NCBI GenBank assembly: GCA_963588075.1 | Contig: CAVAGO010000001.1 | Coordinates: 15,753-79,752 of the forward strand | Reading direction: 5' to 3' | Length of the DNA stretch: 64,000 bases | From: a bacterium | Lineage (GTDB): Bacteria; Bacillota_I; Bacilli_A; RF39; UBA660 | Shown: one piece after another, positions 1 through 64,000 of the stretch | Position numbering within the stretch: position 1 is the first letter of the stretch | How the letters are laid out: each line of letters starts with the position of its first letter | Notes under the pieces: generated by a model | Told to the model about the DNA's origin: nothing | What the model saw: the letters and a program-made list of their open reading frames with translations, nothing else | Databases searched by the model: none | Position numbers and translations under genes: made by a program

Positions 1-522
1 GATATTAGATATATTAATTATGTTATTGATAAATCTACAATGACTGATGCAATTGAATCTTATATTAAAGATTTAGATTGTACTACTATTTATCCTGATG
101 GTTCTCGTCCTAGACAAACTATTAATTATGGTTATCGTATTACTCTTTCTAGTATTGAATATATTCTTGATAAACTTTATCTTGTTCTAGAACATCATCC
201 AGAAAAAGCTCAAAGTTATATTGATTATCGTAATAGTATTATTAAAAGAATTATTGATATACATGAAAAAAATCTTGATTTCGAGAGAAGAAACCCAGTA
301 CGATATTATAGTAAAGAACCAAGGAAACGCACTAGAAGTGCTAGCAGAGTTAATCAATCAAAAGATGTCTTTACAGGTAAACCCATTGATGTTAGCACCG
401 GTATTGCAAAGGCTATTAAGCCTAAAAAGGAAACGATTGCTCAGCGTAAAGCTAAACTTCTAGGTGGTAAAGCTGTTAGTTTTGCATTTAATGGTTTAAA
501 AATAAGTGAACATAATGAATAA
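1..522 (+). CDS. hypothetical protein with basic C-terminal tail; possibly 5'-truncated at the window edge (first ATG at 40)
   Basis: 160-aa ORF 40..522. The same frame has no stop between nt 1 and 40. Its stop overlaps the start region of the next gene. Confidence 0.55.
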   Translation, partial: DIRYINYVIDKSTMTDAIESYIKDLDCTTIYPDGSRPRQTINYGYRITLSSIEYILDKLYLVLEHHPEKAQSYIDYRNSIIKRIIDIHEKNLDFERRNPVRYYSKEPRKRTRSASRVNQSKDVFTGKPIDVSTGIAKAIKPKKETIAQRKAKLLGGKAVSFAFNGLKISEHNE

Positions 523-1732
523 ACTTTATCGTAGAAATAACAATGGTGTGCCCACTGTTTGGTGGGCTGAACTTGACAGTGGTACTAATAGTATCACTGT
601 TTTTTATGGTCTTGTTCAAGGTAATATTCGTAAAGAAGTTTATGCTGTGACTCAAAAAGATGGTCAAAAAGAACTTGAAAGTAGATATAATGATAAGATT
701 AAACAAGGATATACATATCTTAATGAACTTTGTGATATGCAGGGTTTACCCCCCGTGGAGGATGGAGATAATGATACTCTATTTAATTTTCTAAATACTT
801 ATCTACCTAAAGACCTTAGTAATGGAAACAGTAATCTTTTACTTCCAATGCTTGCTAAAACGTATAGTGGTAATGTTTGGAAAAAAGTCAGTTGTATGTA
901 TGGTCAGTATAAGATTAATGGTCTACGTTGTATTATTACTGCTTATACTCAAAATGATATATTTAAACCTGTTAGGCTTCGTTTTCAAAGTCGTGAAGGT
1001 CTTACTTGGCATACTCTTAGCTATCTTGAAGATTATTTGCTTGCTACTATCAATACAAATATTATCGACGATATGATTAATGGATTTGCAGCACTTGATG
1101 GTGAAGTTTATCTTCCAGGTTATACTGTTAATCAAATTAATCATTTTGTTAAAGATGCTAATTGTGTTGAAAATAAACTTCTTCAGTTTTGGTGTTATGA
1201 TATTATGATGGAAGGTAATCAAACTCATAGAAATACATATCGTTATCATATTAAAATGCCTACTCGCTTTAATAATATTAAAGAACATTATAATAATAAA
1301 GAACGATTGATTATTCTTCCTAGCGGATATATTACTAATGATAATGAAGCTATTGACGCTAGAAATCATTTTATTAATTTAGGATTTGAAGGTCTTATAC
1401 TTCGTAATACCGAAACTGATTATCAATATGGTAGACGTAGAGCTAATTATATGGAGAAGTTTAAAGATGCTGCTGAGGGAGATTTTATAATTCTTAATAT
1501 TTATAAAGAAAAGAAACGTGATTTACCTATTCTTCTTTGTAAAAATGATATTAATAATGAAAAGTTTGAAACTCGTTTAAGCACTAGTCATATTGTTCAA
1601 CAGGAAGTTTTATTCGATTCTCAATCTTATATTGGTAGAACTGTTCATATAGAATATGGTGAACGGAGTGGTGTTAGTAGAGTTCCATTTCATATTAAAA
1701 CTGTTGTTATAAATGGAGATACTAGATTATAA
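515..1732 (+). CDS. ATP-dependent DNA ligase
   Basis: Nucleotidyltransferase motifs are present in order: motif I YKINGLR (KxDG-like adenylation lysine), motif III AALDGEVY, motif IV FEGLILRN, motif V YMEKFK. The ATG at 515 is preferred over the GTG at 506. A GC-motif copy sits in frame at 749-767. Confidence 0.8.
   Translation: MNKLYRRNNNGVPTVWWAELDSGTNSITVFYGLVQGNIRKEVYAVTQKDGQKELESRYNDKIKQGYTYLNELCDMQGLPPVEDGDNDTLFNFLNTYLPKDLSNGNSNLLLPMLAKTYSGNVWKKVSCMYGQYKINGLRCIITAYTQNDIFKPVRLRFQSREGLTWHTLSYLEDYLLATINTNIIDDMINGFAALDGEVYLPGYTVNQINHFVKDANCVENKLLQFWCYDIMMEGNQTHRNTYRYHIKMPTRFNNIKEHYNNKERLIILPSGYITNDNEAIDARNHFINLGFEGLILRNTETDYQYGRRRANYMEKFKDAAEGDFIILNIYKEKKRDLPILLCKNDINNEKFETRLSTSHIVQQEVLFDSQSYIGRTVHIEYGERSGVSRVPFHIKTVVINGDTRL
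749..767 (+). repeat. GC-motif copy, G-type with C-run on + strand
   Basis: ccccccgtggaggatggag inside the DNA ligase CDS, read as GLPPVEDGD. Confidence 0.9.
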
Positions 1733-2096
1733 TGTAATTAAGAATAATAATTTTGATAGAACTAAATCTTATTTTAGTTGTTATTATAAATCTATTATTA
1801 TATTTACTGATTATGATGCTAAAAGTTATAATTTTGCTGTTAGATATAATGATACAACTAAAAGTAATGAACTTTATGTGATTTTGTATAATGATAATAG
1901 AATTAATAATAGTGTTCCTATTATTCGAGATGCTAATACTGGATTTAAGTTATATATTCCTAATATAGTTATTAGACTTCTCGATACAAGATTGCGTAAT
2001 GCTTTTGTTATGTCTAAAGATGATTTTAATATTAATGTTAAGTTTGTAGAAGAACGTAATAGTTTTTGTATTATTTATCATATAGATATTGATTAA
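1713..2096 (+). CDS. hypothetical protein
   Basis: 127-aa ORF that overlaps the ligase stop and is followed by a hairpin plus T-run terminator. Confidence 0.5.
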   Translation: MEILDYNVIKNNNFDRTKSYFSCYYKSIIIFTDYDAKSYNFAVRYNDTTKSNELYVILYNDNRINNSVPIIRDANTGFKLYIPNIVIRLLDTRLRNAFVMSKDDFNINVKFVEERNSFCIIYHIDID

Positions 2097-2099
2097 GGT

Positions 2100-2140
2100 G
2101 AAGCCTAGTACATAAGATATTGTGCTAGGCTTTTCTGTTT
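2100..2140 (+). terminator. rho-independent terminator
   Basis: gaagcctagtac / gtgctaggcttt stem (one G:U pair), 10-nt loop, then ttttctgtttt. It lies immediately after the stop at 2094-2096. Confidence 0.7.
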
Positions 2141-2160
2141 TACATTGATGTAAAATTGTA

Positions 2161-2283
2161 TATGACACGCTCGTAGACATGATTCTTTTTGCCTGTATTC
2201 AATTTTATATATCAGAATGATTAATCTATCACGATAAGATTTGCGTGTCATAATGAGCCTTAAAATGCGTCATTCTCACTATG
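2161..2283 (+). promoter_or_regulatory. conserved intergenic module, copy A (candidate promoter, operator or leader)
   Basis: Shares ordered blocks with copies B and C: CGTAGAcATGATTCTTTTTGC, TGATTAATCTATCACGATA (19/19 identical to B), GCCTTAAAAT, TTCTCACTAT. A 10-bp inverted repeat tatgacacgc/gcgtgtcata (2161-2170 and 2244-2253) encloses it. Confidence 0.6.
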
Positions 2284-2370
2284 ATATTTAACATTAAATT
2301 CAGCATCATTATTACTAGTAAATTCCTATTATATTTTTATATTTGTCTTGATAAACAAAAACAAATTATT

Positions 2371-3099
2371 ATGAGTATTAATAAAGTTACTATTGTTGGT
2401 ATTAAAGGATTTAAAGGAAGCGGTAAAGATACAGTTGCTTCTATGATTAGTTATATCCTTCATGATGGTATTATGAAAGCTACTTATGATACTTGGCTTC
2501 TTTATCATAAAAATGGGTTTGTTAAAAATGATGAAATAATTATTCATTTTGCTGATAAACTTAAAGATGATATATCTGAATTTTGTGGTATTGACCGTAA
2601 GCTTCTAGATAGACAAGAAATTAAAGAAAATTATTATTATAATTTTAAGACTGGTATTGTTTCTACTAATATTAAAGATATAGACTGTGTTATTAATACT
2701 GTATTAGAATATGATAATTTATCTACACTTCTTCTTTTAAATAATAATGTTTCTATTAAAATTAGAACTCTTCTTCAATATTATGGAACTAATGTTATTA
2801 GAAATCATTTTTGGCATGAAGCTTTTATTCGTTACACTATGAATAAAGCATTTGATATAAAAAACAGTAAAGGACAATGTATTATAGCTGATGCTAGATT
2901 TGATAACGAATGTGAAGCTATTAAGCAATGTGGAGGAATGATAATTAAAATAGATAGAAAATCTAGTAATGATAATCATGACAGTCACGAAAGTGAACAA
3001 ATAACAATTAATGAAGATGATTATGTTATTGATAATACTGGTACTTTTGTCGGTCTTTTCTATAAAGTTCTTAAATTTGTAACTGATTATATGATATGA
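2371..3099 (+). CDS. deoxynucleoside monophosphate (dNMP) kinase-like P-loop protein
   Basis: P-loop GIKGFKGSGKDT, and CIIADARFDNECEAIKQCGGMIIKIDR, which matches the DVRFxNE...GG pattern of phage dNMP kinases as I remember it. The internal ATG at 2371 is preferred over 2281 because the first 30 codons are I/F/L-rich and overlap module A. Confidence 0.65.
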   Translation: MSINKVTIVGIKGFKGSGKDTVASMISYILHDGIMKATYDTWLLYHKNGFVKNDEIIIHFADKLKDDISEFCGIDRKLLDRQEIKENYYYNFKTGIVSTNIKDIDCVINTVLEYDNLSTLLLLNNNVSIKIRTLLQYYGTNVIRNHFWHEAFIRYTMNKAFDIKNSKGQCIIADARFDNECEAIKQCGGMIIKIDRKSSNDNHDSHESEQITINEDDYVIDNTGTFVGLFYKVLKFVTDYMI

Positions 3100-3485
3100 A
3101 ATTACATCCTATTTTTGGTATAAATGCTCTTGCTAGAGTTTGTATATGTTGTGGTAAGATTATAGGTTATACTCCTATTGGAGATAATATTGATGAAGAC
3201 TTTTCTAATAGTAAACAAATTGCTGATGCTACTGTATGTAAAGAATGCATAGATAAATTAGATAATGAAACTTGTTTTGTGGCTTGTGATGTTAATAAAG
3301 AAGGTTATGTAATTTCTACTTATGATACTTTATGGATTAAAAATAATGGTCTTAAAGAGTTTTTTAAAGAACTTGATTTAATACAACCTATTAATATTAT
3401 GCCTAAAGAACATTTCTATACTGTATTTGGTAATGTAATTAAAGATTTTTATAGTAATAAAGAAGATGAAAATAATAGAACCTAA
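3096..3485 (+). CDS. Cys-rich (putative zinc-ribbon) hypothetical protein
   Basis: 129-aa ORF with CICCGK ... CKEC cysteine pairs. The ATGA start/stop overlap with the upstream gene suggests translational coupling. Confidence 0.55.
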   Translation: MKLHPIFGINALARVCICCGKIIGYTPIGDNIDEDFSNSKQIADATVCKECIDKLDNETCFVACDVNKEGYVISTYDTLWIKNNGLKEFFKELDLIQPINIMPKEHFYTVFGNVIKDFYSNKEDENNRT

Positions 3486-4350
3486 AGTTGAACTTTGGCG
3501 TCAAGAAGATGCTAAAGCTCATGTTGCTAGATGTGCTAGAGTTTGTTATGGAAAAGAAACAGGTAATGATGAAGCTACTGTTAAAAGATTAATTAATAGT
3601 AAACATTGGAGTATGTTTCGTCATGAAACTGTATATGCTATGATTCCTATTGAATTATGGTATGGAAATTTTGGAGAAATTCTTAAGGGCTATAAAGCTT
3701 CTCCTTATATTTCATGGGTTACTGTTAGAGATTATATATATGTTTCTACTAATGGTAATTTTATGTTAGATATAGAAAAATATGAACCTGTTTTATATAA
3801 TGAAATTAATAATTATAGAGTTAGTGAAGAAGAATTTAATTCTTGTGAAACTGCTTATAATCTTTTTGCTCGTTGGACATTTTGTGTAGATACTCAAATT
3901 AGTACTTCTCGTGAATTAAATAGAGTTAGTCCTAATAATATTGCTGAAAAATCTACTCGTTATGTTTACGAAGATGGTACTATTTGTAGACCTCATTGGA
4001 TGAGTAATGATATAGCTAATCATTTTAATAATGAACCTATATTTGACGAATGGATTGTTAAAAATGAAGAACATAAAAAAGTTTATTTATATTATAATGC
4101 TTGTGAAAGTAGTTTTAATAAATATCACATTCTTATTGATGAATATAATATGAATCGTCAAGATGCTCGTGGTATTCTTCCTATTGATACTGCTACTCGA
4201 TGTGTTTATACATATTCCACAAAAGAATGGTTTGATATAATTAAGAAACGTGTGTATCATACCACAGGTAAAGCGCATCCTAATGCTACTATTATATGTA
4301 AACTTATAGAACAAGAATTAAATAAACTTGGATATGAAATTAAAATTTAA
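3466..4350 (+). CDS. thyX: flavin-dependent thymidylate synthase (ThyX-like)
   Basis: SRELNRVSPNNIAEKSTRYV resembles the ThyX signature SRQLVRHR..S....SQRYV. QDARGILPIDTATR resembles the downstream AR.vLP motif. A ThyX fits the crAss-like replication module. Confidence 0.65.
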   Translation: MKIIEPKVELWRQEDAKAHVARCARVCYGKETGNDEATVKRLINSKHWSMFRHETVYAMIPIELWYGNFGEILKGYKASPYISWVTVRDYIYVSTNGNFMLDIEKYEPVLYNEINNYRVSEEEFNSCETAYNLFARWTFCVDTQISTSRELNRVSPNNIAEKSTRYVYEDGTICRPHWMSNDIANHFNNEPIFDEWIVKNEEHKKVYLYYNACESSFNKYHILIDEYNMNRQDARGILPIDTATRCVYTYSTKEWFDIIKKRVYHTTGKAHPNATIICKLIEQELNKLGYEIKI

Positions 4351-4981
4351 TTTTAATAAAAGAAATAAATATAAAAATATTTGTTCTATTGAAGGATGTA
4401 ACAATAGTGCTTGTGGTAAATATTGTAATAAACATTATCATCAAATTAAAAGATATGGACATATTAAAACTCGTACACGTTTTGATAAAAATGAAATTAT
4501 TATAAATGATAATGTTGCTAAAATATTATTATATGATAATAATTGTAATGTTATAGATTATACTATTATTGATGCTGAAGATATTAATAAAATTTCCAAA
4601 TATAAAATATCTAAATGTGGAAATTATGCTTATGCTAATATTAATAATAAAAACGTTGCTTTACATAGAATTATAACAAATACTATTAATGAATTAGATA
4701 AAATTCATAATCCTATTGACCATATAAATGGTAATTGTCTTGATAATAGAAAATCTAATCTTAGAATTTGTACTATGTCTGATAATATGTATAATACATA
4801 TAGACAAAGAAATAATTCCACTGGTGTTAGAAAACATATTCAAAAAGGTAAATATATTTCTTATCAAGCGTATATTTCTATTAATAATAAACAAATAAAT
4901 CTTGGTTATTTCGATACTAAAGAAAAAGCTATTATTGCAAGAAAATTTGCAGAAAGAAAATATAATATAAATAGTTTTTAA
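4328..4981 (+). CDS. HNH homing endonuclease with C-terminal AP2 DNA-binding domain
   Basis: HNH core PIDHINGNCLDNRKSNLRICTMSDNMYN, followed by the AP2-like segment GVRKHIQKGKYISYQAYISINNKQINLGYFDTKEKAIIARKFAERKY. The N-terminus is Cys/His-rich (CSIEGCNNSACGKYCNKHYH). Confidence 0.85.
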   Translation: MDMKLKFNFNKRNKYKNICSIEGCNNSACGKYCNKHYHQIKRYGHIKTRTRFDKNEIIINDNVAKILLYDNNCNVIDYTIIDAEDINKISKYKISKCGNYAYANINNKNVALHRIITNTINELDKIHNPIDHINGNCLDNRKSNLRICTMSDNMYNTYRQRNNSTGVRKHIQKGKYISYQAYISINNKQINLGYFDTKEKAIIARKFAERKYNINSF

Positions 4982-5010
4982 TATTAATAATAATCTAATA
5001 GAACTTGGAT

Positions 5011-5286
5011 ATGACTTCAGAGATTGATAAACTTAAACACTTTCATGTTGAAAATTATAGTGGTACTAATTTCACTGATGATTTAAATGATGGTGAAGAA
5101 TTTCTTTATACTACAATTAGAATTAAAGATGACAAAGAAGTAACATTTCTATGTAAATATGTTAAAAATAAACATATTGAAGTTTGTCCTAATTGTATAT
5201 TTAACAACTATCTTTGTTATGGTCTTTTATGTAATATTGTTGTTCTTAAAGTAGTTAAAGATGAAGAACTTAGAAATAATAAATAA
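5011..5286 (+). CDS. hypothetical protein
   Basis: ORF 5005..5286 with its first ATG at 5011. Cys-rich C-terminal half. Confidence 0.45.
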   Translation: MTSEIDKLKHFHVENYSGTNFTDDLNDGEEFLYTTIRIKDDKEVTFLCKYVKNKHIEVCPNCIFNNYLCYGLLCNIVVLKVVKDEELRNNK

Positions 5287-5313
5287 ATTATTAACTATTT
5301 AAATATTAAAGTT

Positions 5314-5565
5314 ATGAGAAGAAGATTTTATGGCTTTAATAACCGTTTTAGAACTACTAAAAATACAGAAGCTGTTGTATTTGAAAATGGTGGATTTGTT
5401 GGTAATCTTGGTTTAAGTAAAAAACTATGGAAAAAGTATATTGAGACTAGTTATAAATATAAAACTAATACTGATAAAATGACTGCTAGTGATTATACTC
5501 ATTTATTTGGTTATTTAAATCCTTATTATCGTTCTGCTTATAATATACCTAAACGTAGAAAATAA
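5314..5565 (+). CDS. hypothetical small basic protein
   Basis: 83-aa ORF whose stop overlaps the next start (TAATG). Confidence 0.45.
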   Translation: MRRRFYGFNNRFRTTKNTEAVVFENGGFVGNLGLSKKLWKKYIETSYKYKTNTDKMTASDYTHLFGYLNPYYRSAYNIPKRRK

Positions 5566-6344
5566 TGGCAAGTATTTATAATATTACTACTGAACTTGAG
5601 GATATATTTCTTGAGTTAGAAGAAAATGGAGGTGAATTAACTCCTGAATTTGAAGAACGCCTTGCTATTACACAAGATAATCTTAAATCTAAACTTGATG
5701 GTTATCGTAAAGCATATACTGTACTTAATCTTGAAGCTGAATCTTGTAAAAAGGAAGAGCAACGATTAGCTGTTCTTCGTAAAACTAAAGAAAACAATGC
5801 TGAAAGACTTAAAAGTGTTATGCTTGATGCTGTTATAACTTATGGAGATTTAGGTAAGTCTGGTAATAAAGTTATTAATTTAGTTGATAGTAAACTATAT
5901 ACTAAGAACAGTAAATGTGTTGAGATTGATGAAAATCTTAATCAAATATTTATTGATTTAGTTCTTGAACATTTACAATCTCTTTGGGATAATGATATGA
6001 TTGATAGTAATTTCTCATTTAGTAGAGATGTTCTTCTTGAACAAATTAATGATAAATTTACTGAAAGATATCCTGAACAATCTGCTAGACTTAGAGAAGA
6101 AACTGGAGGTTATTTTACTCTTGATGATTTAGATTGTATTAAAGTTAAATTTGAAATTGAAAAACCTATTGGTGATTTAGCTAATAAAATTAATTTTGAT
6201 TTACTTAATACTTTCTTTAATCATCAACATGAAATGACTAGAAGCAGCAGTGTTAATAAAACTACTATGAAGAATATTCTTAATGATGGTAGAGATATTA
6301 GTATAGCTAAACTTGTTGAGAATACTAGTCTTATTATTAAATAA
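5565..6344 (+). CDS. hypothetical coiled-coil protein (N-terminus resembles the Siphovirus Gp157 family; tentative)
   Basis: 259-aa ORF. The acidic helical N-terminus MASIYNITTELEDIFLELEENGGELTPEFEERL...EEQRLAVLRK is typical of Gp157-like proteins found in phage recombination and replication modules. Confidence 0.5.
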   Translation: MASIYNITTELEDIFLELEENGGELTPEFEERLAITQDNLKSKLDGYRKAYTVLNLEAESCKKEEQRLAVLRKTKENNAERLKSVMLDAVITYGDLGKSGNKVINLVDSKLYTKNSKCVEIDENLNQIFIDLVLEHLQSLWDNDMIDSNFSFSRDVLLEQINDKFTERYPEQSARLREETGGYFTLDDLDCIKVKFEIEKPIGDLANKINFDLLNTFFNHQHEMTRSSSVNKTTMKNILNDGRDISIAKLVENTSLIIK

Positions 6345-6350
6345 CTTGGT

Positions 6351-6397
6351 TATACTCCCCGTAGAGGACAGAATTAAGTTCATCCTCCACGGGGAGT
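6351..6397. repeat. intergenic hairpin built from one A-type and one G-type GC-motif unit
   Basis: tatACTCCCCGTAGAGGAc-agaattaagttc-aTCCTCCACGGGGAGT gives a 15-bp stem with a single A:C mismatch on + (G:T wobble on -). It starts 7 nt after the stop at 6344 and has no T-run. Confidence 0.9.
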
Positions 6398-6420
6398 CAA
6401 CACTACTAATCTTGCTAATT

Positions 6421-6540
6421 ATGGAACTAGAAGAAAAAGTAAAAGAATTAATAAAATGGTATATGGATACTTATGGTGTTAATAAAGACCAAGCTGTTAG
6501 AGATATTGAAAGTGTTATGTTACGTATAAGTCATAAATAA
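6421..6540 (+). CDS. small hypothetical protein (39 aa)
   Basis: First ATG of ORF 6313..6540 downstream of the hairpin. MELEEKVKELIKWYMDTYGVNKDQAVRDIESVMLRISHK. Confidence 0.3.
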   Translation: MELEEKVKELIKWYMDTYGVNKDQAVRDIESVMLRISHK

Positions 6541-6541
6541 T

Positions 6542-7603
6542 ATGTATAAAGTAAAAGGTAAACCTTGGGCTTATTCTGGTGCTATTGATGTATCAGATTG
6601 TGCTACTGCTAAAGAAGTTATGCTTAAAGCTGGACTTAATTTTAATGTAGCTAAATGTGAACTAGTTGGTAAAATGCCTATTAAACTTACTGGTACAGAT
6701 GAAGAACTTGACAGAATTATTAAAGAACAGAAAAATGGCACTCACGTATTTGGTACTGACATTTATCGTAAGTGTGATAACGCCTTTGCTACCTATCGTA
6801 CTGATTGCAATATTCCTCTAGGAACAGTTAGAAATAAATATACAATTGTTCAAAACAATGAAGCTTTTAATTTCTTTGATGATGCAATTGGTAAAAATTC
6901 TGCTATTTGGCAAACTGCTGGTTTTTGGGGTAATGGAGAAAGAATATTTGTAAGTGCTAAACTTCCTAATAATATTCTTGTTAAAGGTGACCCTGTTGAA
7001 AATTATCTAGTATTTACTAATACTCATGATGGTAGTGGTGGAGTTAAGATTTTATTTACTCCTATTAGAGTTATTTGTCAAAATACTCTTAACGCTGCTA
7101 TTCATTCTAGTAGTAATTATGTTAGTTTTAGACATACATCTAGTGTTCATAACAAAATTAGTATTGCACAAGAAATATTAGGTATTAGTAAAATTAAATC
7201 TGAAGAATTTGGTCAATATTGTAATTTACTTGCTAATATTAAAGTTACTGATGAAGATGTAATTCAATTTATTGGAGAAAATCTTTTTACTAGTGATGAA
7301 ATTCAACGTCTAAAAGATACAGGACATACTATTAAAGATATTGCTTATCGTAGTGGTTTAGCTTTAACTGATAGTAAAATAAGTAGTAGAAAAATGAATG
7401 TTATTTCTGATACTTATAATTATTATTTTGATGGTCCAGGTCAAAGAGATATTCTTGGTACAGCTTGGGGTGCAGTTAATGCTATTAGTGGATATTATTC
7501 TAATATAGATAATATTGAAGGTACTAAGCGATTTGATAGTATTTGTTATGGTGATAAATCAAGAAAAATAGAAAATGCTTTTGCACTTGCAGAAGCTCTT
7601 TAA
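6542..7603 (+). CDS. DUF932-family (phage/plasmid-like) protein
   Basis: 353-aa ORF. VKILFTPIRVICQNTLNAA matches the characteristic RVVCxNTL core of DUF932 proteins as I remember it. Confidence 0.6.
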   Translation: MYKVKGKPWAYSGAIDVSDCATAKEVMLKAGLNFNVAKCELVGKMPIKLTGTDEELDRIIKEQKNGTHVFGTDIYRKCDNAFATYRTDCNIPLGTVRNKYTIVQNNEAFNFFDDAIGKNSAIWQTAGFWGNGERIFVSAKLPNNILVKGDPVENYLVFTNTHDGSGGVKILFTPIRVICQNTLNAAIHSSSNYVSFRHTSSVHNKISIAQEILGISKIKSEEFGQYCNLLANIKVTDEDVIQFIGENLFTSDEIQRLKDTGHTIKDIAYRSGLALTDSKISSRKMNVISDTYNYYFDGPGQRDILGTAWGAVNAISGYYSNIDNIEGTKRFDSICYGDKSRKIENAFALAEAL

Positions 7604-7622
7604 TTTAATAATTTAATTATAT

Positions 7623-8291
7623 ATGGAAGTAAAAGTATTTAAACTAAAAGAGATTAAACTTATTAGTGGAGATGTTGTAGATGTAGAACAGTATTGTAAT
7701 GTTCAACCTATTCTACCTGCTTATGGTAAAGAAGGTGATGCTTGTATGGATGTTTATCCTATTCTTTGTGAATATGATGTAGATAAAGATAGATTTATTT
7801 ATCATACAGGTTTAGCATTTAATATTGGAGATGATGCTAATGGTGAACCTAATGAAATGTCTTTGCGTCCTAGAAGTAATCTTACTAAATCTGACTTTTA
7901 TATGCCTAATGCTCCTGGTACTCTTGATTGGGGTTATCGTGGAGAACTTCTTATTATTTTTAAGAATCGTACTTCTAGGGATTTAGTTCATGCTGTATCT
8001 ACTCTTGTTGAAGTAGTTGATAAACTTAGAGAACATATGCATTTACCTGATAGTATGGTTGGCAATTCTAGACTTAAACTTAATAATGTTAGAACTACAA
8101 TGACTAACATACTTGCTAAAGTTTCTACTCCACCATATAATTGTGATGGTAAAGATAGATGTTGTCAATTAATTATTAATAGTGCTGAAAGAATTAGTTG
8201 GAAAGAAGTTGAATCTATTGAAGAATTAGGAGAAAGTGAACGTGGAAACAAAGGATTTGGAGAAGGAACAGGAGGAGCAGCTAAAGCTTAA
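7623..8291 (+). CDS. dut: dUTP diphosphatase (dUTPase) with internal insertion
   Basis: Motif I GDACMDVY, motif II RPRSNL, motif III LDWGYRGELLIIF, motif V ERGNKGFGEGTG. Confidence 0.8.
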   Translation: MEVKVFKLKEIKLISGDVVDVEQYCNVQPILPAYGKEGDACMDVYPILCEYDVDKDRFIYHTGLAFNIGDDANGEPNEMSLRPRSNLTKSDFYMPNAPGTLDWGYRGELLIIFKNRTSRDLVHAVSTLVEVVDKLREHMHLPDSMVGNSRLKLNNVRTTMTNILAKVSTPPYNCDGKDRCCQLIINSAERISWKEVESIEELGESERGNKGFGEGTGGAAKA

Positions 8292-8499
8292 AGTTGGTGC
8301 TCGTTATATTCATAATAAAACATCTAATGAATATATAATTATTAGTATTACTAAAATGAAACATCCAGATACAGGTGAATGGATTCCTGCTGTTATTTAT
8401 AAAGTTAATGGACTTGAACCTTTATGGTGTAGAAGTGTTGAAAGTTTTAAAAGTCAGTTTAGTGATGCTAAAGTTGAAGGTAATGAAGTTTATCTATGA
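8236..8499 (+). CDS. DUF1653-like small protein
   Basis: KVGARYIHNKTSNEYIII...HPDTGEWIPAVIYK...LWCRSVESF follows the DUF1653 pattern (YrH.kg..Y...E....VvY..lw.Rp...F). The start is uncertain because the ORF overlaps the dUTPase 3' end by 56 nt. Confidence 0.45.
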   Translation: MNVETKDLEKEQEEQLKLKVGARYIHNKTSNEYIIISITKMKHPDTGEWIPAVIYKVNGLEPLWCRSVESFKSQFSDAKVEGNEVYL

Positions 8500-8765
8500 A
8501 AAAGTTAATCTTGTTTTATTTACCTGATTGTAATGTTAGTAAACTTTTTGAAGAAAGGCTTCATAAAGCTCTTGCTCTATCTGAGTTTGCCGGTAGGTTT
8601 AATCTTATTAGGTATAATCTATATACTGATACTGGTAGACAAGAAGCGCGTAGTGCTGGTATTGGTGATGCTCCTACTGCTTATTGTAATGGTGATATTC
8701 TACGTGGTGTGCAAAGCGATTACACTATTAGGAAATATCTTCGCAAGCTGTTAGGACAGTCATAG
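8496..8765 (+). CDS. thioredoxin/glutaredoxin-fold protein (no CxxC)
   Basis: 89-aa ORF. KLILFYLPDCNVSK ... GDAPTAYCNGDILRG has a beta-alpha-beta plus cis-Pro-like layout. ATGA overlap with the upstream gene. Confidence 0.45.
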   Translation: MKKLILFYLPDCNVSKLFEERLHKALALSEFAGRFNLIRYNLYTDTGRQEARSAGIGDAPTAYCNGDILRGVQSDYTIRKYLRKLLGQS

Positions 8766-8894
8766 ATATGATTCTTTTGCCCTACATTGAATTTTAATTA
8801 TCATTGTGATTAATCTATCACGATATGAATATCATTCAATGTAGGGCTTTAAAATAGCTAATTTTATAAATTCTCATTATATTATACGAATACT
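8761..8894 (+). promoter_or_regulatory. conserved intergenic module, copy B
   Basis: GTCATAGAtATGATTCTTTTGC, 11-bp inverted repeat cctacattgaa/ttcaatgtagg (8781-8791 and 8836-8846), TGATTAATCTATCACGATA, GCTTTAAAAT, TTCTCATTATATTATA, then the ATG at 8895. Confidence 0.65.
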
Positions 8895-9488
8895 ATGGTT
8901 AAAATTGAATTTTATTATAAAAGTGCTGATAAAGATAAAACAGAAGCTATGCGAGAAGCTATTGATATAGCTTTATTTGGTACTAATGTTCAATGTAATT
9001 TTAAGAATCTTCCTGACCATCTTATTCTTGAAGATATGATACTTGAAAAGGCTGTTGCTGGTAAGAATATTACTGAATATCCTACTTGTATTATATATCG
9101 AGATGATACAGAATATAAACGATATAGTAATTCTGTTACTTGGGAAGAACTTCGTAATGATATTAATTATCTTACTGGAGATGAACCTACAAGACAAACA
9201 AATAATATATTTATTGAAGCATTTATTGATGAACATGATTGTATAACTCGTGCTAAATGTGCTGATGCTATTGCTTGGATGTGGAAATATCAAAATACTA
9301 AAGTAGAATATATTCAAACTAATGTTGATAATCCGAATAAGTTTGCTGTTGTAATTAAAGATAGTTGGAGAACTTATGCTACTTATGTGTATTCTGATAG
9401 TCTTACTACTGAAATGATTAAGAATACTCTTCTTAGAGTTCCTAATACTATTAAAGAAGCTGTTAAAAATAATGCTATTGTGTTATGA
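8895..9488 (+). CDS. hypothetical protein, probable duplicated thioredoxin-like fold
   Basis: 197-aa ORF. TEYPTCIIYRDD parallels KKFPTTIIYKET of the next gene. Confidence 0.55.
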   Translation: MVKIEFYYKSADKDKTEAMREAIDIALFGTNVQCNFKNLPDHLILEDMILEKAVAGKNITEYPTCIIYRDDTEYKRYSNSVTWEELRNDINYLTGDEPTRQTNNIFIEAFIDEHDCITRAKCADAIAWMWKYQNTKVEYIQTNVDNPNKFAVVIKDSWRTYATYVYSDSLTTEMIKNTLLRVPNTIKEAVKNNAIVL

Positions 9489-9754
9489 TACGTATTGATT
9501 GTTTTGTTAAAAGTGAATGTGATGCTTGTAAAATTGCAGTTAAAAGTATAACTAATGCTGTTAATGAAGCCAGTTGTGATATTACTTTAAATATTAGAAA
9601 AATAAGTGAAGTTGCTACTAGTATTAAAAAGTTTCCTACTACTATTATATATAAAGAAACTTTATCGCATGAACTTAAAGAACTAGCTAGATTGGAAGGT
9701 AGTTTTCCTAGTGAATATATTGAAGATATTATTGATAAACTTGAAAAAGAATAA
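9485..9754 (+). CDS. thioredoxin/glutaredoxin-like protein with CxxC
   Basis: 89-aa ORF with SECDACK (CxxC) near the N-terminus and a FPTTIIY cis-Pro motif. ATGA overlap with the upstream gene. Confidence 0.55.
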   Translation: MIRIDCFVKSECDACKIAVKSITNAVNEASCDITLNIRKISEVATSIKKFPTTIIYKETLSHELKELARLEGSFPSEYIEDIIDKLEKE

Positions 9755-9757
9755 ACT

Positions 9758-9907
9758 ATGACAGTTAAAGAACTTATAGAAATACTTAAGACTTGTGATG
9801 AAAAGTCTGAAGTAAAAGTTGAACATTGGAATAGTACAGTATCTTCTATTGAAGAAGTTATTGATTATAGTAAAGAACTTAGTGAAGTTATTATAACTAT
9901 TGAATAG
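9758..9907 (+). CDS. small hypothetical protein (49 aa)
   Basis: The ATG lies 4 nt after the previous stop. MTVKELIEILKTCDEKSEVKVEHWNSTVSSIEEVIDYSKELSEVIITIE. Not in the supplied ORF track because it is under 60 aa. Followed by the hairpin terminator at 9943. Confidence 0.3.
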   Translation: MTVKELIEILKTCDEKSEVKVEHWNSTVSSIEEVIDYSKELSEVIITIE

Positions 9908-9942
9908 TTAATACTGATGCTAATGGTTTATATGTTATATGT

Positions 9943-9975
9943 AAAGCTGGCTCTAATAGAGCTGGCTTTATTAAA
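9943..9975 (+). terminator. hairpin terminator candidate
   Basis: aaagctggctct-aat-agagctggcttt gives a 12-bp stem with two central G:U pairs, followed by the T-rich attaaattt. Confidence 0.45.
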
Positions 9976-9990
9976 TTTAATGATTAGCTT

Positions 9991-10161
9991 GGAACCGCTA
10001 CGAGTGCTACGCACTCTTCGCTATACTCCCCGTAGAGGATGGAATGGTAGTTGCGCTAGTAATATTAGTATAGTTATTAATGATAATGATTATATTGATT
10101 GAATGAATACTAGTCTATTCCATCCTCCACGGGGAGTTGAGCGTAGCGAAGCGGAGCGTTC
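9991..10161. mobile_element. 171-bp element with ~45-55 nt imperfect terminal inverted repeats built on long-form GC-motif units (MITE-like or structured RNA locus)
   Basis: Left arm ggaaccgctacgagtgctacgcactcttcgcTATACTCCCCGTAGAGGATGGAAT (9991-10045). Right arm ATTCCATCCTCCACGGGGAGTtgagcgtagcgaagcggagcgttc (10117-10161). A 71-nt AT-rich spacer separates them. The inner 21 nt pair with one mismatch. The arms carry CGCTN/AGCGN pentamer tracts. Confidence 0.6.
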
Positions 10162-10197
10162 TACTAATCCTTAAACTTATAGTCGTTGGCATGACTG

Positions 10198-10241
10198 AAA
10201 CCTCGGTAGATAAGCTAGTCTTACTACTGAGGTTTATTTTT
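10198..10241 (+). terminator. rho-independent terminator
   Basis: aaacctcggtag / ctactgaggttt 12-bp stem (one G:U pair), 14-nt loop, followed by atttttat. Confidence 0.7.
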
Positions 10242-10273
10242 ATCTTATTGTTAAACTTAAATATATTATAATT

Positions 10274-10456
10274 ATGGTTGCATTTATTGTTCTTCTTGGA
10301 ATTATATTTGGTGGTGTTAAACTATTAGCTGTTGCTAATAATATTAGTGATAGTGAAGCTATGGATAAGTATAGTGGAAAATTATTTGTTGTTGGTATTA
10401 TAGTTTTTGTTATTCTTATGTGTGTTATTGGTAATAATGATGATGGTTTTAATTAA
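10274..10456 (+). CDS. small membrane protein (two predicted TM helices)
   Basis: 60-aa ORF. MVAFIVLLGIIFGGVKLLAV ... LFVVGIIVFVILMCVIG. Confidence 0.4.
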   Translation: MVAFIVLLGIIFGGVKLLAVANNISDSEAMDKYSGKLFVVGIIVFVILMCVIGNNDDGFN

Positions 10457-10465
10457 GATAATATT

Positions 10466-11005
10466 ATGGAATTTAATACTAAACTTAGTAAACTTATAGC
10501 TCGTAGAAAAGTTATAGAAACTAGAAAAAGACTTAATAAAATTGTTCAATCTCCTTTTGAAATAAATAATACTTTAAAAACTGTTTATCAAAATAATGTT
10601 GTAGATAATAATAAAAAATATATTATTACTAGACAAGATTATTGTAGAAATTTTGTTACTATTAATATTGATTTTATTAGTAATATGAAATATTTTGATA
10701 AAGGTGCTAATACTATATTTATACATATATGTAAAAATATAGATTTTAATTCTAATGTAATTAAATTTACCGAAAAAGATATTATTGATGAATATAGTAT
10801 TAGTGTAGAAACTTTTTATAACGGTCTTAATATATTATATAATTTTGATGTTATTAAAGCTACTACTCGTAAATCTGTTTACATAATTAATCATAATATT
10901 ATTTTTAAAGGTAGCATTGGAGATTTTATTAAAGAATATAATAAATATTATGAAAATGTTGATGTTATTATTAATGATAAAGGTAAAGTTATATTAAATA
11001 TATAA
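10466..11005 (+). CDS. RepL-like / winged-helix DNA-binding protein (tentative)
   Basis: 179-aa ORF. ...ANTIFIHICKNIDFNSNVIKFTEKDIIDEYSISVETFYNGLNILYNFDVIKAT...VYIINHNIIFKG resembles the wHTH core and the y.iNP.i.fKG tail of RepL plasmid replication proteins reported in crAssphage (from memory). Confidence 0.4.
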   Translation: MEFNTKLSKLIARRKVIETRKRLNKIVQSPFEINNTLKTVYQNNVVDNNKKYIITRQDYCRNFVTINIDFISNMKYFDKGANTIFIHICKNIDFNSNVIKFTEKDIIDEYSISVETFYNGLNILYNFDVIKATTRKSVYIINHNIIFKGSIGDFIKEYNKYYENVDVIINDKGKVILNI

Positions 11006-11013
11006 TTATAAAT

Positions 11014-11355
11014 ATGGTTAGTTTTAAATCTTATAATATCAATAAGTATAGAAATAAACTTATTGATAAACAAAGAAATAGAAAATATATTAATGTATAT
11101 CTTGATTCTTTAAGAGAATTTTATAATCTTACTAATAATGAAAAGAATGTTTTACTTTATATTAATAGTATATATGATAAAACTGAAACTTACTTTGTTA
11201 TTAATACTATATTTTATAATGATTGTGAAGATAAAACTAAAGTTCCAATATCTTCTATAAAATCTGTTTTATATAGTCTTAAAAAGAAAGGATTTATTAG
11301 TAATTATAAAGATAAACATAATAATATTATTAAAGGTTGTTATGTTATTAAATAA
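11014..11355 (+). CDS. small winged-helix-like protein (tentative paralog of the preceding gene)
   Basis: 113-aa ORF. LTNNEKNVLLYI ... ISSIKSVLYSLKKKGFISN. Confidence 0.4.
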   Translation: MVSFKSYNINKYRNKLIDKQRNRKYINVYLDSLREFYNLTNNEKNVLLYINSIYDKTETYFVINTIFYNDCEDKTKVPISSIKSVLYSLKKKGFISNYKDKHNNIIKGCYVIK

Positions 11356-11358
11356 AAT

Positions 11359-11403
11359 AGGGCTTGTCTAGGTAGTGATACCATAGGCAAGCCCTTATTT
11401 TTT
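11359..11403. terminator. bidirectional rho-independent terminator at the convergence of the + and - gene blocks
   Basis: agggcttgtctagg / cataggcaagccct stem, flanked by aaataaaat upstream and tatttttt downstream. It sits between the stop at 11355 (+) and the stop at 11422 (-). Confidence 0.8.
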
Positions 11404-11421
11404 ACTAGGTTCAAGTCCAGC

Positions 11422-14400
11422 TTATTCAAATATATCTTTAGCTATATCTTTATAAGGTATAATACTAAGTATATTTTCATCAAGTTTATAATAACTATTA
11501 TTATTAGGTAAATCAAGAACACGATTAATACTACGAACAACAGGTATATTACGAACAGCCATAACTTCAAACTTATTCATACCTTTATATCTACCAGTAG
11601 TATATTCCTCAGTAAAATCTTCTTCAATAAGGAATCTAGCAGCCATAGCAGTAGTACCAATTAAGTCATTAATAGTTTGTCCAATAGCAACAGGACTAGA
11701 CCATAATTTTTTACCTTCAGCATAAGCTCCAAATGGAGTAAATGAAGCAGCTTCAGAAGCAAGACGGTCAGCATGATAAAGCATAAGATTATATATAATA
11801 CTTTCATCATCATCTCCACCCATACCAGTTATAGCAATTGCTCCAATAATGGCAGCTCCTACATAAAGTAAATCACCTAAATTACGTCTAATATTTGCTT
11901 TTTCATGTTCAGGAAGAAGTTCATAGTTAAGTTTGAAATTAACAGCAAATGAAAGTAAATTCTTACCATAAACTTGAAATGCTTTAAGAACATCACTTAC
12001 ATTATTAATTTCTCCTGCATTACTTTCTTTAAATGGAATAGTCAAATAATCATAAAGACTAGTATAACTACCTTTTTCAACAGTACCTAGAGTTTCATTA
12101 TAATAACCATTCCAACGATAACGTTTCTTAAAACCGGGATAAAGATGTTTATGATATTGCATAACCATACCACCCCACCAATGTTGTTCAATATTAGCAG
12201 AACCAAGTTTATCATAAACACCATGAACTTTCTTATTTACTTCACGAACTTTATCAATAAATTTAGCATATTCTTTAAGAGTAAGTTTACTATCAGATTT
12301 TATTTGAGCAATTCCATCTTTAAGTTCAAACTGATTATAAATATCTGGAAGTTTAGCAAACTTTTTATCAATATTCTTAATAAGTTCTTTACGTTTAGCT
12401 ATATATTCTCTTTGTTGTTCTTCATTAAGATAAGTTTTAACAAAATCGAATATAGGATTAGCTTTAAATAGATTATATTTAGCTCGTTTTTTATTATCAG
12501 CTTTAGCATCATCCATGAACTTATTGAATTGTTCAAGTAGAGCTTGGTTCTCTCCTCCACGGGGAGTATTTATTACAGACATAAGAGCATCTTGTTCAGC
12601 TTTACGATGATACATTTCTTTACTCATTATATCATAACCACCTCTACCATTATCAACAAGTCTATGAGATTTAAGCATAGCAAATAGCATAACATTTTGC
12701 ATATAATGTTCACCAACAGATTGAGGACTAAATAGTAATCCACGAACTCTACGAATATTTTCTCTAAGACCTTCAGCAGTACTAACTTCAGTTACTCTAT
12801 CAAAGTCAACTACATGACTAAGTTTAATAATAGCATCTTGAAGTGTACTACTATTTTCACTATACATATTAGCCATATAACTAACAGTTCCTTTAATCCA
12901 TTCAGATTTACCAGCTTCCCAATCTTTAAGATTAATATATTCACCAGCAGCTCGTTCCATAAATATATTACTAGAACCAGTAAGAACGTTAGCAATACCA
13001 CCAGTTATATTCATCATCATATATTTACTGCCAGCAATATTTTGAGCAAGAGAACCAAGTTTAACTAGATTAGGAGTTTTATTATCCTTATATTGTTCAA
13101 ATACAAGACGACGAATAAAACTTCTAAGATGTTCACTAGTTCTAGTTTGTTTTTCTTGTTTATATTCAATTTCACCACCAGCACTAGCTTCTCTATTCTC
13201 AGTTATACTACCTTTATAATTTATATCATAAGCAGTATTACTAGTAATAATTTGGTCAGCAGTATAAAGAAGATTTTTAACTGTTTTAATAGCATTATAT
13301 CTATTACTTTCAATTAAGAAACTATTAAATACTTCTTCCCAATTACGATTAAGAATATCATTATGAATTTTATTATTCTTTTCAATAATCTCATCTCTAG
13401 CTTTAATAGCAGCAGCTTTACGTTTACTAAATTCTTCATCACTTTCATTAAGTTCTTTAAATTTAGGTATAGTAGGCAACTGTTGAGTATCTTTATTAAC
13501 TAATTGAATTAATCTAGGATTAGGAATATCATAATCTTTATCAAAAGTTAAATCTTCATTATTTCTCCAACTAGTATTATTAGGAACATTGGCTGTCCAA
13601 CCAAGAAAACTAAGAGCTTGTTCAAAGTAATCTTTAACAGTCATATCTTTAGATTTAGGCAAAGCTGGAAGATAACCCATATCAACATATCGCTTATTAC
13701 TATTAGTAAAACAATACTTTTTCATAAGTTCATTTACTTTATTCATAAGTTCAAGTTGATATTCATTAAGATTAGTATAATTAGGATTATCATATCCTGT
13801 TCCTACTTTGTACTTATTAACAAAACTACTATATTCTGGATTAACAAGTTCTTCTTTAGGAGTAATATGCATTTGATTAATACGTGGTTCATAATTACCA
13901 ACAACAGCTGAACCATCATCTTTAATCATTTGCATAGTGGTCCAAATACGAATAGGTTTAATAGTACGAGTATATGGGTCAAAATAATGATTATCTCTAT
14001 ACCATTGTTTATATTCAACACTATCAATACCATATTTGTCAAGAACTTCTCTTTCTTTTATATAGTAATATTGAGTAGTAGTTTCTCTAGTTCTCTTTTG
14101 AAGAATATTAATTGCAGCAGTTCTATCAATATCAGTCCATTTATCTAAATCTTTAGGTTTAATAATACCGTAAATAGTTCGATTAGGTCTTTCTGCAATA
14201 GTTCCATTTTCTTCAACTTGTTCACTAAACACTTCTAACCATTTATCATAATACTTTTTACCTTTAGCAAAAGCTCTATTTTTATCAAGTTCATATTGTT
14301 TCCAATTATAAGTAACATCACATTCACTTTCAATAAATTCAGCAACACGTTTTGCTTTAGCTTTATCAGTACTCTTTTCACCTCTAGTAATTTCATTAAA

Positions 14401-17400
14401 TACTTCAAAACCAGTCTTGAGTTGTTCTAAATCTTCTTGACTAATATCAGCAGTATTAAGAGTTCTAGTAGCATTATCAAAATATTTTTCAAGTATTTTA
14501 TTAATAGCTTCTCCTACATTAATTTCTTCTTCGCTCTTAGATTTATTACCTGTAAGATAATTATAGAAATCAGCACGATAAATTCTTAATTCATCTTCAG
14601 CAGAACGAATAATACCAACATAAGGCATACCATTACCTTTAGTATATTTATATTTTCTAACTGTTTCAGCTTTTATAAGAGCTGCACGTTCTTCAGGTAT
14701 CTTACGTCCATCAACTACATTAAATTCATCTTTAGCTTGAAATTCCTTGATAGCAAGATTAAGAACACTATTACCTTTATTAGCGTCTTTAAGTTCTTCA
14801 AACGCCCAATTTAAATCTTCTATATCTTTAATATCAAGAATATATCTAGTATTCTTACGAATCCATTCTTTAGCTTCACGATATTCAGGAACTTTCATAA
14901 GTTCTTCCATACTAATAAGAAGATTACCATTAGCATCACGTTGACTTTCATATTTACTAATAATAGAAAGTTGTTCTTTAAGTTTAGAATCAAATCCTTC
15001 TTTAGCTTGCTTATCATAGAACATTTCTTTAATTTTACGAATATTAGTTTGATAAGCACGAAGTCTTTCAGCTACATTTAAATCATGACCAATTTTTTTA
15101 TTACCATCTTCATCATAAAGACTAGTAAGACTATCCATTTGAGCGTATATACGTCCAAGTTCTTCATCTTGACTTTGCGTAGTAACATTATCAGTAGCTT
15201 GACTTAGAATATCTCGTATTCTACCATTAAGTCTTTTATATTCAGCAAATTCTTTAGGAATACCATCATCTCCTTTTTTAAGTCCTAATAAACTTCTTTC
15301 AAGATTTATAATATAAGTAGAATATTCAATAGTAACATTATTACCATCTTCATCTTGAACTGTAATTGGTTTAAGCTGATGAATAGTAGTCATATCAATA
15401 AATTTAGCTTTATTAGATAAAGCAATAAGATGTTCAATACTATTTATACCAAATTTTTGTTCAGCTTCAATAGCAGCATCTCTATATTTCTTTATCTTTT
15501 CTTCCCAAATAGGATTATTAGGTTGAATTAATCTACCATCATCATCAATAATACTATCGAGACTAACAGATTTACCATCTTTAGCAGCTCTAGATTTAAG
15601 TTCTTTAAGATAATTTCTAAAGTCATTAGCTTCTTTAATACCATTAAGACGACCTTCTTCAACAGTACCCATTACATCTTTAAGTATATTCTGCAATACA
15701 AAGTTACGATTAGCACGAATATCTTGTATCCAATAATCCATAAATCCAGTATCACCATAAGCATCAAATTCTTTCATAAGACCACTTATATAATTAGGAT
15801 TAGTAGTGCGTAATTGAATCCATCTTTCAAACCAATCTTTTCTAGCAGAATGTACAGTAGTATTAGAATCAACTTGATTAACTAATTTTTGAATCTTTCT
15901 AATATTCTCTTTAGTTTTATCATCAAGATTTGTACTATCAATATCAATTTCGCTAATAAGTTTATATTTATTCTTAAATGTATTAGCACTAAGAATAACA
16001 TCTAAGAAACGATTTTGAAGTTGTTCATCTTTAAGAACTTTACCAATAACATCTTTATCGTTAATAGGTTTATCAATACCGTCAATTTTAATAAAACGAT
16101 TAATATCATTAAGAATATTATTAGCTTCAACATCTATATAATTAGCAATGACTGATAATGAAAATTCAGAATTATCAGAAAGACTACTACTATCAAGATA
16201 ATTAATTTCAGCATTATTAAGAGCGTTTAATACATTTTGAGCAGCAGGTTGACCATGACGAACAGCTCTTGAAATAATTAAACTTGCATTTTTAGCAAAT
16301 CTACCAATAGGAGTTTGGTCATCAACACTACTATATCTATCAGTATTACTTGTAACTCTATCTATTTCATTTTCATTAATTTCAATAAATAATCCAAGTT
16401 TACTATCTTCAATATTAGGATATTTAGCTTTATATTGCTGTAAATCATCGCTTAAATTAATAGCAGTAGTTCCATTAATGTTAAGATAAAATTTATCATT
16501 AATAGTATATATAGTATTATTCTCAAAAGGAGTATTCATAAAAGGTTGGAAATACTCATCAGATATATATTTACCATATAGTTCAGGAACTTCTTTATAA
16601 CCTTTATTTACAGCTTCATTAATATTATCTTTAATACCATCAATAAATTTATCTTGTTTTTCTTGTTGAGTAAGACCTTTATAAAGAAGAACAGCTAATG
16701 GTTTATGAATATTATTATTAGCTATAATACTTGGTTCAATACTATTATAAGTTTCAAATGATTCAAGTCTATCAATAGGATAATAAGCTAAAGTTCCATC
16801 ATAAGTTCCTTTAATATATAAATTTCTATTAATTCTAATAACATTAATAGCATCTCCATTTCTTATTATTCCTACATTATCAAGATTTTCTTGACCATTA
16901 AAAGTAATAATACCACTTCTTTTTAGACTATAATTAATTTTATTATTAGTAAGTCTTTTAAATGTATAACTAGGACAATTAAAACTATTATAATTCTTAC
17001 GAATAAAACCAATTATATCTTCAACATTATCTTTATCAACAAAACCATAACTATTAATACCTTTCATAGCTATATCTCCAATAGCTATTCCGCCCTCACT
17101 CAATCCTCTAAGGGGAGTATTACTTATAAGTCTACTAATATTTCTAGTTCTAAACTTATGACTTTCAACAATAAAAGCATATTTAACTAAATCAAGAGCT
17201 GTAAGTTTAATAAGAGGATTAGGATGATTCCAAGCTCTATCAAACAATCTATGGGCTTCATCATTAGTAATATCACCTTGTATGTAATTAATATATTGAA
17301 TATTTACATTACGACGATTATTTCTTTCATCATTAGCAACTATTTCAATATGTTCAAATACACTACCATCTTGACTAAAATTACGTTTAATCCAATCAAC

Positions 17401-20400
17401 TTTCTGAGCAGGAGTAAGTCTAGCAAATACATCAATTTCAGTTTGTGTAGGCTCAAATATATTTTTAACTACAACATCATCAGTTTTAATATTAACTAAT
17501 GTACCACTAACTCTACCAACTTCTAAAGCTCTAGATTGTCCAGTACCATATTCTTTAATATATTTAGGATGAACAAAATCTCCATTAACAACAGTAACAG
17601 GTAAATTAAGATAAGAACTACCATTATTACCTACTTCTAGTTTATTAATAAGATAATCTTTATAGTCATTATATAACTTTTCAGTCATTATTCCACCTTT
17701 AGTCCATTCAGCTATTCTATATACATAATCAATAAATACAGGATTAGCAGTTTCAAATACTTGTTGAGTAGCTTTAACACTAAGAGCAGTACTCATTTGT
17801 AAAAATGCAGCTAAACTAGGATAACTACTTTTAGATATATCTGATTTAATAAACGCATCTATACCACCACTAATATCAGGAAATACACTCTCTAACAGCA
17901 AGGTTTGACCCCCCGTAGAGGATGGAGCATAAATATTACTATTTTCAATAACAGTTCTAGCATCTCTAAATACTTTATCACTAGCATAAAAACTTTGTTT
18001 AGCACCATATTTATCAGCACTAAGAATATTAAGATTATTACTTATATCCTGTCCGATTGAGTTTAACCGATTGAATTGTGCTAGAACATAAAGGTCAAAT
18101 AAAGCCTGCTGAACGCCATTCATTTCCCCTCTAAGACGAGATTTATATGCGTCTGATGAAAATATAAGGTCAGGTGATGAAAATGCGTCAGAAACGCTTA
18201 AATTGAATAATTTCTTGAAAGTTTCACCATAACTTTTATCAATAGTTTCAATTAGCTTTTTACGTCCAGCAAAATTAACTTTTTCACCAAAACCAAGATT
18301 ATGAGCAACTTCTCTAATAGCTTCAGTAAGCGGATTTTTAGTACCTTCCGCAAGAACACTATTGGTTTCTTTCCATTTACGAACTAGTATATCAATAGCA
18401 GGTTGCCACATAAATCCAATAGCAGTATCATAATTACTTCCAAAGTCAACAATAGTTTTAAAAGCATTAAACGTATAAGTATTTTCATTATGTATAGCTC
18501 CCTCTTTCATAACATCAAGAATATGAGCAGTAGTCTGAGAACTATAAGGATTAATCAAATAACCATCAACATTCTTATCATCTCCAGACCAACCAAAATT
18601 CTTATGAGTAATACGAATATGTTTATTACCAATAGTTTCAACATTTTCTTTACCATATCTATTAACAGCTTCTTGCTCACTAATCACATCAGTAGTGTAC
18701 ATAACTTTAATACCTTCGCTATGGTTAGCTTTAGTAACATTTCCAATACTCATAAAAGTATCTCGATTAACACTGATACCTTTAAGTTTAATACCAGAAG
18801 TAGCAGCATCAAACCAATCAAGTTGAGTAAAGAAATCACTAGGAGCAACAGTTGTTTTATTAGCACCAACTATTTCTGCATAAGTTTCATTAGCTTCTTT
18901 GACATTTTCAAAGTTAGAAGTAGTAGTATTTTCTTCAAATGCAGCAGGATTATTAAATATATCAATAAATGATTGAATAATAGCATTAGTTCTAGCAGCT
19001 TGACTACTTGTATCCTCCACGGGGAGTTTCAAGTATGATTCGTAAGACTTAAGTCCACCATCATTAGCAATTTTTTCAACAACTTTAAGATTACCATTAT
19101 AACCTTCAAGAGTAGCATTAATAGCATCTTCGCTATTTTTTAAAGAAGCTCTAATATTACCTTGTTTATTATAAGTCTTACCAAGAATTTTACGACTAGC
19201 TTTATCTACATTATCTTTAACATAATTAATATATCCTACTTCATCTTTAGTATATCTAGCATGAGTAATTTCAGTTGGAACACCTTTAACAAGATTAAAT
19301 GTTTTAGACATACCATAAACACTATCAACGTCAAAGTCAGAACCAGTTTGAGTAACCCATTCATCAGGAACAACAACAGTACTACCATAAGCATCTGGAA
19401 GAAACTCTTTAACATACATAATACATATAGATTGTTTACCTTCAGTAGGAATACGATAACCAATCATAGTACGTAAGCTATCAGGAACTTGTTCAATATT
19501 TAATCCTTTAAGTTTACTACTCCATCTAGGAAGTTTAATTTCAGTATAATAAACAGGAGTGCCATCAACTTCTCCAATCTTTTTATATTGAAGTTTACTA
19601 TCTGTTTGAGTTTGTTTATCAACTTTAAAACCAAAATCAGATAACTGAGCAGCATGCCAACCACTAATAAGTTGCCTAGTAATATTAGTATTAAAATAAC
19701 TATTAGCAATACTTTCAAGTTTACTATTAATATTAGACAAAAATAAAGGAAGATTATTAAATCCAGCACTATCTAAATCGAAAAACTCAAGAAGAGCTTT
19801 TTCAACTCCTTGTTGTTGAGCATTTTCTTTAAATCTATCAAAAAATACAAAACGATTAAGATTTTTAATAGTACCATTAGAATTTAAATCAATATGACCA
19901 TTACTATCTAATCCAATACCAAGTTCAGCACAAGTTTTTTCAAAACTATTTCTAATATTAGCTACATAGTTATTAAATACTTTATTTTTAAGTTCATTAA
20001 GTTCAGTTCGATTAGGAAGATTATCAAGCATTTTCTTCATAATCTGAATAGCAGCTTTATTACTAGCATCAACCATATGTTGAGGAACTTCTTGCTGACG
20101 ATAAAGATAATTATAACTAAATAGTTCAGAATTATCAAATACATTATTATCAAATTCTTTAAGTGCTTCATCAGTTAAAACACCATCGTTATTCCAAAGT
20201 GTCATTCTATTATGTTGCGTAACTTTAACAGTTTCAACAGTATTAATTTGATGAACACCTCTATTAGTCATTATATTATAAACTTTTTCAAGTTCTGTTC
20301 CTTTAATAAGTTTAGGAATAAGAACAAACTCAGCGTTCTTTACTTGTCTAGGAACTTCAATACCAACAGTAGTATCATAATATAAATCATAATAGAAATT

Positions 20401-23400
20401 CTTTTGAATTTGAACTTTATTAGCAAATTTAGTCCAATCAATTTTATCTATTGGAGTATCATCTGTAAGACTTTGAATAAGTCCAGCATATTTATCTAAT
20501 TCACCAGCAGCAGTAATACGACGAATCCATTCTTCAAGAGTAATATAAGATTGAGCATCATTAACATTAACTCCACCTTTAAATGGTTCTAGTATTCGTT
20601 CTCTATCTTTTTTATCAAGTCCAGCTTTTTTAAGTTGATTATCAAGTCTATCAATAACAACTTTATCAGAAGCTTTAAAAGTATTATAAATAGTAACACC
20701 TCTAAATTTATCTTGAAGAACTACTTTTTTACGTTTAGTAACTCCATTAACAGTATAAGGAACAGTAACAGCATTATCTTTAATAGTTATATCATATAAA
20801 TCAGTAGCTATATCTAAATCATTTTTAGTAAAATCAGTATTACCAAAAGGATTACCACTAGCTTGTACTTCTTTAATACGTTTTAGAATAGTTTGACCAT
20901 TCTTATAAAAACTTTGGTCACCACCATACATATCGTACATACTATCTCTAACAAGATAATCATTAACTAGAAATTCAGCTAAAGATTCATTATTAATCTT
21001 ATCATCAATAAATGTACCATATTTATTTTTAAGTTCTTTATAACCATTAGTTATATATTCATTTAACCAATCAGCAACAGTATCTTCAAGAGCAATACGT
21101 TGTTCTCCATTAAGAACTACTTGATTATTAACATAGCTAAGTCCACGTGTAGACCCCCCGTAGAGGATGTCAATAGTCTTACTATACCCAATTAGTTCAT
21201 TAAATGCTCCATTACTATTAGGAGTAATTTTACTAACTAAACGTTTAAAACTAAATACTCTACCAGCTAAAACTTTGTGTCCATCTTTAGTAGTAAATAC
21301 ATTACCTTTTCCATCTTTATGGTATTGATTATAAAAATGTTCAGGTTTATTATTATAAGTATCACTAAATTCAAAATCTCCATTAGTTAAAATAGGATTA
21401 CCATTAGCATTAGTTTTAAACATTACATTAACAGCTTGAGCCATATTAGTAAGTTCTTGAATAGCTATATTATAATATTGTTTAAATAATGGATGTTCTC
21501 TATTTATAATTTTAGTTCCATCTTCTAGTTGACTACGTAATCCAGCAAGACTATATCTAGGAGCAGTAATAGTAAAGTTTTTAGGAGCATCACTAGGTAT
21601 GGGAAGTAAATAATTAGCAGTAGGAGTTTCAGAATTATTAATATCAGTCATAAATAATCCCATAGCAGTAATTAAATAATCACCATCACTCATACTACGA
21701 TATAAGTCATTATTGTTATTATCTAATTCGCTAATACCATTAAGAAGAGAAGTCTTAAACATACTACGAGCATATTCAGTAAGTTTAGGAGTTCCATTTC
21801 CAACTCTTCTAAATAATCCATAATTAATTATATTACCATTACTATCTCTATGTTCAAGAAGTAAATTACTATAATCATATTGATGACTAGCAAACTTTTG
21901 TCTAGCATAAGCTTCAACCATAGCGTTTTGCTCTTCGACAGTAGATTTATCATCATTAATAATTTTAGCAATATTAGTAATAAAACTTCTATTAATAACA
22001 TCAGAACTTAAATTACCTTCAGGATTACGAGAATTAAGTTCAACAGGAATATAAATAATATCTTTAAAAACATCAGCCATTTGATATATAATAGAAGTAT
22101 CACCTCTATTAATAAAACTATCAGGCATTTTAGTTCCTTTATCCTTTTTAAGCGCTTCTACATATTTATTATAATTTTCAACTGTACGATTAATAACATT
22201 AGCAAAATTAATAAGATTATTAGCCATAGCTACACGACCAATCTTAGCAATAGCTAAATTAAAACTAGCTTGATTAATATCTGGAAATATTTCTTTAAAA
22301 GCATCATATAAATAAAGATTAGCATGAGGAGTATTTTTATATCTATCATATATACGAAACTTTTCACGAGCAGTAGGAACACGATTAGTAATAATATTAT
22401 TCTTAACATTATTATAAAAAGTATTCTGTAAAATAGTACGAGAATCAGTATTAGGATTAGTTACACGAGCACGAACATAACTATTACCATTAGAATCAGT
22501 TTGAATATAAGTTTCAATTTTAGATATAATAGGTTTATTAAACACCATCATATACTTATTAGCAAATACTTTATTTTTGCTAAGTAAATCATGTAATTGA
22601 ATTAAACATTCACAATTTGGAATAGTTTCAGATATACGTTTAAGACTAGCTATAAAATTATCTACATTACTAGTATCAGCACTAGCATATAATATTTTAG
22701 ATAAATAATTAGCATCAGAAAAAGTAACAACTCCTAATTCATTATTAGTATCAAAAGGATAACTTCCATTATTAAGTTGAGAAGCAGCAGTAAGTTTAGG
22801 TAAACTTGCAAGATGATATTTAATAATTTCTTCTACGTGTTTATTAAAATCTTTAACTTCACCAATACTTAAATTCCAAAGTTGAGTCATTAAATCAATA
22901 CCATCATCTATACTATTTTCATCACCTTCAGTAGAAGTTTCATCAAGATAACCGCCTAATTCTTCATAATCAGTAGTTTGATATAACTCATCTCGTTTAA
23001 TAAGTTTAGCTACATTTTTATTATTAAAAAGAGCTTCATTAAATTCAGTATTAGTTAAAGAACGAAGTAATGCTCCATAATTAAAATCTTTAGCATCACC
23101 ATATTTACGAAGAAATGCTCCAAGACCATTAATTTTAATAGCAGGACTTGGATTATTAATAAAACTATTAAGTTCATTATTTTTAACTTCATCACTTCCG
23201 GCTAATTTCTTAGCACGTTTAAGTCCAGCATTAATAACAGTTTCATTAGTACGTTTTTTAATTTCATTAAAATTTAATGGAGCACCATTATATAGAAAAT
23301 TAAAACTAAGTTTGTTCATAATATCAGCCATATAAGTAATAGCTGTATCTCTAGCTTTAATTGTACTAAACAAACCACGTTCTTCTTTTTCAGCAACAGA

Positions 23401-23634
23401 AGCTATATCATCCATATTACGGAGTTTAATAGCTCTAGCTTCAAGAAGAGCATTATAAGCTTGTCTTCCAGAAGTTTTAACATTAATACCTCTATCAGCT
23501 ATAATCTTTTTAAAGATTGGGTCTTCAACCATAGCTATAAGACTATAATAATCAGCATTATTAGAACCATGTTCTTTAATAATAATGTTATTAAGATTAT
23601 TATATCCTACAAGTTTAATATTTCCACAACTCAT
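11422..23634 (-). CDS. giant virion-packaged RNA polymerase-like protein (crAss gp66-type vRNAP fused to large extra regions), 4070 aa
   Basis: Uninterrupted 12.2-kb ORF. TQTGSDFDVDSVYG carries a DxDxD metal-binding motif (DFDVD at 19324-19338, about residue 1433), like the DFDID-type catalytic loop of the phi14:2 gp66 double-psi-beta-barrel vRNAP (from memory). Its position at the distal end of the structural operon is typical for crAss-like phages. Confidence 0.8.
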   Translation of the reverse strand: MSCGNIKLVGYNNLNNIIIKEHGSNNADYYSLIAMVEDPIFKKIIADRGINVKTSGRQAYNALLEARAIKLRNMDDIASVAEKEERGLFSTIKARDTAITYMADIMNKLSFNFLYNGAPLNFNEIKKRTNETVINAGLKRAKKLAGSDEVKNNELNSFINNPSPAIKINGLGAFLRKYGDAKDFNYGALLRSLTNTEFNEALFNNKNVAKLIKRDELYQTTDYEELGGYLDETSTEGDENSIDDGIDLMTQLWNLSIGEVKDFNKHVEEIIKYHLASLPKLTAASQLNNGSYPFDTNNELGVVTFSDANYLSKILYASADTSNVDNFIASLKRISETIPNCECLIQLHDLLSKNKVFANKYMMVFNKPIISKIETYIQTDSNGNSYVRARVTNPNTDSRTILQNTFYNNVKNNIITNRVPTAREKFRIYDRYKNTPHANLYLYDAFKEIFPDINQASFNLAIAKIGRVAMANNLINFANVINRTVENYNKYVEALKKDKGTKMPDSFINRGDTSIIYQMADVFKDIIYIPVELNSRNPEGNLSSDVINRSFITNIAKIINDDKSTVEEQNAMVEAYARQKFASHQYDYSNLLLEHRDSNGNIINYGLFRRVGNGTPKLTEYARSMFKTSLLNGISELDNNNNDLYRSMSDGDYLITAMGLFMTDINNSETPTANYLLPIPSDAPKNFTITAPRYSLAGLRSQLEDGTKIINREHPLFKQYYNIAIQELTNMAQAVNVMFKTNANGNPILTNGDFEFSDTYNNKPEHFYNQYHKDGKGNVFTTKDGHKVLAGRVFSFKRLVSKITPNSNGAFNELIGYSKTIDILYGGSTRGLSYVNNQVVLNGEQRIALEDTVADWLNEYITNGYKELKNKYGTFIDDKINNESLAEFLVNDYLVRDSMYDMYGGDQSFYKNGQTILKRIKEVQASGNPFGNTDFTKNDLDIATDLYDITIKDNAVTVPYTVNGVTKRKKVVLQDKFRGVTIYNTFKASDKVVIDRLDNQLKKAGLDKKDRERILEPFKGGVNVNDAQSYITLEEWIRRITAAGELDKYAGLIQSLTDDTPIDKIDWTKFANKVQIQKNFYYDLYYDTTVGIEVPRQVKNAEFVLIPKLIKGTELEKVYNIMTNRGVHQINTVETVKVTQHNRMTLWNNDGVLTDEALKEFDNNVFDNSELFSYNYLYRQQEVPQHMVDASNKAAIQIMKKMLDNLPNRTELNELKNKVFNNYVANIRNSFEKTCAELGIGLDSNGHIDLNSNGTIKNLNRFVFFDRFKENAQQQGVEKALLEFFDLDSAGFNNLPLFLSNINSKLESIANSYFNTNITRQLISGWHAAQLSDFGFKVDKQTQTDSKLQYKKIGEVDGTPVYYTEIKLPRWSSKLKGLNIEQVPDSLRTMIGYRIPTEGKQSICIMYVKEFLPDAYGSTVVVPDEWVTQTGSDFDVDSVYGMSKTFNLVKGVPTEITHARYTKDEVGYINYVKDNVDKASRKILGKTYNKQGNIRASLKNSEDAINATLEGYNGNLKVVEKIANDGGLKSYESYLKLPVEDTSSQAARTNAIIQSFIDIFNNPAAFEENTTTSNFENVKEANETYAEIVGANKTTVAPSDFFTQLDWFDAATSGIKLKGISVNRDTFMSIGNVTKANHSEGIKVMYTTDVISEQEAVNRYGKENVETIGNKHIRITHKNFGWSGDDKNVDGYLINPYSSQTTAHILDVMKEGAIHNENTYTFNAFKTIVDFGSNYDTAIGFMWQPAIDILVRKWKETNSVLAEGTKNPLTEAIREVAHNLGFGEKVNFAGRKKLIETIDKSYGETFKKLFNLSVSDAFSSPDLIFSSDAYKSRLRGEMNGVQQALFDLYVLAQFNRLNSIGQDISNNLNILSADKYGAKQSFYASDKVFRDARTVIENSNIYAPSSTGGQTLLLESVFPDISGGIDAFIKSDISKSSYPSLAAFLQMSTALSVKATQQVFETANPVFIDYVYRIAEWTKGGIMTEKLYNDYKDYLINKLEVGNNGSSYLNLPVTVVNGDFVHPKYIKEYGTGQSRALEVGRVSGTLVNIKTDDVVVKNIFEPTQTEIDVFARLTPAQKVDWIKRNFSQDGSVFEHIEIVANDERNNRRNVNIQYINYIQGDITNDEAHRLFDRAWNHPNPLIKLTALDLVKYAFIVESHKFRTRNISRLISNTPLRGLSEGGIAIGDIAMKGINSYGFVDKDNVEDIIGFIRKNYNSFNCPSYTFKRLTNNKINYSLKRSGIITFNGQENLDNVGIIRNGDAINVIRINRNLYIKGTYDGTLAYYPIDRLESFETYNSIEPSIIANNNIHKPLAVLLYKGLTQQEKQDKFIDGIKDNINEAVNKGYKEVPELYGKYISDEYFQPFMNTPFENNTIYTINDKFYLNINGTTAINLSDDLQQYKAKYPNIEDSKLGLFIEINENEIDRVTSNTDRYSSVDDQTPIGRFAKNASLIISRAVRHGQPAAQNVLNALNNAEINYLDSSSLSDNSEFSLSVIANYIDVEANNILNDINRFIKIDGIDKPINDKDVIGKVLKDEQLQNRFLDVILSANTFKNKYKLISEIDIDSTNLDDKTKENIRKIQKLVNQVDSNTTVHSARKDWFERWIQLRTTNPNYISGLMKEFDAYGDTGFMDYWIQDIRANRNFVLQNILKDVMGTVEEGRLNGIKEANDFRNYLKELKSRAAKDGKSVSLDSIIDDDGRLIQPNNPIWEEKIKKYRDAAIEAEQKFGINSIEHLIALSNKAKFIDMTTIHQLKPITVQDEDGNNVTIEYSTYIINLERSLLGLKKGDDGIPKEFAEYKRLNGRIRDILSQATDNVTTQSQDEELGRIYAQMDSLTSLYDEDGNKKIGHDLNVAERLRAYQTNIRKIKEMFYDKQAKEGFDSKLKEQLSIISKYESQRDANGNLLISMEELMKVPEYREAKEWIRKNTRYILDIKDIEDLNWAFEELKDANKGNSVLNLAIKEFQAKDEFNVVDGRKIPEERAALIKAETVRKYKYTKGNGMPYVGIIRSAEDELRIYRADFYNYLTGNKSKSEEEINVGEAINKILEKYFDNATRTLNTADISQEDLEQLKTGFEVFNEITRGEKSTDKAKAKRVAEFIESECDVTYNWKQYELDKNRAFAKGKKYYDKWLEVFSEQVEENGTIAERPNRTIYGIIKPKDLDKWTDIDRTAAINILQKRTRETTTQYYYIKEREVLDKYGIDSVEYKQWYRDNHYFDPYTRTIKPIRIWTTMQMIKDDGSAVVGNYEPRINQMHITPKEELVNPEYSSFVNKYKVGTGYDNPNYTNLNEYQLELMNKVNELMKKYCFTNSNKRYVDMGYLPALPKSKDMTVKDYFEQALSFLGWTANVPNNTSWRNNEDLTFDKDYDIPNPRLIQLVNKDTQQLPTIPKFKELNESDEEFSKRKAAAIKARDEIIEKNNKIHNDILNRNWEEVFNSFLIESNRYNAIKTVKNLLYTADQIITSNTAYDINYKGSITENREASAGGEIEYKQEKQTRTSEHLRSFIRRLVFEQYKDNKTPNLVKLGSLAQNIAGSKYMMMNITGGIANVLTGSSNIFMERAAGEYINLKDWEAGKSEWIKGTVSYMANMYSENSSTLQDAIIKLSHVVDFDRVTEVSTAEGLRENIRRVRGLLFSPQSVGEHYMQNVMLFAMLKSHRLVDNGRGGYDIMSKEMYHRKAEQDALMSVINTPRGGENQALLEQFNKFMDDAKADNKKRAKYNLFKANPIFDFVKTYLNEEQQREYIAKRKELIKNIDKKFAKLPDIYNQFELKDGIAQIKSDSKLTLKEYAKFIDKVREVNKKVHGVYDKLGSANIEQHWWGGMVMQYHKHLYPGFKKRYRWNGYYNETLGTVEKGSYTSLYDYLTIPFKESNAGEINNVSDVLKAFQVYGKNLLSFAVNFKLNYELLPEHEKANIRRNLGDLLYVGAAIIGAIAITGMGGDDDESIIYNLMLYHADRLASEAASFTPFGAYAEGKKLWSSPVAIGQTINDLIGTTAMAARFLIEEDFTEEYTTGRYKGMNKFEVMAVRNIPVVRSINRVLDLPNNNSYYKLDENILSIIPYKDIAKDIFE
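12550..12570 (-). repeat. GC-motif copy, G-type (C-run on - strand)
   Basis: ctctcctccacggggagtatt, inside the vRNAP CDS, read as NTPRGGE. Confidence 0.9.
17102..17121 (-). repeat. GC-motif copy, degenerate
   Basis: aatcctctaaggggagtatt has 2 mismatches to ATCCTCCACGGGGAGTAT. A GC-rich flank ttccgccctcactc precedes it. Inside the vRNAP CDS, read as NTPLRGLSEGG. Confidence 0.6.
17904..17929 (+). repeat. GC-motif copy, A-type (C-run on + strand)
   Basis: tttgaccccccgtagaggatggagca, inside the vRNAP CDS, read as APSSTGGQ. Confidence 0.9.
19010..19030 (-). repeat. GC-motif copy, G-type
   Basis: gtatcctccacggggagtttc, inside the vRNAP CDS, read as KLPVEDT. Confidence 0.9.
21149..21169 (+). repeat. 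GC-motif copy, A-type
   Basis: gtagaccccccgtagaggatg, inside the vRNAP CDS, read as DILYGGSTR. Confidence 0.9.
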
Positions 23635-23670
23635 AAGTTTATATTTAAGTTTAAATTCATTAATAGTAAT

Positions 23671-23719
23671 ACCTCTATGACTAATGTAAAGTAAAATTTA
23701 ATTACATCGTCATAGAGGT
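23671..23719. other. 11-bp perfect inverted repeat (hairpin) between the two giant genes
   Basis: acctctatgac (23671-23681) and gtcatagaggt (23709-23719) with a 27-nt AT loop that has its own atgtaa/ttacat pairing. A T-rich run follows on the + strand only. Confidence 0.7.
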
Positions 23720-23764
23720 GGTTTTCTTTCGTTCTAAGCGACTTTTGTCTTCGCTCGATTAATT

Positions 23765-26700
23765 CTACATACAGCTAAAACTGATACGTCCTGTGTCAAG
23801 CAAAGTGGCAAATTCGGGCTGTTGTGCTATTGGCAAACGGCTAGTCAATTCAGCCATATTCACCACTATATCATCATCAACACTACTAAACATATCAAGT
23901 CCATCATTAAGATTATCATTATTATAATTATAATCTTGACTATTATCTTCATTAGGATTTTCAGTTTGTTCTGTACTAACAGTTTCTTCTTCAAATTGAA
24001 AAGTTTCTTGAATAGCTTCTTGATTACTTTCTTTAGGCATTTTTTTAATAGCTTTATAAGCATCTCTAGCAGCAGCTAATAAACTATCTTCATTAATCTT
24101 AATACCTAACATATCAGCAATAACTTCAAGAAGTTTACTAAATAAAGTCTTACGTTTATTAACTTTTCTATTATCATATTTAATTTCATTAAGTGCAGTC
24201 ATAAGAGCATTACTAGTAATACTTTCAACTAGAAATTCTTCAAGAGCTTCACTTGTATTAAAGTTCTCAAATAGATAAGGTTTAAGTCTTTCTTTAGTAG
24301 CATCATCTTGAGTATCAAGCCAAGCTTTAAATTTATCATATATAGGTTTAACTAAAGCAAGAGCTTGTTCAGTATTATATTTAGTATAAAGTTGTCTATG
24401 TAAACTTTCATGAAGTATAATATTAACAACTCGATAAACTCTTTGATCAGCAATAGCAGAACGATTAAGCTCAATAGTATCTGTATCACGATGATAAACA
24501 GCATTAACTTGATTACCATTATTATCAGTAATACTATTTACAACTTGAATATTTTTAGGTAAAATATCAATCTTTTGAAGAGAATCAATATAATCAAGAG
24601 CAGTTTGATCATTAGCAAAATACTTTTTAAGTCCACGAGTTAAATTCTTAGCAGTTATAGCAGATTCAAAAGAATTAAAATTAATAGCATTAAGAGTATC
24701 ATCTAACATGAACTCTGATAGCTGTTCAGGTATTGCTCCATCCTCCACGGGGGGTCTACCCTCAAGTTCATAAGTAATATCGAGTTTAGAATGAATATCT
24801 ATTTGCCAATTACCAGCAGTTTCATTAGTATTAGTATTAGCTAATTTAGTTCGAACTAAACCATTACTAATAATAAAATCTTGATAACTATTATAACTAT
24901 AAGTTTTACCATCAATATTTATAATAGTTTTACCATTTTCACGATAAATATATTTATTAGTTTTATCATTAGTTTTTGTACTATCATTAATAAAATCTTT
25001 ACTAATAGCAAATTGAGCATAGTTAAACATTTCATCAATAACAGGACGAAGAGCATTATCTAATTCGTCAATAGTATTAGCATTAATGCCATAACTTTTA
25101 CCTATTTTAAAAGCACTATTAACAACATAAGGAGAATTAATAATAATATTACGTTTATAATTACCAGCATCAGAATTAATAGTAAAAGCATAATCTTTAC
25201 CATTAAAATGTGCACCTTTAACATAAAAGCCTATATTAGTAGGATTAATACTAATTTGAAGTCCAGTATTTCTATCTCCGTTAATAAGTTTATTATTTCC
25301 AAATATATCTCCAAGACTTTGTTTAAGTTCACCAAAACTTATTTTACCACTAATATAATCTTTACAAAGATTATTAACTTCATTCTTAATAGAATTAATA
25401 ATACGTCGAGCATCACCTTTAAGTAGATTACTATTTAATGGAACTTGTTTACAAAAAGCATATAGAGAAGTACCATCACTACTTGGAATACTAATAACAG
25501 GCATACCATTAGTAGTAAGATTTTCAATAATAGTAGGTTTACTTTCTCCATTAAGATATAATTGACCTTGTACAACTACACCAAGTTTATTAATATCTTC
25601 GTTATAATTAACTACTGTTTCTTGTACATCATTCCATTCACCATTAGTATCATCAATAGTATTAAGAACTCCATATTTAACGTTAACAGCTTTAACTTTA
25701 CCTTTAAAATCACCTTTAACTATTGTAATAGCTTGATCATAACTATTAAGAAGATTATTAAACCAACGATTAATACTAGCTTCATGACTATTTTCATAAG
25801 GTTGATTAAATATATATTTAGTAAGATTAACAAGATGTCCAGCTAAATCAAAACTTGCAACAGGAGTAGTAAAATCTCTAACTATATCAGGATATTTAGT
25901 TTCAAATTCTTTAAATAGATTAACAAGTTCTTCTTGTGTAACTTCTTCTTTAACAGCAAGTTCATATAAATGACCAATAAATTCTTCGTCAAATCTATCG
26001 CCATCAAGAATACTAATTAAAGCATCTTTAAGCGGAGAAACAACTTGACCATTTTCAGCATGAATATTATATTTCCAACCTTGATTAATCATATCATAGT
26101 TACCAAACTTATCAATATTTGGAACTCCTATATAACCAATAATTGTATCATTAGCAAATATATCAATACGTTTAAGTTTAACATTATATATAGCTTCTAA
26201 ATAATCACCTTGTTTAATACTAGTAAATGCTTTAACATTTTCATTCTCTACTATATACTTAAGATTAACATTATTAGTATGTTCAACTTGAAGTCTTTCA
26301 AGACGTTCTTTAGCAATACCATCAACATATTGAACAAATTGTCTAGCATTAAGTTTTTTAATAGTTGATTCGTCAGTAGCACGATATTTACCTTGATTAT
26401 TAGTGCTGGCGTAAAGATAGTTTTTTATTTGATTAAACAAGTAATTTTTAATAATTTTATTACCTGTAATACTATCTATATATTCAACTAATTGACCAAT
26501 ACTAAGATATACTTTACCATTAACAATTTTACCTCTAGTATTACCTTCACTATCAACACTATTAGCAAAATCATTCATAACAGCTTCTATATTACGTTCA
26601 TTACCTGTAACAGTAGCATAAGTAGCATTAAGTAATAAACGTCTAGTACTATCATCTTGAACAGAACTATATAAACTACCACCTGTAAGACCATCAATAA

Positions 26701-29635
26701 TATTATTAACTATATCGCTAGCTTCTGTTTGTTCAAATCCAGCTTGACTAAGTTTATCAATAAAAGACTGTCTAGCATTAAGTAAATCACTACTAGTAGA
26801 TTCATGCCCAAGAGAATCTTCTAAATCAGCAATACTTTCATAAACTAAATCAGTACCTATTTGACCACGTTCGAAATCATCATCTGGAAGAGTATTATTA
26901 ACTTCAGGTTTAGGAGTGCTAATAGGTTCTTGAGAAACTGGTTGTTCAGTTTGAGATTGAGGTTGTTCAGTATTAGTAGGCTCACTAGGAACCGCTTCGC
27001 TTCGCTCCGCTATACTCCCCGTGGAGGATGGAGATGAGTTAGTATCATCTACATCAGTTTCATTAACTTCATTAACATCAGGATTAACAGGAGCAACTTC
27101 TTCTTTAGGAGTATTATTAACATCATTTTCAATTTCTGCAATTTCAGCTAATTGTTCTAATGTAGTTTTAAGATGTTCATTACCTTTAGAACTTAAATCA
27201 AGTGCAGCATAAGCATTTCTAATAACTTTATCTATATTAGGTTTATTACCATTATTAGCATCTTTAATAACAGAATTAACATAATCTTTTCCATATTGTT
27301 TATAAGCATTACGTAAATCGTCCATAGCTTTATTAACAATCTTTTTACGACTATTATCAAAGAAGTTATTAAGATAAGTTATACGAGATTTAATATTATC
27401 ATCAGATAAATTAAGTTGATTTTTATTAACCTCAACATTAATCTCAGCATTAACAACTTCTGCTAAATCTTTAAATACTTCATTATATTGTTTTTGAAGT
27501 TGAATAGCTGATTGAATATCATTTTTATTTTCAATATCAATAGGAGTATAAAGTTTATTAATAGCATCTAGACGTTCATTTAATTGAGCAATACGTTCTT
27601 GCTTAACAGAATCATTAATTGCTGCATTATCTTGAATAGTTTTAATATCTCTTTGAATACTATTAATAATATGTTGATAAATACCATTCTTAGCAGAATT
27701 AATATCAACATCTTCAATATGATTATTTGTAATATCTTGATTTAAAACATCATTAGCCCAATTAAGAAGATTATTATAATTTTCTTGGCGATTACGAGCA
27801 TGAACCATTTGGGTAGCTATAATACGACCAACTTCAAATCCACCACCAAGTCTATTAACTTTATTTAAAGTAGTATTATATTCATTTTTAAGATTATTAA
27901 TTTCAGTTTTAAATCTATTAATAAGTTCATTACTATCTTGTTGTTGTAATCCAAGTTTATTAGTAATACTATCATTAAATTCTTTACTATTAATAGAACT
28001 TTCAAGAAGTCCTAAATTACCAGCGTTCATAGAATTAATAATAATATTATCCATATATTCTTTTTCAGCTATACTACGAAGTTCTTCTTCAGTACCAGTA
28101 ATAATATCTGGATTAACCTGTTGACCATTTTCATCAGTAATAGTTATAAATGGATTTTTACCATTAGCAATACTATTAAGTCTTTCTTGATATGCTTGAA
28201 AAGTAGCAGTACGACCAAGAATTTCATTTTCTCTTTGTTTTTCAGCAGAAGTCCAATCTTTATCAAGACGTTTATTAATAAACTCTCCAGCTTTATTCAT
28301 AACACTACTAAAAGTAACACCACCAAGAGCACCCCAAAATGCTTGTTCCCACAACATTGGGTCTTGAAGATAATCTTTAATAGTTTGTTGAGGAATATCT
28401 TTATCAAATACTTTTTTACCATTATATAAACCATCTTGACTAGCTATATAATTAATAGCTTCTTCAACTCCTTCTGTCCATTCGGCTCTAACACCATGAA
28501 GAATATCATCACCTACATCTTTTAATGTGCTAGTAATAGCTTGTTTAGTAGTTTTATTACTTAAAGCATTAGTAATTGCAGCGGCATCATCAATATTACT
28601 ATTAAATGCAGTATTTAAATTTCTAAGTCTAGAACTAGTTATATTACCACTTAAAGCATTTTTCCATAAGTTCTTTAAACTATAAACTTGCCATACGTCA
28701 AAAAGAACATTAGCCCAATCTTCAGCAAAAGTAATATCAGCACTATTTTTAGCAATATCTTTAGCTACTTCTTCATCAGACATATCTTTATATTTAGGAT
28801 TATTATTATAAAACTCTTCTCTTTGTTTATCATTCATATTAGCAAGTTGAGTTTTAGAATAATCTTCAATATCATTATAAGTTTGTCTAGCTTCTTGATA
28901 ATTTTCAAGATAACGAGAAGGAACTCCAATAGCAGTAGCTTCTGCTATTCTACTAGTAATTGCTCTACTCTTTTGCGTCATATTAATAACATTAGCCATT
29001 TTATTAGCTAATTTATTAAACTTTATACCTTTACCTAATAAAGAAACACCTTTAGCAAGACCAGTACTAGGAATCATAAGAGTTAAAGAACTAGCTATAC
29101 TAGGAGCATTGCTAGCCCACCAAGCAAAATCTCCAATATCAAAAGCAGCATTAGGATTTTCTCTATATATAGCTAAACGTTCATTAATAGATTCTTTTAA
29201 AGATTCAAGTTCAGAACTTATTTCAGATTGATAATCATTAGGACTATTACTAACCATATTATAAAAAGCATCAGCTAAATCAGCAAAACCAATAGCTGTT
29301 CCAACAGTAATCTCATTACCAATTTGCCCAATCATTCTTAATCCTTGTTCCCAATTACTTTGATTAACAGCACGTTCTTTATCAAGTTTTTCTGGGTCAT
29401 CAACAGGATTAACATAAACATCATAAGGAGCATATTTATCTATATCATATTGATTAAGATTATATGATTGTCCAGCAATACGACCAAATAAACGACCACG
29501 ACCCTGGTCACTAATAGAAGTGCCAGGGTTGTAATCAACTAAAGTAGGAGGCTGTATAGCCCCCTTTTTAGTTTTAGGATTATATTTAGGATTAGGTGTT
29601 TTATTACCACCTTGTAGAAACTTTAATACATCCAT
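23765..29635 (-). CDS. large virion/ejection protein with C-terminal HExxH (zincin-like) motif, 1956 aa
   Basis: Uninterrupted 5.9-kb ORF with NIILHESLHRQLY (HESLH at 24398-24412, about residue 1742). A central acidic, Pro/Gln-rich linker carries a long-form GC-motif copy. Confidence 0.75.
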   Translation of the reverse strand: MDVLKFLQGGNKTPNPKYNPKTKKGAIQPPTLVDYNPGTSISDQGRGRLFGRIAGQSYNLNQYDIDKYAPYDVYVNPVDDPEKLDKERAVNQSNWEQGLRMIGQIGNEITVGTAIGFADLADAFYNMVSNSPNDYQSEISSELESLKESINERLAIYRENPNAAFDIGDFAWWASNAPSIASSLTLMIPSTGLAKGVSLLGKGIKFNKLANKMANVINMTQKSRAITSRIAEATAIGVPSRYLENYQEARQTYNDIEDYSKTQLANMNDKQREEFYNNNPKYKDMSDEEVAKDIAKNSADITFAEDWANVLFDVWQVYSLKNLWKNALSGNITSSRLRNLNTAFNSNIDDAAAITNALSNKTTKQAITSTLKDVGDDILHGVRAEWTEGVEEAINYIASQDGLYNGKKVFDKDIPQQTIKDYLQDPMLWEQAFWGALGGVTFSSVMNKAGEFINKRLDKDWTSAEKQRENEILGRTATFQAYQERLNSIANGKNPFITITDENGQQVNPDIITGTEEELRSIAEKEYMDNIIINSMNAGNLGLLESSINSKEFNDSITNKLGLQQQDSNELINRFKTEINNLKNEYNTTLNKVNRLGGGFEVGRIIATQMVHARNRQENYNNLLNWANDVLNQDITNNHIEDVDINSAKNGIYQHIINSIQRDIKTIQDNAAINDSVKQERIAQLNERLDAINKLYTPIDIENKNDIQSAIQLQKQYNEVFKDLAEVVNAEINVEVNKNQLNLSDDNIKSRITYLNNFFDNSRKKIVNKAMDDLRNAYKQYGKDYVNSVIKDANNGNKPNIDKVIRNAYAALDLSSKGNEHLKTTLEQLAEIAEIENDVNNTPKEEVAPVNPDVNEVNETDVDDTNSSPSSTGSIAERSEAVPSEPTNTEQPQSQTEQPVSQEPISTPKPEVNNTLPDDDFERGQIGTDLVYESIADLEDSLGHESTSSDLLNARQSFIDKLSQAGFEQTEASDIVNNIIDGLTGGSLYSSVQDDSTRRLLLNATYATVTGNERNIEAVMNDFANSVDSEGNTRGKIVNGKVYLSIGQLVEYIDSITGNKIIKNYLFNQIKNYLYASTNNQGKYRATDESTIKKLNARQFVQYVDGIAKERLERLQVEHTNNVNLKYIVENENVKAFTSIKQGDYLEAIYNVKLKRIDIFANDTIIGYIGVPNIDKFGNYDMINQGWKYNIHAENGQVVSPLKDALISILDGDRFDEEFIGHLYELAVKEEVTQEELVNLFKEFETKYPDIVRDFTTPVASFDLAGHLVNLTKYIFNQPYENSHEASINRWFNNLLNSYDQAITIVKGDFKGKVKAVNVKYGVLNTIDDTNGEWNDVQETVVNYNEDINKLGVVVQGQLYLNGESKPTIIENLTTNGMPVISIPSSDGTSLYAFCKQVPLNSNLLKGDARRIINSIKNEVNNLCKDYISGKISFGELKQSLGDIFGNNKLINGDRNTGLQISINPTNIGFYVKGAHFNGKDYAFTINSDAGNYKRNIIINSPYVVNSAFKIGKSYGINANTIDELDNALRPVIDEMFNYAQFAISKDFINDSTKTNDKTNKYIYRENGKTIINIDGKTYSYNSYQDFIISNGLVRTKLANTNTNETAGNWQIDIHSKLDITYELEGRPPVEDGAIPEQLSEFMLDDTLNAINFNSFESAITAKNLTRGLKKYFANDQTALDYIDSLQKIDILPKNIQVVNSITDNNGNQVNAVYHRDTDTIELNRSAIADQRVYRVVNIILHESLHRQLYTKYNTEQALALVKPIYDKFKAWLDTQDDATKERLKPYLFENFNTSEALEEFLVESITSNALMTALNEIKYDNRKVNKRKTLFSKLLEVIADMLGIKINEDSLLAAARDAYKAIKKMPKESNQEAIQETFQFEEETVSTEQTENPNEDNSQDYNYNNDNLNDGLDMFSSVDDDIVVNMAELTSRLPIAQQPEFATLLDTGRISFSCM
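24735..24760 (-). repeat. GC-motif copy, G-type
   Basis: gctccatcctccacggggggtctacc, read as GRPPVEDGA in the 1956-aa CDS. Confidence 0.9.
26988..27034 (+). repeat. GC-motif copy, long form, G-type
   Basis: ggaac cgctt cgctt cgctc cgcta tACTCCCCGTGGAGGATGGAGat. About 80% identical to the reverse complement of the right arm of the 9991-10161 element. Read as SSPSSTGSIAERSEAVP. Confidence 0.9.
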
Positions 29636-29636
29636 A

Positions 29637-32210
29637 TTAATATAGATTATTAGTTAATTCATCATAGTAATATTGAATAACATAAGGGTCTGAACTGCCA
29701 CTAAGTTGAGCAAGTTTAGTAGCAACATTTTGTTGAATAGCTTTAACAGCATTTTCATCTACTGTCATTCCAGCTTTAACAGCAGTTACAGTTTGTTCCC
29801 ATTGAGATAAATTATCTACAATATCAACAGCATTTTCTTTACTTACTAAACCAATAGTTTGATTATTAGTAGAATTAATTAAATTAAAACCTTCACCATT
29901 TGGTACTAATTTAAATTTATCAATTCCAGTAAATGCAGCATTATTAGTAAGAGAAATAGGTCTATTAGCATTATAATAATTTTCTACTTTACCGGCAGCT
30001 CTCCAACTAGTATCTTGATTCCAAGATTGAATAATAGAACTATCAATAGCACCACTACCTACAAGTAAAGTAATAGGTTCTCTTTTAAGTTTACCTTCTG
30101 TATCATAGTAACCTGCAATATTAATTTGAACTCCAACATCTCCTGTTTTTGGGTCACGAACAATAGTAGGAGTAATTTCGTTTTCTTTAGCACTTCTAAG
30201 ATAAGCTGTATAAGCTTTTCTATCTTCAGAAGACATAGGCTCAAATATTCCATTTTCACTAGTAATATAAGCTTCACCTTGAGTTAAATCAATACCACTA
30301 CGAATAGCCATCATAGCTTGTTCTTCTTTATTCTTTTTATAAGCTGAAAGTTTACTAGCTTCTTCAGGATTAGCGTTCATCATAAAATTAATTTCAGCTA
30401 ATTCTGGAGTTAAAGCACTAATACCAATAGTAGAAGAAGTTATTTGACCACCATCAAGAACAGCATCATTTTTAGATTTAAGAGAATCAACATAATCAAT
30501 TAAACCAATATAAGGTTCTTTATTACCTGTTGGTAATCCAGCATGATGTTCTTCACCATTAGAATCAACTCGAACAAATTTATCACCATAACCAAAAAAT
30601 CTAGTCTTAGCAGAATTAAGAAAAGCATTTAAAGGATTCCTAGTATCTTCAGCTTCTTTAACAGCTTTGCCAAAACTATAAATAGATTTATGATAATCTT
30701 TAGGTAATTCAGCATATCTATAACCATTACCATCAGAACCAAATCTTATTCCAAGACTAGCAGCTTTTTTCTCTCCACCAAGAGCATTAATAAACGAATT
30801 ATAAACATCATCGTTATTAAAATATTGTCTAATAGAACTACTATCTCCAAATATCTGATTAACATATTTACTATATGTATCAGAATATTTATTAGAAGGT
30901 AAATCACTTAAACTAATAATAGAATTATATGTATCAAATCCATCAATACTATCTTGAGATTTACCAACTTTAAGATTATTAATATATTCTTGATTATCAA
31001 TAATATCATTAAGATAACTTAAAGCATAAGCTCTATCAGATGGATTAGTAATATTAGTCATGATGCTAGTTCTAATATCATCTGGATTAGCAGTACCTAA
31101 ATCAATATTAATATCAGGATTATATTTATTAAGTAATCCAGCTATTGATTGTCTATTACTAGTAATTTCAGCTTGAGCCTGAGCAGGCATAAAATTATCA
31201 ATACGAACAGGAGTACCTTTATAAGTTAGATTATCAATAGCTTGTTTTCTTTGAGTTGCACTTCCTAGTCCAGCTTGTTTAGCTAAAGCTAATTGAGCTT
31301 TCCATGCTTCACCATAAGTAGTATTACTACTTTGATTATAAAAAGTTGCAGCATTATAGAAAGGGTCAATACGTTTAGCAAGATATTGTTCAGGAGTAAG
31401 AAGAATACCATTTTTATCTGTTATATCAGGATTACTACCATTTTGGTCATATTTCCATTTAGCAATCTTATAATCTTGTTCAAGACTAGCTTTAGCACCA
31501 GGAGTATTTTCAATAACAGCTTTAACAGCTTCAGCAAGTTTAGCTTTACTTAATCTTTGCCATTGACCTTTACTATGAGAATAAATTTCTCCTGTAACTG
31601 ATTTAGTAATATCATCAGTAACTTTACCACTAGCATCAAGCCATCTAGTTTGACTACCACCACCTTGTTCTTTAGCAGCCCATTGTAATGCTTGATTGAG
31701 TATTTGATTCATAGGAACTTCAGAAACTTCTCTATCTGTAGGAGTCCATTTAGTTCCACCAACAACATTACCATTCTTATCAGTTATATCTTGATAGTTA
31801 TATTTATTAACAGCACGATAATAATTTTTATAATCTTCTGATAAATCAGTACGTTTATCAAGATTATTCATATATGCCTTATAATCTTGTTGAGCACGTA
31901 AACGACCAATCATTCCAGGACTTGAAGTTATATCTCCATAAGTTCCAACTATATCATCAAGACTAGAATACGCATTACCATATTGCATATTTTCAGTAAG
32001 AGCATTACGAACTTTATTAAGTTGTTCTTGGCGCCAAGCATATTCAGCTTCATTTAAATCTAATTGAGCAAGTTGAGCATCAATTTGAGATTTAGTTTGA
32101 ATAGCTTGTTGATGCCCTTGTTCAAGAGTATTATAAGTTCTAGCTAAGACATTTAAGTCAATAGGATTAACTTGTTGTCTAAAAGTAGGAGTATAAAAAT
32201 TTATCGGCAT
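29637..32210 (-). CDS. large virion structural/ejection protein, 857 aa (function unknown)
   Basis: Uninterrupted ORF whose start overlaps the stop of the upstream gene and which ends 2 nt before the next start. Confidence 0.75.
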   Translation of the reverse strand: MPINFYTPTFRQQVNPIDLNVLARTYNTLEQGHQQAIQTKSQIDAQLAQLDLNEAEYAWRQEQLNKVRNALTENMQYGNAYSSLDDIVGTYGDITSSPGMIGRLRAQQDYKAYMNNLDKRTDLSEDYKNYYRAVNKYNYQDITDKNGNVVGGTKWTPTDREVSEVPMNQILNQALQWAAKEQGGGSQTRWLDASGKVTDDITKSVTGEIYSHSKGQWQRLSKAKLAEAVKAVIENTPGAKASLEQDYKIAKWKYDQNGSNPDITDKNGILLTPEQYLAKRIDPFYNAATFYNQSSNTTYGEAWKAQLALAKQAGLGSATQRKQAIDNLTYKGTPVRIDNFMPAQAQAEITSNRQSIAGLLNKYNPDINIDLGTANPDDIRTSIMTNITNPSDRAYALSYLNDIIDNQEYINNLKVGKSQDSIDGFDTYNSIISLSDLPSNKYSDTYSKYVNQIFGDSSSIRQYFNNDDVYNSFINALGGEKKAASLGIRFGSDGNGYRYAELPKDYHKSIYSFGKAVKEAEDTRNPLNAFLNSAKTRFFGYGDKFVRVDSNGEEHHAGLPTGNKEPYIGLIDYVDSLKSKNDAVLDGGQITSSTIGISALTPELAEINFMMNANPEEASKLSAYKKNKEEQAMMAIRSGIDLTQGEAYITSENGIFEPMSSEDRKAYTAYLRSAKENEITPTIVRDPKTGDVGVQINIAGYYDTEGKLKREPITLLVGSGAIDSSIIQSWNQDTSWRAAGKVENYYNANRPISLTNNAAFTGIDKFKLVPNGEGFNLINSTNNQTIGLVSKENAVDIVDNLSQWEQTVTAVKAGMTVDENAVKAIQQNVATKLAQLSGSSDPYVIQYYYDELTNNLY

Positions 32211-34786
32211 GATTGTTTTCCTCCAAGTTTTCTACGTTTACGAATAATAAATTCATCATAATCAACTCCAGCATCCCGCATAATTCTATCATCTACATTA
32301 GGAGCAGATGCTATCATAGCACCAATAGTATTATTTAAAGCTTTACGATTTTCATATCTACTAATCATATCTTGAATACCAGCATTAATTCCACTAAATA
32401 AATTATTAATATTAGTTACTTTAGCTTCTCTAATACCATTATCAAATGCTGCTTTTCTATCTATATATTGATTGTATTGTTGAGCATTAAATTGACGTAC
32501 ACTCTGTTGATTACGTCTATCTTGATTAATAAGATTAGTTTCGATATTTTCTTTTTCACCATAAAGTTGATTAACAGCTTGACCAGCAGCATTGCGAACT
32601 CTTTGTTTACGAGCTAAACCTACACGACTACTAGCAGTATTAGAGTCAATATCTCGATAAGCTTCAAATTTATCTTCTCTAATTCTATCAAGTTGAGGAT
32701 TAATATTATATTTAGTTTTAAGTTTACTAGCACTAATAAGAGTAGGCTGTCCCGGACCTCTCATTTTATTAATAGCTCTTTTACTAGCAAAATAACTAGC
32801 TAAACTACCAGCTACATTACTACCTAGTCCAATCCAATCAGCAATAGTAAGATTTTTAAATTTACCTTGACCTTTACCATCGGAAGATGTAGTTCCTTTA
32901 GCAGGTGTACTAGTAGAAACAGGTAAAGTAGTTGGAATATTAGCTTCTACTTTAGGTAGATTGCGATTATAAACAGCAATTGGAGGTGTTTTAGTAGGAA
33001 CAGATTGAGTTGATTGACTTGACTTACTTCGTCCTCCACGGGGGGTCTTCCCACTAGATTTAGTTTTAGATAAACTTGGAATATTAGTATTATTTGTACC
33101 AATACCTCTATTATTTCCATGACTCCAACCGGCTCTAACTAAACCACTAGTAATTCCAGCACCATCTTCAAATAAAGGAAGTCTACGTTCTGCATAATAT
33201 TGAGGACGACGATTACCATTATCAATATTAGATTTATTAGTATTAGTATTTACATTATTATTTGTAATACTATTTTTAGACCATCTTCCATTTCTAAAAG
33301 TATAATCACTACCAACAATAGTTTCTCCTCTAGCAGATTTATTAATAGGATAAGCAGAAGTTCTATTAATAGTTCTATTAGTTATAGGAACATAAGCTCC
33401 AATTTTTTCATCATATTCCCAAGTTCTTCCATGGCGATTAATACGTTTTCCGCCAACAGCAAATTTATCGCGTAGACCCCCCGTAGAGGATGAAGAATGA
33501 ATTAATCCATTCTTAACATTACCATTAATACTAATAACTAATCCAGTATTACCTTTTTTTCTAAGTTCTGGATATTTATTATAAACTTTAGCTTTAACAT
33601 CATTTCTACCATGTAATCCAGCTAATCTTAAAGCGTCAACAGCATCAGCTTTAGTAGGAATAGGATAACTTCTATGTCCACCAGCAAAATCTTTTTTAGC
33701 TACACTAGGATAAGGTTTCTTTTTAGAACCATAATCTTTATCTCTACTTAATCCACCCATAGCTTTTTTATTTTTATTTATATTATTTTTATTTATATAA
33801 TCAATAGTTCTAGAAAGATTACTACCATGTTTACCGATAGTTGTTCTATAAACTTCTTTAATACCTTGATTAATCCAAGTATTATCAATTTTATTAGCTA
33901 AATCATAAATCTTTTGTCTACCTAAATTAATAAAATTAGTAGCAGTTCTACCTATTCTAGAAACTTTAGTTAAACCTTTAATAAATTTATAATTTCTATT
34001 ACCAGCTATTGTAGGATAACCACCAATAATTATCGAACCACTTTCAGCGATTTGTCTTTTATATTCATCAGGTGCTTGATAAATTTTGCCACCTTCTTTA
34101 TATTTAGTTCCATCATCATTAATTCTATTTCTATCTTTAAAATCTTCTTGAGCTTTAAATACTTTATTAGGATTAGCTCCACCCATAACTAATTGAGCAG
34201 GACTAGCACCGTTAAGAATAGGTTGTGCAGAATAAACTTTAAGTTCATTTCCATTAGTTTCAACTACTTCACCATCTTCTACTTCAATACCAGTTTTATC
34301 ACTAGGACCAATATCAATACCACCTTGACTATGTTTTCTTCCATTCATATAAAAGAAATTATTACCAAGAGGTTGAGCAATACCACCAGCAACTACATTT
34401 GGTATTTTACCACCAACAGCATATTGTTTTTGAGGAAGATTTTTTCCATTACTTCTAGGAGTTTGAATAATATTAAATGGAAATGTTGGTCCAAGTTCAT
34501 CATCACTAGGAAAAGATTCTTTATTAAAATCTTTAACATAATTAATAAGTCTACCAGCAGTATTATTCATTAATTTTTCTCTATTATCTTTAGATACTAA
34601 ATTGTTTATACCATTATAGAGAAATTCATTACCGAGTCTTATTAAACCAGTAGATTTAGCAACTTTATCATAAGCTCCACCAAGTGGAGGAATACCATTT
34701 TGAATAAATCTTCCATTACTAGTAACATTACCTCTAAACGTACTAGGTAAATTACTTATATGAATAACTTTATCTTTTCTAGGCAT
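32201..34786 (-). CDS. large virion structural/ejection protein, 861 aa, Gly/Asn/Lys-rich (function unknown)
   Basis: Uninterrupted ORF preceded by conserved module copy C. It contains an inverted pair of GC-motif copies. Confidence 0.75.
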   Translation of the reverse strand: MPRKDKVIHISNLPSTFRGNVTSNGRFIQNGIPPLGGAYDKVAKSTGLIRLGNEFLYNGINNLVSKDNREKLMNNTAGRLINYVKDFNKESFPSDDELGPTFPFNIIQTPRSNGKNLPQKQYAVGGKIPNVVAGGIAQPLGNNFFYMNGRKHSQGGIDIGPSDKTGIEVEDGEVVETNGNELKVYSAQPILNGASPAQLVMGGANPNKVFKAQEDFKDRNRINDDGTKYKEGGKIYQAPDEYKRQIAESGSIIIGGYPTIAGNRNYKFIKGLTKVSRIGRTATNFINLGRQKIYDLANKIDNTWINQGIKEVYRTTIGKHGSNLSRTIDYINKNNINKNKKAMGGLSRDKDYGSKKKPYPSVAKKDFAGGHRSYPIPTKADAVDALRLAGLHGRNDVKAKVYNKYPELRKKGNTGLVISINGNVKNGLIHSSSSTGGLRDKFAVGGKRINRHGRTWEYDEKIGAYVPITNRTINRTSAYPINKSARGETIVGSDYTFRNGRWSKNSITNNNVNTNTNKSNIDNGNRRPQYYAERRLPLFEDGAGITSGLVRAGWSHGNNRGIGTNNTNIPSLSKTKSSGKTPRGGRSKSSQSTQSVPTKTPPIAVYNRNLPKVEANIPTTLPVSTSTPAKGTTSSDGKGQGKFKNLTIADWIGLGSNVAGSLASYFASKRAINKMRGPGQPTLISASKLKTKYNINPQLDRIREDKFEAYRDIDSNTASSRVGLARKQRVRNAAGQAVNQLYGEKENIETNLINQDRRNQQSVRQFNAQQYNQYIDRKAAFDNGIREAKVTNINNLFSGINAGIQDMISRYENRKALNNTIGAMIASAPNVDDRIMRDAGVDYDEFIIRKRRKLGGKQSCR
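33030..33051 (-). repeat. GC-motif copy, G-type
   Basis: cgtcctccacggggggtcttcc, read as GKTPRGGRS. Confidence 0.9.
33472..33494 (+). repeat. GC-motif copy, A-type
   Basis: gtagaccccccgtagaggatgaa, read as SSSSTGGLR. Confidence 0.9.
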
Positions 34787-34920
34787 TTTATATAATATAA
34801 TGAGAAATTGTAATTTGATTGATTTTAAGGCTCTCTGCTGAACGATAGCCTATCAGTCGATTAATAGTTCATACCTATATATAATAATTCAACAGAGAGC
34901 AAAAGACTAGCGTCTATGAC
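34787..34920 (-). promoter_or_regulatory. conserved intergenic module, copy C (reverse orientation, matching its - strand genes)
   Basis: The reverse complement reads GTCATAGAcgcTAGTCTTTTGC, a 13-bp inverted repeat gctctctgttgaa/ttcagcagagagc, ATTAATCGA, GCCTTAAAAT, TTCTCATTATATTATAtaaa, then the ATG at 34786. Confidence 0.65.
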
Positions 34921-35701
34921 CGCCACAGCGATATACATTTAGCCTATCTCGATATACTGATTGAGGCATAACAGGTTGTTGAACAGTACCATTAGTAATC
35001 CATTCAGGACGTTCAAGACCAGTTTTAGGAGCACTATAACTAGCTTGGTCAGCTTGTTTAACTTGAATTGGTTGTTGTCCTTTACTTCCAAACATACCAC
35101 CAATTAAACTTCCAGCAGCACCAATAGCAGCACCAATCCACGCTTTTCTACGTCCACCACATTTATATTTATTAATAAAACTAGAACGTTGATACATAGT
35201 CATCGGATTAGTCATTTTATCAGAAGTAATATTAAGTTGCTGTTGACCAGCTTGAAGTTGTTTACGCTGTTCAGCTTCTTGAGCAATACGTTTATTTTCA
35301 TTAATTTGTTGATTAGCAGAAATACCTTGACCTATTGCAGTACCTAATTCACTAAGTCCTTGAACTCCTGTAATAGAACTAGCAAGATTACCTAAACCGG
35401 GAAGAGCATCAGCAAATTCAGTACCGAAACCAGCTTTACGTCGAACTCTACCACCACATTTAAGAGTAAGCTTATCATTATATTGACCAACATAATCTTG
35501 ATTAGCATAAGCACTAGTTAAAGCTTGAGCATTTTGTAAAGCATCTTTATGGTCTTGCGCAGCTTGAGCTTCAGCTTGAGCTTTTTCTTGAGCTTTCTTT
35601 TGTTTATTGCCTTTAATTATACCACCAGCAATACTAGCAGCTGCACCAATAATAGCACCAATAAAAGCTTTTTGTCTTTGTCTATCTCTATACTGTATCA
35701 T
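34907..35701 (-). CDS. Gly/Ala/Gln-rich small virion protein with three CGG(R/H)RR repeats
   Basis: 264-aa ORF, visibly GC-richer than its neighbours. It has repeats LKCGGRVRRKAGFG, YKCGGRRKAWIGAAIGAAGSLIGG and YRCGGHRR-stop, and a glycine-zipper-like FIGAIIGAAASIAGG. Confidence 0.65.
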   Translation of the reverse strand: MIQYRDRQRQKAFIGAIIGAAASIAGGIIKGNKQKKAQEKAQAEAQAAQDHKDALQNAQALTSAYANQDYVGQYNDKLTLKCGGRVRRKAGFGTEFADALPGLGNLASSITGVQGLSELGTAIGQGISANQQINENKRIAQEAEQRKQLQAGQQQLNITSDKMTNPMTMYQRSSFINKYKCGGRRKAWIGAAIGAAGSLIGGMFGSKGQQPIQVKQADQASYSAPKTGLERPEWITNGTVQQPVMPQSVYRDRLNVYRCGGHRR

Positions 35702-38700
35702 AATTTTCTAAATTGAGTTTGAGCACATTCAAGACTTTCAAATTCAATGCGCTTATTATCTGAATTATTAAATATGAAACGAACTACAAAATAATTACCA
35801 TATACTCTACGAAGTTTATCACTTATAGCAGTAGGATGTTCTTTAATATTATTACGAAAATAATTAAAGTTATATTGAGTTAGTTCATACCAAGGTTTTT
35901 TATACTTATTAAATTCATTAAGTTTATCAATATTAATATCTATATCATCAGTATCATTATCTTCATTAAATATACGAAGTATATCACCAGCATAAGGATG
36001 TTCTCTTAAATCAACAGGATTATTAATATTATCACTATAAATAGGAATATATATCTTACGCACTTTATATTTAATAAATTCAAGAAATTTAATAAGTTCA
36101 TAAGATTCATTAACCATAATATCAATATAACTATTATGAACTAATATAGGCTCATCACCAACTTCTTGTTTAGATACTAAATATAGACTTCTACTATCAT
36201 CACCCATGTGAGTATTAAATCTACCATAATTATATTCATTAGTAAATACATGAAGAGGACAATTAAGTCTATCATCATTATGTTCAGTTTGAAAATAACA
36301 TTTAGTTTTAGTTGACCAAGCATTATTAAAATAATAATCATGTAAACTAATAAAGCTACCAACTTTATAATTAAAACTTATTACTTCATTATGAGCTTCT
36401 TCAATAATAGTTTTACTAACAGGATTTATATTATCATATGTATAATCAAACTTAATTAAAATACGATTATTATATTTATCATGAGCAAATCTAACATTAT
36501 TAGGACGATACTTATCTAACCATAACTTTATATCTTCATACATTAATTTAAGTTGTCCATCATCAAATTGATAAAGAGTATGAAAATCGTCATTATAGAA
36601 TATATAACCAAATTCTCCAACTATATATGCTAAATCATCTTGCAATCCACCATATCCTTTATCACTAGTAAAAACTTCTTTATAATCAACTTCAAAAGCA
36701 TCGGGTTGATAAAGTTGTACATTTTCATCTCTAGTTTTAAGTGCAGCACTGATATCAAACATAAACATACTATGTTGAGTATGTACTAATAGATAATATC
36801 CAATACCAACAAGATTAGTAATTATTCCTTTATTTTCAGTAATATTTTTATAACCTTCAATAGGAAATACTCTCCAAGCATTAACTTCACTTTCATCTTG
36901 AATAATATTACTACGTCTTATAGTTTTATCAAAACGAGTAATATTAATAATATCATTACGATATTGAGTTAATAACTTAGGAACAAATTGGTCAACATTA
37001 CCAATAGGGTCTTTAAATAAATCAACACTATTTTTAGGTTCTACAAACGTACCAAATGCAACACTTTTTGTATCAGTTTCTTCTTTAATACTAAATGCTA
37101 TTTTACTAGGTTCATTATTAAAACATTTACTTTCAAAGAACTTATCGCTATAAAGAGGAAATTGAATATATTCAACAAAAGGTTTATCAAACCAACAAGG
37201 ATGTGTACCATCAATATAATAATAAGGAGTATTATCAGGTGAATATAATCTATAATCTCCTTCATTCATAATAACTCTATTATCATTATATACTAATACT
37301 CCATCATATGTCATTCTACCATTATATCCATGTTCAATAGAATATGTTCCACTAGAATAACGAACATCATTAAGTCTTATAAGTTCTTTTTCTTTATTAA
37401 TATAAATGTTTCTAGTACAATTAAGAACAGTAGCAAGAAACATAGTTTCAGCATCTAAAGAAAGTTCTTTATAATCATCCATTTCTAATGCTGTACCCTT
37501 TCCAGCTCTATCATCTGCGATACTATCAGCTACTACTAATTTATAATTATTAATAGGTTTATATACATTTCTACTTATTACTCCTATAACAGGCATATTA
37601 TAACTATATGGATAAGTAGTATTAACAACCATATCAACAACATCAGATTTTTCTCTAAATGGTTCAAATGTACATTTACCATCAATACGAATTATATTAA
37701 AATCATATTTAATAGTATCATCAATGTCAAATCTACCACTATATAGATAACATTTATCACTAGTATAATTATTAGAAACAAAACCTGGCTTAGCAGCATA
37801 ATTAGATTCTTGCCATGTAACATTACTAGCTATATTAGCAAAATCTTTTCTAGTTAATAATCCTGTATATCTAGTAATAGGTTCTACTTTTTCATAACTA
37901 ACAAACCAACCAACATAACCTAATTCTTTTATTTTATTCCAAAGATTATTATCAATATTAACATTAATATAGAACTTATTAAAGGTATCATTCATATTAT
38001 ATACAAAACCTCTAGTATGTTCTCCACCAATAGATTCAGACTTAAATATTAAATCTGGTATTCTAAATAGTTCATCACCATTAATATTTTCATAATAACC
38101 AAATTTAGCTTCATTATCATAATTGCCATAAATAATTTGATTACTAGTTGGAGTATAGCTACCACTATTTATAACTTGATAAACATATAAATCATTATAT
38201 TTATCTTTATCTTGATAGTCTATAAAATAATTAGAAATAAGAGTATATAAATCATCTCTATTAGTTGCTTCTAATTCGCCAGCACTATTAAGTAAAATAT
38301 TAGTTAAAGGATTATTAATAGGTTCAGCAGTATAAACTACAATTTTACTATCAGCAATATATTGTTTAACATTAGAACTAATACTAGATATTGGAATAGT
38401 TCCACTAATTACAACCCAATAAGGAATAGTACCAGCAGTACCATTAATCCAATCAACAGTTATTATAGTACAATGAGAATTATCATTTATAACATCATTT
38501 ATATATTTATCTTTATTAGATAATTTATATCCTCTACTAGCATCACCATACTTATCAACAAAATGAATAAAGAAATTATATACTTCTCCAGGAATAAGAG
38601 TATCATTCTTTTTACGTTCATTAAAATCATAAGAAGGATCAATTACACTATGAGTAATTCTCATTTTACAATTATCAATATCAAATTGAGCAGTTCCAAA

Positions 38701-40209
38701 TATTATAACTCCGCTAGTAAATACAGCATCTTCTGTAAATCCAACACCATTATAAGTATAACAAACAATTTTAACTTCACTAGGTAAACTATAACTAGAT
38801 ATATTATTTTCATACTTATAACTAGTAGGAATAATAAAACAATTACATGCTAAATATTCTTTAATATTAGCTCCGCCTTTAGAACCTACTTTTATTACAG
38901 TATTATAATTAACTTTTAAATATTCATGAGCAGCAATACCTTGAATAACAGTTTCATTAAGAAGAGTTTTAAAAGTACGAAAAGGATATTGATTATTATT
39001 AAATAGTTTAGTATAATCAGCTATTTCATAATCTACAGTTCCAGTAAATCCAAGACTAGCCATTTTAAAATAAGGTCCTTTTTCACTAACTGCATGTACA
39101 ACATTATAACTGTTATAATAAGCATTAACAGATTTATTTCTAAGTTTAATAACAATATCATTAACAGATTCTTCTAATGTTTTACCATCACTCAAAGTTC
39201 TATTATCATTATCACTTTTTTCATCATAATTAGCAATATATATTCTATTTTTATAATTAATAATGTTACCAACATTATAATAATTATAATAATCAGTAGT
39301 TAAATCTGCTATATTATATTCCACAAGTATATCTCTACTAAACTTAAAAATATTACTATTTAAATCATCAGTTCTAAAAGCTTGCGTACTATCTTTTTTA
39401 CATATAATAAGTCCTAATTGATAAAGTCCTGAACGACCACCAGTAATACTTACTTCAAAAGTTTGATTACATATATCTTTAGAATCACTAAAAGAATCAC
39501 TATTTCCATAGCAATATCCATTAGGGTCATCTTTAGGATCATAAACAAACTCTTTACGAAAACAAACTTTATTAATAACTTGTGGAATTATAACATCATT
39601 AAAAATAGGAAATCCAATACTATACCATTTAGTATAATTAGTCTTATCTATTTTATATCTAATAAACATAAAATAAAATCCTTTATAAGCAGCTCCACTA
39701 ACATAATTTAAATTACTAACTGTGGGTAAAGTTACTTGAGGAATAATAGACATTTCAGTATCAGGACTTCCAGAATCTAAATCAATATTAATAGTTTTAA
39801 GAGGAACATCAATAGAGGCATCGCTTTCAGCAACAGCAATTATAAGATGATTTTTAACATTATATGTATATGTTCCTTTAATCTTACCGCCGTTATATTT
39901 CCAATTACTATTTACTCTATAACAACTAGAAGATTCTTCATTATATCTATAAATATAAGATTCATTATTATCTACATTAATAACAAATAAAATAAGTTCA
40001 GTGCTAGTAGGAATAACACCAACTATTTTAAAATTATTAATACCATCTTCATGAATACTATTAGCAATTATACTACAATCTTCAAGCCCTTCTTCATTAA
40101 CAATCATCCTATCGTCATTACTTACTTTAACGTTCTTAGCAGCAACTAATGAATAAGGTACACAATCACCCGGATGTTTATTAAGACTAAGTTTCTTTTG
40201 TATATTCAT
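35698..40209 (-). CDS. large tail/baseplate-like structural protein, 1503 aa (function unknown)
   Basis: Uninterrupted 4.5-kb ORF with ATGA overlap to the downstream gene. Its Tyr/Asn-rich composition suggests a beta-rich protein. Confidence 0.75.
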   Translation of the reverse strand: MNIQKKLSLNKHPGDCVPYSLVAAKNVKVSNDDRMIVNEEGLEDCSIIANSIHEDGINNFKIVGVIPTSTELILFVINVDNNESYIYRYNEESSSCYRVNSNWKYNGGKIKGTYTYNVKNHLIIAVAESDASIDVPLKTINIDLDSGSPDTEMSIIPQVTLPTVSNLNYVSGAAYKGFYFMFIRYKIDKTNYTKWYSIGFPIFNDVIIPQVINKVCFRKEFVYDPKDDPNGYCYGNSDSFSDSKDICNQTFEVSITGGRSGLYQLGLIICKKDSTQAFRTDDLNSNIFKFSRDILVEYNIADLTTDYYNYYNVGNIINYKNRIYIANYDEKSDNDNRTLSDGKTLEESVNDIVIKLRNKSVNAYYNSYNVVHAVSEKGPYFKMASLGFTGTVDYEIADYTKLFNNNQYPFRTFKTLLNETVIQGIAAHEYLKVNYNTVIKVGSKGGANIKEYLACNCFIIPTSYKYENNISSYSLPSEVKIVCYTYNGVGFTEDAVFTSGVIIFGTAQFDIDNCKMRITHSVIDPSYDFNERKKNDTLIPGEVYNFFIHFVDKYGDASRGYKLSNKDKYINDVINDNSHCTIITVDWINGTAGTIPYWVVISGTIPISSISSNVKQYIADSKIVVYTAEPINNPLTNILLNSAGELEATNRDDLYTLISNYFIDYQDKDKYNDLYVYQVINSGSYTPTSNQIIYGNYDNEAKFGYYENINGDELFRIPDLIFKSESIGGEHTRGFVYNMNDTFNKFYINVNIDNNLWNKIKELGYVGWFVSYEKVEPITRYTGLLTRKDFANIASNVTWQESNYAAKPGFVSNNYTSDKCYLYSGRFDIDDTIKYDFNIIRIDGKCTFEPFREKSDVVDMVVNTTYPYSYNMPVIGVISRNVYKPINNYKLVVADSIADDRAGKGTALEMDDYKELSLDAETMFLATVLNCTRNIYINKEKELIRLNDVRYSSGTYSIEHGYNGRMTYDGVLVYNDNRVIMNEGDYRLYSPDNTPYYYIDGTHPCWFDKPFVEYIQFPLYSDKFFESKCFNNEPSKIAFSIKEETDTKSVAFGTFVEPKNSVDLFKDPIGNVDQFVPKLLTQYRNDIINITRFDKTIRRSNIIQDESEVNAWRVFPIEGYKNITENKGIITNLVGIGYYLLVHTQHSMFMFDISAALKTRDENVQLYQPDAFEVDYKEVFTSDKGYGGLQDDLAYIVGEFGYIFYNDDFHTLYQFDDGQLKLMYEDIKLWLDKYRPNNVRFAHDKYNNRILIKFDYTYDNINPVSKTIIEEAHNEVISFNYKVGSFISLHDYYFNNAWSTKTKCYFQTEHNDDRLNCPLHVFTNEYNYGRFNTHMGDDSRSLYLVSKQEVGDEPILVHNSYIDIMVNESYELIKFLEFIKYKVRKIYIPIYSDNINNPVDLREHPYAGDILRIFNEDNDTDDIDINIDKLNEFNKYKKPWYELTQYNFNYFRNNIKEHPTAISDKLRRVYGNYFVVRFIFNNSDNKRIEFESLECAQTQFRKL

Positions 40210-40211
40210 AA

Positions 40212-41108
40212 TTATTTAGGAAAAGTAAAGTTATAAAAGAACTCATTCCAACCACTATCATCATCACTTTGTTCATCTAATAAAATACTAGTCTTAATAT
40301 CTTTCTTCATACTCTCCCATAGATAGAAAGGATTAGTTCCATATTGACTAGCAGAAAGATTAAACACAGGATGTTTATATCCTCTCATAAGCATACGAGC
40401 CATACAATAATAAGTAAGACCTTGAATTAATTTACCATTAGCAGGTATAACAGGAATTTCACAATGATAATTATCACTATATTGAGTTTCAACATCTTTA
40501 TAAACAACTGTTATACAAGTATCATTAAAATTAAGTTCAATAGTATTACCTCCAATAAGAATATAATTATGATTTGACTTATCATATCCTCCACGAGGGG
40601 TCTGACAATGAGAATGAACTTCATGCTGACATCTTAGACATTCAGTATTATTATGAACTGTATAAACAACAGGATTACATCCTACTTTACCAGTATCAAT
40701 AACTTCTCTAGTTCTAGAACCATTAGGACAACAATCATCGGGCATACCAAGATAGTCTTTATTAGTAGCACGCTCCGGACTTTCGTCCTCCGCTTGACCC
40801 CCCGTAGAGGATGGAGCAGATTCAGTATCACCACATCTATATTTACTAGTATCAGCTCTAGGTACTTCACAACCATTACTATCATATACTTTAAGACCGT
40901 CATCAATAAGACAACATTTACTTTTAGCTATCTTATTAATGACGGTTAGTTTCATTTTCTTATCAACTTTACGAAGAACTTTAAGTTCATTCATAGCATC
41001 AACACACCAAGCAGGAACTCTAGGAATCCAATCACTTCCATCAGGATTGAAATCATTATCAAGTTTACCAATTATATGTTCTATCGTAATCGTTTTATTA
41101 TTTGCCAT
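40212..41108 (-). CDS. structural-module protein with Cys/His-rich insert, 298 aa
   Basis: ATG at 41106-41108 (MANNKTITIEH) is chosen because the upstream 40 codons overlap the preceding gene. A Cys/His-rich segment (7 Cys) is bounded by two GC-motif copies. Confidence 0.65.
   Translation of the reverse strand: MANNKTITIEHIIGKLDNDFNPDGSDWIPRVPAWCVDAMNELKVLRKVDKKMKLTVINKIAKSKCCLIDDGLKVYDSNGCEVPRADTSKYRCGDTESAPSSTGGQAEDESPERATNKDYLGMPDDCCPNGSRTREVIDTGKVGCNPVVYTVHNNTECLRCQHEVHSHCQTPRGGYDKSNHNYILIGGNTIELNFNDTCITVVYKDVETQYSDNYHCEIPVIPANGKLIQGLTYYCMARMLMRGYKHPVFNLSASQYGTNPFYLWESMKKDIKTSILLDEQSDDDSGWNEFFYNFTFPK
40585..40606 (-). repeat. GC-motif copy, G-type with 1 mismatch
   Basis: tatcctccacgaggggtctgac, read as QTPRGGYD. 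Confidence 0.8.
40768..40818 (+). repeat. GC-motif copy, long form, A-type
   Basis: gcACGCTCCGgactttcgtcctccgcttgaCCCCCCGTAGAGGATGGAGCA. It starts with the same ACGCTCCG as the reverse complement of the 10117-10161 arm. Read as SAPSSTGGQAEDESPERA. Confidence 0.85.
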
Positions 41109-41112
41109 AATA

Positions 41113-42075
41113 TTAGTTTTTATATCTAGTTTTATTACCATTATTATGTGCTCCACGTTCATACTTTTGTTGATTAACATTTCTAATATATTTAAATGGA
41201 GCATTAGGTTCTCGTTCAAGATAAACAAGAAGTTTACTTCTTAATCCTAATTTAAGATTAAAAATATCATCAACAGTTTTACATTCAGAATTAAGTTGTT
41301 TAGCATCTTTACCTCTAAGTTCTCTATTAATATAATTAGCATACTTAAATTTAATAGCACTATAACTATGAGTTCCATTATTAATAAGTTGTATTTCATA
41401 AAACTCTTTATTAGTTTTATAAACTACATAAGGAATACCATCATACTTAAGTCCACGAATTTTATATATTTCTGCTTCTTCTTTATCATAAGGTTTAAGA
41501 CCAGCATCAATAATTTCTTGTTTTTTAAGTCTAGTAGCGTTCCAATCAACATAAGTATCTCTAGGTTTATCTCTATATCTCCAGAAATTAATAACTAAAT
41601 CACCAATTTCATATTTAAAATGATAAGCGTAGCCTTCAAGAACACATTTATGAACACCATAACTATAATACCTATGAATGTACTTTTTATAATCAGAAAG
41701 ACTTAATTCAGAACGTCTTGTAGCAAGTTTAAGAGCAATAATATAATCGTTTGCTTTTTTAGCTAAATTACAATAACGCAAAAGTTGGAGAAGAACAATA
41801 CGTCTTTCTCCAACTGTATAACTAAGTTGATTATTAATTAATTGCTCTAACTTATTAATTAATTCAACATTATCATTAAGAAATTGAAACCCATATTCAT
41901 TAAGATTAATTTTTAAATCATCTTTAATAACTTGATTTTTACTTTTAATATAAGCACGACAATCAGCTTTCATCTTATTTATAAGTTCAAGTTCTTTATT
42001 ATATTTTGCCATATCGTCATTAGAAGTTTCAATAAACTTTTTATAATAATGACTAATATCTATATCTTTAATCAT
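41113..42075 (-). CDS. hypothetical structural-module protein, 320 aa
   Basis: Uninterrupted ORF, tightly packed with its neighbours. Confidence 0.7.
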   Translation of the reverse strand: MIKDIDISHYYKKFIETSNDDMAKYNKELELINKMKADCRAYIKSKNQVIKDDLKINLNEYGFQFLNDNVELINKLEQLINNQLSYTVGERRIVLLQLLRYCNLAKKANDYIIALKLATRRSELSLSDYKKYIHRYYSYGVHKCVLEGYAYHFKYEIGDLVINFWRYRDKPRDTYVDWNATRLKKQEIIDAGLKPYDKEEAEIYKIRGLKYDGIPYVVYKTNKEFYEIQLINNGTHSYSAIKFKYANYINRELRGKDAKQLNSECKTVDDIFNLKLGLRSKLLVYLEREPNAPFKYIRNVNQQKYERGAHNNGNKTRYKN

Positions 42076-42078
42076 AAT

Positions 42079-42801
42079 TTATCTAGTTACAAAATTATCA
42101 ATAGGAGTTTCATTTGTTTGACGAGGAACTTCAATAAGATTACGTTTAAATACAATCTCTTTAAGAGCTCCAATCATATCTTCAGGAATAAGAAATTCAT
42201 CATCATCGTATTTAGCTTCATCATCAATAGGGTCATAATTTACATCTTTAGCTTTTTCAACAGTTTCGGTAGGAACAAGATAAGGAATTTCAAATGGAGA
42301 TTCAATAATAATAGAACCTATATTTTGAAACCAATCTTTATTATTACTAAAGAAATAAATGTAACCATTAATATAATCATAAACAGGAAGATTACACATA
42401 CCTGCAAGATAATGATAAAACTTAGCACTAGCTTCTTTTGCAAATGGTATTTCTATCCCAGTATGTCCGGTAGTTCTAATTGATTGGAAAGGTAAGTTAT
42501 TAATAAGTCTAACTGGCTTTGGAACTTCTTGTTTAGTACGTTTAATTGCAGGAAGCCCAAGAGTTTGACTATTATATAAGTCACCATCAGGAACATTAAT
42601 AATAGAAACACGAATACGTTGCTGAATACCTTTATCAACATATTTATGATTTTCATAACTTTTACGAATTAGTTCATTACGACCATGAAGAATAGCATAT
42701 CGAAGATTACGTCTAAGAGGAATACTATTAGGATTGCCAACAGCATGAGCAAATTCACTAACTAATTGATTAAGACTAGCCATATTAAGATTGACTTGCA
42801 T
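42079..42801 (-). CDS. hypothetical structural-module protein, 240 aa
   Basis: Uninterrupted ORF whose start overlaps the upstream gene's end. Confidence 0.7.
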   Translation of the reverse strand: MQVNLNMASLNQLVSEFAHAVGNPNSIPLRRNLRYAILHGRNELIRKSYENHKYVDKGIQQRIRVSIINVPDGDLYNSQTLGLPAIKRTKQEVPKPVRLINNLPFQSIRTTGHTGIEIPFAKEASAKFYHYLAGMCNLPVYDYINGYIYFFSNNKDWFQNIGSIIIESPFEIPYLVPTETVEKAKDVNYDPIDDEAKYDDDEFLIPEDMIGALKEIVFKRNLIEVPRQTNETPIDNFVTR

Positions 42802-43066
42802 TTTCTAATTGATGAACTCTTTGTTCAAGTTCATTAATCTTATTAGAATATGTTTCAACTTTAGTTTTAAGTTCATTAACTGTTTCAGCTAATTCGTTAT
42901 GTTTTTGTGTTATAACTTTAACATCTTGTTCAAGTTCAGTATTATTAGTATAATCAACAATAGACTTTAATAATTCAATTAATAAGTTTCTATCTTTATT
43001 AGATATATCACTATTTAAACAGCATATAGTTCTAATAATATCATCTTTAAGTTTATCTTTAGTCAT
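42785..43066 (-). CDS. small coiled-coil protein, 93 aa
   Basis: Heptad-like sequence ELEQDVKVITQKHNELAETVNELKTKVETYSNKINELEQRVHQLE. Confidence 0.55.
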   Translation of the reverse strand: MTKDKLKDDIIRTICCLNSDISNKDRNLLIELLKSIVDYTNNTELEQDVKVITQKHNELAETVNELKTKVETYSNKINELEQRVHQLENASQS

Positions 43067-43198
43067 AATATATTATGTTTTAAGTTTATTATATTTAATA
43101 TTATAATAAACTGTTGCAGGAGTAGTATCAAGAAATACAAAAACAGAAAACAAATTAATTAACCAACTACTCCTAACAACAGTTCCACGTGGACTTAT

Positions 43199-44659
43199 TT
43201 AATCAAGTTTAACTGTGGTAAAGAAGCCGACATTAGCAGAAGAATCCGACCGAATACAATGAGAATAATAGTCACCAGAGCCAGCCTTAGAACCGTAATC
43301 AGCGCAACCGCCAAGCAGAAGCACACAAACAGCTTTATCTGTATCTTGTCCATCATTACCTCTTTTCAAATTATAGTCAGCTTTTTTATTAGTTCCAACT
43401 TTATTAGGAACAAAATAAGGACCAAATCTAAAATCAAATTCAGTAATAAAATTATTAGTATTAGCTTGGTCACCTATAAAATAACATTTATCTTGAATAT
43501 TATCTATTGTAATATCAGAATGATTAACACCTTTTTTTAAGAAGATAAACACTATTATAATTTGTATCTTTATTAATAATAGCTACATCTCTAACAAATG
43601 TCCATATATCACCAAAGAAATTTAGAATACCACGATAAACAGCAGGATAAGTATTTAAATTACTTCCATCTGCATTATAATTTCCTAATTCATAATGGTC
43701 ACCATTTGTACTACCATTACCAATATTATGTTCAGCAGTCCAATAAGTTTGTACAATAGGATTATTACCATTAAAAGCTGTCCATCTTTCCCAATTTAAA
43801 TTAGTAACACCAGCACCAAGACCACCTTGTTTAAATCCTTCACTAGTTAAATTAGTATTTAATGCAGCTTGATTATCAAAATTAGCATACTCAATATAAC
43901 AAAGAGCCTGTAAAGCACAATATTCAAGATAATCAATCATTGTAATCCAATCGCCACGATTAGCACAAAACTCATTAGCTTTATCATAACTAATTTCAGT
44001 TCTAGGTCTACCTTGCAATTTAGTAGCAGCAATAGAAGAACTTTTATTTCCTCCTAAATATCTAGTATCGTCATGTTTAATACAAGCACTAAACACTTCT
44101 TCTTTACCATCTTCTCTAGTTCTAGTCATAGTTTTAGTATGACTTATAATAAAAGGATGAACTCTAGTAAATGTTCCATCAATATTAAAATCACTTATCC
44201 AAAGTTGATATTTAGTACCAGTATCTTTAACACACATATAAAATTCAGGAACTCTTACCCCAACATCGCCATCACTTCCATCAAGAGGGGAATAAAACCA
44301 TTTTCAAGAGGTTTAGCCCAACCCGTAGGATTAAGGAAATAACTGATTTTATTTTCATTATAGACACAACCTTTAAGTCTATTTTGAATAGGAAGTTCTC
44401 TATGAAATTTAGCATTACCAATTCTAATTATATCATTATTATCTTTAGTCCATTCAATACCATAAGCAGCATTTTCAAAAGTAGGAATAAATGCAGCAGA
44501 ACCCCAAGCCGGATTACCTTGTTCATTAATAATTAAACTGTCTCCTTTAGATACTCCATCTAAATTAGGAAGATGTTTAAGTCCTTCTGCAAGTTCATTT
44601 AGTATATGCTTGTTAAATCTTAACAAACCATTATACATTTCTACTAAATTAAAATTCAT
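43199..44659 (-). pseudogene. tail-fibre/receptor-binding-like gene with C-type-lectin/FGE-like fold (tentative), split into three ORFs by two single-nt frameshifts
   Basis: ORFs 44255..44659, 43524..44237 and 43199..43552 run consecutively on the same strand. The frame upstream of the 44237 ATG stays open to 44303 and reads KWFYSPLDGSDGDVGVRVPEFY-MCVKDTG. The second junction falls in a T7 run (43532-43538). ISYDKANEFCANRGDW...EYCALQAL and the C-terminal GGCADYG...ANVGFFTTV resemble FGE/CLec-fold proteins. Confidence 0.5.
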
Positions 44660-44660
44660 A

Positions 44661-45187
44661 TCAAGCTTGTTCTAGAGCATCAACTCTACCATCAAGAGAA
44701 TTAATATTATTAGTATTTTGATTAACTTTAGTTACAAGTTCTTGAAGAGCTTTTTGAAGAGCAGTAATTATAGCATTATTTTTAGTATCATTACTAGCTT
44801 TCATAGCATTAATCGCAGCAACTATATCTGTATTTGCTTTATTAATAGTAGAATTACAGTATCAAGTTTATTACCAATAGTAGTTTTCATACTATCAACA
44901 GCAGCTTTAATACTATCTAATTTAGCATCAATTTTATCAAAACGATTATTAAGAAGAGTTTGAGTTTCATCTGATTCACTTTTATGTTGATTTTCAAACT
45001 CATCAAATTCAGCTTTAACCATTTCATGTAATTCAGTAATCTTTTGACTAATTTCATCAAGATTAACTATAACATTATTTTCTCCAAGCTCATCATGTTC
45101 TTTATTACCAGAAATACTAAGTTTAAGATTATTAATAAGTTTATTAATAGCATCTAACTTATAATTAACTCTTTTATCATCTTCCAT
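44661..45187 (-). pseudogene. coiled-coil fibre-like gene split by one frameshift
   Basis: ORF 44822..45187 ends ...IGNKLDTVILLLIKQIQI-stop. The -1 frame is open over 44664-44861 and reads NSTINKANTDIVAAINAMKASNDTKNNAIITALQKALQELVTKVNQNTNNINSLDGRVDALEQA, continuing the same heptad-type sequence. Confidence 0.45.
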
Positions 45188-45268
45188 ATCTTTAGAATTT
45201 AGTTTGTTACAAATATAAATTATATTATTAATAACAAGTAGTTTAACAATATTATTAACATTTTTTAA

Positions 45269-45610
45269 TTAAGCAGTTTTAGAACTATTAATACCTAGAT
45301 ATTTAGTCCAAGTATAATGTTTACGTTCACTAATATAATTAAGATTATCATCATTAATATGAGCTTCTTCTTCAAAACTTACATCTTTATAAGCATCATG
45401 TTGTTTAATATGAAATAGTCTTATAATAAGATATTCAACACCATACCATATATAGAAAAAGATATATAACATCTCTTTCATTTGTTCTGTATGAATAGCT
45501 TCATGATTAAGTTCTTTATTACTTAATTCTCCTTTAGTAAATATAATACCAAAAAGATTAATAGCTTTATAACCATTAAAAGGAAAATGTTTAGTCTTAA
45601 TAACTCTCAT
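45269..45610 (-). CDS. small HExxH-motif (zincin-like) membrane-associated protein
   Basis: NHEAIHTEQMKEM followed by the hydrophobic stretch LYIFFYIWYGVEYLII. The ATG at 45608-45610 (MRVIKTK) is preferred over the GTG at 45667. Confidence 0.5.
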   Translation of the reverse strand: MRVIKTKHFPFNGYKAINLFGIIFTKGELSNKELNHEAIHTEQMKEMLYIFFYIWYGVEYLIIRLFHIKQHDAYKDVSFEEEAHINDDNLNYISERKHYTWTKYLGINSSKTA

Positions 45611-45685
45611 AACTTTACTATTTTGAAATTTAATATTGTAAATATTTATGTACGTCCATAGAGCCACTTTTTAGGCTTATAGTAA

Positions 45686-45815
45686 GACTTTTATTAAATC
45701 GTGTATAACTAATCAGCTAGGCTTAAAACTAGCCAAATTCGGCAAGCTATACTCCCCGTAGAGGATGGAGCAGGTTTGAATCAGTCAATCAAACCTAGCT
45801 AATCAATCTCATACA
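45686..45815 (+). promoter_or_regulatory. possible diverged fourth copy of the conserved intergenic module, interrupted by a GC-motif copy
   Basis: AGACTTTTat..., ACTAATCAGCTAGGC (compare ATTAATCGACTGATAGGC in copy C), CTTAAAAc, then the motif plus a hairpin, then AATCTCATACAATCTTA (compare TTCTCATTATATTATA). Its orientation is opposite to the flanking - strand genes. The similarity is weak. Confidence 0.3.
45746..45772 (+). repeat. GC-motif copy, A-type, intergenic
   Basis: gctatactccccgtagaggatggagca, immediately followed by an 8-bp hairpin aggtttga-atcagtcaa-tcaaacct (45773-45797). Confidence 0.9.
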
Positions 45816-45818
45816 ATC

Positions 45819-46148
45819 TTAACCAATAGTATTATCAATATCTTTATAACCAACTCCAAGTTTCTTTAGAATAGGACTAACAACCCAACTCCAAAACACA
45901 GGAGCAAGAACAGCACTATTAACAAGCATAATAGCATTATCATATCCAGCAGCAATATAAATACCAGCCATAGCAGCAATACTTATAACTAATACACATC
46001 GTTTTTGCCAAGTAGGAACTTTATTATCGCCATTAAAGTAATCAATAACTTTAATAATAATATAAGTTAGAACATTAACAATAAACATAAATCCAAAATC
46101 AAAATTACTAAGGATTCCATCTACAATTACATCAATAAATTTGTCCAT
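45819..46148 (-). CDS. small membrane protein with three predicted TM segments (holin candidate)
   Basis: 109-aa ORF. FGFMFIVNVLTYIIIKVI, VLVISIAAMAGIYIAAG, LVNSAVLAPVFWSWVVSPI, and a charged C-terminus. Confidence 0.45.
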   Translation of the reverse strand: MDKFIDVIVDGILSNFDFGFMFIVNVLTYIIIKVIDYFNGDNKVPTWQKRCVLVISIAAMAGIYIAAGYDNAIMLVNSAVLAPVFWSWVVSPILKKLGVGYKDIDNTIG

Positions 46149-46160
46149 ACTAAAATTTAG

Positions 46161-46197
46161 ATAAATAAAAAAGGGAACTATCCGAAGATAATTCCCT
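46161..46197 (-). terminator. rho-independent terminator (- strand) with UUCG tetraloop
   Basis: The - strand reads aagggaattatc-ttcg-gatagttccctt followed by ttttttatttat. It lies 22 nt downstream of the stop at 46219. Confidence 0.7.
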
Positions 46198-46218
46198 TTT
46201 ACAGTTTTACAATAATGA

Positions 46219-46794
46219 TTAGTTATTCATGTGGAAATATTCCCATACTTTATCACCATCAAAATCTACATCTTTAAACCAAAATGTAATAGCACTTTCA
46301 AACACTTTATTATCTATATTACCACCAAACCATTCTTCAAACAATTTAGCATAATCATGATATTGAGCATTAATTGCAACATAAACATCACAAGGTTCAA
46401 CATCATTAGGTAATACTTCTTTATAGCGTTCACAAATCTCATGAGCTTTATTCATATCATATTTTTCACCAATATATTTCTTATTGTCTTTAACATGATA
46501 CATTTGTTCTACAACTTCTTTAGCTTCATACTCATTAAAATGATAGCCATCGTCATTATATCCACCGCTCATAAGCATAGTTAAAATCTTTTCTTCTCGG
46601 TCATTTTTATTAGTAGAGCGACCATAAGTATCGTAAGTATCATAACCAATACGATTTCTCATGCCACCTCTACCACCACGACCGCCTCGTCCTCCACGTG
46701 CATCAAGAAATTCACGAAATTCATCAAGAATATTTTGATTACCACCACGACGATTACCAACATGGTAAGGTTGAATGTAAGGCATTTCTCTCAT
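46219..46794 (-). CDS. hypothetical protein with N-terminal RGG repeats
   Basis: 191-aa ORF with DARGGRGGRGGRGGMRN near the N-terminus. Confidence 0.65.
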   Translation of the reverse strand: MREMPYIQPYHVGNRRGGNQNILDEFREFLDARGGRGGRGGRGGMRNRIGYDTYDTYGRSTNKNDREEKILTMLMSGGYNDDGYHFNEYEAKEVVEQMYHVKDNKKYIGEKYDMNKAHEICERYKEVLPNDVEPCDVYVAINAQYHDYAKLFEEWFGGNIDNKVFESAITFWFKDVDFDGDKVWEYFHMNN

Positions 46795-46798
46795 AATA

Positions 46799-47185
46799 TT
46801 ACTTTGTTTTTAAACTGATTAATGATTCTTTTAAAACTTCTAAATCAGTTTGATTAAGAGCAACAATTTTATTCACATAAGGAACTTCAAGAGATATAAT
46901 ACCTTTAGAAATATTACCGCCACCAATAAAAGGTATATCAAAATCAAAATTATCAATATTATTAATAACTTCCATTTCTTCATCAAATATACCTTCAATA
47001 TCAATCATGCCATCTTTATCTGCAATAGGTTTTAAAAACTTATCAAAACTATCAATATTATTAGTAATTGCTCTTTTAGCTAAAGGAATTAAAAGTCTTA
47101 TAGCTGGAGAACTTTCACCCATAGATACTAATTGTTTAATAATATAATCTTTAATAACCTCTTTAACATTACCAATTTCAACCAT
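46799..47185 (-). CDS. hypothetical protein, 128 aa
   Basis: Uninterrupted ORF with 4-nt spacing to each neighbour. Confidence 0.6.
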   Translation of the reverse strand: MVEIGNVKEVIKDYIIKQLVSMGESSPAIRLLIPLAKRAITNNIDSFDKFLKPIADKDGMIDIEGIFDEEMEVINNIDNFDFDIPFIGGGNISKGIISLEVPYVNKIVALNQTDLEVLKESLISLKTK

Positions 47186-47189
47186 AATA

Positions 47190-47705
47190 TTACTTCTTTA
47201 AAAATTCTTCATAAGTTAAATTAGGATTAGTTTTACTAGCTTCTTTAAAAGCTTTAAACAATTCCATTTCTTTGTTAGTAACTTCAACAATTTTACTTTT
47301 AAGTAACTTAACAAGTTTAAGTTGTTCTTCAAGTAAATGTTTACCATCTTCACTAGCTTCGATTTTTCCTCTAACTAAATTAAGAACTTCTGCTTGAACC
47401 ATACTTTGTAAAGCATTATAGTTATTTACATAATCTTGGTTACTAAGAAGCATATTTTGTTGTTCTTGTGTAAGTGGTGCAATTTCAGCATCAATAGCAT
47501 CCCAAATTCCTTGAGTTGGAACTTGCTGATTTTGAGTTGTACCATTATTTGCATTAGGAATAGCATTACGACGATAAGCTTCATTAATTGCTTGTTTTTG
47601 ACTTTGAAGAAAAGCAATTTGTTCATCAATGCTATTAGTCATTTTTTCACTAGGATATAGCAAAGGGTCACTACTACCTAGTATGAATTGATTAACAGGT
47701 ATCAT
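47190..47705 (-). CDS. hypothetical helical protein, 171 aa
   Basis: Uninterrupted ORF, Gln/Glu/Leu-rich. Confidence 0.6.
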   Translation of the reverse strand: MIPVNQFILGSSDPLLYPSEKMTNSIDEQIAFLQSQKQAINEAYRRNAIPNANNGTTQNQQVPTQGIWDAIDAEIAPLTQEQQNMLLSNQDYVNNYNALQSMVQAEVLNLVRGKIEASEDGKHLLEEQLKLVKLLKSKIVEVTNKEMELFKAFKEASKTNPNLTYEEFLKK

Positions 47706-47745
47706 ATCTCTTTCAATTTAATGTTCTTAATCAAACTTAGTAATA

Positions 47746-48507
47746 TTACTGAGCAGGAGTTCCACTAGCAGGTTGAGTAAAACCACATGGCAAACATCCA
47801 TAAGCATTACGTCCAACTAGACCTGTAACAGTAGGTTCATTCGGAAGAGTAACTACACCATAAATAACATTGCAAGTCTTTTGATTAGTATAGTTGATAC
47901 CAGCCGTAAACATTCTTTCCATTTCGCATTGGATAAGTTTATCCTGATAAGGACGAATAGCTTTAGTAACAGCCAATTCAGCTTTCAAATCAGATATTTC
48001 TTTACGGATATCATCATCAGCGTCACGAGTGTACTTGTAAAGATTAAAATGGTCAGTGTTATTTTTCTCAATAAGAGCATCAGTACGATTACGTCCATCA
48101 ATATAAACACCAAACAGTTCACTATTAAGACGTTCTCTATCTTCAAAACGTTGATTCTGTTGAGTCAAAGCCCATTGATAAAGACCACCTTGAAGAGCTA
48201 AAGTATCTTCACAAGATTTTTCCCATGCTTGAAAAGCAGTAGGAGCACCGCTTCCACTACCAGCAGTAGCACCAAGTACGTTAATATTAGTAGAACCATC
48301 TCCTAACATTCCACCACCAGCGCCACCTAATACACTAGAACGACGATTACCAAACAAAGCCCAAGCACCAAGTGCAGTACCGATAATACCAAGAGTTAAA
48401 CCTGCATTAGCCTTACCGTTTACATCACGACGATTACCACCGTCATAATTCATTCCAGCACCATTATAGCCCTCTGGAACAACTTTCACTTTTTCAATTA
48501 CTTGCAT
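47746..48507 (-). CDS. hypothetical structural protein with Gly-rich N-terminal half, 253 aa
   Basis: Uninterrupted ORF with GC-richer codon usage. LGGAGGGMLGDGS...GATAGSGSGAP. Confidence 0.65.
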   Translation of the reverse strand: MQVIEKVKVVPEGYNGAGMNYDGGNRRDVNGKANAGLTLGIIGTALGAWALFGNRRSSVLGGAGGGMLGDGSTNINVLGATAGSGSGAPTAFQAWEKSCEDTLALQGGLYQWALTQQNQRFEDRERLNSELFGVYIDGRNRTDALIEKNNTDHFNLYKYTRDADDDIRKEISDLKAELAVTKAIRPYQDKLIQCEMERMFTAGINYTNQKTCNVIYGVVTLPNEPTVTGLVGRNAYGCLPCGFTQPASGTPAQ

Positions 48508-48611
48508 AATAAATTAAGGTTTAAGTTAAAAAAATAGATTAATACTTGTAGTTTGAACTACATAATCTATAACACTTAAACCGTTATCTTTGTTTGGTCA
48601 TTAACATTAAT

Positions 48612-49718
48612 TTAACTTTCAATAGGACTATATATTGTCAATTCACCAATTTTGTTAAGTTTAGTATATTTTATTTCACCTATTGAAGTCTTACCATCAT
48701 CAGCTTTACCACCTTGTGTACCAACATAACATTGAATAGTTTGTTGTCCTCTAAATTCAGAATTACCTGCAACAAAACCAAATCTAAACTCATAGTTATC
48801 AGTATAATTATCGCTATAAATAGTGTTATCTTCATTAAGTAAAACTGTATGATATTCATACGTATAATTATCATCACTATTTATATTAAGACTTGGTTTA
48901 TTAAGAGCTATAGGATTATTATTTGTATTGGCTTGATTATTCCAAACTTTATATTTATCATTAGGTTTATTTTCATACCAACAATAACCATCGCCATGAA
49001 TAAATCCACCTCCACTACGAATTACTTTAATATTATCTAAGCCAATAACTTTATCATCAATTGGATTAATTCTAAAATATTTTACTTCATTATTAGACTT
49101 AGTTATTCTTTTAACAACTTCTCCATACCAACATTCTTTATATCCTATATTATTATCATTAGGCATATTAATTTTACCATCAGCTAAAGGAAAAATATAA
49201 TCTCCTCTAGTATTTACATCATTTTCATTATTACGTAGTTGCCAAGCTTTAACAATAACACCGCCTTTATAAGCAGTACATTCAACAGTAACATGACCTC
49301 TGCTCAAGCTTCCATACCAATTAGCACAAAGATTCATCTTCATTATATCAGGCATTTTATCTTTAAGCTCAATCATAGATTCAATATTAAACATAACACA
49401 TTCAGCACCAGATTGAGTATTATCTCCACCCCAATATAAATATGGTATTTTATTACTATACCAAGACCAACCAACAGCTACATAATTTAAACTATTAATA
49501 GGAGAATTAACATAATATGATTTAGTATCCAAATCTCGACCATCATCACTACCCCAAATATATCTAAGTTGGACACTAGTAAAATCACTAAAATGAATAA
49601 CAGAAGTAGGACAAATATGATTAGAACCATCATAAACATGAGCAATATTAGTTTGACCTACTGTTCGTTTCTTAAGAGGTTTAGCAATTCCTCCTTGACG
49701 TCCAAGAGTTAAACTCAT
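48612..49718 (-). CDS. hypothetical tail-associated protein, 368 aa
   Basis: Uninterrupted ORF whose start overlaps the stop of the upstream fibre gene. Confidence 0.7.
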   Translation of the reverse strand: MSLTLGRQGGIAKPLKKRTVGQTNIAHVYDGSNHICPTSVIHFSDFTSVQLRYIWGSDDGRDLDTKSYYVNSPINSLNYVAVGWSWYSNKIPYLYWGGDNTQSGAECVMFNIESMIELKDKMPDIMKMNLCANWYGSLSRGHVTVECTAYKGGVIVKAWQLRNNENDVNTRGDYIFPLADGKINMPNDNNIGYKECWYGEVVKRITKSNNEVKYFRINPIDDKVIGLDNIKVIRSGGGFIHGDGYCWYENKPNDKYKVWNNQANTNNNPIALNKPSLNINSDDNYTYEYHTVLLNEDNTIYSDNYTDNYEFRFGFVAGNSEFRGQQTIQCYVGTQGGKADDGKTSIGEIKYTKLNKIGELTIYSPIES

Positions 49719-51403
49719 TATTCATCAATAATATTATAAGTCATTCCAGCAACCGGGGTAATAGTTGCATATTGGGTAGCAGTTCCTGTCCAAATTGGAA
49801 GACTAAGTTTATTATTATTTGCACTAGGCATAGTCATATTAACTCCACATCCATCATTAATAGCTTTTTGAATTTTATCAAGATTAACACTATTAGTAAT
49901 AGTTTGATTTATTTCTTCTTTAAAGTTATTAAATGTATCATTAGTAACATACCCATTAAGTAAATTATTAACTTCTTCTTTATTATAAGTTTCAGATTTA
50001 GTATAATAATTTTTAAGTAAGTTATTAATTTCTTGTTTAGTATAACTATCAAATGAAGAAGTATCCCCCATTACTCTCCATTCATTACCATTCCAATAAC
50101 AAATCTTTCCATTACGATATTCAATCTGACCTTTAGCCCAATTACTACAAGTTACATTAGGAAGATATTCAGACTCTTGACCTATCATACCAGCAAGTTT
50201 ACAACCGTTTAAATCAATAGTACCATTTTCAATAATACCACCTTCAAATACAAGTTCACAACCAACAGGCATTGTAATAGTTTTACCACTTAAATCAAAA
50301 GCATAACGAATAATATAACGAGTATTTTCTTCGTTAAGCATATCTTGAGTAAGAACAGCTTTATAATTAAGATAAATATTATTCTTAACTTGAACTAAAG
50401 TTTCTTCATTAAAATAATATTTAATATTATCTACTGAATTAACATATATAATACCAAGTCTTGGACGTTCATCAGAAAGACAAGTATTATAAATATTATA
50501 ATCTTCACTATTTCCATAAACAGGAGTGTTGACCCCCCGTAGAGGATGAACTCTATCAGTAGGTTCTACAATAGTCCATCTAGTATAATAATTATAAAAA
50601 CCAACTCCATCATGAATAGTCTTAACTCTAAGAACAAATAATTTATGATAAGTATCATAATAAATACCAGCAGTATTACCTAAATCTGTTCTAATAACTT
50701 CATATTTATCAGTATTAAGAATTATTTGACCATATTGTTCACAATAAGTATCATCAAGAAAACCATCAAATAAAAGCTGTTCTGCATTACTTGCATCATC
50801 CTCCACGGGGAGTAAGACCTTGCGAACTATTTTATATCCTTTACCACTTTTATATTCAGGCTCATAAGGTCTATCTTTAAGACTAAGACGATTAACATTA
50901 CAACAACCAGGACTTAATCTAAGAGTAATATCTTCTTCGTCAGGATAATTAATAATATTAACTTTACCATTTCCTGCAATCATTTGTTTAAGAGCTTCAT
51001 TAAGCATATTCCAATCAATAGTTCCATCAGCAATTGGAATCTTAGCACCATTCTCTTCAAGATACTTCTCACTAAGAATTTTAGTCCAATTATCATCAGA
51101 AACCCAACTAGTTTCAACTCCAGCTTGAAGATTACTACCTATATAACTTTCAGTTATAGATAGATTATGTTCAGCATCATAATAACTAATAGTAAGACTA
51201 TTACGTCTAAATATAGCAGGTACAGCTTTACGAGTGTTAACTCTAGTTCCTTGATATGGAATCCATAAATGATTAAACCTAGATAGAACAACAGTTAAAT
51301 TATTGTTTGTATCTTTATCAAGAATATTTTGAAGATAAGTAATAGGAAATACTTTATCATAATTATTCTGACTTAGTTTTTCATATAATTGTTTATCATT
51401 CAT
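49718..51403 (-). CDS. tail fibre/spike-like protein
   Basis: The C-terminus LPIWTGTATQYATITPVAGMTYNIIDE shares a W.GTATQYA.I...TY.I tail with the 54741..55517 product. Heptad-like YTKQEINNLLKNYYTKSETYNKEEVNNLL. The ATG at 51401-51403 (MNDKQLYEKL) is preferred over 51499. Confidence 0.65.
   Translation of the reverse strand: MNDKQLYEKLSQNNYDKVFPITYLQNILDKDTNNNLTVVLSRFNHLWIPYQGTRVNTRKAVPAIFRRNSLTISYYDAEHNLSITESYIGSNLQAGVETSWVSDDNWTKILSEKYLEENGAKIPIADGTIDWNMLNEALKQMIAGNGKVNIINYPDEEDITLRLSPGCCNVNRLSLKDRPYEPEYKSGKGYKIVRKVLLPVEDDASNAEQLLFDGFLDDTYCEQYGQIILNTDKYEVIRTDLGNTAGIYYDTYHKLFVLRVKTIHDGVGFYNYYTRWTIVEPTDRVHPLRGVNTPVYGNSEDYNIYNTCLSDERPRLGIIYVNSVDNIKYYFNEETLVQVKNNIYLNYKAVLTQDMLNEENTRYIIRYAFDLSGKTITMPVGCELVFEGGIIENGTIDLNGCKLAGMIGQESEYLPNVTCSNWAKGQIEYRNGKICYWNGNEWRVMGDTSSFDSYTKQEINNLLKNYYTKSETYNKEEVNNLLNGYVTNDTFNNFKEEINQTITNSVNLDKIQKAINDGCGVNMTMPSANNNKLSLPIWTGTATQYATITPVAGMTYNIIDE
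50528..50551 (+). repeat. GC-motif copy, A-type
   Basis: gttgaccccccgtagaggatgaac, read as VHPLRGVNT. Confidence 0.9.
50794..50816 (-). repeat. GC-motif copy, G-type
   Basis: catcatcctccacggggagtaag, read as LLPVEDDA. Confidence 0.9.
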
Positions 51404-51485
51404 AGCTATATAATTAATTTGAATAATTTTAATAAGTAAATAAACAATATAGTTATCACTAACATTGTTATATTGAATAATATTT

Positions 51486-54400
51486 TCATCGTGCTTCAAC
51501 TAGAACTCTTATATTAAATACTATATTATTAGAAGTCATAGTAAATTGACATAGTATAGTAAAACCGGAAACAGTAGTATTAGAATTAACACCAATAATA
51601 GTGCCGTTATTACTTATACTAATACCACTAACTGTACTATAATTACTTAAACTACAGTTATATTTATCACCGCTACCATCTTCATGTTCAAACCAAAATT
51701 GTAATTTACCAGAATAAAATGTACTAACATTAGTAGGAATATATACATAAACACTAACAGGACTACTAATAATATTATTATAAGTTGTTTCTCCATCATA
51801 TATAGTATCTACATTCATACTATTTATATAAATAGGTAATGCAACATTAATAGTAGTAAACTTATTATTTTGTATGCAAAAACGACCAACTACAGGACTA
51901 CCTTGTTGAGTACCTCTAGTAGTATTATTTTGTGAACCTAGCCATCTCCATTCAACATACCATGTTCTACTACTAGTAGAAGAATTAGATAAAACTTGTA
52001 TTCCAAAAGCTATCATATTATCACCTACTGTACTGTCATTACCAACTAGTACATCACAATTAACTTTACTAATAGTTACAATATCACTGGCAGTATAATA
52101 TTTATAAGTAGTACCACCACTTCCTTCTACTCCATTCCAAGTATATTTTTGAGTAGTATATATCTTATAATATACATATATTAATTCTCCATCTGAAGAT
52201 ATATCTTTATCAACTTCACATATATTAGGATAAGTAGTACTATCAATACCGATATCTGGACCAGTTCCATAATATGTAGTATGATATATTACATTTTGAT
52301 AAACTAAACTACCAGCAGATTGAGTAATAGTAATATCTTTAGTAGCACTATCTATAGTAGCTCTAAATACCGAACTACGAGAATTAGTAGAAGTATTATT
52401 ACCATAATTAACAGTTTTACTATTTAATGTTGCAGCTCCACTAACTTTACTTAATGTAGGAGTACCACTATCTTGTTCTGTATAAGTTGTTCCTGTACCA
52501 TTCCATTGCCAAGTTCTACTTCTAGTAGCAGATGTAGATAATGTAGAATTACCGCCAGCAGCAGCTATAGTTGTAGGATTAGCAGTTAAAGTAATATTCC
52601 ATGCTCCCCAATTACTATAAGTTTTACTACCAGCAGATTGAGTAACATCACAATAATTAGAAGAACCACCATAAGAAGCAGTAACTCTAGTAGTCCTAGA
52701 ACTAGTAGAAGTATTATTACCATAACTTAATGTAGTTCCACTTAAAGAACCACTACCACTAGCACTTAATGTAGGAGTGCCACTTTCGCTTTCTGTTCCA
52801 CCTGAACCACTAACTCCATTCCATGTCCAACTTCTACTTCTAGAAGCACCACTATAAATAGTAACAGAACCACCAGATGCAGAAACTGTAAAACTACTAG
52901 CATTACAATATACACTCCATATTGACCAACTTCCATATACTTTACTACCAGCAGATTGAGTAAAAGTAGTATCAACATATTCAGTATCCATAGTAGCACG
53001 AACAACTGTAGATTTACTACTAGTTGTTGTATTATTACCATAACTAACAGTAGCTGTTGTACCACTTACACTAAAACTACCATCACCGCTCTGTTTAGTC
53101 AAAGTTGGAGTACCAGTTCCTTGTTCAGTATAACTTGTTCCTGTTCCATTCCAAGTATATGACCTAGTACGTATAGCAGTAGGAGCACTAACAGTACCAC
53201 TACCACCAGATGCAGCAATAGTAGTTCCACTTGAACTTTTATTAATAGTCCATTTAGACCAACTACCATAAACTTTACTTCCAGCACTCTGACTAATTGT
53301 AATAGACTTAGTAACACCTGAATGGGTAGCAGTAATATTTATACTTCTACTGTTTGTTGATTCATTATTACTAGCAGTAACAGTAGTACCGCTTAAAGTA
53401 AAACCTGTAGCTGTTCCACTAAGCGTTGGTGTAGCAGTTTCTGTATCAGTATGTGTAGTACCAACTCCATTCCAAGTCCAAGTTCTAGAACGACTAGCAC
53501 TAGTAGTTATTGTTGATGTTCCCCCACTTGCGCCTATCGTTTGCGTGCTTGCCGAGATAGAAACAGTCCAAGCAGACCACGCTGAATACACTTTTGCGCC
53601 TGCCTGCTGCGTTATCGTAACCGTTTTGGACAATCCTACATAACTAGCAGTAACTGTCGCTGAACGGGCTGAAATGCTCTCATTTGATGTAAATTTTATT
53701 TGATTTCCACTAAGACTAGCACTACCACTAATACTAAGAGTAGGAGTAGCAGTTTCACTATAAACAGTACCAGTGTTATTCCATTTATAAGTTCTACGAG
53801 CAATATTAGCTGTAATAGTTCTAGTACCGCCTTTAGCTTCAACACTAGTTCCATCAGTTTGTAAATCTAGTACCCAATCAGTATAAACTTTAGCACCAGC
53901 AGCTTGATTTAAAGCAGCACTAACTTCTTTAGTTTGTTTATTTTCTAAAGTAAATATAACAGTTAAAGTTCCACTTTTAGTATTAGTAGATTCATTATTA
54001 GGTATAGTTAATACATTATTACTTATACTACCTAAAGTAGTAGAACTAGTAAAACTAGCAGTAAGGTTAACAACAGTTTCAATCCAAGTTCCAGCATAAG
54101 TAGAACCCTTGGTTATACTCCCCGTGGAGGATGCATAGTCAGTTCGTGTATAAGCAGTCTTAACAGAACTAGTAGAAAGTTTTAAATCATAACTACCACC
54201 AGTTGCGGCTATACTACTATCTACTACTTTTAATCCACTAGTATTATATGTACTTGCTTTACTACCACTAAATGTAACTGTATAACTATCTTTAGCTACT
54301 GCATCATCTATTTGAACAACTAATTTACCATTAGTTATAACTCCTTTTTCTACTCCATCAAATAAAACTTTAACTCCATCTGTAGGAAAAGTAACAGTAT

Positions 54401-54737
54401 AAGATACATATTCTGTATTCCATACTAGTTCTACATTATGAGTTATAGGTAAATAACCACTATTACCTGTAACAGTTTGTGACTGATAATGGTCAGCTTC
54501 AATAATAGCAGTATAATCAGTCTTAACAGGAATAGTAAATACAAATTTAGTATTATTTTTACTTATAACAGGAGTATAACCATCAATAGTAACAGTTCCG
54601 GAAACATTTAAATTAAAAGTAATAGTAACATTAGTATTTTCAGGATAAACAAGTTTAGTACCTTGATATATTTCAAATACATTTATATTACCAACTTTAA
54701 TATCATGTATTCCAATATCTCCTTGATATATAGCCAT
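51486..54737 (-). CDS. tail-associated protein with 5-6 tandem BACON-like (Ig-like) ~105-aa repeats, 1083 aa
   Basis: The repeat unit is AG(A/S)KVY..WS.W.....S..T..ASGG..T......RSR.W.WNG.G....E..TPTLS...G..LSG....YGNN.ST.SRS..V.A......ITQS (about 52330-53910). This matches the BACON-domain pattern reported for prototypical crAssphage (from memory). Confidence 0.75.
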   Translation of the reverse strand: MAIYQGDIGIHDIKVGNINVFEIYQGTKLVYPENTNVTITFNLNVSGTVTIDGYTPVISKNNTKFVFTIPVKTDYTAIIEADHYQSQTVTGNSGYLPITHNVELVWNTEYVSYTVTFPTDGVKVLFDGVEKGVITNGKLVVQIDDAVAKDSYTVTFSGSKASTYNTSGLKVVDSSIAATGGSYDLKLSTSSVKTAYTRTDYASSTGSITKGSTYAGTWIETVVNLTASFTSSTTLGSISNNVLTIPNNESTNTKSGTLTVIFTLENKQTKEVSAALNQAAGAKVYTDWVLDLQTDGTSVEAKGGTRTITANIARRTYKWNNTGTVYSETATPTLSISGSASLSGNQIKFTSNESISARSATVTASYVGLSKTVTITQQAGAKVYSAWSAWTVSISASTQTIGASGGTSTITTSASRSRTWTWNGVGTTHTDTETATPTLSGTATGFTLSGTTVTASNNESTNSRSINITATHSGVTKSITISQSAGSKVYGSWSKWTINKSSSGTTIAASGGSGTVSAPTAIRTRSYTWNGTGTSYTEQGTGTPTLTKQSGDGSFSVSGTTATVSYGNNTTTSSKSTVVRATMDTEYVDTTFTQSAGSKVYGSWSIWSVYCNASSFTVSASGGSVTIYSGASRSRSWTWNGVSGSGGTESESGTPTLSASGSGSLSGTTLSYGNNTSTSSRTTRVTASYGGSSNYCDVTQSAGSKTYSNWGAWNITLTANPTTIAAAGGNSTLSTSATRSRTWQWNGTGTTYTEQDSGTPTLSKVSGAATLNSKTVNYGNNTSTNSRSSVFRATIDSATKDITITQSAGSLVYQNVIYHTTYYGTGPDIGIDSTTYPNICEVDKDISSDGELIYVYYKIYTTQKYTWNGVEGSGGTTYKYYTASDIVTISKVNCDVLVGNDSTVGDNMIAFGIQVLSNSSTSSRTWYVEWRWLGSQNNTTRGTQQGSPVVGRFCIQNNKFTTINVALPIYINSMNVDTIYDGETTYNNIISSPVSVYVYIPTNVSTFYSGKLQFWFEHEDGSGDKYNCSLSNYSTVSGISISNNGTIIGVNSNTTVSGFTILCQFTMTSNNIVFNIRVLVEAR
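54113..54134 (+). repeat. GC-motif copy, G-type with C-run on + strand
   Basis: ttatactccccgtggaggatgc, read as ASSTGSIT. Confidence 0.9.
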
Positions 54738-54740
54738 AAC

Positions 54741-55517
54741 TTAAGCATCTGATTTAACTATATAAGTAGTATTGGCATCTTTTTCTGCAATAGCAGCATA
54801 CTGAGTAGCAGTTCCTACCCATATTTTAGGATTAACAATAGGTTCAACAGTAAGAGCAGACAATCTATAAAGAGTTTGGTCAATTACTTGAATAGTATTA
54901 TAAGTATAAGCTCCTGTATTATCAATAGTAACATGCCCTATATACGTATCTGCATCCCATACTATTACAACTACACTACCACTAATTCTAACACTATATT
55001 TTCCGTTATCATCATAAAATATAGAATTAGGTTTATTAATAGCAGAAGTAAATCCATCAAAATTAATAAATATAGAATTTATAGCAGTTAATACTTCTCC
55101 ATTAGTAGCACTATTAAGTATTTTAGTAATTATAGTTCCAATATTATAACTTTTAATAAACGAAAGTTTACTTATAAATGTATTAGTATTAATAGTTTTA
55201 GTTCCTGCATTTTTATCCCATGATAAAATAATTTTTTCAATATTATTATTATAATAATAAGTAACATCACACCTGATATATTCTCTATTTACAATAATCT
55301 CATAAAAATTAATTCTACTATTATAACTATCAATAGCAATAATACCTCCACCTTTTAATAATATTTCTCTTACTTCATCAAAAGTTTTATCACAAGTAAA
55401 TTCTTTTTCTCCATAAGTATATATATCATCAGAAACAGTAACAACTGCACTGTAAACAGGAATAAATTCTTTAGGAGTATCTTTTCTTTCATATAATTGT
55501 TGATTAATATCTTGCAT
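54741..55517 (-). CDS. tail fibre-associated protein, 258 aa
   Basis: The C-terminus KIWVGTATQYAAIAEKDANTTYIVKSDA is shared with the 49718..51403 product. Confidence 0.65.
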   Translation of the reverse strand: MQDINQQLYERKDTPKEFIPVYSAVVTVSDDIYTYGEKEFTCDKTFDEVREILLKGGGIIAIDSYNSRINFYEIIVNREYIRCDVTYYYNNNIEKIILSWDKNAGTKTINTNTFISKLSFIKSYNIGTIITKILNSATNGEVLTAINSIFINFDGFTSAINKPNSIFYDDNGKYSVRISGSVVVIVWDADTYIGHVTIDNTGAYTYNTIQVIDQTLYRLSALTVEPIVNPKIWVGTATQYAAIAEKDANTTYIVKSDA

Positions 55518-55569
55518 AATTTTATAAACTTTAAATGGTGATGCTTATTCAGCACCACCATAATTAATA

Positions 55570-57660
55570 TTAAGTTGTTTTCTTTTTGATAACAAATTCA
55601 TAACCAGCAGGAATTAAAGCTTTAATAGCATCAGCAATAGCTTTATCAACTTCTGCTTTAGTATAAGTATTTTCTACTGTTGGTACATTATCAAACTTAT
55701 TATTAATTTCTTCTTTAGTATAAACATTATTACTAAGTTCAGTAATTCGATTAGGTAAAGTTTCATCAAGTTTAACTTTATCAGCAGAAGACATACTACC
55801 ATTAGCAGTTTTACTAGCATTATTTAAAACAAGGGCAACAGTACTTGGAGTATTATATAAATTTGTATCATTATTTTTAATAGATTTACTATATACAATT
55901 TTAAGTCCTTCTACTGTTTGTTCAACTCTATCTAGTCTACTAACAAGTTCATTAGATAAACTATTAACAGTATTAGTAGTTTTCTTACCTTTACCACCAT
56001 CATAAGCAGTACCTGTAACTTCACCTAAAGCTAAAGTTTCAGATATAACTGAATATTTAGTGCCAGACCAACGATAAGTCTTACCGCTATGTTCAGTATC
56101 TTCACTTATATCAACATAAATTTTACCTTTTTCAGGAGTATAATATACAGGAGCATCTTCTATATACTTTTCAGCAAAATGAGTTTCGTCAACATAATAT
56201 CCTTCAAGAACATCATCAACATAACTAGGTAATTGACTTGATGGAACTTTACCATCTCCATCAAGACTAGCAATACCATTAGCTACTCCTCTTTTAGCTT
56301 CAATAGCTTCATTACAGAATTGAATAATCTTTTCTTTAATAAGAGGATAATTATCTATATTAGTAAGAATCTTCTCAACTGTCGCTTCAACCTTATTCTC
56401 AATAACAACTTTAAGGTTAGGATGATTATCAATATTATCAAAGATATTTTCTATATTACCTTTAATAACATTAAGTAGTTCAGTAAAATTATTAATATGT
56501 TCAAATATATAAGTAACTCTAGCTTCTACTTTAGTTTCAATAAGATTCTTAAGAATAGGAAATCTATCAATATTATTAAATATATATTCAGTTCTACTGT
56601 TTACAGCATTATTAATACATGTAACAAGAGAAGGATAATTATTAATATTAGCAAATATATTCTGAACACAATTACAAACTAAATCAGAAAGGATACCAAT
56701 AAGTTCAGGATAATTATTAATATTATTAAATATATAATCTACTCGTTCATTAACATTATTCTGAATAGTTTCTTGTAATTCTGGATATTGACCTATATTC
56801 TTAAATATATCAACTACTTTGTTAATAGTATTATTAATAATAAGATTCTTAATATTAGGATAACTATCAATATTATCAAATATATTATTAATAGTAGTTT
56901 CTACATGAGAATTAATAGCATTAGTAATAAATTGACTAAGAGCAGGATAAGAAGAAATATTATTAAAGATGGTTTCAGTCCATTGTTTAACATATTCATT
57001 AAATATATTCTTAAGTTCAGGATAATCATTAATATTATTGAATATGTCTTTAACAATAATAGGTAAACTTTCAACTGTACTATTCTTAATAATATTAACT
57101 AGTTCAGGATAATTATTAAGATTGTTAAATACATTTATAACAAACTCGTTAATAAAACTAGTAATAACATCAAGAAAATCTTTATAATCACCTATATTAG
57201 TAAATATTTCTTCAAGAGCTTCAGACAAATCTTTAATAACAGTATCAAAAGACCATCCTTCCCAATTGTCAGGATTAGTCCAAGCTTCATCACTAATATC
57301 ATCACTATTATATCGTTGAGTCCAATTAACATTAGTTTCATCACGATATGTTATAATATATCCTTTACGACGATAAATTTTATCAAGTTTATTAACAGTA
57401 TCGGCAAAAGTACCTTCCCAAGTTAAATAAATACTATTACAAGCGGCAAGTATTCTATCTAATCTTGTTCCAGTTACACCATCAAAAATAGCTTGAATAA
57501 CAGTCAAAGGATAAATATTATATCTAGTATCAGTTTCTTCACAATACTTATCTAGTATATGAATCGGCATATTGCCTTCTTTATCACATTGAACTTTACT
57601 AGGATCAAAAGATTGGCAATTAGTACCAACAAAAACATTCTCTTTTAACATATTTACCAA
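55570..57660 (-). CDS. tail fibre protein with ~13 tandem ~24-aa repeats, 696 aa
   Basis: The repeat is IF.NI(N/D).YPEL...I...V...V... (about 56290-57210). The C-terminal part has GVANGIASLDGDGKVPSSQLPSYV, typical of phage fibres. Confidence 0.75.
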   Translation of the reverse strand: MVNMLKENVFVGTNCQSFDPSKVQCDKEGNMPIHILDKYCEETDTRYNIYPLTVIQAIFDGVTGTRLDRILAACNSIYLTWEGTFADTVNKLDKIYRRKGYIITYRDETNVNWTQRYNSDDISDEAWTNPDNWEGWSFDTVIKDLSEALEEIFTNIGDYKDFLDVITSFINEFVINVFNNLNNYPELVNIIKNSTVESLPIIVKDIFNNINDYPELKNIFNEYVKQWTETIFNNISSYPALSQFITNAINSHVETTINNIFDNIDSYPNIKNLIINNTINKVVDIFKNIGQYPELQETIQNNVNERVDYIFNNINNYPELIGILSDLVCNCVQNIFANINNYPSLVTCINNAVNSRTEYIFNNIDRFPILKNLIETKVEARVTYIFEHINNFTELLNVIKGNIENIFDNIDNHPNLKVVIENKVEATVEKILTNIDNYPLIKEKIIQFCNEAIEAKRGVANGIASLDGDGKVPSSQLPSYVDDVLEGYYVDETHFAEKYIEDAPVYYTPEKGKIYVDISEDTEHSGKTYRWSGTKYSVISETLALGEVTGTAYDGGKGKKTTNTVNSLSNELVSRLDRVEQTVEGLKIVYSKSIKNNDTNLYNTPSTVALVLNNASKTANGSMSSADKVKLDETLPNRITELSNNVYTKEEINNKFDNVPTVENTYTKAEVDKAIADAIKALIPAGYEFVIKKKTT

Positions 57661-60269
57661 GGATTAGAAACACGTTTAATATAATGTAAAGCAATAGTAG
57701 GTAATAGTTTATTAATGGCAAGATAATTTCCTGTCCAATTATCTGTACTAATTTGTTGCCACACCATTTCACCATTTCTACTAATATTAGGTCCAGTCAT
57801 ATACCAATTGGTATTTTTATTAATATTTAAATCCCAATAATTAGTTTTAGTAGTACCATAAGGATAAGTATTTCTACAATCTTGATCCAAAGATCTACCA
57901 TGATCATTTGCTCGCCAGTTACTAGGAACTACAACATGATGATTACCATCACCACATTTACCAGAACTAGCGGCAATTGCATGTTGATGTAATGGTAAAT
58001 CAGTACCACCAATATAAAAACCGTAAGCTCCAATATTTAAACCAGGAGTAGCAGGGTCATAAGTATCACCTACATTTTTAAGAACAGTACTCAAATCAAG
58101 AGTATTTTGTTTAGGATTATTATAAATATTAATACCACCACTTATATGACCCATAACAAATCGTCCTTGAGCAGCAGTATATATTTCCCAACCTGTTGGA
58201 GGTGTAGTAGTATCCCAAAGCATAATAGAACCAATAGGCATAACAGCAGCAATCCAAGTTTGTACTTGAGTAGCAGTTACTCCACCTGTTGTTCCTCCTC
58301 CACTACCACCTGAGCCAAATCCATCATTTACTAATTTATTTTTAATATCTGTATAAAGAGTATTAAAATCAACATCAAGTCTACTAGGTTTAGTTTCACT
58401 ATCAGCAAACTTACTCATAGTAAGATATTTACCTGTTCTAGCTTCACCGAGTTGAGTAGTAGACATAACATTATGAGTGCCATCTCCACCACTTCCTCCA
58501 CCGCCTTCAATACCAGCAATAATATCATTAATTTCAGACTTAGTATAATAATTATTAAGCATAGAATTAACAATATCTCTTACTTCTTGTTCGGTTAATC
58601 CACCGCCGCCAGAACCACCACCTGTAGCATTAATAGTAATAGTACCATCAGAGTTTTCAACAAAAGTAATATTAGTACCAGCTTTAATCATGTTCTTAAA
58701 CATAGAAACATAATTATCTTCAAAATATTGTTTATACTCATTACTTATGTTACCACCACTTTGGTCTATCTTATTAAGAATCTCTTCAATCTTATTATTA
58801 ATATATTGTTCTAGATTATTAATACTACCTTCTACACTACTATTTAAATCTCCAATCTTATTATAAATATCAGTAAATTTAGCGTTATATTCAGTAATAA
58901 GATTATCTATTCTAGTATTAATATTAGAAACTTCTTGTTGGAGATTACTTATCTGTTGGTCATGAAGTTCAAGATGTTCATTAATTTTTCTAAGTTCTTC
59001 AAGAAGCCAAGTATAGAACTTTTCCATTTCTTCTCTTAACTTCTCTAAGAAAGCTTCAAATTCAGCACGAGTAAGATAAACAGATAAATCAAAACCCATA
59101 CTTACCCATTTTTCTCCATCCCAAAACCAATAAAAATCATTAGTATAAGAACCACCCCAACCTGTAATTTCAACTTGTTTATTATCTTCGCCTAAATCAA
59201 GAGGATGATAAAGTATTTGACCTTTAGCCCAATCACCATCTAAAGATATAGTTTCTTTATCAAACATATCTTCTTGACGATAATTACTAAGAAGTCTACA
59301 TTTATTTAGTTTAACAGCTCCATCATATAATCTACCACCTCTCCAAAGAATTATACTATCATCTGGAAGTTCAATAGTTTGTCCAGCTAAACAATAATCA
59401 TATTGAAGTATATAAATAGTATTAGGCTCGTTAATCATATCTTGAGTAAGAGTATTAACACCACTAATCATATTCTTACGAAGATATTTACGAGCCTTTC
59501 CACTATAATCATTTGTATTATAGTCTTTATCTGCAAATTTAAGAAGATTATCAACAACAGTTAAATCTTCTTCATCAGCTGCATTAGTAATCTGTGAAGC
59601 AGTAAACATTTGTTTAACAGATTCACTAAGCATTTCAGGAGTAATCTGACCTTCAAGTATTTGAACAGCATTATCTTCAAAATACTGTTTAAGCACTTGT
59701 GCCATATAATTAACTACAACATTACGACGAAGATAATTATCTTGAATATTAATACCAAATTCATCAGCAACAGCACGTTCTGCAATTGCTCTTGGAAACA
59801 TACCACTAAAAGATTCTACAAATTTAGAACCAATTTCAGAATCAGCCTCAAGATGCCATTTCTTAGCATTATTAACAGGAGTTATTTCATCAAGAATATA
59901 ACTCTTTTTAGTTTCAATAACATAAACTTCACAACCTACTCCAATCTGTTCCCAAGTAAGAGCATCTCTGTCTTCCATTGTAGATACTACAATTCTAGCA
60001 GCTTTAAGACCTCTTTGAACAACAGCAATAAGTTCTAGTATTTCTTTCTTGAAAGTTTCATAATCAATAACTAAATCTTCTCGAAGTTTAGCAATAGGTT
60101 GCCAATACTCTTCATTAGATAAAGGAATACCAGCAGGAACAGCTTTACGAGATATATAGCTAGCATAGAAACCGTCATGAACTATACATAGTCTTTCATA
60201 AGGTCTATCATTCCATTGACCATTACAAGTAAGACTAACTTTACCAAGTTCTTCTTCTATTGTTTTCAT
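57654..60269 (-). CDS. tail fibre protein with coiled coil, Gly-rich linkers and C-terminal phage tail-collar domain, 871 aa
   Basis: PIGSIMLWDTTTPPTGWEIYTAAQGRFVMGH ... GGTDLPLHQHAI matches the Collar-domain pattern (G.I......P.GW..cdG). GGGSGGGG and GSGGSGGG linkers are present. Confidence 0.75.
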   Translation of the reverse strand: MKTIEEELGKVSLTCNGQWNDRPYERLCIVHDGFYASYISRKAVPAGIPLSNEEYWQPIAKLREDLVIDYETFKKEILELIAVVQRGLKAARIVVSTMEDRDALTWEQIGVGCEVYVIETKKSYILDEITPVNNAKKWHLEADSEIGSKFVESFSGMFPRAIAERAVADEFGINIQDNYLRRNVVVNYMAQVLKQYFEDNAVQILEGQITPEMLSESVKQMFTASQITNAADEEDLTVVDNLLKFADKDYNTNDYSGKARKYLRKNMISGVNTLTQDMINEPNTIYILQYDYCLAGQTIELPDDSIILWRGGRLYDGAVKLNKCRLLSNYRQEDMFDKETISLDGDWAKGQILYHPLDLGEDNKQVEITGWGGSYTNDFYWFWDGEKWVSMGFDLSVYLTRAEFEAFLEKLREEMEKFYTWLLEELRKINEHLELHDQQISNLQQEVSNINTRIDNLITEYNAKFTDIYNKIGDLNSSVEGSINNLEQYINNKIEEILNKIDQSGGNISNEYKQYFEDNYVSMFKNMIKAGTNITFVENSDGTITINATGGGSGGGGLTEQEVRDIVNSMLNNYYTKSEINDIIAGIEGGGGSGGDGTHNVMSTTQLGEARTGKYLTMSKFADSETKPSRLDVDFNTLYTDIKNKLVNDGFGSGGSGGGTTGGVTATQVQTWIAAVMPIGSIMLWDTTTPPTGWEIYTAAQGRFVMGHISGGINIYNNPKQNTLDLSTVLKNVGDTYDPATPGLNIGAYGFYIGGTDLPLHQHAIAASSGKCGDGNHHVVVPSNWRANDHGRSLDQDCRNTYPYGTTKTNYWDLNINKNTNWYMTGPNISRNGEMVWQQISTDNWTGNYLAINKLLPTIALHYIKRVSNPW

Positions 60270-60296
60270 ACATTCTCTAGGTTTACTAAATTCATA

Positions 60297-60323
60297 GTGT
60301 AGACCCCCCGTAGAGGATGGAAC
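60297..60323 (+). repeat. GC-motif copy, A-type, intergenic
   Basis: gtgtagaccccccgtagaggatggaac, within the 63-nt spacer between the stop at 60333 and the start at 60269. Confidence 0.9.
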
Positions 60324-60332
60324 ACATTCACA

Positions 60333-60860
60333 TTATTCATTATCATAATCAACATCACTAAGACTATAAGTTTCATTATATTCTTTGCCTTCTTCTTTCT
60401 TCTCCCAAAGTTTACCAGTTTCAGGGTCAACATAAAATTTAGGAGCATCTCCACAACTAACTATTGCATGAATTTTACCCTCTTCATCAACAGGAAGTGT
60501 AATAGAACCACTATACTGAACTTGTTCACTACCTTCATAAATAATATTAAGTTGACCTTTAATATATTTAAGAAGAGTTTCAGCAAGTTTATCTTGACCA
60601 AGTTGATATGCTGCCATAGCAGATTGAAACATATTCCAACAAGTAACAATATTTTTATTATTACCTTTACAAGTAGCAGAACAATCATTAAGCATATCAA
60701 GTCCATATTGTGCCATAAGAACTAATAGTTTATGATAAACACAAACATATTTGCTAGGAACAGTCATATAAACATATTGAGGACTAATCTCAACTTGTTC
60801 AGTTCCATTAGCTTTTACATAGACACCATTAACATAATTATCATCTATTTGTTCACTCAT
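60333..60860 (-). CDS. hypothetical protein, 175 aa
   Basis: Uninterrupted ORF with ATGA overlap to the upstream gene. Confidence 0.6.
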   Translation of the reverse strand: MSEQIDDNYVNGVYVKANGTEQVEISPQYVYMTVPSKYVCVYHKLLVLMAQYGLDMLNDCSATCKGNNKNIVTCWNMFQSAMAAYQLGQDKLAETLLKYIKGQLNIIYEGSEQVQYSGSITLPVDEEGKIHAIVSCGDAPKFYVDPETGKLWEKKEEGKEYNETYSLSDVDYDNE

Positions 60861-61096
60861 TCTATCATCAAGTTATTGTATGAATTAATAATTGATTTTT
60901 GTTCTTCGTCAGAAAGCAATTCTAAGGCTTCTAGTGCTTGAATTAAAATTTGTCCTTGTGTTAGTTTGCACCAATTTTTTTCGTTCAATGGGAAGCCTAA
61001 TTCTGCTATTCTCACCTGTTTTTCAGCCATGCTTGCAATGCGTAATTGCATCTCTTTCGATAGCTGTTTTGGATTACTAATATAACCTCTTATCAT
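60857..61096 (-). CDS. hypothetical small helical protein, 79 aa
   Basis: ORF with somewhat GC-richer codons than its neighbours. Confidence 0.5.
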   Translation of the reverse strand: MIRGYISNPKQLSKEMQLRIASMAEKQVRIAELGFPLNEKNWCKLTQGQILIQALEALELLSDEEQKSIINSYNNLMIE

Positions 61097-61105
61097 AATA
61101 TCATC

Positions 61106-61639
61106 TTATTTAAATGCTTTATTAATAATATAAGCAGTATAATCATTAACTCTAATATCAATACGCTTATTAAACGCAAGAATACGTTGATTAGAATCAA
61201 GATTTTTATTATAGACAATATTTATAATATCACCATAAATATCTTCTTTCCATTCTTCTTTCATATAATGACTAAGATAATCTTCATCACCACGATACAT
61301 ATTAAGTTTAGAATAAGTATCGTAATAAACACTATTAACTAAGTGTCTAGCATTATATTCTATTTGGTCACGATTACTATCGACATTATTAGTAATAATA
61401 GTTGAAGCAACAAATTTTGTACATTCTGATGCCGCATTATTTATAGCAATAGAAACAACAGATTTAGATTTTTCTCTATCTTTTTCAATAATATCTCTAG
61501 TAACTATGTTAAGAAGTTTGGCAATATCATCTAAAGGATTTCTTTTGTTATTATCAATTATCTTATTAATTATAAGATAAATAACAATAACAATACCGGG
61601 AATAAGACCTTGTTCAAAGGCATTTTGAATTAATTCCAT
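61106..61639 (-). CDS. hypothetical protein with N-terminal TM helix
   Basis: The ATG at 61637-61639 (MELIQNAFEQGLIPGIVIVIYLII) is preferred over the TTG at 61693. Confidence 0.55.
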   Translation of the reverse strand: MELIQNAFEQGLIPGIVIVIYLIINKIIDNNKRNPLDDIAKLLNIVTRDIIEKDREKSKSVVSIAINNAASECTKFVASTIITNNVDSNRDQIEYNARHLVNSVYYDTYSKLNMYRGDEDYLSHYMKEEWKEDIYGDIINIVYNKNLDSNQRILAFNKRIDIRVNDYTAYIINKAFK

Positions 61640-61750
61640 TTTTATAGATACAAGAATAGGGACTATCAGTATTAACAGTAATGCCAATACCAATAGCCCC
61701 TATTTGATTAATATTACCTAAATATTTACCTAATCAAGTCGGGTAACAGG

Positions 61751-62614
61751 TTATGCTTTTTCTTCAGTGGCAATAGCTTTAAGGATAGTTTCAACAGTTG
61801 CAATAGCAGCAGCTCCAGTTGGGAATGCTATTTGTACAATCTGATGAACAACTTCATCTCTAGTTTTCATTTCACGTGGAACAGCAAAACGAAGAGTAAA
61901 GATAGTATATCCAGCATCTGCACTATCAGGTTGTTTCAAAGGATTAAGCGGATATGTAGGATACAGTTCAGTATAAGTATCTCGATAAGTATATTCGATA
62001 CCAGCATCGGCAGCAGCTTTATTAGCCAAATCAGTAATATAAACCGCATCTCCATATGCAGGAAAACCAGTAGCTGTAACTGTAACACTAATACCAACTA
62101 ATTCATCAGCTCCAAGAATTTCATAATCAATACCTTTAGACTCAGCAGTTAAAGTAATTTTAGCATCAGCAACTGTTGCTTTAATACCATGACCAATAGT
62201 ATTGTTATTAATCTGATTAGCTAATTTCTGCGCTACATCATTTGCAGTCGGATTAAGACCTGTATGAATAGTAGCTGTCCAGCGATTACGTTCATTGAAC
62301 TTTAATCCTTTCTTCACAATCATTATAGAATAATCAGAATAAGCATTTACATCTCCGATAGTAAGATTAGCAGAGAAAGTAGTAGCAGCTTGATAAACAC
62401 CTTTAACAAAAGTAAGATGTTTCTTATAAGCTGGAAGAACTACTGGACCATTTGCTTCACGACCAAGATTAATGTAAAACTTATCGGTAATCTTAGTACC
62501 GTCAGCGTCAATCGTTTCTTTGCCATTAGCAAGATAAGTAAAAGCAACCGCTCCAGCAGCAAGAGGTAAACTCGCTCCATAAGCGACATTGCCCGCTAAC
62601 AAAAACTGTCTCAT
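61751..62614 (-). CDS. abundant structural protein, candidate major capsid protein (HK97-fold; tentative)
   Basis: 287-aa ORF with clearly GC-richer, biased codon usage, which suggests high expression. It lies upstream of the tail module. Ala/Thr/Gly-rich, with the helix ANDVAQKLANQINNN. No search was run. Confidence 0.45.
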   Translation of the reverse strand: MRQFLLAGNVAYGASLPLAAGAVAFTYLANGKETIDADGTKITDKFYINLGREANGPVVLPAYKKHLTFVKGVYQAATTFSANLTIGDVNAYSDYSIMIVKKGLKFNERNRWTATIHTGLNPTANDVAQKLANQINNNTIGHGIKATVADAKITLTAESKGIDYEILGADELVGISVTVTATGFPAYGDAVYITDLANKAAADAGIEYTYRDTYTELYPTYPLNPLKQPDSADAGYTIFTLRFAVPREMKTRDEVVHQIVQIAFPTGAAAIATVETILKAIATEEKA

Positions 62615-62633
62615 TTTTAATTTAATTTAGAGT

Positions 62634-63338
62634 TTAACTTTGTTTATCAGCTCCATTAGAAGTAGCACCAATACTAGCAAGATAAATCTGTACTGCACGC
62701 ATAACTATTTCCATATGTAAATAAGGAGGTAAATCACAATTAACCCAATCTTCTTCTCTATCTTCATCAAACTTAACTTTAGCAGGTTCTTTTATATAAA
62801 GATATTTAACTAATTGAGGTTTAACTGTATTATTACGTCCAGTATATATATCAACATTGATACCAGATTCATCTCCAAATATAGTAACTATCGGAGCATC
62901 TTTCGCAGCACGATTACAGAAATCTCTTAGCGTTTGACCTAAATCTTCAGCTTCAATAATTCTACAATCATAAATTGTCTTGCCATTATAACTAACTTGA
63001 AAGCCTGTATATAGCATTATTCCGTCGCTATCAATATTAATTTTATAAGGGTCAACTTCTGTTCCATTACCTGTAATATCTCCGCCGTTAACAGTACCCG
63101 CTGTGTATAAAGTTCTAAGAGCATTAACAGGACTAATAGAAGCATTTTGTCGAGCAACCTTATCATTATAAGGAACAGGTCCGACGTTTTCTACTATTAC
63201 ATTTCTAGCTTTTTCAATTATAGCAGCATTAAGACAAATATCTATATCTTCCATGAGAATAGCACGAACGGTCTGCATACCCATCTGTTGTGCCAGTTCT
63301 CTGAACGTCACGTGCATCTCCCCAATGTTCATAATCAA
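62634..63338 (-). CDS. head-module hypothetical protein, 234 aa
   Basis: Uninterrupted ORF with GC-richer codons and ATGA overlap to the upstream gene. Confidence 0.65.
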   Translation of the reverse strand: MIMNIGEMHVTFRELAQQMGMQTVRAILMEDIDICLNAAIIEKARNVIVENVGPVPYNDKVARQNASISPVNALRTLYTAGTVNGGDITGNGTEVDPYKINIDSDGIMLYTGFQVSYNGKTIYDCRIIEAEDLGQTLRDFCNRAAKDAPIVTIFGDESGINVDIYTGRNNTVKPQLVKYLYIKEPAKVKFDEDREEDWVNCDLPPYLHMEIVMRAVQIYLASIGATSNGADKQS

Positions 63339-63985
63339 ATGTTTTTAAGTTTATTTTTATAAGCACTAACAAGAGCACTATTGGTAGGATTCTTAAACCA
63401 TGTAACAGCTTCCTTAACATTAGCACCAATGAACTCACCATCAGGAGTGGTAATATTCTGATTATGAATTGCTCTGATAAATTCTCCACGAGAAATAAGA
63501 ACCTCAATTAAAGATTTAATAGTAATATCTTTATCATTGCAAAGTTTATTAAACTTAGCAGGTTCATTTGTACTAAATTTATCAAGATGAGTTTGTTTAT
63601 CGACAGTATCCATAGCCATACCATTAGGAATATTAATATTATTGGCAACACAGTATTGAATAAATACAGCATCAAACAAATCACTATTCGTGAGAAGTTT
63701 AACATAATTGCCTTTAGCAGAATTAATTTCCTGACGATGTTTAGCAAGACGCTCAGCTTCTCTTTGGTCATCTTTAAAATAAAATCTAATAGATGGGTCA
63801 GAATTAATAAGAGCAATATCTTTAGCTACATCTTTATATAATAAACAATGACGATAAATTAGATAATCATCAAGAACAATAGGATAACCATATTTATACT
63901 TTTCACTTTCAAGAAGATTTAACTTAGTAATCTTAGCTTCAAGAGCTTCTCTAAGTTCTTTAACTCCTTTACGGTCACTATTCAT
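63335..63985 (-). CDS. head-module hypothetical protein, 216 aa
   Basis: Uninterrupted ORF. The sequence upstream (63986-64000) continues coding-like to the window edge. Confidence 0.65.
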   Translation of the reverse strand: MNSDRKGVKELREALEAKITKLNLLESEKYKYGYPIVLDDYLIYRHCLLYKDVAKDIALINSDPSIRFYFKDDQREAERLAKHRQEINSAKGNYVKLLTNSDLFDAVFIQYCVANNINIPNGMAMDTVDKQTHLDKFSTNEPAKFNKLCNDKDITIKSLIEVLISRGEFIRAIHNQNITTPDGEFIGANVKEAVTWFKNPTNSALVSAYKNKLKNI

Positions 63986-64000
63986 ATAAGCAGTTTCAAT

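Follow-up and report, generated by a model that had tools for sequence, protein, structure and literature searches.

The 64,000-nucleotide stretch of DNA analysed here (the window) is a strain of the prototypical crAssphage, Carjivirus communis, of the human gut, and carries many copies of a dispersed 15-nt core, AC[C/T]-CCCC-GT-[A/G]-GAGGA, whose information extends to ~22 nt in C. communis. Comparison of genomes shows that this motif is maintained throughout the family Intestiviridae, evidently by purifying selection that acts on the DNA as such; being kept in this way, it looks like a recognition tag and not like jumping junk DNA. The motif is best read as a set of putative dispersed binding or processing sites of a co-evolving factor.

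Copies, enrichment and codon use

The pattern CCCCGTRGAGGA has 19 exact matches on the two strands of the window and none in 100 dinucleotide-preserving shuffles. Two further copies carry one mismatch, and with up to two mismatches allowed there are 23 matches where 0.59 are expected. The first-pass annotation had claimed an excess, which these counts bear out as enormous, and every one of the 21 copies that it listed is present at its position, as follows.

748..762, + strand: ACC-CCCCGTGGAGGA in the DNA ligase ORF 506-1732, sense, PPVED; site orthologous in other genera
6354..6368, + strand: intergenic, 13 nt past the stop of a Gam-like gene; forms a convergent inverted pair with 6383..6397, as its left arm
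6383..6397, - strand: intergenic, right arm of the pair with 6354..6368
9995..10039, + strand: long form; the 146-nt palindrome 10005-10150, whose left arm it makes up, lies upstream of RepL; GC-rich mini-hairpin GAGTGC-TAC-GCACTC with CGCT on its flanks, then ATACT-CCCCGTAGAGGA
10123..10165, - strand: long form, right arm of the palindrome 10005-10150; on its own strand CGCTCCGCTTCGCTACGCT-CAACT-CCCCGTGGAGGA
12553..12567, - strand: in the giant RNAP ORF 11422-23634, sense, PRGGE, within 4-7 residues inserted by comparison with cr11_1 and crAss002
17104..17118, - strand: relic CCCCTTAGAGGA with one mismatch in the RNAP ORF, fixed in the species, being identical in the five other loci that cover the site
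17908..17922, + strand: RNAP ORF, antisense, SSTGG
19013..19027, - strand: RNAP ORF, sense, LPVED; site orthologous in Delmidovirus cr11_1 and IMG/VR relatives
21153..21167, + strand: RNAP ORF, antisense, ILYGG; the aligned cr11_1 position also encodes ILYG
24741..24755, - strand: ORF 23765-29635 (RNAP-associated/zincin protein), sense, PPVED
26988..27028, + strand: long form in ORF 23765-29635, antisense, peptide SSTGSIAERSEAV; (GCTYC)n module CCGCTTCGCTTCGCTCCGCT, then ATACT-CCCCGTGGAGGA
33032..33046, - strand: ORF 32201-34786, sense, PRGGR; R position unlike the reference strain
33476..33490, + strand: ORF 32201-34786, antisense, SSTGG
40587..40601, - strand: CCTCGTGGAGGA, a private 1-nt change, in the tail tubular ORF 40212-41228, PRGGY; motif intact in most other strain fragments spanning the site, and in another frame (SPVED) in cr11_1
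40768..40811, + strand: long form in ORF 40212-41228, antisense, SSTGGQAEDESPER; hairpin GGAC-TTTC-GTCC with CGCT/CCGCT on its flanks, then TGACC-CCCCGTAGAGGA; site orthologous in cr11_1
45751..45765, + strand: intergenic, between ORFs 45269-45667 and 45819-46148
50532..50546, + strand: tail ORF 49718-51499, antisense, HPLRG
50799..50813, - strand: tail ORF 49718-51499, sense, LPVED
54117..54131, + strand: BACON-domain ORF 51486-54737, antisense, SSTGS
60303..60317, + strand: intergenic, 16 nt past the stop of ORF 60333-60860

The complete reference genome of C. communis holds 31 copies, and copy number is ~30 per genome (roughly 95 kb), on both strands and in genic as well as intergenic DNA. 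Six copies in the window are intergenic (6357, 6383, 10028, 10123, 45754 and 60306), as are 11 of the 31 in the full set. Fifteen copies lie within long ORFs whose reading frames they leave unbroken, in five of the six possible frames (PPVED/LPVED, PRGG, SSTGG/SSTGS, ILYGG and HPLRG); the sixth, unused frame is the one in which the A variant would give TAG. The two flank subfamilies described earlier, tatACT and (t)agACC, are real, as is the frequent 3' extension TGGA(GC). The genome has a GC content of 29%, and the GC-rich motif is written in its rarest codons: CCC (3.3% of Pro), GGG (2.0% of Gly), TCC (1.4% of Ser) and CTC (1.3% of Leu). The same sites recur across many independent assemblies, and crAss002 and Rudgehvirus jaberico, both cultured relatives, carry dialect forms of the motif; the copies are therefore not assembly artefacts. 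We found no published description of the motif in the accessible crAss literature, in line with the earlier remark that no described equivalent was known in crAss-like phages.

Constraint, dialects and spacing

Constraint within the species was measured over 157 site-instances, in loci that had been retrieved without reference to the motif. The mismatch rate at the 11 fixed motif positions was 0.41%; the flanks reached 5.3-6.4% and the free R position 10.8%. At eight orthologous sites shared by C. communis and Delmidovirus, the fixed positions other than the last are 100% identical and the last agrees in 7/8, while the flanks retain only ~35-41% identity. Orthologous sites can be read in different frames in different genomes: the primase site encodes ILYGG, NPLRG, YPLRG or YPLQG, and the tail tubular protein site encodes PRGG in one genome and SPVED in another. 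The same site in different frames argues for selection on the DNA and not on the peptide, which, with the use of the rarest codons, upholds the proposal that what is conserved is the nucleotide string. As a point against the recognition-word reading, concerted evolution driven by gene conversion would imitate purifying selection and also the dialects described below.

Each of the four Intestiviridae genera examined has the motif, at 26-31 copies and in a genus-specific dialect; the dialects seen are CCCCGTAGAGGA, CCCC-T-GTARAGGA (Rudgehvirus, 26 copies) and TTCCCCCRTARAGGAG (crAss002, ~27 copies). Delmidovirus cr11_1 has 26-30 copies, IMG/VR relatives carry further variants, and crAss001 has another, different dispersed word. 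In the primase, SNF2 and gp75 genes, each orthologous site follows the dialect of its own genome, sometimes in a different frame. The Rudgehvirus dialect includes a 1-nt insertion within the motif at ~21 sites, coding and non-coding alike, which is hard to obtain by independent point events and more easily explained by copy-paste conversion.

Copies are also spaced more evenly than random in C. communis (CV 0.43 vs 0.82, P < 0.001; the null was processed in the same way as the observed data), in the window (P = 0.0008) and in Rudgehvirus (P = 0.002). There is little or no evenness in cr11_1 (P = 0.09) or, for the strict pattern, in crAss002 (P = 0.41), and this counts against the recognition-word reading. 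Strands alternate in excess, with 21/30 switches in C. communis (P = 0.019) and 20/26 in crAss002 (P = 0.006), and of the motif pairs less than 130 nt apart in the four genomes, 12 converge and one diverges.

A putative reader and the competing explanations

Our preferred reading, a tentative one, takes the motif for a recognition word in the DNA that acts in cis and is putatively bound by a co-evolving factor. The first-pass annotation had listed a cis-acting recognition site among its options; the evidence favours recognition by a protein, with a nicking enzyme kept as a weaker rival. The reader would be a single sequence-specific trans-acting factor that co-evolves with the motif and reads double-stranded DNA in either orientation, most likely a phage-encoded DNA-binding protein. 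Its many dispersed sites would allow it to tag, cover or organise the entire phage chromosome, and it may serve global silencing or persistence, self-marking, replication or compaction. New sites would mainly be made in place, through substitutions and small indels within loops that tolerate change and within short spacers between genes. The search for a reader, over proteins present in all four Intestiviridae genomes and absent from cr127_1 and crAss001, found none: gp19, gp22, gp23, gp57, gp84 and gp86 lack any match in Pfam, PHROG or PDB, and the model of gp23 has no recognisable DNA-binding fold. Classical operators are placed differently, for two thirds of the motif sites fall within genes; this counts against the recognition-word reading.

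It is unlikely, if still credible, that the motif is instead a selfish GC-rich mini-element of the yeast mitochondrial GC cluster, RPE or MITE kind, functionless for the phage, spread or homogenised by short-patch gene conversion and tolerated only in loops and spacers. Its GC-rich unit in a 29% GC genome, its copies in indel-prone loops and the 11/31 intergenic copies would fit such an element, as would a long form with a hairpin module between short NNACY repeats; genome-wide dialect shifts, the Rudgehvirus insertion included, are a natural product of copying from a master sequence. Some copies coincide with insertions of 4-11 residues relative to relatives (gp44 site 30489 and gp73), and several lineage-specific copies were gained without an indel. 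The motif in the Gam gene was created by eight substitutions within 15 nt at unchanged length (ATT GCT TAT GGA GAT to CTC CTC TAC GGG GAG), and the portal and RNAP gene sites show no indel or a 1-residue indel. The sole presence/absence case found is the site 50532..50546, where contig L017 has a 22-nt patch replacing 31 nt in otherwise ~99% identical sequence, a local replacement that would also suit a mini-element. Against it, the suggested selfish mobile DNA left no new insertion among the C. communis strain fragments examined (~5-6% per base from the reference), in which the sites are fixed. There are no terminal inverted repeats or palindrome, and no transposase or RAYT in the record annotations; mosaic breakpoints are not enriched near copies. 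Copy number is steady at 26-31 in four genera with even spacing, and decayed copies are very few (2-4 vs 19 intact in the mismatch search of the window) under strong AT pressure. Orthologous sites kept across subfamilies in an AT-biased genome are unlike an unconstrained selfish insert. An active mobile element was rejected, given sites fixed among the strain fragments examined, some of them arising in place without an indel, and non-palindromic single copies.

We consider it doubtful that the motif is the target of a site-specific nicking or cleaving enzyme, akin to T5 nick sites or homing-type nickases, whose breaks would serve replication, recombination or transcription. The length and asymmetry of the motif suit endonuclease targets, both strands are used with the excess of alternation given above, the single lost copy resembles a local repair scar, and the family encodes DNA ligase, RecT and a PD-(D/E)XK nuclease. 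However, recombination or mosaic breakpoints fall within 100 nt of sites five times where 3.1 are expected (P = 0.2), HNH genes vary between strains, and published C. communis read ends are reported to show one terminal region and not ~30 peaks (10.1101/2024.03.20.585998).

A signal read by the host appears improbable, be it for instance one that attenuates a Bacteroides nuclease in the manner of Chi or one that decoys or blocks a defence system. The sites are dense, in both orientations and evenly spaced, dialects differ among phages with different Bacteroides hosts, and crAss001 carries its own word; yet a specificity of 15-22 nt far exceeds any known Chi site. Moreover, orientation bias is absent, the family encodes a Gam-like nuclease inhibitor, and the inverted-pair form was found in no Bacteroides genome among 185,579 species representatives.

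An RNA-level element, whether hairpin, processing site or Shine-Dalgarno-like ribosome-interaction site in transcripts, is very improbable: the purine half does resemble Shine-Dalgarno (GGAGGA, AAGGAG), the variable 3' half shifts mostly by purine transitions that would keep G-U pairing on the complementary strand, and inverted pairs fold strongly, but sense and antisense copies are equally frequent where long operons have a sole transcribed strand, there is no Rfam match, and single copies, earlier called palindrome-forming, show no stronger folding than shuffled sequence, whichever strand is taken (z from -0.7 to +0.6). Strong hairpins come from the inverted pairs 6357/6383 and 10028/10123 alone (z between -6.5 and -9.5). 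The hairpin of region 6348-6403 scores z -6.5 on the + strand and z -7.4 on the other; as neither pair has a T-run, it does not qualify as a canonical terminator.

Comparison with known systems

The recognition-word reading can be set beside several known systems. Phage T5 nick sites are likewise a specific sequence recurring along a ~100 kb phage genome, with a function that is not understood; T5 nicks, however, are few and on one strand only. Yeast mitochondrial GC clusters likewise stand out as GC-rich islands from a very AT-rich genome, now and then in frame within genes and with gene conversion possibly involved, but they are palindromic and optional between strains, while the motif sites are fixed, evenly spaced and shared across subfamilies. 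The analogy drawn earlier with RPE and REP/MITE-type DNA is not supported. RPE, REP/REPIN and MITEs share with the motif a repeated non-coding-type sequence placed in frame in ORFs and in intergenic spacers, with a few inverted pairs; they differ in unit (100-150 nt, against a non-palindromic 15-22 nt), and the motif shows no signs of transposition among strains, some gains without insertion and no associated annotated transposase.

Parallels are also found in P1 C1 operators, RK2 KorB OB, matS/MatP, NBS/Noc and SBS/SlmA, where tens of 13-17-bp sites, some of them intragenic, are spread over a chromosomal domain or over a genome of some 60-100 kb. The operator of P1 is asymmetric and may occur in inverted pairs, and C. 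communis has been proposed to be a phage-plasmid, as P1 is. The motif departs from these systems in that two thirds of its copies lie deep in large late genes and not at promoters, a single site is non-palindromic, unlike matS, NBS and OB, and no repressor or ParB-like gene was recognised.

The DUS of Neisseria and USS of Pasteurellaceae reside in competent bacteria; the motif resides in a phage genome, so no uptake machinery is involved, and it is sparser (~1 per 3 kb vs ~1 per kb), with a longer, more GC-rich core. Like DUS/USS, it is a word that is short, specific and over-represented on both strands, lies within coding regions in tolerated frames, gains new copies in place by substitution, forms inverted pairs directly 3' of genes, is spaced more evenly than random and has lineage dialects that orthologous sites follow. 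The putative factor and its sites would share their logic with P1 C1 operators, RK2 KorB sites, matS/NBS/SBS and the DUS/USS dialects.

Abundance of the motif and constraint on its DNA

The window corresponds to approximately 17.4-81.9 kb of the Carjivirus communis reference genome (BK010471), and complete crAssphage genomes are 91-95% identical to it at the nucleotide level. On its + strand it includes the last part of the replication module, and on its - strand the genes for the giant virion RNA polymerase and the tail. A GC-rich word with the 15-nt core AC[C/T]-CCCC-GT-[A/G]-GAGGA is dispersed across it: CCCCGTRGAGGA has 19 exact matches, on both strands, while 100 dinucleotide-preserving shuffles contain none, and allowing up to two mismatches gives 23, where 0.59 are expected. 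The enrichment proposed in the first-pass annotation thus stands up to shuffled controls, and all 21 of the copies that it listed are present. Six copies are intergenic and 15 lie within long ORFs, where they translate as PPVED/LPVED, PRGG, SSTGG, ILYGG or HPLRG. There are 31 copies in the complete reference genome (18 on the + and 13 on the - strand), at the same sites as in the window, with the A/G position varying between strains at one and the same site. In the reference, 11 of the 31 are intergenic, and the single copies among these lie 13-54 nt past a stop codon, in either orientation with respect to transcription. No other oligomer of the genome comes close to the motif in over-representation, and the majority of the genome's GC-rich islands include the motif.

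Within-species loci were fetched through terminase homology, and therefore independently of the motif. Among the 157 site-instances obtained, the mismatch rate was 0.41% at the 11 fixed motif positions, compared with 5.3-6.4% in the flanks and 10.8% at the free A/G (R) position. At eight sites that are orthologous between C. communis and its Intestiviridae relative Delmidovirus cr11_1, the fixed positions are identical except for the last (7/8), and the A at position -3 is also invariant, with flank identity of ~35-41%; the length of the conserved unit is 15-22 nt. The codons that make up the motif are the rarest of the genome (CCC, 3.3% of Pro; GGG, 2.0% of Gly; TCC, 1.4% of Ser; CTC, 1.3% of Leu; ACG, 2.3% of Thr). 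Orthologous sites are also read in different frames: the primase site encodes ILYGG, NPLRG, YPLRG or YPLQG, and that in the tail tubular protein PRGG or SPVED, in different genomes. As measured in these alignments, constraint on the DNA at the motif is more than ten times that on its surroundings. An unconstrained GC-rich 12-mer is expected to decay fast in a genome of 29% GC; relics are scarce in the window, at 2-4 versus 19 intact copies.

Dialects and the origin of copies

A scan of IMG/VR recovered the word in numerous contigs, some at only 65-72% identity to C. communis and others not alignable with it, and several of the sites in these relatives are orthologous to C. communis sites. Delmidovirus cr11_1 has 26 exact copies (30 at one mismatch or fewer), the cultured crAss002 (Churivirinae) has approximately 27 copies of TTCCCCC[A/G]TA[A/G]AGGAG, and the cultured Rudgehvirus jaberico has 26, 21 with an extra T (CCCC-T-GTA[A/G]AGGA) and five without it. 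Relatives at 61-69% terminase identity carry CCCCGTAGAG followed by variable purines. All of these lineage-specific forms, or dialects, share CCCC-R-T with a run of purines after it, and at the orthologous primase, SNF2 ATPase and gp75 sites the dialect is that of the genome in which the site resides. The word is absent from crAss001 (Steigviridae) and cr127_1 (Crevaviridae).

These two genomes have dispersed repeats of another kind. In crAss001 (NC_049977) a 9-mer, CTCCAGAAG, occurs for example at 6485, 8022, 13791 and 21242; the first 100 kb contain 27 copies (17 on the + and 10 on the - strand) versus ~1.4 expected, sense and antisense being equally frequent and the flanks showing no conservation. 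A different, GC-rich repeat of ~45 nt, taatGGCCACAAGGGCGAGAGGTGTTCCGAAATTCGT, is present in cr127_1 (NC_055886) in ten copies, five per strand (for example 11356, 11912, 28698/28871 and 42040/42232), some of them in inverted pairs; its GAGGTGTTCC part is presumably complementary to the 3' end of Bacteroidetes 16S rRNA.

Alignment of C. communis-type fragments to the reference revealed no copy that the reference lacks, and hence no recent insertion polymorphism. A few copies are point-mutated and one, at reference position 68495, has been lost through an in-frame 31-to-22-nt patch in one fetched sequence (L017). For the proposal that each coding copy is an in-frame insertion relative to its orthologues, the alignments give a mixed picture: lineage-specific sites include gaps of 4-11 residues, with 7 and 11 at gp44 site 30489 and gp73, but the Gam and portal sites have no indel, nor does the motif itself at gp44 site 35847 or gp75. 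In the Gam gene, ATT GCT TAT GGA GAT of C. communis corresponds to CTC CTC TAC GGG GAG of cr11_1, where eight substitutions write the motif and Tyr-Gly is kept. No transposase, whether RAYT / IS200-605 TnpA or other, is among the annotated products of BK010471. On the evidence of these comparisons the motif is neither currently mobile nor an insert of fixed length. The first-pass annotation had offered two explanations, a mobile element resembling RPEs or MITEs and a recognition site. The former is the weaker, as the strain fragments aligned show no new insertion and the unit is short and non-palindromic, while the latter gains from the constraint, the dialects and the in-place copies. A selfish unit akin to GC clusters, homogenised via short-patch conversion, would best account for the 1-nt insertion common to 21 Rudgehvirus copies and for the L017 patch; we nonetheless regard such a unit as unlikely.

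The window strain differs from the reference at several loci, and the features concerned are listed by window coordinates.

Features of the window strain
4328-4981 (region 3466-4981): free-standing HNH_3 endonuclease ORF following a thymidylate synthase allele; absent from BK010471
7623-8291: dUTPase gene, intron-less in the window strain
9803-11355: replacement cassette; reference 27372-27957 has no counterpart in the window
10466-11005: RepL gene, 38% protein identity to reference gp43
11014-11355: small ORF after RepL, with weak wHTH/DnaD-like matches

The thymidylate synthase allele that precedes the HNH_3 ORF is 72% identical to that of the reference, and the HNH_3 segment resembles an inserted homing endonuclease accompanied by a conversion tract. 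Missing from the window strain is the 1,024-bp intron with an HNH gene (24467-25490) in the reference dUTPase; the replaced reference segment 27372-27957 spans most of gp41, a gene of the N4 gp49 family. At approximately 11400 in the window, where gene orientation switches from + to -, the GC skew changes sign from ~+0.2 to ~-0.2.

Spacing, inverted pairs and folding

With close pairs merged and the null handled identically, copies are more evenly spaced than random in C. communis (CV 0.43 vs 0.82, P < 0.001), in the window (P = 0.0008) and in Rudgehvirus (P = 0.002); evenness was not supported in cr11_1 (P = 0.09) or, for the strict pattern, in crAss002 (P = 0.41). The largest gap between copies in C. 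communis is 7.1 kb, compared with a random median of 12 kb. Neighbouring copies alternate in strand above expectation in C. communis (P = 0.019) and crAss002 (P = 0.006), and of the close pairs (<130 nt) in the four genomes, 12 are convergent, with CCCC outermost, and one is divergent. Flank type (ACT/ACC) and the R base showed no significant association by hand calculation (10:6 vs 5:10). The reading of the motif as a target for nicking or cleavage is distinctly unlikely, given that 52 mosaic breakpoint clusters lie no nearer to the copies than random positions do, and that a published read-end analysis of C. communis mentions a single terminal region (10.1101/2024.03.20.585998). As an indirect test of a Chi-like hotspot, the same clusters show no enrichment near copies.

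The unit had been described as palindrome-forming, which does not apply to single copies: these fold no better than shuffles on either strand (z -0.7 to +0.6), and within the short form there is no inverted repeat. Strong folding is found only in two inverted pairs, at window 6348-6403 (z -6.5 and -7.4) and at 10005-10150, a near-perfect 146-nt palindrome (z -9.5) situated ~320 nt upstream of RepL, in which two long-form copies flank an AT-rich palindromic center. The latter may be a structure resembling an origin, or a regulatory one. T-runs do not follow either pair, and a canonical terminator at the 6357/6383 pair was sought and rejected. There are 2-4 inverted pairs per genome; one (95745/95864) likewise precedes the second RepL of the reference, and in cr11_1 and crAss002 they lie within ~0.7 kb of the end of the giant RNAP gene. 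The long form, found in ~7 copies per genome, has a GC-rich mini-hairpin or (GCTYC)n module, flanked by CGCT, directly upstream of the motif. This module is also present in crAss002, and the NNACY repeats around the hairpin are imperfect.

A signal read by the host is improbable, the word being too long and the inverted pair absent from 185,579 bacterial species genomes; the only hits of the scan were chance palindromes of high GC content and a single crAss contaminant, and a host origin was rejected. A role at the RNA level is very improbable indeed, since sense and antisense orientations are used equally and single copies are without structure or Rfam match; with no tRNA found either, derivation from a known RNA family or a tRNA was dismissed. 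In every dialect the purine half (e.g. window 757-765) is similar to a Shine-Dalgarno sequence (GGAGGA, AAGGAG); ATG or TGG often follows it directly in C. communis. Because half of the copies are antisense, this likeness was not taken as functional.

A putative reader and comparison with known systems

Taken together, these results suggest that the motif is probably a functional cis-acting DNA site that is read in trans, because the word is short, asymmetric and orientation-independent, because constraint on its DNA exceeds that on the surroundings more than tenfold, because copy number is stable across subfamily-level divergence, and because copies are created in place and orthologous sites follow the dialects. 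Sequence comparison establishes the constraint, distribution, dialects and absence of mobility from which we infer the existence, nature and function of a reader. Tentatively, the copies may be dispersed binding sites for a co-evolving and probably phage-encoded DNA-binding factor, which would occupy them and thereby tag or organise the entire phage chromosome.

A search for such a reader among the C. communis proteins found no cognate DNA-binding protein. The "IHF-like" gp52 was discarded, as it matches Pfam CrAss_Ring_2 and is a tail ring protein; the other IHF-like candidate, gp51, has no Pfam match. RepL is also an unlikely reader, with window and reference proteins only 38% identical despite an identical motif, and with no RepL detected in crAss002. 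Phyletic profiling of C. communis proteins against cr11_1, Rudgehvirus, crAss002, cr127_1 and crAss001 yielded six family-specific proteins, gp19, gp22, gp23, gp57, gp84 and gp86, none with a Pfam or PHROG match; gp19, gp23, gp84 and gp86 were also compared with PDB sequences, with no significant match. gp23 (window 40-522, with the gene start lying outside the window) is a basic (pI 9.5) and hypervariable protein, with 75-95% identity among C. communis strains as well as variants of about half coverage, and was detected in all four Intestiviridae genomes and not in cr127_1 or crAss001. Its AlphaFold2 model (pLDDT 75) shows a confidently predicted helical domain at the N terminus and a basic tail that is disordered, with no significant match to PDB folds.

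It is conceivable, if somewhat doubtful, that each Crassvirales family has its own dispersed DNA word and a co-evolving, phage-encoded reader as a form of genome-wide self-tagging, the words being the CCCC-RT-purine run in Intestiviridae, CTCCAGAAG in crAss001 and the 45-nt repeat in Crevaviridae. Such a reader would control a core step of crAss biology: it might, for example, silence the whole genome while the phage persists or behaves like a plasmid, tell self from non-self DNA, or give the ssDNA-dependent virion RNA polymerase access to its template.

No description of the motif was found in the literature on crAss phages, searched for the strings themselves, repeats, motifs and dispersed repeats, or in the C. 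communis phage-plasmid preprint and the 2021 crAss genome survey; the virion RNA polymerase preprint reported no common motif upstream of early transcripts. The motif is real, strongly non-random and apparently undescribed, and would be the first dispersed genomic recognition word known from this phage family. Its presence at ~30 sites per genome throughout the family, despite the rare codons and protein changes that it entails, points to an important sequence-specific process that has not been described. No virus of the human gut is more abundant than crAssphage, and to our knowledge its replication, transcription start signals and non-lytic persistence are still poorly understood. Motif oligonucleotides could serve as bait for the reader in the cultured crAss002 and Rudgehvirus, the dialects predict which reader residues should co-vary, and the motif is usable as a lineage marker. 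For assemblers it is a cautionary repeat: a 659-bp crAssphage contaminant contig within an Atlantibacter genome assembly (NZ_JAPTZM010000069.1) joins reference 22890-22954 to 91304-90677 exactly at motif copies, and is evidently chimeric because of the repeat.

Among known systems, RPEs are units of ~100-150 bp with a long hairpin, whereas the motif is 15-22 nt long and unfolded in single copies; nor does it have the terminal inverted repeats or imperfect palindrome and the target-site duplication of MITEs and REP/REPINs. Chi is a 5-8-nt word with strand or orientation bias, in contrast to a 15-nt core that alternates instead of showing polarity. T5-type nick sites are defined by single-strand interruptions in virion DNA, which a motif of that type would share. 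The nearest working analogies are the DUS/USS dialects, P1 C1 operators, KorB sites and matS/NBS/SBS sites. As with dispersed operators and organisers, tens of specific sites extend over the whole replicon. As with DUS/USS, a short, specific and highly over-represented word occurs on both strands, in genes and spacers, with lineage-specific dialects and an in-place origin by point substitution (Gam, portal, RNAP), the encoded peptide being merely tolerated, as judged from frame switching at orthologous sites and rare codons. The uptake receptor of natural transformation that reads DUS/USS does not apply to a phage, and we do not class the motif as a member of that group; it is the logic alone that is alike.

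Follow-up and report, generated by a model that had tools for sequence, protein, structure and literature searches.

A recurrent intergenic cassette with an inverted repeat in Intestiviridae crAss-like phages, a candidate phage-specific promoter or operator

What does a short intergenic module do that recurs, with the same ordered blocks, ahead of several genes of one phage genome, and what might read it? We address this question in a 64,000-nucleotide stretch of DNA (hereafter, the window) from a phage genome of 97 kb that is related to Carjivirus communis (p-crAssphage), with ~93% identity. A sequence-only reading of the window had listed six blocks in a given order at three places, and all of them are present. 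A covariance model located exactly three copies of the cassette in the window, at 2172–2274 (+), 8761–8863 (+) and 34814–34918 (−), here called A, B and C; for the genome the count of three is too low, as the phage contig carries two further copies beyond the window, giving a total of five. The features of the window are given below, with scores from a full-length model (R2) that was run with filters off and had copy C left out of its seed.

2100–2143 (+): intrinsic-terminator-like hairpin and T-run, a 13-pair stem followed by TCTGTTTTAC; ends the upstream unit (gp25 homologue) and precedes copy A
2172–2274 (+): cassette copy A (R2 100 bits, E = 5e-21)
2172–2274 (+): blocks of copy A, namely CGTAGAC at 2172–2178, TTCTTTTTGCC at 2183–2193, the core TGATTAATCTATCACGATA at 2218–2236 and box 2, GAGCCTTAAAATGCGTCATT, at 2255–2274
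2338–2345 (+): canonical Bacteroidetes −7 box TATATTTG, 63 nt past copy A and 25 nt ahead of the dNMP-kinase ATG at 2371
8761–8863 (+): cassette copy B (R2 98.6 bits, E = 1e-20)
8761–8855 (+): blocks of copy B, namely CATAGAT at 8761–8767, which includes the stop codon TAG (8763–8765) of the gp37 homologue, TTCTTTTGCC at 8772–8781, the core at 8807–8825 and box 2, GGGCTTTAAAAT, at 8844–8855
8779–8847 (+): arms of copy B, 5' GCCCTACATTGAAT at 8779–8792 and 3' ATTCAATGTAGGGC at 8834–8847
8871–8897 (+): leader of copy B, with the block TTCTCATTATATTATA at 8871–8886, up to the ATG at 8895 of the gp38 homologue
23671–23719 (−): 18-bp hairpin with GTCATAGAGG in the gp45/gp44 spacer (z = −5.4); not a cassette
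34814–34918 (−): cassette copy C, a variant, retrieved by R2 although absent from the seed (55.3 bits, E = 2e-10)
34918–34822 (−): blocks of copy C, namely CATAGAC at 34918–34912, ATTAATC at 34865–34859 (shifted core) and box 2, GAGCCTTAAAAT, at 34833–34822; the stop codon TAG of the upstream ORF is at 34909–34907
34900–34830 (−): arms of copy C, 5' GCTCTCTGTTGAA at 34900–34888 and 3' TTCAGCAGAGAGC at 34842–34830
34784–34806 (−): leader of copy C, with TTCTCATTATATTATA at 34806–34791 and the ATG at 34786–34784 of the 861-aa gp47 homologue

Run over the entire 2.28-Mb bin, a sequence-only model (R1) matched copy A at E = 4e-18, copy B at E = 2e-16 and copy C at E = 4e-3, and its sole other significant matches were the two cassettes of the phage contig that lie outside the window. 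The covariance model found no cassette in the ~2.2 Mb of the bin beyond that contig. With all matches in the bin on the phage contig, the cassette is a phage-specific element. Within the window, R2 returned nothing beyond A, B and C below E = 0.5, except a reverse-strand echo of B (E = 0.016). Searches of relatives with R1 and R2 retrieved 5–7 cassettes per genome in Crudevirinae (Carjivirus, Delmidovirus and Rudgehvirus) and a variant form in crAss002, in which the downstream box (box 2) is kept and the upstream box is variant, and found no cassette in three Steigviridae (crAss001, DAC15 and phi14:2). The blocks are thereby conserved in the genome and its relatives: junctions before the dNMP kinase gene, between gp48 and gp47, between the portal gene and gp75, and after the zincin gene are orthologous across four genera, although their flanks are unalignable. 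Rfam gave no match in the window at gathering thresholds, and an E-value scan of five cassette-bearing loci gave none that overlapped a cassette. We found no description of the cassette in the searchable literature.

An alignment of twenty independent copies covers ~105 bp without a gap, in the order CGTAGAY, TTCTTTTGCC, a 14-bp inverted repeat around the palindrome GATTAATC, and GAGCCTTAAAATGCGTCATT. Downstream of the first two blocks, the cassette comprises two invariant boxes: an upstream box, AATGATTAATC(TAT), centred on GATTAATC, and box 2, GAGCCTTAAAAT(G/A)CGT(C/T)ATT. The arms of the inverted repeat are free in sequence and symmetric about the palindrome. As first described, A and B have the same 19-mer, TGATTAATCTATCACGATA, and an ATTAATC block occurs in all three copies of the window, but in C this block is shifted, lying 30 nt ahead of TTAAAAT rather than at the 33 nt observed in 15 of 17 copies. 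Such fixed spacing of the two boxes fits a protein–DNA complex, which requires this rigidity. All copies are intergenic and lie just upstream of genes; none falls within the long ORFs, which take up most of the genome. In Carjivirus strains the antisense copy E belongs to the best-conserved parts of its spacer (variable fraction 0.011, versus 0.024 in the flanks), and its antisense Delmidovirus-type orthologue retains both boxes; to judge from this variation, cassette copies are under purifying selection within strains.

The inverted repeat had been described as varying in sequence while keeping its pairing, which our comparison bears out for most copies. With 18 copies from four genera compared in one fixed register, 67.5% of cells pair, versus 34–42% when the partner column is slid; 10 of the 14 pairs change on both sides, and none of 500 shuffles reached the observed score. 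At least 9 of the 14 pairs form in the common register in 13 of 20 copies (C being counted in its own shifted register), and strong folds are predicted for B, C, D and several Delmidovirus-type copies (z = −4 to −8; for the RNA of copy B, −5.0 sense and −4.7 antisense). The pairing is not universal, however, as about one third of copies have a weak stem or none (Carj A, Carj E, Del I, L226, L213 and crAss002 34148) and retain the boxes and their spacing. In copy A only 6 of the 14 canonical arm pairs form, and an alternative 8-bp stem joins TGACACGC (2163–2170) to GCGTGTCA (2243–2250). Folding energies of the sense and antisense strands do not differ significantly (Wilcoxon p = 0.71). In the well-paired copies the sense strand carries 15 G.U against 4 A.C pairs, an excess that hints at folding of the sense strand, as RNA or single-stranded DNA, and that is not significant after allowing for G>C skew (binomial, p about 0.07). 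A candidate second hairpin around box 2 showed no covariation.

The 14-bp stem encloses a conserved AT-rich interior of 42 nt, and its 3' arm leads into GAGCCTTAAAAT with no U-tract after the stem. A covarying stem held in one register exceeds the needs of a simple promoter. We rejected an intrinsic terminator, as a scan of 1500–11500 returned only 2100–2133 and 7577–7596, neither of which is a cassette. The hairpin with GTCATAGAGG at 23671–23719, which the sequence-only reading had related to the module, is real, but no cassette is found there, only a weak, degenerate antisense cassette-like match that overlaps it at 23711–23814 (+; E = 0.003 locally, 0.64 window-wide). A better antisense cassette copy is present at the same gp45/gp44 junction in crAss002.

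The genes behind the copies in the window are those named at the outset, with dNMP kinase and ThyX behind A, the gp38/thioredoxin cluster behind B and the 861-aa gp47 homologue behind C (B and C per the BK010471 annotation). Orientation with the downstream gene holds for about three quarters of the copies across genomes, but about one quarter are directed against their flanking genes, including the portal/gp75 copy, which is antisense in two genera (Carjivirus and Delmidovirus). This conserved gene-opposed minority argues against a purely mRNA-embedded element. Nor does every cassette open a gene group: for 7 of the 13 sense copies, copy A included, a canonical host-type −7 box stands between the cassette and the start codon and already serves the downstream gene, so that the cassette is not needed there as sole promoter. 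In agreement with the initial description, the Bacteroidetes sigma-A −7 box TAnnTTTG occurs inside no cassette, nor is it present in the 31-nt leader of B or the short leaders of C and D; canonical TAnnTTTG boxes are present elsewhere in the same genomes, including all seven long leaders behind cassettes and the region upstream of gp75 in all four lineages. A scan for sigma-70-type sites, whose consensus is not that of the host, gave 85 sites versus 80 expected from shuffles, with no listed site in A or B. In six copies that lack another promoter signal, box 2 lies 27–48 nt ahead of the start codon.

Several cassettes, such as copy A, which does follow a terminator as claimed, and the portal/gp75 copy of crAss002, have a canonical terminator on one side and a canonical promoter on the other. 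A copy so placed is expected in neither neighbouring transcript and must therefore act alone. In B and in two copies on the Delmidovirus-like contig G005, the start of the cassette meets or covers the upstream stop codon, and no terminator separates the two. The 16-mer TTCTCATTATATTATA is identical in the leaders of B and C, adjoining the start codon in both. On Delmidovirus-like contigs, homology between strains stops ~10 nt past box 2, where different genes follow; only the Delmidovirus gp48/gp47 copy has strain-specific genes behind it.

From the orthologous junctions in four genera, the rigid spacing, the purifying selection and the occurrence of TAnnTTTG only outside the cassettes, we infer that the cassette is a conserved, functional, non-coding module and not a Bacteroides sigma-A promoter; its reader may be a phage-specific polymerase or regulator. 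With moderate confidence, we propose that it is an autonomous phage-specific promoter or operator with a built-in hairpin, read at the DNA level in Intestiviridae crAss-like phages. The sequence-only reading had offered a promoter, operator or structured RNA, of which the last is the weaker option, given that some copies lack the hairpin and that its strand bias is not significant. The two boxes are unlike any known promoter consensus, and the term promoter is thus drawn solely from position and architecture. In the proposed mechanism, the palindrome would be recognised by a dimeric phage-encoded factor or by a domain of a phage polymerase, and RNA synthesis would begin at or just past the downstream box. 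The enzyme would differ from the unmodified host sigma-A holoenzyme, being either a virion-delivered two-barrel RNA polymerase or the host polymerase redirected by a phage factor, and genes behind a cassette would gain a second temporal programme alongside their canonical TAnnTTTG promoters. The inverted repeat might shield the cassette from read-through at places that lack a separate terminator, as in the promoter-early stem-loops (PeSLs) of T4-type phages, or help to open the AT-rich centre. Gene-opposed copies, such as that at portal/gp75 in Carjivirus and Delmidovirus, would send antisense RNA into neighbouring late genes, an added assumption that the promoter reading needs for a quarter of the copies. 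Our literature search found no mapping of crAssphage transcript ends; in phi14:2, which belongs to a different family, transcripts of the virion polymerase showed no common upstream motif (bioRxiv 10.1101/2020.03.07.982082), a point against the promoter reading.

A structured RNA in polycistronic transcripts, whose hairpin would offer a nuclease or RNA-binding protein its conserved loop and act as a processing site, 3'-end stabiliser or translational operator, would account for the covarying stem in its fixed register, the strong folds, the wobble pairs that favour the sense strand, the cassettes that overlap or abut an upstream stop codon without a terminator and the position of TTCTCATTATATTATA next to the start codons in B and C. 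We nevertheless consider it rather unlikely, since boxes and spacing persist where the stem is weak or missing, the strands do not differ significantly in folding energy, copies between a terminator and a promoter are expected in neither transcript, some conserved copies are antisense to both neighbours, and neither an Rfam match nor covariation around box 2 was found. The RNase III sites of phage T7 are repeated intergenic hairpins that function in sense-orientation RNA only, between co-transcribed genes. The cassettes are like them in being repeated ~60–100 nt intergenic hairpins of partly conserved sequence, but their two linear boxes are better conserved than the helix and conserved copies lie between a terminator and a promoter or antisense to both neighbours, the latter arguing against a T7-type processing role. 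The cassette, being autonomous and constant in length, with a helix that covaries and either orientation allowed between genes, could instead be the gene of a trans-acting small RNA of ~100 nt that begins with CGTAGA and ends with box 2; phi14:2 has abundant intergenic non-coding RNAs. This seems improbable given that no conserved promoter signal precedes the cassette and no terminator follows box 2, that the helix is missing in one third of copies, that the upstream ORF extends into the cassette in B and C, and that 5–7 paralogues with different stems are unlikely to share a trans target.

A DNA-level signal outside transcription, either an extruded hairpin or cruciform for priming or initiation or a centromere-like or other phage-plasmid maintenance site, would suit a dyad that has a perfect palindrome at its midpoint and an AT-rich centre, is scattered over each genome in a few copies, takes either orientation to the genes at some junctions and often occupies a probably untranscribed stretch that separates a predicted terminator from a predicted promoter. 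It would also suit the phage-plasmid lifestyle reported for C. communis, which has two RepL genes and in which SSB genes are most often expressed (bioRxiv 10.1101/2024.03.20.585998). We regard such a role as quite unlikely, because the asymmetric box 2, on a constant side and at a constant distance, gives polarity along the genes in about three quarters of copies, the orientation pattern, judged from positions, is not what unidirectional or simple bidirectional replication would give, annotation and literature name no partition genes, and copies lie always just upstream of genes and never inside long ORFs. As a repeated element of ~105–125 bp with inverted repeats, homology that breaks ~10 nt past box 2 in Delmidovirus-like contigs and an identical 16-mer leader in B and C, the cassette could also be taken for a MITE-like mobile element or a mere recombination linker with no regulatory role. 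That is highly improbable: the same junctions are occupied in different genera, no flanking direct repeats were seen by eye in the sequences read, and copies are under apparent purifying selection within strains. We rejected a mobile element, as the arms differ among copies and so do not amount to shared terminal repeats, copies occupy orthologous positions in different genera, and no copy lies off the phage contig in the bin.

The favoured promoter or operator reading has its closest counterpart in the PeSL cassettes of the T4-type phages RB49 and phi1 (Arbiol et al. 2010, PMC2839356). Each is a composite cassette of ~100 bp that occupies the intergenic space from an upstream stop codon to a downstream start codon, combines a stem-loop with promoter boxes (putative ones here) and recurs in its genome with stems that vary by copy; at its edge, gene content can change between strains. 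PeSLs, however, are strong sigma-70 consensus promoters confirmed with reporters and are numerous in hyperplastic regions of ORFans, with stems at variable positions that act as terminators, whereas the crAss cassette, known from sequence, has no host consensus, no U-tract, a stem in one register around a palindrome, and 5–7 copies at conserved core-gene junctions. Middle and late promoters have been described in phi14:2 and beta-crassvirinae genus VI (Drobysheva et al., bioRxiv 10.1101/2020.03.07.982082). Like the cassette, these loosely tripartite conserved motifs lie upstream of replication-side and virion-polymerase-block genes; as we read them upstream of g070, g075, g108 and g110, they consist of an A-tract, (C/T)TTG and TAnnTTTG with a spacing of about 17–19 nt, and are of the host sigma-A type. 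The cassette lacks TAnnTTTG, and Carjivirus has canonical TAnnTTTG boxes besides its cassettes. R1 and R2 had no match in phi14:2, and we rejected a promoter of this type.

Phage N4 injects its own RNA polymerase, which recognises its promoters by a DNA hairpin, with a stem of 5–7 bp and a loop of 3 nt, together with specific bases. The crAss-like phages likewise inject an RNA polymerase, but their cassette has a 14-bp stem around a 42-nt conserved "loop" and lacks the stem in one third of copies, and on this geometry we rejected an N4-type hairpin promoter. As stated in a figure legend, the crAss-like virion polymerase also transcribes denatured DNA in vitro (bioRxiv 10.1101/2020.03.07.982082, Fig. 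2c legend). The cassette might be the missing promoter of this two-barrel enzyme, an unlikely reading in which the arms would clamp the 42-nt centre with GATTAATC into an extruded single-stranded bubble of the kind that the injected enzyme would need, and transcription would start at GAGCCTTAAAATGCGTC. If this were true, the copies opposed to late genes (portal/gp75 and gp45/gp44) would belong to the same early programme, silencing late genes or helping to draw the genome into the cell.

We searched the whole bin with two covariance models of the cassette, a non-coding intergenic element of ~105 bp: R1, a sequence-only model of 69 positions running from the core to box 2 (the TTAAAAT region), seeded with Carjivirus copies and more distant ones, and R2, a model of 103 positions that includes a 14-bp stem and was seeded with 18 copies from four genera, copy C being left out. 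Each model returned five matches, all of them on C1, the 97,134-bp contig of which the window makes up positions 15753–79752. The three stretches singled out in the sequence-only reading (copies A, B and C) do have its blocks in common and in identical order, and the family is bigger than that reading could see, with copies D and E lying outside the window. With filters off, a search of the window gave no further match below E = 0.5 except a reverse-strand echo of copy B (E = 0.016); given these matches and an otherwise empty window, the observation is real and far beyond chance.

Cassette copies on C1 matched by R1 and R2 (junctions of A, B and C follow the BK010471 annotation)
Window 2172–2274, + strand: copy A, gp25/gp26 (dNMP kinase) junction
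Window 8761–8863, + strand: copy B, gp37 (truncated thioredoxin)/gp38 junction
Window 34814–34918, − strand: copy C, gp48/gp47 junction, at the head of the block ending in gp44, the giant virion RNA polymerase gene
C1 3370–3472, + strand, outside the window: copy D, gp09/gp10 junction
C1 83225–83327, + strand, outside the window: copy E, portal gp76/gp75 junction

The identities of dNMP kinase and ThyX were supported by Pfam and PHROGs, and a megablast search with window positions 8000–10000 matched nine crAssphage records at 91–95% identity, among them Carjivirus communis BK010471. In most relatives, this 2001-bp query aligned as two segments spanning 2475–2640 bp (25560–28049 in BK010471), so about 0.5 kb is missing from the window somewhere in the thioredoxin/gp40–gp41 region; just upstream of that region, an HNH-intron is annotated in the dUTPase gene of BK010471. 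C1 was binned within a 2.28-Mb assembly (G000, 163 contigs), in which this 97-kb crAssphage contig is grouped with low-GC (28–31%) bacterial contigs, and base composition is probably the reason that it landed there.

When anchored on TTAAAAT, 20 independent copies aligned without gaps across ~105 bp, revealing eight blocks in the following order.

Blocks of the cassette
Block 1: CGTAGAY
Block 2: TTCTTTTGCC
Block 3: 14-nt arm, variable
Block 4: AT-rich stretch TTTTATATATCGAA
Block 5: ATGATTAATCTAT
Block 6: ~10 nt, variable
Block 7: second arm
Block 8: GAGCCTTAAAAT(G/A)CGT(C/T)ATT

The distance from ATTAATC to TTAAAAT was 33 nt in 15 of 17 copies, the others being copy C (30 nt) and one Delmidovirus-type copy (34 nt), and the palindrome of the upstream box, GATTAATC, is the symmetry centre of the two arms. 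At least 9 of the 14 arm positions were paired in a common register in 13 of the 20 copies, compared with about five in shifted registers; copy C, with its shorter spacing, was counted in its own, shifted register. In the 18-copy alignment, 67.5% of cells were paired versus 34–42% with slid partners, both sides had changed at 10 of the 14 pairs, and none of 500 shuffles reached the observed covariation. The earlier proposal that the stem varies in sequence while its pairing is kept is thus upheld by fixed-register pairing, two-sided changes and the shuffles. Copies A and E, several relatives and one crAss002 copy lacked the stem or formed it only weakly, and copy A has a different, 8-bp stem that begins upstream of block 1. 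A second small hairpin around box 2 (AATGA..TCATT) lacked covariation, with 262 of 500 shuffles equally good, and its rejection also removes the idea of a switch between alternative structures. On inspection, an apical mini-hairpin (TGAT..ATCA) was rejected too, being absent from copies whose core ends differently. We also discarded a leader peptide: ATGATTCTTTTGCC.. starts ORFs of 9–13 codons in copies A, B and D, and copy C, like many strains and relatives, lacks the ATG.

Beyond C1, two patterns run against IMG/VR (TCTTTTGC..GCYTTAAAAT and AATGATTAATC..TTAAAA) were poorly specific and returned mostly chance matches. The productive scan used the exact 17-mer TGATTAATCTATCACGA, which recovered orthologues of copies A, B, D and E from Carjivirus strains and also matched more GC-rich crAss-like contigs with unrelated flanks and the same gene order. 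Two named Delmidovirus genomes also contain two of the cassette types of these GC-rich contigs, H and L213, differing at only a few bases. R1 and R2 detected cassettes in several crAss-like lineages and none in crAss001, DAC15 or phi14:2.

Cassette copies per genome (R1 and R2)
C. communis: 5 copies
Two Delmidovirus species: 5 copies each
IMG/VR relatives: 5–7 copies
Rudgehvirus jaberico (cultured): 4 significant copies
crAss002: 3 copies and a weaker fourth

Copies from crAss002 retain box 2 and the outer blocks, and their upstream box is GGATGAAC or CCTGAAC rather than TGATTAATC, similar to TATGAAC..ATTAATC, the atypical core of copy C in Carjivirus. Among Delmidovirus-like gp48/gp47 cassettes (L203, L204 and L207; L209; L206 and L210), homology between strains ends ~10 nt past box 2, behind which lie three different sequences or genes, one of them a 111-aa membrane-like ORF; this arrangement suggests that the 3′ edge of the cassette may be a recombination point.

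Both neighbouring genes are co-oriented with the cassette in thirteen copies from four genomes. The portal/gp75 copy runs in gene sense in Rudgehvirus and crAss002. Its counterparts in Carjivirus (copy E) and in G005, a Delmidovirus-like contig, have the opposite orientation: they and the canonical gp75 promoter point away from each other, and they are directed at the 3′ end of the portal gene. One more Rudgehvirus copy is antisense to both neighbours, and crAss002 carries an antisense copy at the junction of a gp45-like gene and the polymerase gene (L368:11115–11217, E = 5e-5 locally). The same junction of the window holds only a degenerate antisense trace (23711–23814, + strand; E = 0.003 locally, 0.64 window-wide), which overlaps the GTCATAGAGG hairpin pointed out in the sequence-only reading (18 bp, window 23671–23719, − strand, z = −5.4, in the 130-bp spacer between a 1956-aa gene and the 4070-aa polymerase gene). 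Inverted copy E is not decaying: its variability was 0.011 versus 0.024 in its flanks across 18 distinct Carjivirus sequences. Variability in copies A, D and E was below that of their flanks, which are mostly coding; B was about equal to its flanks, and C was slightly more variable (0.019 versus 0.008, from only four distinct sequences). Replication direction was rejected as the source of the orientations, because the positions match no unidirectional scheme and no simple bidirectional one. Unrelated to the cassette, a long, perfect-looking palindrome forms a big hairpin at window ~10000–10140 (L122:2747–2870), in the intergenic space ahead of the gene at 10274; a plant microRNA-precursor model matched it on both strands at 31 bits against a threshold of 130.

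The cassette is accompanied by promoters of another type. Inspection of the four middle promoters published for phi14:2 (bioRxiv 10.1101/2020.03.07.982082) showed an A-tract, (C/T)TTG and TAnnTTTG, the canonical Bacteroidetes sigma-A type, whereas TAnnTTTG is absent from the cassette. On C1, canonical TAnnTTTG boxes precede several genes, among others those listed here, where they stand 17–45 nt ahead of the start codons.

Canonical boxes on C1
Window 2338–2345: −7 box TATATTTG, before dNMP kinase and behind copy A
C1 83104–83111, − strand: TAnnTTTG box of gp75, head of the capsid operon
C1 60962, − strand: TAnnTTTG box of gp55
C1 61542, − strand: TAnnTTTG box of gp56
C1 93921, + strand: TAnnTTTG box of one RepL gene

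In all four lineages, TA(T/C)(A/T)TTTG lies 25–45 nt ahead of the gp75 start, and the phage thus appears to have host-type promoters in use besides the cassette. Between the portal/gp75 cassette and the canonical gp75 promoter, Rudgehvirus and Carjivirus conserve a short block, G(A/G)CTTAAAGGT(A/G)AA (Rudgehvirus OQ198719 4990–5010; C1 83150–83175, − strand). Sense cassettes fell into two leader groups: those at least 75 nt from the start codon were followed by TAnnTTTG 17–42 nt before the ATG in seven of seven cases, copy A included, and those 27–48 nt from the start (six cases, including B, C and D) had no TAnnTTTG. These groups indicate that the cassette complements ordinary promoters as a second control point of a different kind. 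Sigma-70-like or ECF-like readings of box 2 (TTGCGT-14 nt-TAAAAT; CGTC as −10) were rejected on inspection, since spacing or partner box was not conserved.

We propose that, in the crAssphage family, the cassette is probably a phage-specific unit of transcription control. Its two asymmetric boxes at rigid spacing, its constant intergenic site just upstream of genes and its conservation in either orientation all argue for an autonomous, polar element acting at the DNA level, as does the fact that it often has a canonical terminator on one side and a canonical promoter on the other (copy A, crAss002), an arrangement in which it would not be expected in the transcript of either neighbour. The simplest element with these properties is a promoter or operator, and we give a phage-specific one about even chances. 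The palindrome would suit a dimeric factor, and box 2, in which conservation extends ~8 nt beyond TTAAAAT, resembles a dedicated-polymerase promoter more than it does a sigma-type −10 box. A possible role of the hairpin is to shield the unit from read-through; in this small sample, it is strongest in copies that abut the ORF upstream of them (B, C, D and Delmidovirus gp48/gp47) and weakest in copies preceded by a separate terminator or by no gene (A and E).

An element of RNA processing or stability is unlikely, though the first of the alternatives; the covarying stem speaks for it, folding energy did not differ significantly between sense and antisense strands (p = 0.71), and an excess of wobble pairs was not significant once skew was allowed for. 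Somewhat less probable still is a DNA signal with a role outside transcription. We consider a small RNA gene improbable and a mobile element very improbable. The cassette matched no Rfam family at either gathering or E-value thresholds, and no tRNA or tmRNA was present. T4-type phages carry the closest described functional analogue of the favoured promoter or operator, the PeSL cassette (PMC2839356), a promoter plus stem-loop running from stop to start codon, although the host-consensus boxes and hyperplastic-region distribution of PeSLs are not features of the crAssphage cassette.

To our knowledge, almost nothing is known about the timing of crAssphage gene expression. In phi14:2, the only crAss-like phage studied, virion RNA polymerase transcripts had no common upstream motif (bioRxiv 10.1101/2020.03.07.982082), and a preprint on culturing C. 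communis gives metatranscriptome coverage at the gene level only (bioRxiv 10.1101/2024.03.20.585998). The searchable literature yielded no maps of crAssphage 5′ ends or transcript ends and no instance of the core sequence, the nine matches to the 11-mer GAGCCTTAAAA all being in unrelated papers. The cassette is real and conserved, and it appears to be undescribed. It offers a precise, conserved 105-bp candidate control element, and its presence in the uncultured prototype as well as in cultured Rudgehvirus jaberico and crAss002 makes a bench test possible. For annotators of Intestiviridae it provides a marker of transcription-unit boundaries, and, as a portable part, it could be of use in reporter assays and in the engineering of Bacteroides phages. 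Even if it turns out instead to be a signal in RNA or for replication, it would remain a family-wide element, so far undescribed, of a major gut virus.

What the first reader, a model, noticed from the sequence alone, without database searches (positions are those of the whole stretch)
9943..10241. 171-bp inverted-repeat element built from long-form motif units, isolated between two terminators: candidate master copy or structured ncRNA
The 367-nt gap between the small ORF ending at 9907 and the gene starting at 10274 has no credible ORF. It contains, in order, a terminator-like hairpin (9943-9975), an element with ~45-55 nt imperfect terminal inverted repeats (9991-10045 and 10117-10161) around a 71-nt AT-rich spacer, and a clean rho-independent terminator (10198-10241). 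The inner 21 nt of the arms pair with a single A:C mismatch. The outer parts are CGCTN/AGCGN pentamer tracts. The arm sequence recurs as single in-frame copies at 26988-27034 and 40768-40818. So this locus holds the most complete version of the family, and it sits where an independent ~200-250 nt transcript would be made. An RNA carrying both polarities of the motif could base-pair with every dispersed copy. Alternatively this is a MITE-like insertion in a spacer.
Basis: partly seen in the sequence, partly recalled or inferred. Interest (0 to 1): 0.8.

Follow-up and report, generated by a model that had tools for sequence, protein, structure and literature searches.

The report
CrAssphage's evenly spaced GC-rich box, doubled
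The inverted repeat is real, but it is not a master copy or a jumping element: it is two head-to-head copies of a short GC-rich "box" that crAssphage and its relatives keep about 30 times per genome, evenly spaced and often at the same places, and neither the box's function nor what recognises it is known.

Summary
The window is a strain of the prototypical crAssphage (Carjivirus communis, 93-97% nt identity). The described anatomy is correct: hairpin T1 (9942-9970), an inverted repeat (arms 9972-10045 and 10117-10179, 71-nt AT-rich spacer) and terminator T2 (10198-10248).

The arms are two "long-form" copies of a dispersed motif, ACYCCCCGTRGAGGA(TGGA). It occurs 21 times in the window and 33 times in the reference genome, against about 0 by chance. 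It lies on both strands and, inside genes, in several reading frames.

The family is old and constrained, not mobile:
- Delmidovirus and Diorhovirus carry the same core, and Jahgtovirus a variant, at similar density. It is absent from the 50 kb of crAss001 scanned and from bacterial genomes.
- 8 of 17 mappable sites are syntenic between genera.
- Clusters are spaced far more regularly than chance.
- 16 of 17 close pairs are inverted.

Across 87 distinct spacer variants from related assemblies, common polymorphisms keep + strand RNA pairing through G·U.

Best reading: a structured + strand RNA end or leader module ahead of gp42 and RepL, built from two boxes. The box reader is unknown. The "master copy" and MITE readings are rejected. 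The trans-acting RNA idea remains open. A paralogous unit sits upstream of the second RepL gene.

The parts
9942..9970 (+). T1: terminator-like hairpin followed by a U-rich tail (to about 9982)
   Evidence: I5.: -18.0 kcal/mol on the + strand against -11.7 on the - strand. helix 1: one-sided changes keep the pairs (GU:74/AU:13).
9972..10045 (+). Left arm, a long-form box. It consists of an AT-rich lead (AAATTTAATGATTAG), GGAACCGCT, a small hairpin (10002-10016), CGCTAT and the core ACTCCCCGTAGAGGATGGAAT (core 10025-10039).
10002..10016 (+). Small hairpin GAGTGC-TAC-GCACTC inside the left arm
   Evidence: A G-C to A-U double change occurs in 3 of 87 sequences (helix 3). Other long-form copies carry different stems at this place.
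10046..10116 (.). 71-nt AT-rich spacer with TGAT-type repeats and an internal 16-bp hairpin (about 10064-10101)
   Evidence: helix 7. It is homologous to the spacer of the paralogous unit.
10117..10179 (-). Right arm, a long-form box in the opposite orientation (core 10123-10137, ACTCCCCGTGGAGGA). It includes the AGCGN/CGCTN pentamer tract and the CTAATCCTTAAACTT tail.
   Evidence: It is invariant in 87 sequences except for the motif's R position.
10180..10197 (+). Small hairpin hp3 between the repeat and T2
   Evidence: columns 281-298. GC/GU and GU/GC switches in 9 sequences.
10198..10248 (+). T2: intrinsic terminator (16-bp bulged stem, then AUUUUUAU)
   Evidence: I9.: -19.0 kcal/mol, z = -5.0. 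helix 9: UG:52/UA:31/CG:4 and an AU to GC double change; no broken cells.
10274..10456 (+). gp42 homolog (60 aa, hydrophobic), the first gene after T2
10466..11005 (+). RepL-family replication initiator. This allele is divergent from the reference gp43.
   Evidence: PF05732, 28 bits, cut-off 20.3; 73% nt identity over 224 nt.
6354..6397 (.). Tight inverted pair of short boxes right after the stop codon of the upstream gene (aligned to the reference Gam-like gene gp31)
   Evidence: -26.9 kcal/mol on the + strand, -33.8 on the - strand.
748..762 (+). short box
12553..12567 (-). Short box in the 4070-aa virion RNAP gene (sense; encodes TPRGG)
17104..17118 (-). Short box (1 mismatch) in the RNAP gene
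17908..17922 (+). Short box in the RNAP gene (antisense; encodes PSSTGG)
19013..19027 (-). Short box in the RNAP gene (sense, another frame; encodes LPVED)
21153..21167 (+). Short box in the RNAP gene (antisense, another frame; encodes ILYGGS)
24741..24755 (-). short box
26985..27034 (+). Long-form box inside the 1956-aa gene (antisense, in frame)
33032..33046 (-). Short box, one member of an inverted pair with 33476
33476..33490 (+). Short box, one member of an inverted pair with 33032
40587..40601 (-). Short box (1 mismatch) in the gp50 tail-tubular gene (sense; encodes TPRGG)
40765..40817 (+). Long-form box in gp50 (antisense; encodes PSSTGGQAEDESPER)
45751..45765 (+). short box
50532..50546 (+). 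Short box, one member of an inverted pair with 50799
50799..50813 (-). Short box, one member of an inverted pair with 50532
54117..54131 (+). short box
60303..60317 (+). short box

Best explanation
Identity (well supported). The element is two long-form copies, in inverted orientation, of a genome-wide crAss "box", ACYCCCCGTRGAGGA(TGGA). It sits in the non-coding spacer that ends the rightward replication-gene block and precedes gp42 and RepL.

Mechanism (inferred). The spacer is read as + strand RNA. It folds into T1, a long hairpin made by the two boxes with an AT-rich apical hairpin, hp3, and the terminator T2. Together these form a transcript-end or attenuator module. It closes the upstream operon and gates read-through into gp42 and RepL.

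The hairpin exists because two boxes happen to face each other. The boxes themselves serve a separate, genome-wide role. That role does not depend on strand or reading frame, requires even coverage of the genome, and is read by a factor that has not been identified.
For: Shown for the element:
- The window is C. communis. The spacer block 9909-10460 is 97% identical to the reference, while both flanks are swapped or deleted.
- The fold is strong, and stronger on the + strand: -111.5 kcal/mol (z = -9.8) against -89.5.
- T1 and T2 also fold better on the + strand.
- Across 87 distinct variants, 99% of cells are paired. Three pairs show double changes, against 0.3 in shuffles. The covariation score is 0.031, against at most 0.015 in the slid controls.
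- The seven common stem polymorphisms I tallied by hand from the per-pair table are all A/G opposite U. They keep G·U pairing on the + strand only.
- Most pair-breaking variants are rare, at 4 or fewer of 87 sequences; the exceptions are listed under evidence against.
- RepL lies 225 nt downstream of T2.

Shown for the family:
- 21 copies in the window and 33 in the reference, against about 0 expected.
- The same core occurs at similar density in Delmidovirus and Diorhovirus, and a variant in Jahgtovirus.
- 8 of 17 mappable sites are syntenic between genera.
- The core is almost invariant within the species; positions Y and R are the main ones that toggle, by transitions.
- Cluster spacing has CV 0.46-0.58, against 0.94 for random placement.
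- 16 of 17 close pairs are inverted.
Against: - No transcript data exist for this spacer.
- T1 lies upstream of the repeat. If T1 is efficient, little RNA would cover the repeat, and no promoter was found (one search covers sigma-70 consensus only).
- The core stems never vary, so they say nothing about selection on pairing.
- The commonest change in the core, C/T at 10128, creates an A·C mismatch on the + strand.
- The short box hairpin at 6354-6397 folds better on the untranscribed - strand.
- Two further pair-breaking variants are not rare: column 86 (8 of 87) and the base pair of T1, columns 33/63 (42 of 87).
- The paralogous unit lies between divergently oriented genes, so it is not at an operon end.
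- Single boxes inside genes on either strand cannot act as RNA hairpins.
- The structure tested was derived from one of the aligned sequences. That inflates the percentage of paired cells.
Confidence: 0.4

Rival explanations
1. DNA-level paired site. The two boxes are binding sites for a phage-encoded sequence-specific DNA-binding factor. With the AT-rich spacer they form a boundary, origin or maintenance element linked to RepL. The two flanking terminators keep transcription out of it.
For: - The family is independent of strand and reading frame, evenly spaced and positionally conserved. That fits recognition on duplex DNA.
- A paralogous unit (box, homologous AT-rich spacer, long-form box) lies at 95745-95905 of the reference. 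It sits in a divergent intergenic region just upstream of two 27-nt direct repeats and the second RepL gene.
- In Delmidovirus, box pairs sit at both borders between the oppositely transcribed genome arms; in Diorhovirus a single long-form box sits at the one border (the convergent one) covered by the 50 kb fetched.
- The motif's R position varies freely even when this breaks the hairpin.
- Motif "dialects" differ between genera, as expected for co-evolution with a phage protein.
Against: - No candidate protein was identified.
- RepL gp43 is dispensable. One contig lacks it yet keeps the repeat, and no RepL is annotated in cr11_1.
- There are no iterons next to the window's element.
- The common polymorphisms in the outer and central stems are G·T mismatches at the DNA level. 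A cruciform is therefore not what is conserved.
Confidence: 0.3
2. Source of trans-acting RNA. The long hairpin is transcribed and processed, for example by RNase III, into short sense and antisense box RNAs. These pair with the boxes present in either orientation in most long phage transcripts and act as a global regulator.
For: - The hairpin stem carries the box in both polarities.
- The conserved core is 15-16 contiguous positions.
- The degenerate positions Y and R vary by transitions only, across 33 sites and about 6-22 strains each. That is what G·U wobble would tolerate.
- The + strand fold of the locus is maintained.
- There are two such double units per genome.
Against: - There is no expression or processing evidence.
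- Y and R degeneracy is also common in protein recognition sites.
- Boxes show no orientation bias relative to transcription (13 sense, 18 antisense, by my hand tally).
- Even spacing is not predicted by this model.
- The wobble-capable variants are not significantly enriched on the mRNA strand (my tally).
Confidence: 0.12
3. MITE-like selfish element or master copy. The 171-nt unit is a non-autonomous transposon with terminal inverted repeats, and the single copies are solo ends or its progeny.
For: - It has a TIR-spacer-TIR layout.
- A second unit has a homologous spacer, so the unit was duplicated at least once.
- In gp50 the long-form extension is an indel relative to homologs of 77-82% identity.
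- One contig joins 93.68 kb to 28.02 kb through the long form.
Against: - The element is present in all 87 variants, and no empty site was found.
- There is no target-site duplication beyond trivial TA.
- The copies are syntenic between genera and under purifying selection.
- Spacing is more regular than random insertion would give.
- The sequence between paired copies inside genes encodes conserved protein.
- No transposase is annotated.
Confidence: 0.08

Closest known systems
REP/BIME elements of enterobacteria
   Same: - Short GC-rich repeats dispersed through the genome.
- Often found as inverted pairs just after genes, where they form RNA hairpins at transcript ends.
- Also proposed as sites for DNA-binding proteins.
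   Different: - The crAss box is not itself palindromic.
- About 60% of copies lie inside coding sequence.
- Copies are evenly spaced and syntenic between genera.
- No RAYT-type transposase is annotated in the genome.
Stoperators of cluster A mycobacteriophages (L5 gp71 repressor sites; from my own knowledge)
   Same: - About 30 asymmetric sites of fixed sequence spread over a phage genome.
- The consensus differs between related phages.
- C. communis has a plasmid-like carrier lifestyle that would call for genome-wide silencing (PMC10983915).
   Different: - Stoperators are about 13 bp, mostly intergenic and oriented with transcription.
- crAss boxes are 15-25 nt, mostly intragenic and found in both orientations.
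- No repressor has been identified.
Rickettsia palindromic elements (RPE) and yeast mitochondrial GC clusters (from my own knowledge)
   Same: GC-rich repeats in an AT-rich genome that are tolerated in frame inside protein-coding genes, typically in variable loops.
   Different: - RPEs are 100-150 bp palindromes.
- They are regarded as selfish insertions with decaying sequence.
- The crAss core is 15 nt, nearly invariant and evenly spaced.
Chi, DUS/USS and similar genome-wide "self" words
   Same: - An asymmetric word found on both strands and inside genes in any frame.
- Density and coverage appear to be selected.
- Inverted pairs occur behind genes.
- Lineage-specific dialects exist.
   Different: - Those words are 5-12 nt, are read by host machinery and are abundant in the host genome.
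- The crAss box is at least 15 nt and was not found in bacterial genomes other than crAss contamination.
Attenuator/leader structures upstream of plasmid rep genes (pT181, pIP501 type; from my own knowledge)
   Same: Long stem-loops followed by an intrinsic terminator immediately ahead of a replication-initiator gene.
   Different: - No countertranscript or alternative pairing was shown here.
- gp42 lies between T2 and RepL.
- The repeat persists in a strain without RepL.

Membership tests
MITE (miniature inverted-repeat transposable element) | Terminal inverted repeats around a short non-coding core | tested here: met
   Arms 9972-10045 and 10117-10179 with a 71-nt spacer.
MITE (miniature inverted-repeat transposable element) | Target-site duplication flanking the element | tested here: not met
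   The flanks are ...GGCTTTAT|TAAATTT... and ...AAACTTA|TAGTCG.... They share nothing beyond TA.
MITE (miniature inverted-repeat transposable element) | Presence/absence polymorphism, with multiple full-length copies at non-homologous sites | tested here: not met
   The element is present in all 87 variants. There are only two full units per genome. The single boxes are syntenic between genera.
REP/BIME | The unit itself is an imperfect palindrome, located outside genes | tested here: not met
   The box is asymmetric. Most copies are intragenic.
REP/BIME | An associated RAYT (Y1 HUH) transposase | not tested
   None is annotated in BK010471. No dedicated search was run.
Rfam RNA families | Match at gathering score | tested here: not met
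   There are 0 matches in the window. The best sub-threshold hit is a plant miRNA-precursor hairpin model at 31 bits against a gathering score of 130, on both strands.
Structured RNA (generic) | Fold more stable than shuffles, on one strand preferentially | tested here: met
   + strand -111.5 kcal/mol (z = -9.8); - strand -89.5.
Structured RNA (generic) | Pairs kept through compensatory or wobble changes | tested here: inconclusive
   Three pairs show double changes and many show one-sided G·U changes. The covariation score is 0.031, against at most 0.015 in slid controls. However, the core stems never vary, divergence is only about 3%, and the structure came from one aligned sequence.
Structured RNA (generic) | A discrete transcript exists | not testable with these tools
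   No expression data were available.
Intrinsic terminator (T2) | GC-containing stem followed by a U-tract, strand-specific, with pairing conserved | tested here: met
   and helix 9 (100% of cells paired; UA/UG/CG series). The simple scan missed it.
Stoperator-type repressor sites | Sites mostly intergenic and co-oriented with transcription | tested here: not met
   About 60% of sites are intragenic. The split is 13 sense and 18 antisense (my tally).
Stoperator-type repressor sites | A cognate repressor binds the sites | not testable with these tools
   This needs a binding assay.
Host Chi/DUS-type word or host CRISPR repeat mimic | Motif abundant, or arrayed, in host genomes | tested here: not met
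   I scanned 185,579 species genomes with the 19-mer. Multi-copy hits appear to be crAss-derived (one contig is 98 kb; low-GC bins), judged from contig sizes and titles without alignment. The singletons are near the roughly 17 chance matches I estimate for a 19-mer. Shorter cores were not tested.
Replication origin of a RepL replicon | Initiator gene adjacent, AT-rich unwinding region, repeated initiator sites | tested here: inconclusive
   RepL is 225 nt downstream of T2 and the spacer is AT-rich. Iterons were seen only next to the paralogous unit. RepL is absent in one strain that keeps the repeat.

The most novel reading that the evidence does not exclude
Intestiviridae crAss-like phages carry a genome-wide addressing system. 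About 25 evenly spaced clusters of a 15-25-nt box are held in place over genus-level divergence, even inside essential genes. The boxes are read by base pairing with RNAs made from the two double-box hairpins, or by a dedicated phage protein. The reading marks, silences, nicks or organises the whole genome, for example during the plasmid-like carrier state of the most abundant human gut phage.
Probability: 0.15. Interest if true: 0.9.

Novelty: new variant of a known kind. Interest (0 to 1): 0.62.

Why it matters
CrAssphage is among the most abundant and prevalent human gut phages (PMC10983915), and its regulation, replication and carrier state are poorly understood.

A 15-nt word kept about 30 times per genome overrides protein-coding freedom in all frames. 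It is spaced far more regularly than chance and conserved in place across genera. That marks a cis-acting system that someone can now test directly, through a binding partner, nick mapping or small RNAs.

I found no paper in the held library that contains the sequence or describes such a motif in crAss-like phages.

Practically, the box also explains assembly breaks and possible chimeric joins in crAssphage metagenome assemblies.

Tried and rejected
- Rfam at gathering score and at E-value threshold: nothing real.
- tRNA/tmRNA scan: none.
- Coding ORF in the spacer: the 61-aa ORF stays open in 85 of 87 sequences, but it shows no codon-position bias and has no Pfam hit.
- Host repeat or host CRISPR-repeat mimic: not found in bacterial genomes.
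- Promoter for the virion RNAP: the boxes lie in both orientations and inside genes. In phi14:2, early transcripts have no common upstream motif.
- Diversification marker: diversity in the flanks is only mildly raised (0.05-0.065 against a genome mean of 0.042) and shows no asymmetry.
- Orientation alternation of successive boxes: 21 of 32 alternate, but this is not significant once the close pairs are removed (my tally).
- Wobble-capable variants on the mRNA strand: 24 of 40, not significant (my tally).
- Literature searches for the sequence and for crAss repeats found nothing relevant. The phage-plasmid paper does not mention the motif.
- Simple terminator scan: called neither T1 nor T2.
- Resemblance of one dialect (CTCCTACGGG, locus L126) to 16S rRNA positions about 338-347: recalled from memory only, not tested, and treated as coincidence.

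Full report
WHAT THE WINDOW IS. The window is a strain of the prototypical crAssphage, Carjivirus communis. Window 8000-12000 matches nine crAssphage records at 93-96% identity. The whole window is colinear with BK010471 from about 17.4 to 82.6 kb. Genes run rightward up to about 11.4 kb. From the 4070-aa virion RNA polymerase gene onward they run leftward.

THE OBSERVATION.
- The gap is 9908-10273.
- T1 (9942-9970) is a 13-14-bp hairpin with two G·U pairs and a U-rich tail. It folds at -18.0 kcal/mol on the + strand and -11.7 on the - strand.
- The inverted repeat has a 30-nt inner arm pair (10016-10045 and 10117-10146, 87% complementary, 71 nt apart). Outer pairing reaches 9972-9987 and 10164-10179.
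- The inner 20 nt differ at a single position.
- T2 (10198-10235 plus a U-tract) folds at -19.0 kcal/mol with z = -5.0.
- The region 9976-10245 folds at -111.5 kcal/mol on the + strand (z = -9.8) and -89.5 on the - strand. As single-stranded DNA the repeat folds at -40.2 kcal/mol (z = -9.5).
- No Rfam family and no tRNA match.
- The 61-aa ORF across T1 and the left arm stays open in 85 of 87 variants. It has no Pfam hit, and its polymorphisms fall evenly on the three codon positions.

THE ARMS ARE COPIES OF A GENOME-WIDE BOX.
- The core ACYCCCCGTRGAGGA occurs 21 times in the window (19 exact), with none in 100 shuffles.
- The complete reference genome has 33 copies of the 15-mer at up to 3 mismatches, against about 0.15 in shuffles.
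- The logo spans about 25 nt: GGKTAGACYCCCCGTRGAGGATGGA. Eleven positions are invariant. Two positions vary by transition only, Y at -1 and R at +6.
- Seven of the 33 copies are long forms, with about 60 extra nucleotides upstream. These comprise an AT-rich lead, CCGCTN, either a small hairpin of variable sequence or more CGCTN pentamers, and CGCTA. The element under study is two long forms facing each other.
- Copies lie on both strands (18 + and 15 -).
- Inside genes they lie in several frames in either orientation. In the RNA polymerase gene the box reads TPRGG, LPVED, PSSTGG and ILYGGS.
- The constraint is therefore on the nucleic acid, not on the protein.

THE FAMILY IS OLD, CONSTRAINED AND PHAGE-SPECIFIC.
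- In gp50 (tail tubular protein) the two boxes encode PSSTGG and TPRGG. Both peptides form conserved islands in an otherwise hypervariable stretch, in homologs down to 44% identity.
- Delmidovirus cr11_1 carries 31 copies of GAGACCCCCCGTAGAGGA.
- Diorhovirus cr3_1 carries 17 copies in 50 kb. Jahgtovirus crAss002 carries the variant TCCCCCGTAAAGGAG about 16 times in 50 kb, again with CGCTTCGCTCC extensions. The first 50 kb of Kehishuvirus crAss001 carry none.
- The box is the most over-represented 9-mer in every related contig tested.
- Of the 17 reference sites that can be mapped through protein alignment, 8 fall within 14 nt of a cr11_1 site.
- Within the species, each site was compared across 6-22 strains. 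The core is almost never lost (one deletion and one replaced allele). Most change is transition toggling at Y and R, which never show a transversion; scattered substitutions elsewhere in the core are infrequent.
- Flanks are slightly more variable than the genome mean, and the core less so.
- A scan of 185,579 bacterial and archaeal species genomes found the 19-mer in multi-copy only on contigs that look crAss-derived (judged from contig sizes and titles, not aligned). The remaining hits were singletons, near the roughly 17 chance matches I estimate for a pattern of this length.

ARRANGEMENT.
- Clusters of boxes are spaced much more regularly than random placement. The CV is 0.46, 0.58 and 0.51 in the three genomes, against about 0.94 expected (P at most 0.008 each).
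- In the reference the largest gap is 7.5 kb, against 14.4 kb expected (P = 0.0008).
- Boxes closer than 500 bp are inverted in 16 of 17 cases.
- Random insertion does not give even coverage, so density appears to be selected.
- The excess of inverted pairs could reflect function. It could equally reflect the instability of close direct repeats.

THE LOCUS IN CONTEXT.
- The block 9909-10460 (spacer plus gp42) is 97.3% identical to the reference. Both flanks vary between strains. On the left, the window lacks gp41 and has another gp40 allele. On the right, RepL is a divergent allele.
- One contig lacks RepL gp43 altogether yet keeps the repeat.
- The reference genome has a second, paralogous unit at 95745-95905: short box, AT-rich spacer with recognisably homologous TGAT-rich sequence, then a long-form box. 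It lies between divergently oriented genes, just upstream of two 27-nt direct repeats and the second RepL gene.
- Thus both double units sit at the borders between the two oppositely transcribed genome arms, and both sit next to a RepL gene.
- Delmidovirus has box pairs at both such borders. In Diorhovirus, a single long-form box sits at the one border (the convergent one) that the 50 kb fetched covers.

RNA OR DNA? I collected 87 distinct variants of the spacer. I tested the structure predicted from the window sequence alone.
- 99.0% of cells pair.
- Three pairs (8 cells) show changes on both sides, against 0.3 in shuffles and 1-2 pairs in slid controls.
- The covariation score is 0.031, against at most 0.015 in the slid controls.
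- Seven common stem polymorphisms that I tallied by hand from the per-pair table (columns 41, 71, 75, 160, 168, 183 and 327) are all A/G opposite U. They keep pairing through G·U on the + strand only.
- On the - strand, or in a DNA cruciform, those positions would be mismatches.
- Most pair-breaking variants are rare. The exceptions are one A/C site (8 of 87), the base pair of T1 at columns 33/63 (42 of 87 unpaired), and the box's own R position (C/T at 10128).
- T2 shows a UA/UG/CG series and an AU to GC double change. The small hairpin in the left arm shows a GC to AU change.

This favours a + strand RNA whose fold matters. The caveats are:
- divergence is only about 3%;
- the core stems never vary;
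- the structure came from one of the aligned sequences;
- T1 lies upstream of the repeat;
- no promoter was found.

Two observations point the other way. The R-position polymorphism breaks the + strand stem in about 40% of variants. The short box hairpin at 6354-6397 folds better on the untranscribed strand. The hairpin therefore looks like a by-product of two boxes that each obey the box consensus.

CONCLUSION.

"Master copy" and "MITE insertion" are rejected, for three reasons:
- the element is fixed in the species;
- it lacks a target-site duplication;
- it belongs to a family whose members are syntenic across genera and under purifying selection.

The best-supported reading is a structured + strand RNA end or leader module (T1, box hairpin, hp3, T2) ahead of gp42 and RepL, made from two boxes (confidence 0.4). 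A DNA-level paired site (boundary, origin or maintenance element) is nearly as likely (0.3).

The more interesting result is the box family itself. In layout it resembles REP/BIME elements, stoperators, RPEs and Chi/DUS words, but it fails a defining feature of each one tested. I found no description of it in the held literature. What reads the box, and its function, remain unknown.

Noticed in passing
window 7922-7931 (reference BK010471 24466-25491): The window lacks about 1 kb that the reference carries here. That stretch overlaps the region annotated as the dUTPase intron and its HNH endonuclease gene, so this strain probably has an intron-less dUTPase gene.
   Followed up: no
window 9803-9908 (reference 27372-27957): gp41 (N4_gp49/Sf6_gp66 family, pfam13876) is absent from the window, and gp40 is a different allele. 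The spacer with the repeat starts exactly at the end of this variable segment.
   Followed up: partly
window 10466-11355: The RepL gene is a divergent allele (73% nt identity over 224 nt to the reference gp43) that starts 10 nt after gp42. It is followed by a 113-aa ORF with sub-threshold winged-helix/DnaD_N-like hits.
   Followed up: partly
L112 (IMGVR_UViG_3300003506_000001), 5287-5776: This 10.7-kb contig joins reference 93.68 kb directly to 28.02 kb through a 73-nt overlap, which is the shared long-form box. It also lacks the 767 bp holding RepL gp43. It is either a real recombinant or deletion form, or an assembly chimera caused by the repeat.
   Followed up: partly
L005 46017-46090 (BK010471 96017-96090), outside the window: Two 27-nt direct repeats (TTTATACCATACATGGAATAGATTTCG) lie between the paralogous double-box unit and the second RepL gene. 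They could be iterons or operators.
   Followed up: no
L190 (crAss001, MH675552, 1-50000): The first 50 kb of crAss001 lack the box. They do have another over-represented word, CTCCAGAAGGA: 9 copies at up to 1 mismatch, on both strands and inside several genes. This may be an analogous system with a different sequence.
   Followed up: partly
window 52300-57200: There are off-diagonal self-similar matches at 63-67% identity within the tail/BACON-domain gene region. They are consistent with the known tandem BACON repeats.
   Followed up: no
window 40212-41108 (gp50), alignment A1 columns 101-215: The segment of the tail tubular protein between its two boxes is hypervariable and full of indels across homologs, while the box-encoded peptides stay fixed. 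The long-form extension (QAEDESPERATN) is missing in homologs of 77-82% identity.
   Followed up: partly
reference genome; window copies listed: In the leftward-transcribed arm, + strand copies mostly carry GTAG and - strand copies GTGG. This follows the local GC skew, and it also gives G·U rather than A·C when paired copies fold in the mRNA. The cause is not resolved.
   Followed up: partly
L126 2193-17534: In this distant relative the box dialect is CCCCGTAGGAGAAG. From memory, its reverse complement contains CTCCTACGGG, which matches a conserved 16S rRNA stretch (the EUB338 region). This was not tested and is probably coincidence.
   Followed up: no
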